Positions 1-47,489 of a DNA stretch of 47,489 bases are shown here, piece after piece (the first letter of the stretch is position 1; each line of letters starts with the position of its first letter). The position numbers and the translations under genes are program-made. This DNA is from Catajapyx aquilonaris. Lineage: Eukaryota. The notes under the pieces were generated by a model. The model searched no databases and was not told the origin of the DNA. It saw only the letters and a program-made list of their open reading frames with translations. The stretch covers positions 62,001 to 109,489 of the forward strand of contig JYFJ02000754.1 of the NCBI GenBank assembly GCA_000934665.2, written 5' to 3'.

Positions 1-1743
1 CATCACTGTCATTTTCACCAATCCTGATCACCAGGGGCTTGACTGCCTCATCTATGGCGACCTCTGCACTCCAACATTTGTCCATCAGCATCTGGACATG
101 CTGGACTTCATTGGCCCACATTTCTGGAGTGATGTGTTTCAGTGCTTCTGCCCACACCTTCTTGGTTTGTGCCTCTCCAAACCCCTCCACTCCACTGTTC
201 TCTGCATAGTACTTCTTGGCCACAGACCACACGAACTCAATCGGATTGAATTGACAATGGTAGGGGGGAAGACGTACCACTTCATGACCTGCTTCCCTGA
301 CCATGTTATCCACAGCGTATTTCTTGTAGCCTTCCTTGTGCATCTGGGCCAGGTGAAGCAGCTCGATGCGGAGAGCATCCTCCGCGAAGGGTATGCGGTG
401 GTCCCTCAGCCAGTCTGCCAGCTGCTTCTTGTTCCATTTGGTGGCAGGGAGAGGTTCATGAAGCATCTGTACAAAATACAACAATGATTAATGTAATGTT
501 GATGGGTGATACCAAACTTATAACAAACTTATCCTTCCGGTAAACAGTTACATTGAGGCGGTGAAACTGACCCTAAAAGTCTAACTTGTGCTCTCTCCCA
601 TGCAAGTCTTTGGACAAGGTGATTATATATTGTGCCATCTACGTACCGAGTGGTATGGAGCATTATCCATGACCAGGAGAGTCCCAGGCTTGAGTTTTGT
701 CAGGAGCTTCTTGAGCCACTCGATGAAGGTGGGTCCATCCATCTGGTCATGGTAATCTTCACTTCGCTTCTTCGTAGTGAAAAGACGTCCAGCATCCTCC
801 ACAAAGCCGTGTTCATTGCCAGCATGAATCACTATGAAGCGAGGTCCGTCTGATGAAGGCCTCTTGATGCAGGATTTGGCAGTTCCATCCTGCCAGGCGT
901 AGGATGATGTTGTATTCATGTGGATCCAGGTTTCATCCATGTAGACGACTGGCCGAGGATTGGGCAGCTTTGCGTTGTTCCTCATTCGCCGGAGAAATGC
1001 AATTCTCTTCTCAGCTATGTCCTGCCTCTCAAGCAGCAACAAGCGGTTGTTCATCCGCTTCCATCTAAAGCCTAGCTTGCGCAGCACCGTACGCAGCGAA
1101 TCCTTTCCCCCAGTGAAGGGCACCTCTGAATTCTTCACGGCTGCAAGGATCTCCTCCATCTTGGTACGCTTTCTCTTCGCGTACATGTCATACACGATCT
1201 GGAAAAATGTGAAATTGTACTAATTGTTGTAAATTTATCAGAGTGAAAGAAAGCTAACTAAATATGGGTCCTTAATGTTTCACCTAGTGCTTGGGTGTAA
1301 ATGAGTAGCCCAATAAGATTACCAGAGGTTGCATGATGCAAATTTTTGTACAGTACATGAGTATAGGAGTGAAGGCAAAACTGGCTCACCTGTCGGATGC
1401 GGCTCAAATCAAAATCATCGAGGTCAGTCTTGGGTGCCATCCTCTTACGCTTCTTCCCTGGTGTGGACCTCTCCTCAGAATCCACACTACGGTAGCGCTT
1501 CTTCATGGTAGACAGGCCCCCTTTGCTCAGGTTGACATCGCTGTCTGCTGCTTGGGTGATGGGAATGATGGGCTCTCCTTCTTCTCCTGGTTCATAAACC
1601 ACTCCACATTCTCGACGATCTTGAACGCCTGCGTACCGATTGCACTCCCGTGGAAGCTGTGAGGTGGGTTGCTGTCTGTCGTCTGGGTTGAGGGCTGGGG
1701 TCACCTGGGCTACGTTGCCGGCTGGGTTGCTGTCGGTGGACAT
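1..1743 (-). CDS. DD82E (Sailor-type, IS630-Tc1-mariner) transposase; three exons 1743-1390, 1198-647, 466-<1; 3' end runs off the window
   Basis: Manual splicing gives one open frame. Intron 1 (1389-1199): RIRQ|GTGAGC...TTTTTCCAG|IVYDMY. Intron 2 (646-467): DNAPYHS|GTACGT...TTTTGTACAG|MLHEPLP. Both are phase 0 and GT-AG. Catalytic motifs are VYMDETW, LVMDNAPYH and RLPPYHCQFNPIE, with exactly 82 residues between the second D and the E. No stop before the window edge. Confidence 0.9.
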
Positions 1744-2164
1744 GACTCGCGTGGCTTGACAAGGGGGGAAGAGGTGGAAGACACGGGGTATGGGACACGA
1801 GATACGGGGGACTAATTTTTCAGGCGGAAGGACACCCAACGGAAAGGTTGCCAGCTACGGATAATTCTTCACAGCTTTTAATCGTTTCCTTGAATTCTTT
1901 AAAAATGGTTAATATCAGATTCGATAGCATGAACTGGTAAATAGTCAATTCAAGCAGGATGCTTCAATGGTTCAAGTGTAGGGCTCAAAATACGTCCCTA
2001 CAGGCGCCAGATATGACGAGGTATGAACACCCCGATCTGGCAACGGAAGCAGGTAGCAGGCAAATCTAAATTTTTTACTGTACAGCGTATTCCCGAAACC
2101 GGCGATTTCTTTTGTACAGTCGAAGGTTCACTCTTATGATCGTCGGACAGTAGCTGAACCAGTG
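1..2164 (-). mobile_element. Sailor/DD82E DNA transposon, 5' part
   Basis: Contains the transposase above. Candidate 5' terminus on minus: TA|CACTGGTTCAGC (TA at 2165-2166), consistent with the TA target duplication of this group. An alternative TA|CAGT end lies at 2080. The partner TIR is outside the window, so the end is unconfirmed. Confidence 0.7.
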
Positions 2165-2389
2165 TACCTCCTCATCAAACTGCATCCCCCCCGTAATTGC
2201 TACCTTGATAATTATTGCTGTTGAGGAGGATGCCCTGGATGGACGGGGCTGTCGCGCTATAGTACTTACTTTTATACACTACCACACAGACTTCACTGCG
2301 AGCAAAGCTGACTGCGGTTGGATGAAGGGAGCGGAAGGGAAAGGGGTGACTTTCATGGAGGAATGGATGTTATTCCGATATAAGAGAGT

Positions 2390-2690
2390 CTACAAATATT
2401 TCTTAATCTTTGAGATCTCGGGATCGTTTCTTTGCCATTCAGAGGTGAGATGACGACTTCCCATCGGAGAGCAGGTAGCCTCAGGCTGGGGAGACCGAGA
2501 CAAAGCGTCAACATGCGTGAGGAGTTTCCCCGGTTGGTATGATATATGGGGGGGAGTATTCCTCTAACAACAAGATCCATCGGGCAAATTTCCCTGTAGG
2601 GTTCCTCATGGACCTGAGGCACCTGAGGGGATTATGGTCCGTGATGATTTCACACTGTCGGCCGTAAATGTATGGGCTAAACGTTTCCTA
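2390..2690 (-). pseudogene. Gypsy LTR-retrotransposon pol fragment (RNase H and linker to integrase)
   Basis: Minus-strand translation with frameshifts: FSPYIYGRQCEIITDHNP / RCLRSMRNPTGKFARWILLLEEY..YQPGKLLTHVDALSRSP / WQRNDPEISKIKKYL. These match the Ty3/Gypsy RNase H motifs TDH, ARW and DALSR. Confidence 0.85.
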
Positions 2691-2829
2691 AAGATCTTCG
2701 CGGATAGAGTGGTAGCCATAATTTGCCCCTGGCCTCCTGGGAGGAGTAGACATAGTAGAGACTATTCTTCTCCAAACCACAGTGTACGGAAGGTACACGT
2801 AACCACTTACACCTTTGAACTTCCCTTAT

Positions 2830-3110
2830 CACTCTAAAATAATTTGAGTTATTGTAACTCAAATTGAGTTAATTTGAACTCAACTCACACCTTAACAATG
2901 GGTATTCTCTGATTTGAGTACATTGTACACAATGGATGGAGTAAAATTTTCAGCACTCAAAAATGTGTAAATGTTTCCCCCTCCATTTTGAGTAATTTTC
3001 AACACTTCATTGAGTAACATGAGCATATGTTTAGTCCACTTTTTCAACTCCATTTTGCGAAATTTTCCGCACGTTATTGAGTTCTTCTAAATCTTATTTG
3101 ATAACTCATA
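2830..3110. mobile_element. EnSpm/CACTA (CMC)-type terminus with subterminal repeats
   Basis: Starts CACTCTAAAA at 2830, followed by many TTGAGT/ACTCAA motifs in both orientations, as in animal EnSpm ends. No matching second TIR seen in the window. Confidence 0.6.
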
Positions 3111-3261
3111 AGTTCAGTGCCCGCCGTCTTCCTCGCCTGTTGTGCAGCAGCTCTGCCAATTGCTTTCCAAGAAAACATGAGGTAAGTTCTAAAGCAATTC
3201 GTGACTGTCCTGTGTCCGTCAATTATATGGGTATGCATTGAAAGGTGATTCATTCACTGAC

Positions 3262-3838
3262 TTAGGCACATGTATTCCAAGTGTTCGGCCCATGACTACA
3301 GATTCGTTCTCCGAGCATCATCTCTACAGGTTCAATGAAATGCATTCCAATCATTTTCAAATAATTAAGTCGACCTGACAGTGACCTCAATCCATCGAAG
3401 GTCACATCATCGGATTTATGAACGAACCCAACGGTCTCCGTCTTGTTTCCTTGGAATGATACGGCTGCGGCTGTTGTCATTGTCATCTGCTTGACGAGGC
3501 TGCCGTGGCTGGTCGGCTACTTTGATGGTTATAATAATGGTTTATTTAACTTGTGGTGAGGCTGGTTCTGTTGTACTTTTGTCAGACGGCTGTGAGACTC
3601 ACGTCATCATGTCAGTAAGAAGGGCTTGAATAATACTTGTGCTGGTTTTATTATACCGTCGAAATGGCACCTCACAAGTTTTTTCTTGGGGATGACCGAA
3701 CCCATCTTCTCTACGTGTAGGGTGTGACTGCAGGACATGGAACAGAAACCTTTCTTCAAACCCCAGGGATTTGAAGGAAATGAAAGTTGCATTGAAAACG
3801 AATGGTCTTCCTATGGGCTGTGGCAGGTATTTAGGCAT
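3262..3838 (-). pseudogene. EnSpm/CMC-like transposase N-terminal remnant
   Basis: TFDGLRSLSGRLNYLKMIGMHFIEPVEMMLGER resembles the F.GL.....R..Y......IEP.E..LG.R segment of animal EnSpm-like transposases. Upstream SFKSL...HVLQSH looks like a decayed C2H2 finger. Adjacent to the CACTC terminus. Confidence 0.5.
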
Positions 3839-4097
3839 AATCTATGCTAAAAGACGGCTGACTAGAGGTCCTCGAATGAAAGGCCTATAATAATTTTATC
3901 CCTGAATGTGGTGTCTCACGTGTACTATGAGTGACGAAGCTTGACAATGCTGGTTATACCTGTAGCAACTATACATTTAGCATATTATGCCAAACTCATG
4001 AGATCTAGTAGACAATGCTGCTTTATCTTTTTTGGGGGTTTTCTCTGAGCTACGTAACTGAATTTAGGTGAAGAAGTAGCAAGATGAAGTCCAGAAA

Positions 4098-4335
4098 CAT
4101 TCCTTCTCATGTAAACGTCGCTTCGTCACTGAAGAGCAGTATTACCTTTCCAGTATGTGGTTACAGGTGGTTATCATGTACTCTGTACTGCAAGGAGACG
4201 GTTAAGAGAGAACTGACTCCTGTGAAAGGATCACCAGTTTGTATCCGCTTATGCCATATGCATCGCACCAGACATTGTACTATAACTTCCCATTACTTAA
4301 CGGAATGTAATGAATCGTATCTCTGCATTTTGGTG
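4098..4335 (+). repeat. Dispersed diverged module; copy at ~7698-7930
   Basis: Shared text such as CTCATGTAAACG, GAAGAGCAGTAT, CCTTTCCAGTATGTG, GTACTCTGTACTGCAA and CAGACATTGTA at both loci in the same orientation. Confidence 0.85.
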
Positions 4336-4384
4336 TGGTGAAGAATGACGTCCTCTGGCGAGATTCTTTGTCTATACCTGCAGC

Positions 4385-4491
4385 TTGGTAGTAGAAAGTA
4401 GTAGAGCTTCGAGCCGTGACAGAAAAAGGGCATTACATTGAATAATAAACATTTAAAATAAACGTAATAAATGAAATTAACAACAAAACAG
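4385..4491 (+). repeat. Dispersed module; copies at ~8565-8673 and ~22855-22895
   Basis: AGAAAG(T/C)AGTAGAGCTTCGAGC at all three loci; ATGAAATTAACAACAAAACAG at the first two. Confidence 0.9.
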
Positions 4492-4519
4492 GCACCGCAC
4501 AACGCTCTTGGCGGATTAG

Positions 4520-4692
4520 CTCACGTCAACTGGAACAGGCATTCCACCAACTTCAGAAAAATTCTCGATCAATTCAGAAAATGTTTTGTAGGGATAGCTG
4601 CAAGACGTATGACTTGCTCAATTAAGCCAGGGTTGATATGATATTCTGACGAATCTCCCTGACATATGATGCACTTTTGCCAGTTGGTTGGG
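4520..4692 (-). pseudogene. Possible Academ-like large transposase N-terminal remnant
   Basis: PTNWQKCIICQGDSSEYHINP ... IENFSEVGGMPVPVDV resembles the T.W..CIICQ / F..LG.MP..D motif I associate with large invertebrate DNA-transposon proteins. Superfamily assignment is from memory. Confidence 0.35.
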
Positions 4693-6639
4693 CTCCCAAC
4701 GTGATGACCGTGTCCTGCTTAGCCAATGGGAAGGAGTGTCTCAAGGCACCTGATGTAGCAATAAGGTTGACCATTTTGAGATATTTTTTAAAAAACTATC
4801 ACTCTTGTGGAATGATGCGGGGTGTACCTTTGCGAAGTTTTCCATGATGAGCTACAGAAGCATTCGTCCCTTACCACTTTACTCATTCAGTCTTCCATGC
4901 TTTTCATGCTGTCGTCAGGCTGATTGGAAGGCCACTTGTTAAATGTCTCATTCATTTAGCACAAGGAACAATTTCTTCAATGAATGTTAATAAGTCGTCC
5001 TTTTAAATTTATTCATGACGTTCATGCAAAGCTTATGTCCTGTGAGAGTGAACAGCCCCGCTTAAAAGGAGCCTAAGATTCTTTGCCTTCAGTCTTAGGT
5101 GGCATAAGCAACCTTTGATTAGGGAAAAGTGTTAGTTGGCATTGTTATAAAGTGAAGTGTCCTTGTAACAGTTGTGGAAATAGGCCTAATATGTTTGTAG
5201 CAATTCAAACATCAGACGTGGTCATCAGCAGTTGGCTACATCACCGGATGGTAGCTGTTTGATTTTCTGTAGGTCTTTGTTATGGTGTCCTATATACAAG
5301 TATTTCGTTCACCATATGTCGTGATTGGTCATTATATCAAATTTTCAGAAGGAATATCGAAATCAATCCAACCAGTGTTTATAAGGTCAGACGAAACTTA
5401 ACTTCATCAGTTATCGTATTGCCTTTGTGGATCTTTTTTTGTGGTCAAGCTACCAACTTATCCAGCTTAGAACCAATATGATGGTTGAGTATAGATTTCT
5501 TATTGACTGAGCAACCTTATTTTTAACCAAGTAAGCAAAAACACAAAAAGCTCAAATTGTGGTCGGCGAGATAATATTAAGCCGTAGGTATGTGACATCT
5601 TTTCTCCTTTCGTCTTTCCAATGACAAAATCTGAACCATTATTATCAACTTGCAGTCAAAGGTCACCAGCATCTCATGGTCTCGTGGTGATGACAGAAGT
5701 GACAATAATTAATCTATCATTCTGCCATGAAATCACAACCTTACGTATGCAATTGTGCCCCCTTTTGCATGAGGGCTTGAACAATGCCTATACCCTTTAT
5801 TGAGTAACCATAACCAAGCGCTATACCTTCCTCTGATGATGACTCAATAATTCAAAACAATGCTTATTGTGTTTATATCTGGTTTTGATTCTTCTGTGTT
5901 TCAACTGGATATGACAAGTGATTATTTTTTTAAATATTTACATGTTAATGCCATGTAGTCGTATCATAACATAACTTTTCATAGCTGCATATAGCGGCAC
6001 TAGATTGTTTTTTGTGCTGTCACTTTTATTTTTAAAGGCCTCGGGAGGGAACTGTGGGGTCACCCAGTACAGTGATGGTTCTAACTGAATCCATAATACC
6101 CTATTGTAAGGTTGTTCAATTTATTTATCGCCCTGGTGGGCTGGTGTTGCAGTCTCATTGTTATAAATATTGATTATCGAGTTAACTGGTATTGTTATCA
6201 TTTAAATGAGAAAGAAGGGTCCATGCCCAGGTAGTAAATTTAAAACTGGTTATAATGACTGCATGTTCTCCTACATAATGCCATCCAGGACAGTTACTAG
6301 GAACTTACCAGTAGTGTGTAACATTTTAAATAATATCTACAATACTGGACAACTCCTCCAATAATTGTACGGCAGTCTGTGTATTTTATTGTATCTCTCA
6401 CGTTCTCCATGCATTTCACATAATTGAAGGGATAATAGCGTATATTGAGTGCACCTACACAAAAGCTTACTTCATTTGGTCTATTCCCCAAAAGGTATTA
6501 TGGACTTATTATCTTGAAACAATCAACAATTGAAATCACAATGATGACATGTCCCAAGCTCAGTTCCTGATTGGATCTGTAGTTATAAATAGTTTTTAGG
6601 TCAGTTTCATACTGTGGGGTAACCATTTCCATCCCGGAT

Positions 6640-6971
6640 TTTGTTCATGTTCATCGCTCATGTTGTAACTTGTAATCCTCTCTGTTAAGATTTTATTTGG
6701 GCAATTATTTAACATTGCTTGATATGCCTTGGCTGAAAGGTCTTGAGGTGAATTTTATTGACAGGAAGACAAGCCATGTGTCTGTTTATGCAAATCTCAC
6801 TGGGCAGAGGAGGTATGATGACCTCTTCGTCACTCTGCAGTGTTTAGTGAACATGGAAGTCAGTCATTCAAAAGTGAATTCCCTTCTTTTATATTATCCT
6901 CCACATAACCCGTCTGAATGAGACGGTTTAAGAGAGGATTGGCCGTAATGAAATGACCAGTAGTTTGTATG
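6640..6971 (+). repeat. Dispersed module; copy at ~29765-30095
   Basis: GCTGAAAGGTCTTGAGGTGA, CTGCAGTGTTTAGTGAACATGGA and TCCTCCACATAACCCG are collinear at both loci. Confidence 0.9.
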
Positions 6972-7304
6972 TACAGGTGCTTATCCAATATGTATGCCTT
7001 AAGTGTATTATGACTATTACGTTACGGGACGTAATAAATGATATCAAGTCATCTGGTGATCTAAAATGCACTCACAAAAAACATGTATGGCATTTCATCA
7101 TTCACATGTCCAAGAATTTGGCTCCATTAAAATTAATGGTAATTGGGCAAGCATATCTATTATTTTCTCGCGAGCCATGCATGACCCAGGATTGAAACTG
7201 AACATATTCAATCTTGTACGTGTCACAACTCCTGTCACCAAATGTGGCTGCTCTTATGCAAATACATCACTAATTTTTGGGGGTCTAAACACTTGGACAT
7301 GTTA

Positions 7305-7720
7305 CTGGGACATAACAGCATCCACCCTGTCAATATTCTTTTGTCTCTTTAAAAGACACCAAGTGCATGTGTCTAATAGCACTTCATATTTGAAATCGTG
7401 TAAGTTAATTGACCTATTAAACTCATTTCCAGATGGGATATCCAGGAAATAATGTGAGGTTCAGATGTTGGCGAACCTGGAGGTGAAAGTGTGGTGCTAT
7501 GTCATGCTGCGCAGAATGTGACATTTTCCATGAATTCTGGCAGTAGCTCTTGTTGGAACAGTCCTTATGTGTTGGTATAAGGTTTGTGGGGAACCATACA
7601 AACTGCGTCAGTAAATAATCATCAACAATACCTGTTCATATGTTCACTTCTTTCACTGGGGTTTTTCTTCACCCCGCAGGTGCGGTTTCTGGAATTAAAC
7701 ATTCGCTCTCATGTAAACGT
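7305..7720 (+). repeat. Dispersed two-part module; copy at ~18555-19045
   Basis: AGCATCCACCCTGTCA, TTTGTCTCTTTAAAAGACACCAAGTGCATGTGTCTAA, CCAGGAAATAATGTGAGGT and TTTCTGGAATTAAA are collinear at both loci; the middle sections differ. Confidence 0.9.
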
Positions 7721-7879
7721 TGCTCCGTAAGTGAAGAGCAGTATGTGCCTTTCCAGTATGTGATTTGTGACGTACTCTGTACTGCAAAGAGAAGGTTGAG
7801 ATAGATCACTAGCTTGTATGTGCCCATGCACAATATGCATGACATCAGACATTGTATCATATATATTATTACTTCCCAT

Positions 7880-8130
7880 TACGTACCGGGACGTAATCAC
7901 GCGGAACTGCTTCTCGCTCTGGTGACGCATGACATCGCGTCGTTCTCTCTGTCAGTATCCTATGCATTCTCTATCTGATTTGTCGGGTTTTGCGTTGTGG
8001 TATTTTATTTCTACTTGTCCATGTGCTCGTCATAAGAATGTGCTCTGAAATTTTGTGTCTGAATTTTTGCAGAAAATGACGTGGTTCAACCATAAGTGAC
8101 ACACACTCACTATTGTGCGCGTAGTGTGAC
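7880..8130 (+). repeat. Dispersed module; copy at ~30308-30555
   Basis: TCTCGCTCTGGTGA, ATGTGCTCTGAA, AAATGACGTG and CCATAAG are collinear at both loci. Confidence 0.75.
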
Positions 8131-8759
8131 CTATATTTGACACACAGACAAGTTCCCCTCGCCAGTTGTTGTTGCATTTGCCTTGAAATAATGCGCCACT
8201 CAAACGTCCTCTTGGAGTTTCTGGATGTTGTAATTACAACCTTCTATCTCCCGTTCTCTTTGTAATGCAAAAAATGCAGCCTCTTCATTGAGAGACTTGA
8301 GATTTTAATCCCAAAATGTGTATGTGTGCATTTTCAGCTCGAATGGGCTACCATAAGTGGAGAAAAATGAGAATTTTAAAAACTTTTCATATAATTATGT
8401 GCTGAATGAAGGTAGGGTGTGTGTAAATTTTGGTACGGAAGACATTGCAGCAAATTTCCCTTCCCTCCCGCCAGAAAATGCCACGAGTGAGACCGGTGGT
8501 GATGTTGTGTAATTATAGACTGACTTACAGGTCATGTTGTCCTCTGTATTAATCCTCTCTTGCAGCTCTAGCAGAAAGCAGTAGAGCTTCGAGCCGTGAT
8601 AGAAGGGCATTCCTACCCGTATATAACGAACATTTTTAAATAAAACCTAATGAATGAAATTAACAACAAAACAGAAACTAATAATATATTACATGTCGAT
8701 GGCACAGATATTGCAGAGAGTTTCAATACTGCAATATTTAAATCGTACTTGCAGAATGT

Positions 8760-9010
8760 CTATTTGGCCTACGCTTGATTTGACCCTGTATTTTACCTGC
8801 TTTATCTGCTGAATGTATGGGAATATTGAGATATCCATTGGAATCATGTTTCTAAGTATGACTTCCCCTTATATGAGCAGCTGTAATACTGATTAGTTTG
8901 TCTCAACGCCACCCTAGTTTGCTTACGCCTGTGTATGTTGATTTCTGACCCTTCCATAATCTCCGATTGGGGCGAGGTCTCCGATCTGTTGTCTTGTATT
9001 GATGCGTTTG
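8760..9010 (+). repeat. Dispersed module; copies at ~19405-19705 and ~35965-36345
   Basis: GATTGGGGC(G/A)AGGTCTCCG and CTAGTT..TTAC.CCTGTGT occur in all three copies; ATTTGGCCTACG.TTGATTTGACCCT in the first and third. Confidence 0.9.
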
Positions 9011-9079
9011 GCATCGGATCAGCATACGCCGCATAATCCCAATTTTATTGCTGTTAGGTGACCTCATTGTGCTCTCCTC

Positions 9080-9655
9080 AGCAGTCACACCACGGTGTAA
9101 CGTCTTGATGGGAATCTTCCTGTGCTGATATGCACACTAAATGTGGCATCACAGTCATATTGCTGGTTATGCTTTAATTTGTTGCATAATATTAACTTAC
9201 TGAAATGATGCTTAGAAGGTCAAAGTTCACTGGGCAATGCATACATGTGTCTGTGTGTGTATGTGTGTGTGGGTTTTCTTGAAGTGATGTGTATGATACA
9301 TCGTTTGTCGCTCAAAGAGACTGATAAGGGATTGGGAAGGGAAAAGTGACTGTTTGCGAATTTCAGCAGCAGATGTTGCTGACAAACCCCTCTAGTCTTA
9401 CACGTTCTTCTTTGGTGAGGCGGAATAGTGGAAGGACTGCCGTGCATTGATGCGATTCTTGAGTGCTGCCAAAACAATTAGTTTAGTCTTGGTGTTGTGT
9501 CACATCCTTTATCTTAACTGTGTTCGGCGCCTCGATTTGCTCCGCTGAATTCCTGGTAAGCAGTTTCCTTATGATGGTGGGCGTGTGGCCTTTTTAAAGT
9601 TTAACCCAGTCTGGCTTATTAAGAGTGTTTTGTCCACCACAAATGATTTAAGGCA
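9080..9655 (+). repeat. Dispersed collinear block; copy at ~37260-38146 with extra intervening sequence
   Basis: CAGTCACACC.CGGTGT, CTCAAAGAGA, CGGAATAGTGGAAGG, TGCATTGATGCGATTCTTGAGTGCTGCCAAA, TCCGCTGAATTCCTGGTAA and CCTTTTTAAAGTTTAACCCAG are collinear. Confidence 0.9.
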
Positions 9656-10294
9656 GAGCAGAAAGAGGACTGCTGCGCTTTGGAAGGATGACAAATCTGT
9701 TGGGTTTTCATGACAACCACAAAGAATTGTGATCATGAGAACTTCCTGCTATGAGCACACTTCTTCATACCTTATATCCCACCGATAGCATCCCCTCCTG
9801 TTATGAGTAAGGAGGACAGCTACATGGATGATCAACATGTCGCTCTCAACCCGGCAAAAGCGCCCAGCAATGACCTGACATGCACATTCGTCAATAACTT
9901 CAAATCAGAAACACTTGGGTGTGTAACAATCATCAAGAAATCTGCATCATATTTAAGCCGGATCTGGTGCCTTCGGCATGTTCGGGTACGTGAATTCATT
10001 TCTGGTTCAATCTCTGATTGGCTACATCCAGAGCAGTCGCTCATTCTGAAGTCCTAGGCGGAAAAGTTCTCTTTATAAGTCGTCTGTGGCTTTGTGCTGT
10101 AGGTTTCTGTGTAGCTTATTACCGTGCTCATGTCGAAACCCTGCTGAGATGAACTCATTTGTCTGTGTGGGGAGAGGGGACACTGGGGGGTCCGGTATGA
10201 GTATGTCCATCCACACTCTGTCGAAATCAGCCATTACTTCTATTATGTCAGAATCTAACGTGGCGATGGCTGGTGGTGTCTCTCTCCTGGGATA

Positions 10295-10560
10295 AGCAAC
10301 CTTTGATTAGAGAAAATTATAAGTTTTCTGTGTTCATGTGAAGTGTCCTTATAAAGTCATGGATCATGAACGTGTTTTTGAAGTCACTCTTGCAGTAATA
10401 ATTAAACACAAATGGACTTGCGCAGCTCTCCTCGTGTCCGTGGGTTTCTGTGATATATGTTGTCTGTCTCATTGGTCGTGGGTTGACCCCCGGGAGTGTT
10501 TAATCTGTCTGCGGGTATATTCACTGTCTTCCCATTTGGTACGCCTACATGAACGAGATG
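10295..10560 (+). repeat. Dispersed module; copy at ~25128-25350, partial copy at ~5105-5170
   Basis: GAAGTGTCCTT..TCATGGATCATGA, GGGAGTGTTTAAT and ATATTCACT are shared with the 25 kb copy; TAAGCAACCTTTGATTAG also occurs at ~5105. Confidence 0.8.
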
Positions 10561-13224
10561 AGACATTAGTTGATGTTTTCAATGACTAGAATTTCCCTAT
10601 ATTCAGAGGCCATGTCTGACGAATACTGGGACTTTCAGGGTATACCCAGGGACAGGGATTATTCACTGCGCAAAAGTGTAGTTGGAATGCACCGTAAGTT
10701 GGGGTTACTCTGACCCAGTTTTCCACACCAAAGGATGGAAAATTGTATAATTGCATAGTTATATGACAATCGCATTGTTGAATTTTTTTTTGCGTGATGC
10801 ATTGTTAAGTACTGGGCATCAATGATTTTGACATGGAACTCACCCCATTGCTCCCTCACCCTTTACCTCGGTTATTATTTCCAGGAAATGAGATCTCTCA
10901 TATTGGTACACTACATGCTCCCCTACTTTTCTCTGCAATGATAAAAAACAGTTGTGGGAGAGTTGGGACAGCTGGATCACTGGGGGAATAGTCATCGATG
11001 TCGTTGATGCGCCCCTCACTGGAGTCATCCAAAGATATGGCAGTGTTGTCATCACCGTCATTCTCCGTCTGAATTGTTCTCGCTTTTGGTCTTGGTGTTT
11101 GTGGAACAACCAGTGCCTTGCATGACAACGTCGTCATGCGAAATGCTCTTCCCAGGTGGGATAATGTGTCCCCCAAAACCACATGTTCAGTATTTGTTTC
11201 ATTTAGGCCAATTTCCCTCAAAATCTGTTTCAGATTTTCCAGTATCAAACATGCATGCTATTATTCTCCATGATATTGCGAAGACACTTGTGGTTTTCTT
11301 ACCTTCGAAAGCCTTTAAATACACGTCAAGATAATCCTAGATTTTTGGAGCCCTAAAATCTTAAATTTTTCTTATGTCAGGCCTTCACACATTCTTGGGA
11401 TTTGTGGTGGACAGGTAGGGGATTGTGGTTTCGTTCCAGCAAATATGTTGGTTCTCATATTAATTTATTGACTCAAATTTCATATGGAGCTTCATGCTAA
11501 CAACATGCGAAGGTGAATGTCTTCTGGTGGAGATCGTTACGTCTTAGGAATTAATACATGTGCTGGCTCAGTTATTTGCAAATATAAAAATACTTTCTGA
11601 TCATAATATTTTTCTGGGATAGTCATGAATGTCATGACTCTTGTGAAATACCTGTGATTTTCCCATGCTATGGTAACTATTAGAAGTCATTGATGATGAT
11701 TTCTTGGCCTACCGGAATACATAGAAAAAGCATCACGAGAGTCACCGTAATTATATCCACTCTGAGAGATTACAACCGATTGTGAGTCGCTTTACGCTTA
11801 TCGAAGTGGCCTGTATAACATTCTATCATTCGTCCTGACTGGAAACTATTGCACCTTTGTTGTTCGAACTACTCATGTGTTTCTTAACCTGAGGCAGATT
11901 TTGCTTCATAATGATGTCATTCTAGTTCAGGTTGCTGTGTGCTCGGCTTATACGAAACTGTCACAGCTCGTCTGACCGTGATTTAAAGTGAGTCTTCACC
12001 ACACAGTATGGCAAAGCCAAAGTTTCCATCTTTTTTTAAAAAATTCTTCTCAGCGCAGCACATAAGGTTGCCACTGATGCGTATTACTACTCTGAAATAC
12101 TTGCAGTATACTAATATACACGTCCTTATGTAAGCCTCAAATACACTTAAAGTAATGTAAGCTTTGTTTTTAGAATACGTTTCTCAGTTGTTTGCGTCAT
12201 GATTGGTTTTTAGTTCTTGGTTTGAAGACCTGCTGGTAATGGTCACCTTCCATGACGTCATTTCCGGGGACTGGTACTTTATAATTATTGTACTTCTTGT
12301 GGCATTCTCCCCACTCTCTGTGTGGAGGATAACTGGTAATTCCACAAGCATAATGTTCGTCTATTATCTGTTGCAGGTGCAAGGTCATTTCTGAGTGAGA
12401 CACCTCGTTTTGCCTATTCCTTCCTGTCGCCACTTCCTCCATCTTTGAGATTCCGGCTTACATTACGATCAGTCACCATTCCCTTGCATATCCTTCCAGT
12501 TAAAGATGCGTATGTAATGACAGTATAAGCAAATGTAATTTGATTTAAAGCAAGTTGCAAATACTGTACGTAGGCCATTTGGGTCATTTCATGAAGTTGT
12601 ATGACGGCGCTTCCCATTTGTGCCCTGTTTGCACTTGTGATGATTTTGTTTGTTTTCTAAACCCTGGCAATAACTACACATTATAATACAACAAAACTTC
12701 ATAATATTATGCGTGTGTATTGATACAATATGTGTGATTGGAAATAGCAAATAATACACTGCATTATGACTTCTGCTGCATTTTATCCATCTGTGCACCT
12801 TTTCATATCCAGAGAGCTTCAATTTAATTGGCTCTTTCAAGCTAACAAACCTGGATACATATTTTTTCTGACCCGTGGTTCACCTTATGGTTTCACCTGA
12901 TTCGTCGTGCCATGCTTTCTTCTTGGGTCGCCAAGTGCACTAGCCGAACAACTAACTACTTGTCCCTTACGGAACCGAAAGGCTAAATATTGTGAGGTTC
13001 ATCAAACTGGCCCTGGCATTGTTTATTCTGCATCCTCTGTTTGTCCTCCTTGTAACATTGCTTTAAAGTAGAAAACATGAGTCGTGATGGTACTTACTGA
13101 ATTACTGTAGGGGGATGGATTCCGCTGCTGGAGGCATATCTCTCTAATTATTGTCGTGGTCTCTTGCTACACAGCTCCTCCCAAGTCCTGGCTGTCATAA
13201 GGAGAGTTGTCGTCTCCGATACAT

Positions 13225-13285
13225 TCGCCATAAACCTTGCGCCAAAACGCACTGGTGAATGGATCATCTCTATCCAACACTATGG
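13225..13285 (-). pseudogene. Gypsy integrase core fragment
   Basis: AIVLDRDDPFTSAFWRKVY resembles the integrase IVSDRD..FTS.FW motif that carries the second catalytic D. Confidence 0.6.
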
Positions 13286-13494
13286 CATACCTTGCAGTCG
13301 GAACGTGTTGTGAAGAATAATTGTGTCAGGTGTGTGGCAGGTACAGTGCATTATTTGCTTGCTTGCAGTCAATAATAAGTAGCATTATGGGCACTCATGG
13401 CTGCATTATACTATTTAAGGGGATCTAGCCAAGATTCTGGTTCCAAGTTGAAGAATAGTGTTATGATTGTAGAGGTATAGCAAGGGCTTTAGAT

Positions 13495-13745
13495 CACGCG
13501 CCAAAGACGTTCAATGCGCTAGTTATGCTCACTGCTCTCCCACCTAACATGTTCCTTCCTGTGCCCCTTCAATTCACCGTGTATTCTGCCACATCTCTGT
13601 TTTCCACACCAGCATCACACTGTAAACGGGATGGAAGTCCTAAATTAGACTCTTCTTGCTTGAAGTTTACCAGGACTGTCTCTGCAAGGTTGTTGGTGGA
13701 ACATTTGAGGTATGCATCGGGAGAGAAACCATATATCCTTATAAT
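13495..13745 (-). pseudogene. IS3EU (eukaryotic IS3-like) integrase-core fragment
   Basis: IYGFSPDAYLKCSTNNLAETVLVNF...GLPSRLQCDAGVENRDVAEY..*RG, then after a frameshift EHN*RIERLWR. This matches the DGFSR..YL.CS.NN.A.TV / GLPSR.R.D.G.EN / HNQRIERLWRD pattern. Confidence 0.8.
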
Positions 13746-14159
13746 TATTAGGGTTAGATTTCAAAGGAATGAGAATGTATCTGAAGTCAGTGAGTGTTAG
13801 AGATACTGCAGATGGATGTCAGTGCAGCTGACATTGCGTTTCCCCCCCAATGTTCTTTGAATAAATTTAAAGAAATGCACACAATCATGCAATGCCATAT
13901 GCAGCATATTATGTGAACCTTATTTTCTACATGTTGATCTACTTGATCTATGCAAGTTAAGGTCACGCCATGGCCAGTCCATGCGATTTGAACAAGACAC
14001 CCTCATCCTTGATAGAAGAGCACTCTTCATCCTCCCTTCGCCAATTTCTGTAATTAGAATTAAGGGGGTTTAGGATGAGCCATCCCTCACTCGTATGGGA
14101 AATTAGCATATATTTTCCTCTGTATGTAGGGGTGTATATTACAAAACAAATACCTTGAT

Positions 14160-14240
14160 GCTTACGGCATTTTCGCAGAGTCTCTGTTGACACTCCCACA
14201 TCTCGTGCTACGTCCTTCCATTTCCAATTCGTCAGGTAGC
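14160..14240 (-). pseudogene. MADF/Myb-like helix-turn-helix fragment (possibly a Harbinger accessory protein)
   Basis: WKWKDVARDVGVSTETLRKCRK; short match only. Confidence 0.3.
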
Positions 14241-15574
14241 CTGGGTTTAGGTTGGCGACTTTCCCATCTTATCACACGAGTGGCGATAAGCACGGAGCTA
14301 GATTCCCGCACATCCTTACTCGGTGAAGGCTAGACAAGTAGACTAGGTCCTGTGATAACCATACTGTATTATTAATCATCAATGTGTTTGTTAGGTAGAC
14401 GAAATTGTATTGGTATGGAACAATCTAGTGCTTTTTCCGCGATTTATTAATCGTCCAGAATGGCCCAATTAATTATTGGGGAAAACCATAACCCTGCTTT
14501 ATGCAGGAGTACTTCAGATGCACATTTGCAGTGAGGAGCGGTGTTCCATTGAAGGATATCTGCACAGGGTTGCATTTTGATGTCTCCTTAATCCTTTTGA
14601 CACTTTGACATCATGAGCTGTTCGGGCTATTTCCGTGATTAAAACTTTGGTTCTGCATGCTTCACTTTTACTTTACATTGCCTGATACCCGGCTACCCAG
14701 GGTCAGAACATTTATTGGCACGATAGTAAATTTTATATTCATTCAGACTAACGAGATTAATGTAGCTTGCGTTGATGGTACCATCGGTAGGTTCGGCACA
14801 CGCTCCCAGCCCCTTGTTCTCTTCTGCCCCCCCNGACTCGACGGAGACGGGCACCCTGGTTGTTGTCTGCAGCTTGGGCTGTATCTTTTCTTTGTATCCA
14901 TGTACACTGTACAGTTGTGCACGCACCTGAAACAATTACATGACTATTTTGAACAATTGCGACATCTGTTTTTTGATGAGAGACATTCTCATGTTTCCGA
15001 ATTCTTTTCCAGCCTACGCTTCACTGAGCTCTCTTCGCCTGAAAAACATTCCGTTGTCATAATTATGAGCACTTCTCCTCCATACTGTCGAGTTCTGACC
15101 GAATCATTCGCGTCATGGTGTGGATGATGAATATGTCTGGGGCACTGATTCAGTAACGCAGAACAGAGTTGTGGGTCATTCATTTCGTCGGGGAATGTTG
15201 TGCATTGCAGTTGGTGTATCAGGTGGTGCTGTACTTGTTAGTAGAGCAGTGACCATTTATACTCTTCCCCACCGGGGGCATGTCCTGTCGTACAGATTGT
15301 ATTCCTGAAAAGTGACTTGCACCAGTTCATTTCCTCCCCGTTGTACTTGTAGATGAAGTGAAAAATTTCAATTGAAAGTAATATACATAATCATATTTTG
15401 GCAATTGATGTGTAGTTTTCAAATATGTATCGATTTGGTTATCTTGAAGGAATATCGATCAGATGTTAAATGTATTGTAAATATATATTGAAAAGACGAG
15501 TGACATTGCGAACATGCAATCACGCAGTATGTGAAGTGTTTGGGATCATTTACTTTCTAGATTTTTTATGTTAA

Positions 15575-15705
15575 GCTCCGCCTCGCCGAGATGGATAAGC
15601 TGTTGAGGAGCTGGCAGGGTCGGAGGCTGGTGTACCACCTTGGTCAAGTCCTCCTCCTGAATTTTATTATTCAGTATCATTCAGAGTGGCCTCCTTATAT
15701 TTCCA
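15575..15705 (+). repeat. Dispersed module; copy at ~17924-18080
   Basis: TGTTGAGGAGCTGGCAGGGTCGGAGGC.GGTGTAC and TGAATTT..TATCATTCA..TGGCCT are shared. Confidence 0.85.
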
Positions 15706-17409
15706 ATTAATAGTGATTCTATCCACCCGCTTTTTCTTCACAGTTCTTGCATTATACCAAATGTAAGGCTGAAATGTACTGCATTACTCAATACATACAA
15801 GTCATACAAAAATTTGTCGTCTGGATACATTTTCAAGTAATCGGCTCCCTTTGCTGCGACATTATGGCAACCGAAGTTGATCCCAGGTTTAGCCTGGTTC
15901 ACTCAGAAAACCGTAGCATGTATATCTAGAATGCAACGAATAAACCCTTACGTACGTTGGAACTCACGCAAACAAACGTTGGAAGTCGGGAGCAATCACA
16001 GTCCATCTGTTACTTCAATCTGGTTCAAGGTATTGGTCGCCTGCTATGCCAATAATGTATTGTTACCAGAGGTGTTTGTGTGGCCGTGGCCTTTCCCCCC
16101 AGCTGACTGGCCTCCTACAGTTTTATTTTTGGATCTCAAATTACGTGGTACTCTCAAAGCGAAACTTTCACTGGCAGTTGGTGTTACATGCTGCTGATCA
16201 TTACATGTGATGATCTGTGGTGTCTTTGTTCTTCCTCATTTTTCTTTTTATTGTGGTTTTTGTTCTCTCACTTGTTGTCTTTTCACGCACTTCGTGGTTC
16301 TAATTAGTGTATTACAATTATTTAATTACAATTGTGTGAATCTATAGTCAACTAGCCCAGGTTAGTAGTGACACCAAGAGCCTGGTAGAAGATGGTTTAT
16401 AACAGGTGTGGTCGAGAGGTGCATTTACTTTGGACGATTTAAATGGGATGTTCACCTTAACTGCATTTTACATATCTTCTTGCAACCTTCCGCCCGCATG
16501 TCCTTTTTGGCGTACACAACAGGCGCATGTTGATGTTATGAAGAGTACTCGTCATATCTTTGAGGCTCGTTGTGAAACTAAATGAGGAGACTCATCTAGG
16601 CATATTGACCAAAAGTGTGCCCGAAAAGCGACGCTGCAAAGCTCGGAAATTGTTTACAAGTAATGTACAGTGGGCCTCTGCAATGGGGCAGTACGTCGTC
16701 TTACGGATTCAAGGGTATGGCGAGTGTCGTACCAGTTACCAAGCGCAATTATTGGTGATGACGACTTCGCAATCGGATGTACTGTATAATCCAAATGTGA
16801 CCCATAGGTGTGACGTCACTTCTCATTAGGCTGCTCTTTGTGGAGGCCTAGTTGACCGCCGTCGTTTTGTGAACTTGCATGGTTTCTGTTCATCTCAAGC
16901 CCAGCTGATCCAGATGAACTTGGTATGGCTCAGATCGCTCAAGTTGTGCCAAATGGAGGTGATGTAGCAAAATGGACTGTAAAATATTGAAAGGGGGACA
17001 TAAGAATCATTGTAAAAGTTCCTTATATGCCTTTGATATCTGTATGGGTTGCATTAAATTGCAAGAATACCACTAATAATTTACCAAAAAAATAACTTCC
17101 CATTGGTGAAATTGGAGTAGCCTCTGTCTGTTGCCTGATGATTGATTGAATACAAAGGCACGTCTTTGAATAGATAAGTCAAAGCTTTCCGTATGAAGCA
17201 TGGTTTAATTTGCCCTAGCCCGCCTGGTGCCCCCACAATTCATTATTTCTTGCCATCAATATACGCGGGACACGGCTTCGGGCGCAAGTTTGTTGGATGC
17301 CTCTTTCTTCTTCCTATGCGTCCTCCTTCGGATGCTCCTATGGCCGAAGGAAATCCAGACTGTAACAATCTGAGCATGGAAGGTAAATTTATTTCACACT
17401 GAGATTTCG

Positions 17410-17480
17410 TCCATGCATATCCGGCAGCGATGATGACGTCCAGAGGGAGGATTAGCCATGTTTCAGTCACACTTTGAAAT
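17410..17480 (-). pseudogene. LINE apurinic-like endonuclease fragment
   Basis: SVTETWL...IIAAGY fits the VTETWL and downstream GY motifs of non-LTR endonucleases. Weaker related VFVR motifs occur on minus at ~10610-10660 and ~18340-18385. Confidence 0.5.
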
Positions 17481-18184
17481 TGACTTCTGGTATCGTCAGC
17501 TCTTAAAAATGATCTCAAATAATGATGCTTATGTGTTTGTCTATTGTTGATGGAAGCGGTTTAATGTACGGCGTATTCCACTTCTGGTGACTTCATGTAA
17601 CAGACGGGATCTAGCCAGCAGCAATTTTGCTGGTAGATGTTTATGTAGTGACAGAGAGTATTAAGTTGTACTTTGCAAATATGCACACTAAATGTGGCGA
17701 GCTTTTGTTGCGTGTGTCAACTTTCGTTTCCTTGAGAAGCTGCATATATCATTGATTGTTTCAGAAGACATAATAATTTTACGAAATGTGCATGTTACAG
17801 TATTATAGAAGAACCGATGGTTATAGTACTTACTTTTTACATGGTGGTGAGGTTGGTTAAAATAGAATCTTTTAGCAATCTAAAAGTTCGTCGCGTTTTA
17901 CCTTTTTTGATTTTTCTGTTTGGAGCTCCGCCGCACGATAGGGAGTCAATTGTTGAGGAGCTGGCAGGGTCGGAGGCCGGTGTACGGATTCAGCTTTAGA
18001 CTTTCATGTGGAGTCCATCTCCTCTTAAACCGTGAATTTTATTCATCATTATCATTCATAATGGCCTTCTTATTTCCCAATAACACTTTGTTACCTAGGG
18101 TGTGTTCCTAACCCAGCAGGCTTGAGAATCATGTCGAGTCCGTCTCGACAGGTACCGAACATGGGGTATGTCAGGCAAGTACTT

Positions 18185-18300
18185 ATATGAAATTATTTTA
18201 TGTAATCGTTCTTTCAATTTCATTCTGCGAGAGAAGTCTTTGTAATGTGTACCCGCATAATGTAGGTGTTGCACTAACTAGACCATAGTCATGCTCCGCT
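18185..18300 (+). repeat. Dispersed module; copy at ~23900-24020
   Basis: TATGTAATCGTTCTTTCAATTTCAT.CTGCGAGAGAAGTCTTTGTAATGTGTACCCGCAT..GTTGCACTAACTAGAC is nearly identical at both loci. Confidence 0.9.
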
Positions 18301-19046
18301 GCCTCACTATCTCTTGTGACATTTGCAGTACATCCTGGAATAGGCTGTTTCGGACAAATACCTCAACATCGGCCGTCGACTTCTTGTTGATCTAATGACA
18401 ATTATTCCTGATATTAAGATAAAATGGCACTTATCCATTTTATTAACATGTTTTCCCACTCGTCATCATTGCTACAGCAATTTCTGGTGTCTCTAATTCC
18501 TCAGTGGTTTCCGGCAGCTGCATCCTTTCTTTTTATGGCAGCAACGTTCGTTGTTGGGACAGAGCAGCATCCACCCTGTCATGTCCTTTTGTCTCTTTAA
18601 AAGACACCAAGTGCATGTGTCTAAATAGCATTTCATATTTGAAATTGTGTAAGCTAATCGACCTATTAAACTCGTCCATGCCAGATGATATGGCCAGGAA
18701 ATAATGTGAGGTCCAAATGTTGGCGAACGTGGATGTCAAAGTGTGGTGGTGCTCCGTCATGTTGGAACCACATGCAGCGCCGAATGGAGTATCTTGAGTA
18801 TTCACACTAGTAGGCCTGCATCTGTCCCGTAGTCGCAGTAGCTGCTACGATCGCCACTAGGACGACCATATCGAACACCTTAGTTGCGCCAGTAGTACTT
18901 CTTGCTTGAATAGCTTGTAGATGTACTGCCCAAGTAAATAACAATCATCAACAATACATGTCCACATGTTCTCTTCTATCACTGGGGATTTTCTTCAGCC
19001 CACAGGTGTCAGTTTCTGGAATTAAATGTTCCCTCTCTTGTAAATG

Positions 19047-19170
19047 TCATCTGGCGAGGGTTGTGATACTCCTTCCGGGGAAATTTTTTAGGGTTTAGTC
19101 ACAATTATTGTACTGTACAGCTACGTAACATTCACCTATCTCACTGTTATATTGCAATAAACAATACTGT
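19047..19170 (+). repeat. Dispersed module; copy at ~30882-31005
   Basis: TGTCATCTGGCGAGGGTTGTG..CTCCTTCCGG..GAAATTTTT..CGTAACATTCAC is shared. Confidence 0.85.
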
Positions 19171-20899
19171 ATACATTTTTTCATTTGACACATGCTGTGG
19201 GTGTGTCAAAAATATTTATTTTACCAGCCTCTACTGCCACACTGGCACATGAATACAAAATGAGTACAATATTGTATTTAACATGAAGGGATGCCATTTC
19301 TCCTACATGGTTGGGGAAGAAATTGGGCAGTTTTTTTTTAACACCGTTATGACACCTAGTTTTCTCATGTATTTTACCTGTCAAGGACTCGTGTTCTTTA
19401 TCTACTGAAAGTATGGGATTATTGAAATGTCCGCTGGAAACATGTTTCTAAGCATGTCTTCTTATATGAGCCACTACTAATGATAAGTTTGTCTCAACGA
19501 CACTCTAGTTTGATTACACCTGTGTCTGTTGATGGATCAGCTCTGATTGGGGCAAGGTCTCCGTTATCTTTCCTAGATGTGAACGCGTTTGGCATGTGAG
19601 ATGTTTTTGCAGCCTTACATGTCCGATGATCTGCGGAACCAGTTTCTTGTGAAGGATAACTATCGGGTTATTAGGGTTTCATTATAATATAAGTCAATAT
19701 GTGCTACACTTTCAAACAATCACTAACTGTTGTGGTGTCAGGTAGTCTCCAGGCTCGTAATAACAGAGTGTCAGTAATCTTTTTGCTGTGGCGGATGCGA
19801 GCTTGCTTACTTTGCCAGCAGATTGTCGAGAAGTAGTTTCACATGCTGTTCCATAATTATATTCTGAAAGGCTGATTAATTCTGGCAGGACTCTGCCAAT
19901 TACACAATCCACAGAATGAAGCAGCTGTTTTTCTTTTCCCACTGGAAATTAGCCTAGAAGAGTTAGACACTACGGCGCAACAGTGTTTTCACCAGGAGTA
20001 TATTCATGCCAGAAAACAATAAGCATTATTTGGCATCCCATATACTACACACTGCACCTAGGCACCTTGGGTTGCATACACATACTTTATTTGTCTGTGA
20101 CTTATTCAGTGTGAAAGACAGCAACAGCATCGTGACACAAGTTCAGGGACATCGTCTCATACATGATCTTGCAGACCATCAAATGCAGCAGCTCATGAAG
20201 CAGAACTTAAAGGAGGGAAAAAATCAGACTGCTGACTTTAGAAATAATAGGAACAGCTTTGGAAGGGATTGCAAATGTCATGAATAAATATTACTAAATG
20301 ATAATACTGCCACCGTTTATTTGATCTTCTAGTGTAATGTTTGAGAACTTTTGAACCCTGCCTGACAGCAACAGCAGCGCCGTCGTCACTTTCATCATCA
20401 TTATCGTCATATGGAAGAAGAGGTACACCAGTTGTTAGTTGAATATAAGCGTTTTTGCTCAAGATGAGTCACTTGGTTGTCACAGGCAAAATTTTGGCAG
20501 TCATAGAGAGAGGTGTAAAGGTAATCATCTGTGAAGAGATATCCCATGAACACAAAAATGTAGGACATTTCAGAAAATTATTGTGCATTAGTTATTGAGT
20601 TTCCCTCGTAGATGCTAACAATAGGCACAGGTGAGTGTGTGCACTTGTGCCTGGGAATTTCAAGCTATAAGCTTGAAATTATACACTCCATGATCATCAT
20701 CAAAAGTTGGAGCTGAGATAGCATATTAGCGGCAGATACATATTATGCTGTCAAAAATACAAAAATGTACATGCCAAGATTCTCTCAAATATTCCCCTAA
20801 AGTGTTCCTGGTCTAATGTGTAAGCAGCACATGGAATCTCCCGTCCTGTTACCTTCCATATCCACGTCGTCTTCATGGTCCATCTGCAGACCACACTCC

Positions 20900-21210
20900 A
20901 ACGCTCTGTAGAATACAGCATGTCGCAATCAGTGTGCATGTTTTCCATGAGCTCAGGGCCCCTCCTTTACAGTTGATGCATCTACTGTAAATCAGCTCTT
21001 GAGAACCCCTGGAAGCCGCATCATGTTGTACACCTGAGGAACCCCTATATAATCAATATTGACTCCAGTAGCTTCCTTAACGCATGCACTTATGGATAAG
21101 TCAGATTTCCTGTTTATGTACTCATGTGAATTTGTGACCGGCGCCTTGATCAGTACATGTGTACTATCCACTGCTCCCACAATGTTTGGAAGTTCACACT
21201 TGTCCATTTA
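20900..21210 (-). pseudogene. PIF/Harbinger transposase remnant, internally deleted
   Basis: LPNIVGAVDSTHVLIKAP...EYINRK (GA.D.TH motif) is joined closely to GVLKS*F / RCINCKGGAL..KTCTLIATCCILQ (C-terminal GVLK.RF...CC.LHN region). The central part is missing. Confidence 0.85.
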
Positions 21211-21339
21211 GTCCACCTTTGTGTGAAATGATATGAAATTCGTCGTCCTACTCTTTCCCTCCTTGTCGTTGTTCGCCTGCCTTCTGACTCCTTTTCAGAA
21301 TGAGACGACCTCCTTAATTAATCCTGCGGGATCCGTACA

Positions 21340-21520
21340 TTAGCCGATAAGGATGATCATGCAGACTTCAACAAGCCAAATGGTGAGAGATGAAGGAGAT
21401 GAATGCCACTCTCTTTCTTACCGTAAATCTGGCCTGACTTGAACCCATTTCATTTTCCTGGTGTGCCTGAGGAATTACAATTGAAAATATACGATCTAGT
21501 GTCTCGGCCAACTCTTGTTT
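21340..21520 (+). repeat. Dispersed module; partial copies at ~35822-35870 and ~39466-39560
   Basis: TAGCCGATAAGGAT occurs at ~21341 and ~35823. TGGCCTGACTTGA.CCCATTT..TTTCCTGGTG..ATTACAATTGAAA occurs at ~21430 and ~39466. Confidence 0.75.
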
Positions 21521-21536
21521 CGTATGTTCATATGTG

Positions 21537-21700
21537 TCATATTTCCTTGAGAGTTGTCGTCATGGGGTATTGGATTCTATGGAATACTATGTTCTGTTCC
21601 CTACATCTGTCCTCCAGATCTATTACTTTGTTTTTCAGCATTTCGATGCCATCATCTTGGGATCTAATTATGAGCTCTTCTGAGTTAATTATTTGTTTTT
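21537..21700 (-). pseudogene. Non-LTR ORF1 (L1/transposase-22-like coiled-coil to RRM junction) fragment
   Basis: IEMLKNKVIDLEDRCREQNIVFHRI matches the K..DLE.RSRR.N..F.GI signature. Confidence 0.6.
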
Positions 21701-21809
21701 GGGCAATCTTAATAATAGCAATAATAATCATTTCAATTTATGACAAACTTATGGGAGTAACTGTGGGTCCAGAAATGTTTCATGATTCAGTAATAACACA
21801 GTTGGTATG

Positions 21810-21980
21810 ATGTGGCAGCGGCCGAAGATGCTGTTGTTTCAAAATCTGCATAAGATCATCCCACGGAAGGTTAATAGATGTTACTTTTGTTAGACGCTGA
21901 CGGGGGTCGCTAAAAAGAGAAGCCGTACCTACGCGGAATATTCTGAAATACGAGCGTACTGTGTCCTCTTGCATCATCAT
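21810..21980 (-). pseudogene. Possible Gypsy gag fragment
   Basis: ...LPWDDLMQILKQQHLRPLP loosely resembles the EL...LK.H..P.P gag motif; weak. Confidence 0.25.
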
Positions 21981-24900
21981 TTATCTGTTCTTCACAGGCC
22001 ATGTCTGACCGGTAATTGGGCAATTGGAGGCTATACAGACAACCTGTGAGGTATACCTGCCATATTACAATTGAGAGAGACTATCAAATACTCATGGAAA
22101 CTGACCACTCTTGTCATCTCACGAAAAGAGAAAATGTCGAGCATGTGTGTCTTGATTTTTTATATTATTGCAGCCGCTTAGGTATATGACTTCTTGTGCA
22201 ATATGATGCACACTTAGATAATCTTGTCGATTTCTGGTAGAAAAGCAGTCTAACCCACTCTTTGTTGCACTGCTAACACGTCAAAGTTGGTATAGGCATT
22301 CTGATTCAACCGTAATTATTCATCTGAAACTGTGAAAACAGATGTGTCTTGTCACATTTTTATTACTTGACTAGTGACCATTTCATCCATACTAATTAAG
22401 TTAAATTTGATCTGGCATTGTTCACTGGTGGTCTTCTGGCCCAGGGCAAGTGGTACCCTGCATGTGTCGTTAGATTAGATCATTCTGGACAAATACTAGC
22501 AGTGCCGCATGCCTGGACGCCCAGTGTGTCGTCGATATATCAAGTTATTTTTGTGGATCCTTGTATGCTTGATCTGGGATGGAGCGGAAGGGAAGATGGT
22601 TGACTGCAGGATATACATTGAAGATTGCTATGAGACCCAGTCTCAAGAGAGTTTCCCCAGAATGAGTTCTTGGTGGTCACAATTACATGTGATACGGCGG
22701 CATCTGACCTTCTTGGCTGTTGCATGTCCTTACCCCATATTTCCATATTTTTCTCATCATTCCCCTTCAGTTAAATGAAACTGATCTTGCGGTGTCTGTG
22801 TCTCCACATTAATCTGAAAGTGTGGATTTTTATCTGAAGCTTAGTTGATGAAGCTCTGTAGTAGAAAGTAGTAGAGCTTCGAGCTGTGACAGAGAATTAT
22901 GACATTACTACACACTCTCTCTCTCCCTTCAGCAGTGTATGGCATCCAATTCTTGTGCCGCTGAGTTGTCTTTTGGTCTTGTGGATGTTGCTGTTTAGCC
23001 CATGGAATAAGCTTGTCTCTATAATGGAAATGTTTCTACCATACGCTCTTCGCTATTAGTGTCTGACCTGAATGTCATCAGTTTTTTCTTGCTGCATGTC
23101 AAGGTCCGATTCAAGACTCTGATTTTAATATTAACGCAATATTATATGCACATAATTTGCAGTGTGGTACACGTTATGTTTAGGATAATCCAAGAGAAAA
23201 AAATGCTGTATTCGTCATGATTAATATTCCCCCTTCCTCGTTAATTATGCAAATATTAGCTCTCTTTGCATTGGAATGTGGAGAAGGGAGAAGCAGTCAC
23301 ATTCATCAGAAATTTATTAGACGTCACTTTCTGTTTTTGATGTGATTTGATCAATTGCGTATGACTCGACGTAGAGTCGGAGCTTTCCTCCTCTGCTGTG
23401 CTGTTATTCTTTGGTCGTGAAATCCATTGACAGGATTTAGGTGCATGAGAGTAAAGCAGGTTGATCAGAGCATGCTGTGTTTTTGTTGTTGGCGTACTTC
23501 ATAACAATACCTTCTACTGTGGCAGGTGTTCGTCGCACCAACCGTGTAGCAGTATGTTATGTGATTTGTGACTTGTAGTTTTGTATTTAGGCAGAGGTTT
23601 CCGTCATTTTCGTACCCTCATCAGCAGGGCAGAAGAGTTTCTTGGCACAGAGCACCCTATTGTTAGATGGATTAGTGTATAGGTGTACATTCCAGTGATT
23701 CGCCTAACACACTGCTCATGGTGACTAACAGCTGAGAGGATCTCAAGACTTTAAACCAGCCATGGAGAGGTGGGTGTCTCACTCTTACATACCACGTACA
23801 GTAGCTGGTCTCACTTTGAACTGATATTATGTACCGTGTGCACCTTATGAACGAAAATTGCAAATAACACAACTGTGTGCTCGTTATATTCAATTACTGT
23901 ATATGAAATAATTCAGTTATGTAATCGTTCTTTCAATTTCATCTGCGAGAGAAGTCTTTGTAATGTGTACCCGCATCATGTAGGGGTTGCACTAACTAGA
24001 CTATAGTCATACTCCGCTGAAGTTGTTGTGCACTCATTCTTGTGTCATGCGGTTTCAATATAGTTTTATTCTTGGGCCAAACCTAAACCTTGTGGGGTCA
24101 TTGAAGTCGATATTTGGTTGCAGTTTATGATAAGTAATACGGACATTAACGGCTGCAGACGTTACATGAATTAGCGCCACATCATACGGAGCACTGGAGT
24201 TGCTTCAGCTGTTTCTTTGCTAATTCTCACGTCTTCATGTGGAAATTGATGGATGGAATAGTGTTGGTGCTCTGAATCACAAGTATTTCCATGACATACA
24301 CTTGCCGCGGTGAATTGGGCAACGTACTCTGCCATCGAGGATTCCTACTTCACTTCCACCGGGAGGAGACCAAAATGCAACACTTTCTCATCAGTTTGTT
24401 GAATAATATTTTTAAATTTTTCAAGCAGTATGATAGGATTTGCTACATGAACTACGATTTAGTCATGTGGTGGTTCAACTCGCATGAAAGTTTCAATATA
24501 TTGTAATGTCCGCACCTTGGGGTTCCGTCAAATAATTTTTACTAACTTAGATCTTTCTGAGAATGTGATCTAAAACGTAAGACTGTTCTCATTGATATAC
24601 GTGGTTAGGATGCTGCCGTCGCATTACTGAGCGTGGCAGTGAGTGTGTTGTGTGCTCTGGAAATAATACTGGTAGTAATATGCCTTCCCATCTTGCCACG
24701 CAGTATAGTCACCAGCACAACAGTGATTTTCCATCGCGGTCAGAAGGAATTGCTGATTGGGTAGTAGTGATGGGAGCCTCTTCCGGCATTAGCCCTGGGA
24801 TGCTATGTCGTGGCTTATGCCTACTCGGATTGAGCCACACGACTCCTATGGTCTAGAATCTATACGATGACGTAAGCAAGTATTTGTTTCCAGTCGATTT

Positions 24901-25002
24901 CTGACATTTGCCATCATTCAATTCAGCCGAATGGAAACTAACTTGATAATATTGTGTCGTTTCATTTAGCGCAAAGAACATTTTCTCGAATGGCATTTGA
25001 TT

Positions 25003-25046
25003 TTTTACGTGGAAAGGAAGTATGTTTTACGTGGAAAGGAAGTATG
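25003..25046 (+). repeat. Perfect 22-bp tandem duplication
   Basis: TTTTACGTGGAAAGGAAGTATG twice (25003-25024 and 25025-25046). Confidence 0.95.
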
Positions 25047-27369
25047 CGTGCTTCGCTCCTGTCATGTAGGAGTAAAGAGTACCCCTAAAAAGAAGAGTAA
25101 GCTTCTTTGCCTTCTAAGTGGAATAATTAGCAACCGTTGCTTAGATAAAGTGATAACTTTGCTTTGTTCATGCGAAGTGTCCTTGTAACGTCATGGATCA
25201 TGACTGTGTTTATGAAGTCATTGTTGCAATAATATACTACGGCTGGGCGTTTTTAGATAGGCCGACAGGGTGACCCACGGGAGTGTTTAATATGTCTGTG
25301 GAGGGATATTCACTCTGTTCCTCCTTTGGTAAGCCTCCATGGACGAGATGGTCAGGTATTACCTGTCAGTCAGAATTAAATCGTTCTACATGCCGGAATT
25401 ATTTTACTGTTCTCACGACATTTATTCACTTCGTTCCATGTTGCATGTCACCCTGTCACTCAGTAACAAAGTTAGAGGCTTCTGCCAAACTGCCATCATA
25501 TCATTGTATGAGACAGTAAGGCAGGTTGCGTTTTGGATATCCAGCACATCATTGCGTCGGGATATCCCGCTAATGCGGCTTTGTACTGCTCTTGTTACAA
25601 TCTGAAAAGGGAAAGTCAAATTATCGCTATTCGAGTCGTTACAATATCAAGATATGATTTACCATCCCCTATTATTGTCATTTAATATGCTCGCTGGGTC
25701 GTTAAATTGCGCGAATTTTTTACCTTCCTGGAACTTAGCTTTGATAACGAGCCGTTACTGTTCATTTTATGCCAAGGTAATTATCGGTTCAAATGCCATG
25801 AAGTGTTCCGCGTTAGAAACAAAGTAAATGCAAAACATTATGCGTATTTATATTGCACTTGATTTGAACACTTTGCGAATTATCCCTGTACTGCATATAA
25901 TTACTGGATTTGAAGGGAACTTGTAGTCCTTTCAACTAACTGCTGTATGCAAATAATTCTTCCTTCATGACATCAGATGTGTTGGTCCTTGACACCCGTT
26001 TTATTCACTTCTTCATTGCCCAGCCAATTTTCAAGCCATCGAGCGTGTTATAAGGAATGCCTTCACGATCACAATACCAAAATAATTTGCTGGATCAAAA
26101 TTAATGTTGCTCCATTGCCTCCATCATGTCTGTGGCTCTCAGTTAGATCTCGAGAGTCTTCTTCTCGAATTGAAATATTGTGCTGTAATTATTCCAATTT
26201 CCACATGAATAATGTTCGTCTTATTATTGTACAGTACCACTAATATTCCACCAATATTACTGGTCGACATAGACTCCACAATGTCTTTGTGGTCTCTTCA
26301 TGTTTTAGCATCATGAGAACATGGATGATAAACATGTCGCTCTCTACCTGCAAATGCATCCAACTGGGGTGCCCTTTCCGGCGAGGTGTAGTGCTGAATA
26401 TGAAGGAAAGAAACGACCACGTCCTCCGCCTCATTCATTTTTCAGTATGACGAGCGTTTTGAGGTCTTGCGTTATTTCCAGCAATTGTTTGGACCAGAGA
26501 GCGGCAGTGACACGATCGTTGTTGTTTTTTGAAAGGGAGCTGCTGCAAGCGAGTGTTCTCAATTACATTTTATGTGTGGTTTAACATTCAATCACTGAGG
26601 TTGTGGTATATGCTAGTCATCCGCAGAGAATTGAGGATTATACGTAGAGTGTACTGTACATAGAGTTCATTGTTGTTGTGTTCGTAGCCCTTTTAGATCG
26701 TAATTTGTGGTTGATGCGTTATGACTACTCCCTTGTTTTTCTTCCAAGGAGAAAGTTGGATGAAGGCCAAGTGGTTGGGCATGTCTGCTGTCACTTAAGG
26801 TTAGAGTGGATAATTATGTTCCCCATCCGTCGTTATTTGATGATGGTAAAACTCCCTATTGTTACAATGTGACCATATTGATCAATTCAGGCCTTTCTGG
26901 GTCATACGATATTGGGGTTCTTGCCACTTGAACTTGTTCTTGGCCCGTAACCTTTTCCGGGTCGTAAGTACTGGCAATGACGTTGTCTGTTTCCTCTGCA
27001 AGCCAACCTTAGATAAATATCGATCCCTTGCCCCTTGTGTTAGCGAAAAAAGCGACAATTACATTATGCATATAGAACAAGTCCGAGGGGGGCATAGGAA
27101 GTACGTCTGCCAAGGTCTTGTATGGAGCTTGGCCTAAAAGTTATGTTATATAATTTTTATTAATAATTTTTAACCAAATCCATGTGAACACATTGCTAGA
27201 TTAGATCATCTTGTATCAGAGTTCGTACCTCTGTCTGGTCACTTTGGGCTGTTGCTTCCGTGGTCTGGCATGCCACTTGCGATAATACATTTCGTTGTTC
27301 TTGCCCTTCAGAAAGGACGTGCATACTAACACTGTACGGAAGTTATTGGGCCTTGCCCTGCCTCTCTCC

Positions 27370-27500
27370 CCCTCTATGCGATAATGTGTATGTTCCTTTC
27401 TCTGCTGAATGTAAAGCAGGGTTCATCAGTCTACATGATGGTACCTCTGACGATATCCCGAAAGGGCAGTGCCCATATTCACGTTGTGTGAACTTCCACA
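27370..27500 (-). pseudogene. Possible Merlin/IS1595-like transposase fragment
   Basis: LPFRDIVRGTIM*TDE ... HTHYRI resembles the GT.I.TDE....Y.H..V motif; degenerate. Confidence 0.25.
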
Positions 27501-27504
27501 ATAA

Positions 27505-27726
27505 GGGCCGAATTCAGAGAGGTTGCTTAATGTAAACGCGCCCGATTAAATCCCTTTAGTCATCCTCGATTAGCAAATTTAAAAGTGCTAGCAAGTGCGA
27601 TTAGGGGGGCGTTTAGCGCTAATCGCCGTCTTTGTATTAGCAGGTTGATTAAATTTGCTAATCGAGGCTGACTAAAGGGATTTAATCGGGCGCGTTTACG
27701 TTAAGCAACCTCTCTGAATTCAGCCC
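27505..27726. mobile_element. 222-bp fold-back MITE (non-autonomous DNA element)
   Basis: 78-bp inverted arms at 27505-27582 (GGGCCGAATTCAGAGAGGTTGCTTAA...) and 27649-27726 (...TTAAGCAACCTCTCTGAATTCAGCCC) with only a few mismatches. Inner GCGATTAG/CTAATCGC and TGCTA/TAGCA also pair. The flanks (TAA left, CTG right) do not form a clean TSD. Confidence 0.85.
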
Positions 27727-28239
27727 CTGTTATTCCCGCCATGCAGATCCGGCAACGTTGGTGACGTCATGAATAGTCGTCGCCATCTTTGAGGTGCGCT
27801 CTGAAACTAGGTGGTGGGACAAACTTACGCAAATTTTTCGCATAAAAACGTGCCATAATAACGGCCTTATTGGGCTTAATGATGGGCACCATGTGTTTCG
27901 TACCAGCAATAACAATGTTAAGAAAATGCGTCACTCTCAAACAAACCCAGAGTGTTAACACGTGGTCTCCTTTTTCCGTTTTATGAACGCACTCCAGTCG
28001 CCATCTTGTTTCCTTGGAATGCTGCACCTTGATGGCCTCTTTCTCACTTCTTTGATCCCCCAGCAAGGTCCACCTTCCCCCCCGTGGCCCAGCCCTCCAT
28101 TCCCCCTGCGATGAGGTCTGCCTTGGACGACCAGGAATCACACATAGGATGGAGGTGAATATTTCCTCATTTGGTCCTGTGGCCGAAGGCCTGTCTATTT
28201 CAAAATCTATGATGTTCAGTGTCGAATCCTTCGAGAGAA

Positions 28240-28535
28240 TGGATCCGAAATATTATACTAGACACTCTTTTGTTACGACACAAATATACACAGTATTGTA
28301 GGCTTGGGGAATAATTCATATCATATGCAGGGTACTTGTAAACACACATTCTACTTGCAGACAAAGGATTTTCTGTCAGACAAACATGGCTTGTGGGTAT
28401 CGAGTATGGCACTGCCTGAAATAATTTTTCCTCTTAGTTTACTTGACTAGTGGTAGCCACATGCTGGACACAATTACAGGGTGGACATCCTCCTCTTTTC
28501 ATCACAGAACACGACTGGACGACCTAAGTGGAAAA
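28240..28535 (+). repeat. Dispersed module; copy at ~31130-31445; may derive from an IS630-Tc1-mariner transposase on minus
   Basis: TATACTAGACACTCTTTTGTTACGACACAAATATAC, CAGTATTGTAGGCTTGGGGAATAATTCAT, TGACTAGTGG, GACATCCTCCTCTTTTCATCAC and CCTAAGTGGAAAA are shared. Minus translations RPVVFCDEKR and QVVFSDEKR resemble a first-D motif. Confidence 0.9.
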
Positions 28536-28660
28536 TAGGCTCTGGGTGAGATTAAAAGTAAGAAACAAGCTGGAAACAAGTCCATATAGGTGGGGGTTGG
28601 TTCATGTCATAGGGATGTGTGATGATTAAATTTAATTCAAAACATTCGTGCTTTGGGGCT

Positions 28661-28727
28661 GGGAAGAATTAGGCAGAGTATGAGAGTCGGAGGAGTACAT
28701 TAAAGCGATATCTGCCTAATTCTTCCC
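28661..28727. repeat. Perfect 17-bp inverted repeat with 33-nt spacer
   Basis: GGGAAGAATTAGGCAGA (28661-28677) and TCTGCCTAATTCTTCCC (28711-28727). Confidence 0.95.
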
Positions 28728-31700
28728 GTGAGAACAGGAGGAAGAACAGGTCGGGTAAATCATAAACAATAAAAGACTGCCAAGAGAATCCTAACTTAAC
28801 CTCCATTTAAGAGGGGAGACAACAGCAAATCAGGATGTACATCACTATCGCATCATTCTCGCAATTTAGCCTTCTTACATACAGCTTGAAAAAATCGAAA
28901 TAATTCAAACAATTCAGTACAAGTGAGGTGGGTGCACAGAATTGATGTTCAAATATTACGGTTATGACATCAATATTTCCCTAATGACATCAATGGCAGG
29001 AGCAGTCCGACATTCTTGAATCTCCTGTCATGTCTCCTCTGCTGTTGAAGCGGGTATGACTTGAGAGTTGCAATATGCCAATCTCTCAAACTCGTTCGCT
29101 CACGTGCAAGTAGGCGTCATTTGCCATGCGAAGTAATGAAACTTTTTCTTAAGTGTGCTTGTCTCTGCATGACTTCATATTAATCATTTTCAGTCACGTA
29201 GTTTCGTACACTTTTTATTATTCCAAAAAGAGTGTATGATAGCCAAGATTCTTTTGTTGGGCAAGTTTTCTGTCACTAAGGTTGGAGTGGGTATGTACCC
29301 TGTCCGGCGCTCTGTGAACATAGGTAGGTGACATTTATTTCACCGGTCGATGTGTAGCATCCCGGGTAATACGGCTATGGAACCGGCGAAGTCATTTGGT
29401 TAATAGATGTCCTGGTACCTTCTACAGTATACACATATTTTCCATGTATGACGCATTATGTCCATGCACTGCAAATTGTGCTGCATAATTATTTCCATGC
29501 AATTTCTTTTCTTGGTTTCTTCGCCTTTTTGTTGAGATAGCCTGCCGCTTTACATAGGTTTATGGAGGAATTTTCGTCGGAACATTTTTTTAAAGCTGGA
29601 AACTAAAGTTTGGTCCCGTTTGTCATTTTCATTTTGCAAGGTTTGGGTTGGAATAATATATGCCTTGTTGCTTTATACACAGCATATTTCTGCTGGATGG
29701 AAGTAAAAATAAAGGACTGTTTACTCAGAGGCTTGTCCGTGTGTGGTAATATTGTTTGGCCTCATTTTGTTCACGACCATTGCTCGTGTTGTAACTCATA
29801 ATCCTCTCAGTTGAGATTCTATTTTGTCAACTATTTCATATTGCTTGATATGGCAGTGCTGAAAGGTCTTGAGGTGAGTTTTATTCACAGGAAGTATTGT
29901 CGGTATGTGCAAGTATGGTGTCCTTCTGCAACATGCAGAGGAGGTGTGTCTCCCTCTTCGTCAGTCTGCAGTGTTTAGTGAACATGGACATCAATGGAGA
30001 TGTCATTCATATAATGTGCCTTCTTATATATCCTCCACATAACCCGGCTGAAGTGAGAATTGAACGTAATAAAAGGACCAATAGGTAGTTTGTATGACCG
30101 ATGGCTCATTACAGTGTAGCAGTTGCAGGAGTTTCTATACAACAGGAGATGAGTCAATCTTCTGGATTCTCTTGTTGTGGTTTTGAATACAACAAACCCC
30201 AGCGAGCAACACGCATGCCTTGAAGACAAGGAGAGTCATTATAGAAACTAATAAAAAGAAGACTATAATCTTACACTTAGTTATGCAATATGCAGTGCAC
30301 ATGACTATTACTTAACGGAACGTACTGAATAGGATCTATCTCGCTCTGGTGATACATTACTACCGTTATTTTTCTCACAAGGACAGTTTGGCATCGTGTG
30401 AATCGCCCGATTGTTGCATTTCGGTATTTCCACTTGCCCCAGTGCCCGTCGTAAGAGAGGACATGTGCTCTGAAGTTTTCTTTGGTAACTTTTTCTAGAA
30501 ATGACGTGTTTCCCCCATAAGACCCATCCTCTCACAATTGTGCTCGTGGTATGACAAGTTATCCACGGATTATGGAAATGCAACTAATTAGATAATTCTC
30601 TTGCATGTGGCATTTGAAAAGTCGATCATGCTTGTACGTATGACCTTAGGCGCCTTGGGTGATATCCGGAAGGTGAGCGAAGTGTCTTTTGGTCTGAGCT
30701 ACGTAATGGTTAAACAGAAGAGCGCTTGAAGACTAAAATAATTATCACGTGTCAGAATATTTAATTCTTCTGGGATGCAGCATCATTCCAGCTGTACTGC
30801 AGCACTAGCGTGGGTGCCACTGGTCGTCTTCTCCAACTTACGACCCGTCACACCCTATGTTAAAATTATCTTGGAGGTCGTGTCATCTGGCGAGGGTTGT
30901 GCTGCTCCTTCCGGAGAAATTTTTAGTCTTTGGTGACAATTGTTGTACAGTCACGTAACATTCACTAAGCTCACTTTGTTATATTGCCATAGACAGTATA
31001 AATTTTTTAAGGCAACTTCTTTCTCCGGGGGAAAAAAAAAATCTGATAGGATATCCGCCGTCTCCAGAGGTCGTCCATCCTATCTCCATGTTCGGGCGTG
31101 GTGCTCTTCAATGTCAAATCCATGGAGAGAATGATCCGAAATATTTATTATACTAGACACTCTTTTGTTACGACACAAATATACAGTATTGTAGGCTTGG
31201 GGAATAATTCATCTCATATGCAGGGTACGTGTAAACACACATTCTACCTGCAGACGAGTCTTAATAAGATTGAATCGAGCATTTTCCGTCAAATGGCTTG
31301 TGAGTATCAAGTATGGCTCTGCCTGAAATCATGTTTCCTCTTAGTTGACTTGACTAGTGGAAGCCACATGCTGATGGACACAATTACAGGGTAGACATCC
31401 TCCTCTTTTCATCACTGAACACCACTTGGCAACCTAAGTGGAAAAGCAATGAAACTCTCTGGTAGAGGACATTCCACACTGTTTATGTGATTATCTTGTG
31501 TATTATTTAAATTTAGGTTTAGGAGAAGGTTATCTAAAAATATTGAAATATTGACACTGTAAACTACCCTGGGAACTTCAGTTGACTTGGTGTTCATCTC
31601 TCTGTGAGATATGACTTTGTCCCATTCCTTGACATCGAAATTCGCGTAGGTTGGCATAGCCTGCACAACGTAACACCGGTTTATGATAATAATGGACGGC

Positions 31701-32350
31701 ATAGCGAGTGCAACATTCACGGGAAATTTTCACGTAACTCGGACCATGTTTCAAGAGTACAAGGTCTTTTTGTACAAACCGGATGATGATCATTTTAAAC
31801 TTCTTGTGCTTCTAATACATTGAATATTTCTTGCCTTGTCAGTGATACATTTTTCTACCCGAATATTTTTTTGTGCTCAGGTTATTTCTTTTACACATTG
31901 GTGTGTAGCATGCAGCGATCACTTGTTGTCAATTGTTAGTCCAAGTTAGTCTCTGTCATACATCGGGTATCCTGTCTACTTATCTAGACTCCGAATTTCT
32001 TGAATATTTCAGGACATTGTGGAATGTAACATGAGCAAAATCATTCGGTTAATGGATGTCCTGGTACACCCTATACACATATTTTCCATGCATGACGCAT
32101 TATGCTCTTAATATTGCTGCGATGCTACCTTTATTTGTCTGTATACTCAGCATAGGAAACTGGGAGTAGTCCTTATCTGATGGTATTTAATGGACCTACT
32201 CCGACCCAGTCCGGGCTTCCGGCGGCTAGAGTAGCGTTTTATGGAGGAGTAATATTTTCTTCTTCATCCCCTTCTGAGTTGGGTTGTCGACCACGAGTTT
32301 GTGTGGAGGGGGCATATAATAGTTTATCTGCTCAGTCATATTGTCGAAGC

Positions 32351-33050
32351 CTAGGTCCCCGAAGAACCTTCTACGCTGAATTCCAGACATGGGTTATTAT
32401 CCTCCACTGGATGAATACTGAGTACTGGAAAAGTAGTGACATCATCCTCTTCTTGCTGGTTGTCATTGTTGTCTTCTTCTTCATGCTGATAAGTTTTGGT
32501 GGCTTCTTCTTGGTCATCCTCCGACCACTCGCCAAATAGATCAAAGAGTAACTTCTTACTGTTTCTCTCTGATACTGCTGGAGAAGGTTGTGCATGGTTT
32601 TGTAGTTCCACGACATCTTCATCGCTGGTAGACGGACCGAAGATTGACATTACCGTAATCTTCCTCCTTTTTATAGCTGTAGTGGACTGTTCTCGATGGA
32701 CTACTTCTGCTTAATCTTCTTCATCATAGTGTTGAAACAGGTAGTTCCCAATTTTCCTCTTCCAAAAAGGAGTCGAGTTCCCTCTGTGTACAACATATGG
32801 ACTACCCTGACCAGGCTTCATAACCTCAAAAATTACAGGACTCCTTCTGATTATCCTGTAAGGCCCATTCCACGACTTGTGAAGTTTTCTACTTAGACCT
32901 TTAGGGCAATAAGGGTTGTGGACTTACACAAGATCACCCTCACTGAGAGTTGTCTGTGGCGAAATCCGCGATGATTTTTTTCTGTTTATGGAAAAAGCTT
33001 TACGGAGTCTACCTTTTACCAGTTGAAAAGTGTTTTGTAGATTGGACACC
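32351..33050 (-). pseudogene. Gypsy integrase C-terminus (GPY/F module) with acidic tail
   Basis: LSEGDLV*VHNPYCPKGLSRKLHKSWNGPYRIIRRSPVIFEV...PYVVHR is the GD.V...KL...W.GPY.I...VVH signature. It is followed downstream by a D/E-rich frame (32351-32650). Confidence 0.85.
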
Positions 33051-33328
33051 AATTTTTTGATAAATTCACTCAGAATGAAATCAGTATGATGATATAATAA
33101 TGAAGGTGTCCCACTACATCTTATCAATGGACGTAATCATAGCCAACACATTTCGTATCAGATCAAAACAGTTGAACAGATGATTTTGTGTTGGTCAATG
33201 TGTCATGAACTGTCCCCAAATTGAGGTTCCACACTTCTTTGACACTGGATCAATTGGTGTATCCTGTCCATGATGCCTTCAATTCAGAGTCAGTTCCGGT
33301 TGTAGGTGGCATCTGGGCTGGAGAGGTG

Positions 33329-33640
33329 CTACTGGAAACGTGCCTGAATAATCCGTTGGCGTACTGCTGCCCCTCTGGCTCTCAATGTCTCCCCTTCATC
33401 ATAATCTTCGTTGAAGACATCAAATTCTGGGGCGTCATCCTCAGTTGGAACTGGCACTTCGCCGTCATCTTCTGGGTCAGGAAGGCGATGTTCAATGCAG
33501 ATGTCATGGAGTGCTACACATACATTGGCCACCTGAGACACCTTCTCTGGCTTCAAGTGTAGTGTTCGATGACGGAGGAGGCAGCGGAATCTTGACTTCA
33601 GCACACGAAAGCATTTTTCGACCACATCCTGTGCCGGACC
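33329..33640 (-). pseudogene. PIF/Harbinger transposase C-terminal fragment
   Basis: VVEKCFRVLKSRFRCLLRHRTLHLKPEKVSQVANVCVALHDICI + acidic linker + GAAVRQRIIQARF*, a typical Harbinger C-terminus with the catalytic E. Confidence 0.88.
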
Positions 33641-36600
33641 TGTATCTGACATCTTTGTGGGCTTTGGTATGTGTGGCCTCTGGGGTGGGTCAGGCAGTAC
33701 TTCCTTCAGCGGCACCATCAACACAATCGCGGAGGTTGCAAATGTATTCCACTCCTTTACCACTGGACCAGTCATACAACCGGCCCTCCTAGAACGTCCC
33801 ATACTATATCTTTTGATATTGTATTTAAAATTTTAATACTGTAATTAGAATTGATATGCAGGGTATGCGACAGCGAGAGACAATGGCGTGGGGTGTGGAT
33901 GATGTTGGATTCAGCTGGTGGACTTCATAATATTCCATAGTGGACACATAAATAATGTAGGCCAACAGTCTTGCTGTTCTCATCTGGTGAGTCAGGCGCT
34001 TTCACACTGAAACTGTACTGCACAAAATTACTGGATTCCTTTTTTTGAGAATGACCAGAGTCCTTTGATGTTAGTTCGGCATATTACGCGTATTAGAGAG
34101 CTTCCAGTGTCGTTGCACGTTAAGTTGATCAACCACTTGAGGTGCCCGGGGTCTAAGGGCTTATCGGCCAGGTCGACCCTTTAAGTCCCTAGCTAAGTTG
34201 ATCAAGGACGTTAGGAAATTATGGCAACATGGCATGAGAGGTGTAATTATTAGAGACGCGCCTTCTCTGTACATTTAATTAGAAGCAATATTTCGTGCCT
34301 CAAGTAAGTTTTATGGTAGATCTTACCAACCACTATGCTGCACTATGCTGCCGGAGGACGTAATAATTTCTCTTCTGAAGTTACTCGACGCTATTGAGAT
34401 GAACTACGTGTTGAAGCGAACCGCCCTTCTTCGCAGCATCTTGTGGGTTGAGTTTCCTCTCTGCGCTCACTGAATATTTTGAACGTGAAAGGGTCACAGA
34501 ATTAGTGCCAGGGTTTTTTTGGAAATATTTGTTGTTCCTCTTGTAACCTGCTATTTTTGACATGCAACCGTATGCTTTTCAGGTCCAGCATATTGTAGGA
34601 CTCCACATTTAAATGGACATTTTTGGTATCTGGGGGATAGCTTGCCCAGGTCTGCGAGAATAACTAATCCCACATCTGAGTGGCAGTTGCTCTTCACATA
34701 AAATGTTTCCGAATGCTTCATTTGTGATGTGAATGCACAGGGAAGATGGTGCTTTTGTCGGCTTTTGCACTTTTGTCCTACTGATGTGCACCTCGTCGGT
34801 GAGAAGGGCGTGAATAATAACTCTCGTGCTCTGTTTTTATTATACAATCGAAATGTCACTTCAACAGGTTTCTCCTAAATACCTAACCCATCCTCTCTAG
34901 TGCGCTCCATGACATGGGGCCGAAACGTCCCATCAAATGCCAGGTATATTTGAAGGAAATGAAAAAACGAAGGGCCTTCCCTGTGGCACTTATTCAGGCC
35001 TAATTTAATGGAGATATTAATTTGTTAAAAGAAGGGTGTTTTAATAAGAGGGGAGTAAGGAACTAATTATCCCGAATATGGGAAGAGTGTCAGTTTATGC
35101 TGGGAAAGTTGCGTGGTATTCTACAAATGGTTGAGACGCTGCACGGTCATCATAGTCTATGATGTAGACCTGAAGTAACTTATAAATGCGTGCAAAATAA
35201 TAAAAGGTTGGATCAGTGTCAGAACAAACATTTTAATTGGTTAAATGCCTAATATACAGTATGTACCCAAATTCACACGATGATTACACTGCAATTGACT
35301 CCTCTTCCCATCCCCCAAATGAACCGGCTGACTCTTCTCTCAATAGAGGTCACCCAAGCAATGGCCAAAGCGAAAACGAGTGCAACCAGCGTGTCTCCCT
35401 CTCGCAATGATTTTTACCGCAAAAAAGAGCGGGGGAAAACTGGCCAAAACCCGTCTTGCATCGCTGAATATTTGGTTGCAGTTCGTAATAACATGATTGT
35501 ACTTCACTTTTTCCCCGCGCATCTTCAGCGACTTCATTGTTAGTTGGCAGTAGTGATGTCACCTTGATCATTTCATGTCCTTGGTTATATGACAGCCTTG
35601 ACTCTTCACAAGTATTTTTCATCTTCCCTCTACAAGGGTCTTGGTGTGGCAAAGTAGAATATGCCTTCTTCAGATTCTCATTCGTGGATATGTCGAACTT
35701 AATACAAACTGAAATATTAATATCTTTGAAACGGTCTGAATTCGTCGTCACCGTCATTCCTGGTAACTCCTTTTCAGACTGAGGATGGGGTCTCCTTAAT
35801 GAATCCTGCAGGATCCCCACACTAGCCGATAAGGATATCATGCGGTCCTCAACCACCCAAGGAGTGGGAGAGGTACAAATGAAAAATCATGCTAGTTCCA
35901 TTGATATTCATTTATTACGTATGATACTAATATTATTTTACATGTTGGTGACGCAGAGTGTCGATTTGGCCTACGTTGATTTGACCCTCTATTTTACTTA
36001 GCACAGACGCATGTGCTTAATCTACTGAGTGTACGGGAATATTGAAATATCATTTTGGAAGCATGTTTCGAAGTATGACTTCTCCTTTCTATGTGAGTCA
36101 CTGAAATAATGATATGTTTGTTGTCTCAAACGCCACCCTAGTTGGATTACGCCTGTGTCTGTTGATGCCTGTTCCTTCCATAAGCTATGATTGGGGCGAG
36201 GTCTCCGATCTCTGTCCTGTGTGAGCCTGCGTTGGTCATTATGAGATGTTTCTGCAGCCTTACAGGTCAAAATTATCTGCAAGATCCTTGTGAAGGGTAA
36301 CTGTCAGTTTGTTAGTGTTCAGTATAATGTATGTCAATATGTGTACCACAAAATGAGACTTAAAACAGTAATTTTTTCATGTCTCCCAATTTTTGCACTT
36401 TAGAAGAAGTTCCACAGATACGTATTTCTCCGGGTGTTTCACAAATGTTTGGCTTCAGCAGGCTTCAGGCAGTCAGCGTCGGGGGAGACTTCAAAAGTCA
36501 TGTGTACTTTCTTGCTTAAGCAACAGGCCCCCTGAATGGTTGTACAGAATCAAGGTGCCTGATCATGTTGGCTGGTTGTGTATGTCATGGTTAATTAGGG

Positions 36601-38344
36601 CGTACTGTGTGATGATCCATTGACGCCAACAATGAAGGCTGCAGAAATGGTGCAGCGATGGGGTATTTTTCATGTTGACCTGATACCTTATGAAATTCAC
36701 AATATTTTGCATTTTATTGTAGGCTATTATTTAAACATGGCGATAATAATATGCCTCTTAGTCATGTTCCATCCAAGTCGGTGTGCATCCTTTCTCATTC
36801 TTGTTTCATGCGGTATGCCAATTATTATTATCTTTAATTGGACGAAACCTAAGCCGTGTAGAATAGTTGGATTCTGTATTTGGTTGCAGTTTACTTCTTG
36901 TCTGCAGTTATTCGTAAGTGGAACGAAACTCAATACATCGGGAGTTGCTACACCTGGAGCGTTTCTGCCTTGGCTATTTCGCACGTCTTGTTGCGGAAAT
37001 TTATGGATGGGATCGAGGTGATGTCCGTAACAAGTATTTGTCAAGATAGACACTTGCAAGTGCATGCAACTGAACATCTTGTGGTCCCTGTGCATGTGCA
37101 GGACATAGTATGAAAAGCTGCTCTTAATATTAATTTTGGCATGATTCTGTACCAATTATAAAATGCATTGAATTAATGTGTAATTCCAATGTATTTCGAC
37201 GGTCTAATCCCTAGTGCGTCTTGGGCAGGTGTTCTTCTTTTCGGAAGTATTTCGCTCTCAACAGTCACACCGCGGTGTCATTTTTTGATCGGATGCAATC
37301 GACCTGTGCACTCCGTAGCTCTCGTAATGCGCACGCGAAATGCGGCATCACCTCTTGCTGGTTAAGCTGTAATTTGTTGCATGTGTCAACCTTCTGAAAT
37401 GATGATTAGCACGTCAAAATTAGTCGTCATGTCAGCTTCCATAATGTTAAGAATAATGCTCTAGTCTCCTGACATCCTGAAGTGCACAATTATTAATAAT
37501 TGTCGGAGGTTGTGCTTTCCAATTATGTTACAGCCTTTGATGTCTCTTTAGGACCATAATTATACCGTCCGCGGAAGGTTGGGACAGTCCGCATAATAAT
37601 TTCCTTCTCCTCTTTCTTCTTAGTTCGCTGGGCAACGCATATACATGGATCGGAGTGTGTGAATAGCTACTTGAAGTGATGTATCCAATCCAAAGCATCT
37701 GATGTGAATGATATACCTTATATCACTCAAAGAGATTGTGAAGAGACTGTTTGTGCAATGTTCAGCAGCAGACGTTGCTGGGCAGCTTCTAGTAAGCGTT
37801 TCATACATTCACTTCAAATACCATGACTGCAATAATTAGAGCATGAACTACTAATTTGTTTTGCAGAAGCAGCCTTCAAAGGCCCCTAGTATTATTCTTG
37901 GGTGAGCCGGAATAGTGGAAGGGCTGCTGTGCATTGATGCGATTCTTGAGTGCTGCCAAATCAATTATTTTAGTCTTGGTGTTGTGTATGGAAACGGCCT
38001 CTTACCTCTGTCTTTGGCGCTGCGATTTCCTCCGCTGAATTCCTGGTAATCAGTTGCCTGATGTTGGCGGACGTGTGTCCTTTTTAAAGTTTAACCCAGC
38101 CTGGCTTATTAAGTGTGTTTTGCCCACCATAAATGATTCAGGGCAGGATACAAATATAATATTATTGAAAAACTTAAGTTTGTACCGTGCAGCATGGGCT
38201 GTGGTTTCTTCACTGGTTTCTTTTGTTCCAATAGTGCAATATGTGTCTGTTGCTGATCGGATTGTTTATCGCTTGTTTATTACTGTGTTTTCCGCCATCG
38301 CAAGGACATCAATCCGGGTTTGGATGTTTCCCATTCGGCTATGC

Positions 38345-38410
38345 CTTTCTGCAACTTCCAACCCTTGAATGACGAGTCTTTTGGCAATAGTCGCAAAATA
38401 TGTCACGGGT
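38345..38410 (-). pseudogene. Gag-type CCHC zinc-knuckle fragment
   Basis: DIFCDYCQKTRHSRVGSCRK (C-X2-C-X4-H-X5-C), in a frame not listed in the ORF track. Confidence 0.45.
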
Positions 38411-38756
38411 CGTGTAGTGGATAGGTTGAGGCTGCCCTTTACCACGTCGTGACCTACCAGTGCGCGGACTGGAGTTGAATAACCCGTCACTGTTCCAACT
38501 TGTAGAGTGACCCTGGTATGTCTACAGTATAAAGCTGGATATTGTGTCACCTTTTGACTTATGGTAAACACAGGTTCCCTTGACATTACTTTATTTGGGA
38601 TCACTACTTCGGAGCGTGGTTTCAGTTACACGTGATAAATTCGTACATTAAAGTATACTGTGTATTGTTGGAATTAAATGAATTATACTGATACGCCTGC
38701 CTTTTATCTCGCCCTTGTGGGGCCATATCAAGCGTTGTTATCAGCAATGAAAGTGC

Positions 38757-38850
38757 AGGATTTTTCGAAAGGAAACTCGGATTTATAATATTAGTCTCTA
38801 TTTTGTCCCGATATGTTTCAGGGTTTAATAATATCACAATGGTATGAGTA
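38757..38850 (-). pseudogene. Penelope-like element RT N-terminal fragment
   Basis: TIVILLNPETYRDKIETNIINPSFLSKNP resembles the V..N..DY..K....L......L..DP segment that follows the DKG motif. Confidence 0.4.
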
Positions 38851-40499
38851 AATAAACGACAGGCGTGACCATTTCTCAGTAATTTTCGATATAGTAATAA
38901 ACCAACAGAAATATTGTAATTTCTAAACAACCAAATGCATAGCAGGCCTGCCTCTTCCTCCTTCAGCTCCACTTCCTCCTTCTTTCCAAGCATGGTTTTC
39001 ATCGGTGACAAAACTTCCTCGTCGTATGCGATGAGCATTTATTACAGTGAGATTACCAGTTTATTACGCAATTAGACCGGCGCTACCTGTTATGCATGTG
39101 CAGACGACCCCACATCTGTCGCAGTCTGGAATGAAAATATGAGCGAATGTTAACCCATCCCTTATGGTGCACGGGATACACCACATCTCCTTGAGTTTTT
39201 ATCCTACCAGGCTCGGGTATTTTACGAAATGGGCTTATTATTATTATGTACAACTAATGGTTATGATACTAATTATTTTACATGGTGGTGAGGCAGATAA
39301 AAGTAGACCATTGCATTTGGCTTGCACTCATGAACATTCTATAACTTCAGTAAAAAAAAATAACTATGGACCATTTTCTATGTTATTCAACTAATTTGAA
39401 TATTTTGCAGCCCTTTTTGGGGTAAGAATGTGTGCGACTGAGTCTATGTAGGGATTAGACTTAGATGGCCTGACTTGACCCCATTTAATTTTTCCTGGTG
39501 CTCCTTAGGGATTACAATTGAAATCACGCGATCTATTGTGAGCTCGGTCAACTCTTGTTGCAAAGATGCACTTTGTTGTTTCTTTAGGGTGTTTCTTATT
39601 AGGTTGACAACGTGTGATTCGTTCTCTAATAGATATGTACACCGTACCTTCCTGTGGTGATGACTGGATAATTTAAAATAATGATGATTATTCTTGTTGT
39701 TCCAGTGGGGGTTTTTTATCGGCACCAAACTCATGAACTGCTTGGTGGAGGAAGTAAAGTTAGACCTGTAATGTGCATGTACAACATTTTCTACCTTATG
39801 GCTTGTGTTTATCCCATGCGATCGTATGCGAAGAATCCTACGATGGCAATCAATAGCTGTGCACATGTTAAGCTTGGTGTATTGCATACTAAGGATATTC
39901 GATTCAAGTTAAATTGAGGCAGCATATCACAGCCATTTGTCGTTAATGAGGCTGATCCAAGGTTTTAACAGTCCCCGTCGCCTCTTTTCTCGCCATAATA
40001 CCTCGCTTCCGGCTGTGTGACTTCCGTTCTTCATCTGTGTAGTGGGCGGTCACCTTCCTGCCACCATCCCTCGTGAGTAGGTGAGTATACTGACCGTCTA
40101 AATAGGTCATGTACTTGTTCCTGGACACATTACCTACATGCAGTGTTACTTGGTGGCCTCAGGGGAATCTGGAGAACCCGGTCGACTTTGATGCACACAC
40201 ACGTGTGTACATTATATGATTTTATTTGATTAATTTTGTTCTGAACTACTTTCAGGCGCGGTGTTTCTTTTGGGCGATCAAATTCGTCGTCCTGTTCGCA
40301 TATTAAACCCTTGTCATCCTCCTACTGCATTCATACTTTTTATCTATTTTTAGTTAATTATTTGGTTTTTGGGCAAGCTTAATAATTGCAGAGTTGTTAT
40401 CCGTTACTATACACGAATAAGGTATATCTGCACATCTGGAGGCATGATTCACACTCACGGGTAGTATGTCGTCGTCACATAGGTCTGTGAAACACTTCT

Positions 40500-40860
40500 C
40501 CGGCAGGAAGATATGCGTATGTCGGCGTATTTCCGAAAACAATGTACTTTTCGTATTATTTGATTTCTTGTGTTCTAATGAGCGTTCCAATATTTCACTT
40601 GGATCCTTCCATTCCGTACTATCTCCTTTTCAAATGAAGCCTGTACAACAATAGGTCTTATAGGTTTGGTCTTATTGTGGTATTGTGTTATCGGTTTTAA
40701 AATATTGTAGTGTTCCCAGCATGTCCAGGGCCGTCATTACATTACTCCTGTACGCTGATGCTGATTTCCTGCTCAGTCTGTTGACAGTGTGTACCTTTCT
40801 TCTCTGAGAGATAATAGGGCGGACGGCAGGAATGTCACTCCTCTTGTTACCAGTATTCCC
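40500..40860 (-). pseudogene. Penelope-like element remnant (RT RPIIS motif; possible GIY-YIG tail)
   Basis: KRSDIPAVRPIISQ...TVNRLSR resembles K.DIP.RPI.S. Downstream RSLEHKK...STL..EIRRHTHIF resembles the R..EH....S.L..H...H.F part of the GIY-YIG domain. Confidence 0.4.
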
Positions 40861-43165
40861 CGACAAGATATTAGGATTCTCACTTTTACATTATTATCTG
40901 GTTTACTACTGATGGCTCCACTCTTAGAGTCATCCTTCTTCCACTCCCCAAAACTCCACTCTCACCCCTTGACGTATTTGTATAATTTTGCCCGAGATCT
41001 TGTTAACCACTTTTGTTCCAACTGGACAAATTTAGGTACATTGAGGGAGGAGGAAGCATCATATCCTCTCTATTTATTTTCATTTATTGGCAACACATTA
41101 GCGCACATTCTTCCCTGTGTTGTAAAACAAGTGCGCACATTTAAGGGATTGACCAGATTCTGGGTCATTCAGGTATAATTTCGTAGAGAAGGAGGAGCTC
41201 ATTTTTCATCCTGCATCGGGATGTCAATAAACAATTATGTGAAAAATAATTGGTTTATGTCGAGTCCACTATACTGTAGGAGTGCGATCACGGTTGTTGA
41301 AATTTGCTGTAAGAAGTACTGTTTACGTCTAGTCTGCACGACGATTTGTGCAATATCCTGCATACTTGGATAGTCCTGTCGATTTCTGGTAGAAAAGCAG
41401 TCCAATCCAGCACGAAAAGTTTGTGGACAGATATAAAAAAAGATTCGGGGTTTCGTATCTCAAGTAATTTTGAATGTAATTATTCAACTCTTGCCCTACC
41501 AATCGCACAATCCGCACTAGCAGGACCTTTGTTGAATGACCTTATACTGTTATCTAAGTGAATAGTGTCTGTGCATTTTCCATTTCGAAAGTATTCGCGT
41601 AACTTCAACCAGACACGAAGAGATTTGTTCTTCCCAATTACCCATAGTGCCAAGGATCTGATTCCACTCGATCTCCCCAGACAGATGAAAGGGCATTAAA
41701 ATCACACAATTCGCATATTTTGTTAGATTGCGAACACTGCAAAGGTAGCACGATCTTGTCGGTAATTATTCATCAGATTGGATCCATGAGACCATTGCTG
41801 GCCCTTCACCATCAATCCAGTCCTCCGCATGGGTTTAGGAGACTATTATCGGCCATCTGTCCAATCATCGGTTTGTGTACCAGTTGGACTGTTGACGGCT
41901 TTGTGCTTGTCAGAGAGGCAACGTCGAGACGCTCGTTTTTTAAAAATCGTAGAACTTGGCGTCATACTCCGCAATTCATTTTCCTGCATGCTGTCTGGAA
42001 ATACTTCATTTTGGGATGGGCTTCTTTCAGTTTGATAATTTCCCGATTTCTTTCCCAGCTTATTGCTGATGTGTTTGTGAAAGTGATTTAATTCGCAATA
42101 TCTCTAAACATGGCCGGTGTATGGTTATCGTCGTATTGCAAGTGACTAACGTTGGTATTTTGGGATGTCCTTTAACTGGCATTAAGTCACGTCACGGCAA
42201 AATAGGCGTCATATGACGCATCTTGGTTGAATATCCAGAAACAGAACATGTCATTTGCAGTAGGTTTGCCCATGTGAAGCGAATTCTTCAGACCAATTTG
42301 ATATTTGAATAGAAACGGTCCAAGTCTTGTCGGTGAATGCTTGTAAGTAATTTTTTAAAAAAAAGACCGGCCCAAAATGGCGTGAATAAATCCAAGCCAT
42401 TGCATACGTGTAATACCAAATTCGCCTTAGTATTTTCCTGATCTCGGTTCCACCGCGTTTTGGCTCTGGTTGCACAATCTCACCCCACCTGGTACAATCC
42501 AACCCCTCTTTGCGGTACTTCTTTACTCCTTTGAGGCGGAAATCAGTGTCGCAATCCTGGTCATTCTCTCTGCTGCTGTGCGGCTGCTCCAAACTTTGAT
42601 GGTTTTTCAGGTCCCCATGGCGGAGCGTGTTAATTATGTCATTGTCAAGACGCAAAATGTCTCGCAAAGTTTTTTCCACGACTCTGCGATTAAATAGTCA
42701 AATTTATTGCAATCATAACTTTTGTACATTTTACATATTCGTACTTGAGTAGCGTACTTCCGTGTGGCTCCCTACCAATTCTGACGTCATTTTATTTCAA
42801 TATGTTTGTTTCCTCTCTTCGTTAACATGTAATTCCCAGTTTTCTGGATGATCTTCACCAACCCCGTCTGTCTCGGCCCGCTTCATCAGCGTCTTTTCCA
42901 GCAGATCTTCAAACACCTCAGTCGGGGTGTTAACATGGGTCAATGTGGCGGTCAAATGAGGGGCGTCCCCGGCGGCGCACAGTGGACCGAGAAGCGCATT
43001 TAGGCGGACATGATTCGTAACGTTGATTTCATTGGAAATTAACAACTGACGTGTCCAAATTAACCTAAGAGAAGGTTAGGTTAGGGCAGGGCAGGGCTGG
43101 TAGCTTCCTCAGGGATGTAATTAGAGGGTCGGATGTAATTGAGGCACATATGGAGAAGGTCTGTA

Positions 43166-43440
43166 TTACATAACACGACTAGACGCCTTTCGGGTGTTGA
43201 AGACCCGGAAATGTTTTAGGTCTTTGTGCCTTGATTCTTGGGCTTCTTCTGAAAACATCCCGATAGGGTGCGCCCTGTAAAATAGATGCCCGATGTACAA
43301 GTATTCGGTGCACACTTGGAGGCATAGCATACCAAGGGTAGAGGTCGATGCACTTTTGGAATGTTTCCTTTGCATAAATCTTGGTGATCTCATATGCACT
43401 AGAGAGTGACTCCAAAATGTTGCCGAATCTTTGAATGAGA
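43166..43440 (-). pseudogene. Transib (RAG1-related) transposase C-terminal fragment
   Basis: IQRFGNILESLSS..LYPWYAMPPSVHRILVH..(frameshift)..PIGMFSEEAQESRHKDLKHFRVFNTRK. It carries the H-X4-H zinc ligands and the SEEAQE catalytic-E motif, equivalent to RAG1 HKTLAH and SEGNES. It is cut at 43440 by the LINE tail. Confidence 0.85.
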
Positions 43441-43481
43441 TCTATCAATCTATCAATCTATCAATCAATATTTTTATTTTA

Positions 43482-43506
43482 CCTCCCTGCATCAGGCTCA
43501 GGGAGG
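43482..43506 (-). other. Stem-loop at the LINE 3' end
   Basis: CCTCCCTG (43482-43489) and CAGGGAGG (43499-43506) form an 8-bp stem with a 9-nt loop, immediately upstream of the poly(A) signal and tail. Confidence 0.65.
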
Positions 43507-43656
43507 GACTCCCTCCTTTACATGACCTTTTTTCTTTTCCAAAAGTAATAAATACATACATATTAACCTGGACCAGTTTTTTCCTTGGTGGGAGGGGAAG
43601 GGAACAAATAGAATGATAAAATGGAGAAATGAATAATTGAAGAGGGCTCAGTTACA

Positions 43657-46600
43657 TTATAAGTTTAGGTGCCATTTTGCCACATATTTTAAGAAGAGGA
43701 ACAGTGCTTTGGTGTCACTCTGGGATGGAGCCGCAAAAATCGTAGTAATACTATTTCGAGGAACTAAGGGAAGATTTTGGAGAAATGCGTGCCTTCCTCC
43801 AACGAACATAGGGCATTCGTAGAGGATATGGTACCAATCGTCAGATTCATCCCGATTGCAAAGGCCACAACTTTCTCCTTTATTTATTTTTACTGAGAAG
43901 GCTCCGCCCAGGGGAATCCAAGAGGAATTTGTCCTGAGGCATGCCAACATCCTCGCTATTGAATATGCATTCTGCTCTGTCGTATAGTAAGCCGGGAGGT
44001 ATCGGTGGTTGTCATAAAAAATTACTTAAGATTTGATTTGGACCTTGTTAAACAGTGATAGTCGTTGAGTACCTCGGTATCTAGCATTATTTGGGCAAGT
44101 ATACAATATTTTTGTGTCCAGTCTTGATCATCTTCTGACATAAAGTTTTTTATTGACTGACCATACTCATTTAGACTAGTATCTAATTGTTTTACCCAAT
44201 TATACCTCTGTTTCGGGCTACTTTCCGACAGTAAATGTGACAGTGCTTTTCTAGGTAGTCTGTCGGGCTTCATTTTTGAGAATCGTCTAAAATTTCTTAG
44301 GGCTTGGAGTATTATTTTAATTTTTAGTGGGGGTCGTCCCGTTTCCAGGCGTAAGAGATATCCTGCAGTTCTTGGCCCTGTTGCCAAAAGTTTCCTTATT
44401 GGGTATGTCTGCATTTTTTTAATGTCCTTGAGCAGATTCAATCCCAATATCGGCATTGCGTAAAGCGCAGCCGTGATAATCGTAGAGTCAATATAATTCA
44501 GCTCTGAAGTTATTAGAGGTAGCTTAGCATTCTTTAAAAGGAGTCTGGAAGCGTTAAATTTCGATTTAATGTTTCTCATTTTATCCTCTAGTTCTTTTAG
44601 GAATTGGCCGGAAGAGGAAAAATTAACTCCCAAATATCGGTAGCTAGAAACATTTTCTAGAGTTGTGCCATTTATAATGAATTTATCCGCCACCGCCATC
44701 GGGCCACCTTTCCTAAATATCACGGCCTTTGTTTTTACAGAGTTTAGTTTTAGCTCGTTTTCGTCCAGGTATTTTTGAGTCCAAGTAAGCAATCTTTATA
44801 AATATAATTTATTATCAGCAATCAAAACTATATCGTCAGCAAACAAGAGAGCTTTGAAATCGTATGATACTCCGGGTAGGTGAATGCCCTTGGCCTGATT
44901 TTGGTTTAACCATGGAATTAAATCTTGTAAATATAATGAGAAAAGTAAGGGTGATAGTGGATCGCCTTGCAATACTCCTTTTTCTATGTGGACGTTTAAG
45001 ATTTTTTCCTTTCCCGCAACATGGTGTAGTTTTGCTTTTTGGTAAAAGTCAATTACAGTTGCCAGAAATTTGCCAGACATACCCATTCCTTCAAGTTTTC
45101 GCCATAGATTTGTCCGAGATACGGAATCAAAGGCTTTCGTTAAATCCAAAAAGATTGTGTAAGCTTTTCCCTTGGGCTTACTTAATCGGGAGTGTATAGC
45201 AGTCATAAGAACAAAAATATGATCTTGAGTACCGTAATCTGGGCGGAATGCTGCTTGTTCCTCTGGCATTAATTGTTCAAATAAGGGGATAGAATAAATT
45301 CTTTTTGCAAAGATCCGTGAAAGGAGCTTCGTCAGCGTGCAAATTAGGCTTATCGGACGGAAATTTGCCGGATCGTCTACTTCTCCTTTTTTGTACAAAG
45401 GGACTACTGTTATGTTCGTCCATTCATCTGGTATTTGACATTTATTAGTTACAGCATTTAGTGATGTTACTATTAATTCCTTGAGCTTTGGTCCCGCCTT
45501 GTTCAGTACTATATTTGGAATCCCATCATATCCTGCGGCAGACTTCATATGCAATTTCTTCAGAGCCTGCTCTAGTTCCACAAGAGTAATAGGTCCGTTT
45601 AGGGGGTCGTCAGGCGTTAAGTTTTTCCATGGGCCCAAGTATACCTTATTTGAAGAGGATTCAAAAATAGATTGAAAGTATGATTTCCAAGAATCATCGT
45701 TTATTTCTTTTGCTAGTGCCGGGGGACGTTTCCTAAATTTGTTTATATGTTTCCAGAAGAACTGCGAATTTTTTGGGTTCGCTAAGTTTTTTAGTGTCTC
45801 CTGGAAAAATTCCGTCTTTTTTTTCTCTCGAGCTTCTTTTAATTCTCTCTTGGTTTCGTAATAATTTTGCTTATTTTCGTTTGAAAATTCCTTCTTTAGA
45901 TATTTTAGATATTGTCTACATTTCTTTTTCAAGTCCTTTATCGTTTTGTCTTCCCAGCTGTTTATTTGACAATTTATTTTTGTCGTTTGAGAATTTCGGA
46001 TTTTCATCAGGTCCTTTTTGAGTAAAAATTCCTGTATAAACAATTGCAATAGTTCCGGGTGGTCTTCAATGGTATTATGGTCTAGCTCAGAGACTGCATT
46101 CTCAAGATCCTCTACCCACTCTTTTATATTTAACAGTTTCTTAGTGGTTATATAGCTAAGAAATTCGGGTTTAGTTACTGTGCCCAGAGAGGAAATGTTC
46201 CAGGGGATAATTAGGGTTATTACTATAGGACAGTGATCAGAAATATACGAATTTTCAACTTTAAAGTCTGCGACAAATTCCAAAAGAGAACTCGATACCA
46301 GGGCAAGGTCAACTGTACTTCTTCCTTGTGGCGAAATGTAAGTAAAATCTCCTTCAAGGTCTCCCGGGGTTATTCCGTTCACTACGACAATTGGTGATTC
46401 ATCTAACTTGTTTATCAGTAAATGACCTCGGCTATTCACTTTTTTATCTAAAGCGTTCCGCAGAGTGTACTGGGGGGTATTAACAGAGTAATCACCAATT
46501 CTCGCATTTAGGTCCCCCATGATTAGCGTTGGCTGATTTAAGAAACCACCTAGTTCTAGCTTATTGAAAATTTCTCCTAATAATTTATCGTTTTCATTTG

Positions 46601-47180
46601 CTGGAGGGATATATATAACAATATGGTTCCATGTAAATTGATTGTCCGCTATTTTCAATACAATATAGTATGTTTCACTCATTAATAGTTCGGTTATCAG
46701 TGAAGGGTGGCAAAAAACCGCTATGCCACCTGAGGGGCGACCCTTCAGAAATCTTCTTGTTGCCGGAGTTGAGTATATCGAATTGTTTTTCCAGAAATCT
46801 GTCGTTGGTTTTGTTTCCAGCCACGTTTCAACTACCCCAATTACCTTCAAATTTTTTGGAGTCCTCAAATCGGATGACAGGTCGATTAAATTGGCCCCAT
46901 TTATATTCCACATCATACACCCACATTGAGCTTCAACACTTTTTAAACTGACCTCCAATTTTGGAGGCCCTATTATTGTTGGTTGTCCAGCAATGTTCCA
47001 GAACGAAATGCACACCTGCCTCCTTGACCCATCCTTTTGGCTGGCCTCTAAATTTGAAGGACGTATTGCAACACTATTAATAGGAATGGGCGCACTTTTC
47101 ACACTTTTTACACTTCGGGGGGTTTCTTCATATATAGCCGACGGAACCACACTACCTGACGATTGAGGACACCCAGCTTT
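43657..47180 (-). pseudogene. LINE ORF2: APE endonuclease, reverse transcriptase, CCHC finger; one premature stop and one frameshift
   Basis: Endonuclease: WNING, VETWL, GRPSGG, MGDLNARIG, TVDL, SDHCP. RT: FRPISL, FLDLTKAFDSV, GVLQGDPLSPLLF, LFADD, YRYLGV. C-terminus: LETGRPPL and CGLCN..DDWYHILYECP. In-frame TAA at 44798-44796 (probably from CAA); frameshift near 44030. Start position approximate. Confidence 0.93.
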
Positions 47181-47184
47181 TTTT

Positions 47185-47489
47185 TCACTGCACATTTCCT
47201 TTACCACCCCTCCCCACTTTTTTGTAGAGTTGAACTTGCACTTCTTCCCCAACCTCCTCCTCGTCATCTTCCTCAATGCGGTGGACTTCTACGCCCGCCT
47301 GTGTACTAAGTTCAAAGTTCGTATCCTTTCCGCTATGGTTGGGGGGCTTCTTCTTGGGGTCCGTCTGCTGTCCAGGGGAAGATCTTGGCCGCTTAGCTTG
47401 AGTGCTGCTCGTCGTGGGCACATCTCGGGTAGCGCGCACCACCCTTTCGCCATCCTCCGACAGGACATACCTGACCCCCTCGACGATGA
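47185..47489 (-). CDS. LINE ORF1 C-terminus (partial, open to the window edge)
   Basis: Frame is open from the edge: IVEGVRYVLSEDGERVVRATRDVP...KRPRSSP... to a stop at 47185. IVEG..Y resembles the I.G..Y end of transposase-22-like ORF1 proteins. Lies directly upstream of ORF2. Confidence 0.7.
   Translation of the reverse strand, partial: IVEGVRYVLSEDGERVVRATRDVPTTSSTQAKRPRSSPGQQTDPKKKPPNHSGKDTNFELSTQAGVEVHRIEEDDEEEVGEEVQVQLYKKVGRGGKGNVQ

Follow-up and report, generated by a model that had tools for sequence, protein, structure and literature searches.

Complete co-orientation of transposon remnants and internal repeats in a strand-polarised locus of Catajapyx aquilonaris, a candidate uni-strand piRNA source

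What kind of locus keeps its transposon-derived pieces in a single orientation? We analyzed a stretch of 47,489 nt from Catajapyx aquilonaris (hereafter the window, meaning the whole stretch), for which an initial annotation had proposed a small-RNA immune locus transcribed from the plus strand. The window as a whole (1..47489, +) is a strand-polarised domain within a locus that derives from transposons and extends over 47 kb or more: its plus strand is T-rich throughout, its recognisable transposon remnants all lie on the minus strand, and the copies of its internal repeat families are all co-oriented. Because the polarised domain touches both ends of the window, it must measure 47.5 kb or more. 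Our tentative reading, to which we give somewhat less than an even chance, makes the window a candidate part of a flamenco-like, uni-strand piRNA source locus whose long precursor RNA would have the plus strand as its sense strand.

All stop-to-stop ORFs of at least 50 aa (377, with 188 on the plus and 189 on the minus strand) were scanned against Pfam. Transposon families above the curated Pfam cut-off were identified in 6 of the 189 minus-strand ORFs versus 0 of the 188 plus-strand ORFs, bearing out both the one-strand bias of recognisable pieces and the lack of any convincing plus-strand piece described initially. The 6 ORFs represent 5 separate, unrelated elements, or 6 elements if a weak Gypsy-type integrase C-terminus is counted, and 3 transposon-type matches below the cut-off (HTH_Tnp_1, Integrase_p58_C, and zf-RVT) were also all on the minus strand. 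Among 296 shorter ORFs of 38–49 aa (147 plus, 149 minus), Pfam matched no transposon family on either strand, and a six-frame scan of region 1–9500 with stops read as X added no further Pfam family on either strand. No host protein domain was identified above the Pfam cut-off on either strand among the 673 ORFs of at least 38 aa, in line with the earlier statement that the window holds no host gene. The inventory itself shrank: some 20 pieces from about 10 groups had been named, and Pfam supports the 5 or 6 elements given above, with no support in the window for EnSpm, Penelope-like, Transib, RTE-X, Academ, Merlin, or a LINE ORF1. Likewise, of the many cut-and-paste superfamilies said to be sampled, 3 DDE-type pieces were verified and the remaining family calls were not. 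Pfam-recognisable transposon sequence amounts to ~6.6 kb, or ~14% of the window, as judged by Pfam profiles rather than a species repeat library. A search of the ESM Atlas returned no usable match for the longest unexplained minus-strand ORF (35353–35886) and only scores of 0.76–0.78 for a long plus-strand ORF (41648–42088), and a search for SINE heads by Rfam and tRNA scanning found no tRNA and only a chance-level SCARNA7 match.

Two young elements lie at the ends of the window. A young DDE_3-type (Tc1/mariner-like) transposase gene (2..1854, minus strand), identified by Pfam and tblastn, runs off the window start, and its homology falls into 3 blocks (1578–1381, 1198–641, and 457–2), the last 2 of which are separated by an intron-like gap of ~180 nt. 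Pfam DDE_3 was above the cut-off on the minus-strand ORFs 626–1219 and 2–487, reaching 50 bits when read through, and 7 relatives of 436–495 aa with 36–43% identity, carrying PF27940 and PF13358, gave tblastn matches confined to these 3 minus-strand blocks. At the other end, a near-intact LINE (43440..47489, minus strand) was recognised from its ORFs, Pfam domains, tblastn matches, and a 3' tail of octamer tandem repeats (43440–43466). Its ORF2 (44025–47288) has a single in-frame stop at 44796–44798 and encodes an endonuclease (~46233–46910) and a reverse transcriptase (~44808–45392), with the ORF 44799–47288 matching RVT_1 (E 1.2e-25), Exo_endo_phos_2 (9.3e-12), and Exo_endo_phos (3.5e-7) and the zf-RVT match at 43660–44025 on the same strand staying below the cut-off. 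With 150 LINE proteins as tblastn queries, all 211 HSPs within 43675–47408 lay on the minus strand and no second LINE was found in the window; the only LINE-protein match outside this main copy was marginal (plus strand, 27483–27668, E 0.003 with 150 queries) and lies inside a palindromic MITE. The contig depth of the LINE is 5–10 times that of unique sequence in the source run, and its best relatives among 1.84 billion representative proteins are only 30–37% identical.

The remaining minus-strand pieces are short. An LTR-retrotransposon pol snippet of 59 aa (2511..2687), corresponding to the end of an RNase H domain, matched RT_RNaseH (E 1.2e-9, 38.7 bits versus a cut-off of 24.8), and a protein search found no longer relatives of it. 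A fragment of a DDE-integrase-type element (13572..14268) comprises an rva_4 integrase core at 13572–13760 (E 1.3e-10, 41.7 bits versus a cut-off of 26), for which a PDB sequence search found no relative, and a weak upstream HTH_Tnp_1 match at 13966–14268 (E 0.0025, below the cut-off). The C-terminal part of a PIF/Harbinger-type transposase (33332..33832) was identified by DDE_Tnp_4 (E 1.8e-7, 31.4 bits versus a cut-off of 24.8, profile positions 116–157 of 158), with a weak Plant_tran match, and a possible Gypsy-type integrase C-terminal snippet (32714..32923) is a weak match to Integrase_p58_C (E 0.0016, 19 bits, under the cut-off of 27).

Because the coding pieces number only 5 or 6, with a binomial probability of 0.06 (n = 5) to 0.03 (n = 6) that all would fall on 1 strand, statistical significance rests on a test of repeat orientation. 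Self-alignment of the window identified 36 repeat pairs between different places at E ≤ 0.01, all 36 direct and none inverted, and 5 scoring schemes gave 33–47 pairs, again all direct. A tblastn self-comparison yielded 176 direct and 2 inverted HSPs, both of the latter being the MITE palindrome. In contrast, 20 locally shuffled sequences together produced no direct pair and 2 inverted pairs, and when positions 20001 to the end were flipped in silico, all 20 pairs crossing the boundary became inverted, so the method detects both orientations. The independent comparisons number 33 by strict intervals and 17 after locally colinear matches were collapsed into 23 blocks, all of them direct; with 17–33 comparisons, the probability of this outcome is ~8e-6 or less. 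Pure chance was rejected as an explanation, its probability from the repeats alone being at most 2^-17.

The repeats form 19 intra-window families with 52 intervals spanning 3410..41409, which cover 10,495 bp, or 22% of the window, at 64–92% identity, and every copy within each family is co-oriented with the others. Antisense orientation to the plus strand is demonstrated for the 5 or 6 coding pieces only; for the repeats, what is shown is that copies of the same family agree in orientation. One non-coding interspersed repeat with sharp common ends (28210..28535) has a co-oriented second copy at 31102–31445 with 84% identity, the homology stopping abruptly at matching bases in both copies, and the bin 28156–28822 reaches a depth of 2253 in the source run. 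A MITE-like element (27500..27731) carries 83-nt terminal inverted repeats, with arms at 27500–27582 and 27649–27731 that are 94% complementary, and its very high genomic copy number is seen in a summed contig depth of up to ~15,500 versus ~32 for unique sequence. As a check on mutation asymmetry, its arms offer a sample of only 5 mismatches, of which 2 are T/G-type, 2 A/C-type, and 1 a transversion. In another sequencing run under the same species label, 7 of 30 bins of the window were covered, all at repeats.

Direct copies are also the only product of local duplication and unequal exchange, and the window could on that ground be a non-functional graveyard whose repeats arose largely in this way, its coding remnants sharing a strand by chance, which for 5 or 6 pieces has the binomial probability given above, or through joint duplication of some of them. 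We consider this quite unlikely, although local colinearity is in excess: 18 cases were observed versus a permutation mean of 8 and a maximum of 17, so that the observed value was reached in 0 of 2000 permutations. Region 26732–29460 is colinear with 29211–32104 at an offset of ~2.7 kb, 8751–9656 is colinear with 35953–38146, and matches between 16.5–22.3 kb and 27.7–41.4 kb follow largely the same order when ordered manually. Further, the source run, compared at ≥80% likeness, shows single-copy depth over most of the window, and many families are therefore not shown to be genome-wide. However, the 17 comparisons that remain after colinear matches are collapsed are all direct, and the spacing of repeat pairs is compatible with random placement (KS P 0.12), with no excess of short offsets. 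By eye, ~20 of 29 adjacencies are discordant, the partners of neighboring copies mostly lying far apart. At least 1 family has element-like sharp ends and 1 bin has high genomic depth; the random-like spacings together with the sharp-ended family argue for dispersed insertions over 1 tandem duplication. The coding remnants all lie outside duplicated intervals, so duplication cannot explain their common strand.

Base composition carries the same polarity. AT skew is negative on the plus strand in 23 of 23 2-kb segments and T exceeds A in 87 of 94 500-bp segments, with a mean AT skew of −0.112, so the T-richness noted earlier by eye holds by measurement, and GC skew is positive on the plus strand in 61 of 94 500-bp segments. 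By class, AT skew is −0.131 in Pfam-recognised transposon parts, −0.121 in repeat intervals, and −0.111 in the remainder; local duplication in a graveyard leaves this uniform T>A skew in non-repeat sequence unexplained. Skews of T>A and G>C can mark the sense strand of transcribed regions, and the plus strand may be the transcribed one.

Transcription of the plus strand would equally be expected if a host transcription unit on that strand, unrelated to piRNAs, enclosed the window in a long intron, UTR, or lncRNA, and purifying selection against polyadenylation and splice signals had removed sense transposons and left antisense ones. This account is unlikely in our judgment, yet it carries appreciable weight. 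The sense strand may also acquire T>A and G>C asymmetry through germline transcription, the signs of both skews fit a plus sense strand, and the interior of an intron need not show any exon. LINEs and LTR elements within introns are known to be biased toward the antisense orientation, and the 2 situations would be alike in an orientation bias relative to a transcription unit and in selection against sense insertions (PMC3088655). However, the intronic bias published there is partial, found mainly for LINEs and LTR elements and strongest for them and near exons, and the available text of that study describes no complete co-orientation across all classes over tens of kb (PMC3088655). In the window, DNA-transposon pieces and 19 short non-coding families are co-oriented without exception in the 17–33 comparisons. 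Polyadenylation signals, which such selection should deplete on the sense strand, are not depleted: AATAAA occurs 20 times on the plus strand versus 17.4–27.1 expected under Markov orders 1–3, and 56 times on the minus strand versus 36–49 expected. The source-run contig set totals 256 Mb at a unique depth of ~32, so the genome is probably modest in size and an intronic run of over 47 kb lacking exons would be unusual. No exon-like Pfam match was identified on the plus strand, a result of limited weight because Pfam detects exons poorly.

Complete co-orientation is rarely reached by selection alone, which would favor an orientation-specific insertion process in place of selection, such as insertion coupled to replication or transcription, or serial terminal addition. 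Head-to-tail arrays of telomeric retroelements occur at some chromosome ends. However, the 3 DDE-type cut-and-paste remnants and the LTR snippet belong to elements that do not add to chromosome ends, the window holds no telomeric or other simple repeat array and only 5 tandem repeats, all small, and known replication-linked orientation biases are mild. We regard such a process as highly improbable.

For a uni-strand piRNA source locus, we count the 5 unrelated elements on the minus strand, the 36 direct repeat pairs, and the T>A skew that is uniform across sequence classes. Because unrelated recognisable elements are co-oriented on the minus strand, a plus-strand transcript would be antisense to them. 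Transcription would start from a promoter upstream of position 1 and yield 1 long plus-strand Pol II transcript, to which inserted elements would lie antisense, and this U-rich precursor would be processed into piRNAs complementary to transposon mRNAs. The locus would keep insertions that land in the useful orientation, among them the young LINE and the young DDE_3 element at its two visible ends, and would lose sense ones. Of the immune locus originally proposed, the structural premise stands, with pieces on 1 strand and a co-orientation that extends to non-coding repeats; transcription, its direction, an output of 24–31 nt small RNAs with a 1U bias, and a selective origin of the polarity are what we infer from that structure. 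Against this reading we count the protein-recognisable transposon share (~14%) and the repeat share (22%), which are far below the annotated transposon share of flamenco, and the lack of AATAAA depletion on the plus strand. The complete co-orientation, stricter than in published clusters, together with the excess colinearity hints that some copies are not independent.

In flamenco-like loci, transposon pieces antisense to the cluster transcript are the defining anatomy at the DNA level, and those Drosophila loci chosen for their transposon strand bias that had small-RNA data all yielded piRNAs from one strand (PMC10643416). These loci span 227–1085 kb and are dominated by Gypsy-family LTR elements, and the available text of that report describes their strand bias as driven by Gypsy only, with "most" fragments antisense, not all (PMC10643416). 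The window would resemble them as a trap that retains antisense insertions, with recent insertions beside old fragments (PMC10643416). It differs in that its LTR content is 1 or 2 tiny snippets and its recognisable content mostly DDE transposases and a LINE, its bias is complete, most of its sequence is unclassified, and it is known here from DNA alone. Beyond Drosophila, one-directional piRNA clusters are also common in the mosquito Anopheles gambiae, where these one-strand loci are often euchromatic and do not have to be dominated by LTR elements; they were defined by small-RNA mapping, whereas the window is known by transposon orientation, and high percentages of transposons in 1 orientation are given in the available account only "in some cases" (PMC4662822). 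A more specific proposal, which we consider doubtful, is a broad-specificity trap, that is, a uni-strand piRNA locus in which DNA-transposon snippets, a LINE, LTR pieces, and non-coding repeats would be strictly antisense. Found in an animal lineage that has been little sampled, such a trap would exceed flamenco-like loci, with their reported Gypsy-only bias, both in strictness and in the range of classes it contains.

Very large protein collections contain no close relatives of the window's transposons, the LINE being the measured example, and the comparison of direct with inverted self-similarity, with its shuffle and inversion controls, is database-free and a possible general screen where repeat libraries are lacking. 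If the locus is not a cluster, its complete co-orientation still needs explaining. Should small-RNA data bear the reading out, the window would stand as a piRNA source locus identified solely by the polarity of its DNA. Orientation-selected trapping would then extend beyond retroviral elements to DNA transposons and non-coding repeats, and the young LINE and young DDE transposon at the ends of the window would make it a concrete locus for studying the capture of new insertions.

We searched the 47,489-bp window (~42% G+C, with a single N at 14834) for transposon proteins with a Pfam scan of all stop-to-stop ORFs of at least 50 aa on both strands (n = 377; 188 plus, 189 minus). Matches to transposon families over the curated Pfam cut-off were identified in 6 ORFs, all among the 189 on the minus strand, and none of the 188 plus-strand ORFs passed the cut-off of any transposon family. 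They comprised DDE_3 (2-487 and 626-1219, with both ORFs belonging to 1 element), RT_RNaseH (2511-2687), an rva_4 integrase core (13572-13760), DDE_Tnp_4 (33332-33832), and an endonuclease with a reverse transcriptase (44799-47288). Three sub-threshold transposon-type matches were likewise on the minus strand, namely HTH_Tnp_1 adjoining the integrase core (13966-14268), Integrase_p58_C (32714-32923), and zf-RVT within a LINE (43660-44025). The other weak matches, with E values as high as 0.05, fell short of their cut-offs, came from unrelated families, and occurred on both strands. Among shorter ORFs (38-49 aa; n = 296, 147 plus and 149 minus), Pfam identified no transposon match, and a six-frame read-through Pfam scan of 1-9500 added no further family. 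The one-strand arrangement described in the initial annotation was thus recovered over the Pfam cut-off. Against its count of ~20 pieces, 5 independent elements can be supported, or 6 counting the weak integrase C-terminus, and its EnSpm, Penelope-like, Transib, RTE-X, Academ, Merlin, and LINE ORF1 labels were not found. For the coding pieces alone, the probability of sharing 1 strand is 0.06 to 0.03. A 178-aa minus-strand open frame at 35353-35886, lacking a Pfam or Atlas match, exceeds chance length on that strand (~0.04 expected by rough estimate) and may be a relic of some unclassified element.

Both window ends are occupied by young minus-strand elements, a DDE_3 transposase on the left and a LINE on the right. 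The DDE_3 transposase (2-1578, minus) consists of open reading blocks, extends beyond the window start, and looks nearly intact; by tblastn, 7 relatives (436-495 aa, PF27940 and PF13358) matched only at 1578-1381, 1198-641, and 457-2, on the minus strand. The second and third blocks are separated by ~180 nt where the relatives have only a few residues, suggesting an intron or insertion in the gene. The 2 relatives with names are both from Lepidoptera (41% identity), so the family is widely scattered. The LINE (43440-47489, minus), delimited by ORFs, Pfam, and a tandem-repeat tail, spans ~1088 codons with 1 in-frame stop at 44796-44798 and has a 3' tail of 3.4 copies of an 8-bp unit. With 150 diverse LINE proteins as tblastn queries, all 211 HSPs in 43675-47408 were on the minus strand, and the sole plus-strand match was marginal and lay inside a palindromic MITE-like element. 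The best relatives of the LINE among 1.84 billion representatives were just 30-37% identical, indicating a poorly sampled LINE lineage. The ~40 kb between these end elements are old and for the most part unclassifiable, holding short minus-strand snippets of 3 or 4 further element types along with co-oriented repeat families.

Orientation was analyzed by BLASTN of the window against itself (E ≤ 0.01), excluding the identity hit and the self-palindromes at 27500-27731 and 7099-7307. We identified 36 pairs of similar segments (38-499 bp, 64-92% identical, median 76%), every one direct, that is, in the same relative orientation, and none inverted. Five scoring schemes yielded 33, 35, 35, 36, and 47 pairs, again all direct. 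In 20 shuffled versions of the sequence (100-bp blocks), only 2 pairs appeared overall, both inverted and none direct. When 20001 to the end was inverted in silico, all 20 boundary-crossing pairs became inverted and the other 16 stayed direct, so the method sees both orientations. Comparing the window with itself at the protein level yielded 176 direct HSPs, and the only 2 inverted ones both came from the palindrome. Together the pairs define 52 intervals, grouped in 19 families and amounting to 10,495 bp (22% of the window), which provide 33 independent comparisons of relative orientation. Chance is excluded as the cause of the co-orientation, and some strand-specific process shaped at least 47 kb.

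Dispersed insertions and local duplication both contribute to the repeat pattern. Local colinearity of neighboring matches (18 observed vs. a permutation mean of 8 and maximum of 17 in 2000 permutations), as in 26732-29460 with 29211-32104 and 8751-9656 with 35953-38146, points to a degree of duplication or to long elements held in common. Repeat matches between 16.5-22.3 kb and 27.7-41.4 kb largely keep their order, with the latter stretch ~2 times longer, and this pairing may be an old segmental duplication expanded later by insertions. Other observations indicate that the pattern is largely dispersed. Pair spacings did not differ from random placement within 3.4-41.4 kb (KS P 0.12) and showed no short-offset excess, and partners of adjacent segments were mostly far apart when the match list was inspected by eye. 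Both copies of 1 family (28210-28535 and 31102-31445) end at identical bases, as mobile elements do, and the 3 copies of another derive from an element 500 bp or more in length, each truncated in a different way. Collapsing locally colinear matches left 23 blocks, 22 segments, and 5 connected groups, with 17 of 17 independent comparisons direct (P ~8e-6); the co-orientation is real and statistically strong. A duplicated graveyard of elements combined with chance is an unlikely explanation: local duplication accounts for some of the repeat pattern, but not for the uniform compositional skew or for the single strand shared by the unique coding remnants, none of which lies within duplicated intervals. 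Insertion in a preferred orientation, which would also produce co-oriented elements, seems very improbable.

Depth over 27489-47488 was taken from a 256-Mb contig set, 1 of 4 DNA runs from a single sample that contain the stretch. Unique window parts had depths of ~27-42, and with the size of the set we infer a genome probably of that order or smaller. The bin 28156-28822 reached 2253 and the LINE 160-330 (~5-10 copies), while most other bins were at 1-2 times unique depth, indicating old, diverged sequence. The MITE-like element at 27500-27731, with 83-nt terminal inverted repeats (94% complementary) and a 66-nt core, had a summed contig depth of up to ~15,500 vs. ~32 for unique sequence and thus probably has hundreds of genomic copies; no other part of the window was clearly present in a second run that carries the same species label. 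A weak plus-strand SCARNA7 Rfam match at 9136-9305, inside a repeated element (25.5 bits vs. a gathering score of 65, E 0.031), is probably due to chance. At 25003-25046, a 22-bp unit in perfect tandem (2.0 copies, 100% match) amid old sequence points to minor slippage or duplication that occurred recently.

The T-rich plus strand noted initially was confirmed, with T exceeding A in all 23 2-kb windows and in 87 of the 94 500-bp windows, where AT skew averaged -0.112; G exceeded C in 61 of the 94. AT skew was similar in Pfam-transposon parts (-0.131), repeat intervals (-0.121), and the rest (-0.111), and reached -0.19 on the plus strand of the LINE region. One possible reading is that almost the entire window descends from elements that lie on the minus strand and have an A-rich sense strand; the other is that mutation has been strand-asymmetric throughout the locus. 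The only palindromic element had just 5 arm mismatches, too few to tell the two apart.

These observations are best fitted by a long transcription unit on the plus strand that would retain antisense insertions. Such a unit could belong to a gene on the plus strand, as an intron or lncRNA, which would likewise favor antisense elements, but intronic antisense bias is partial and class-limited (PMC3088655), and poly(A) signals were not depleted on the plus strand (20 AATAAA observed vs. 17-27 expected; on the minus strand they were mildly enriched, 56 vs. 36-49), making this rather unlikely. The proposed anatomy is that of uni-strand piRNA clusters, and one-directional clusters are frequent in Anopheles gambiae (PMC4662822). 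Simple membership among flam-like loci is weakened by the modest density of recognized transposons in the window and by the strand bias of those loci, which is reported for Gypsy elements only (PMC10643416). The initial annotation's piRNA-cluster reading is reasonable but unproven, and we regard the window only tentatively as a uni-strand piRNA source.
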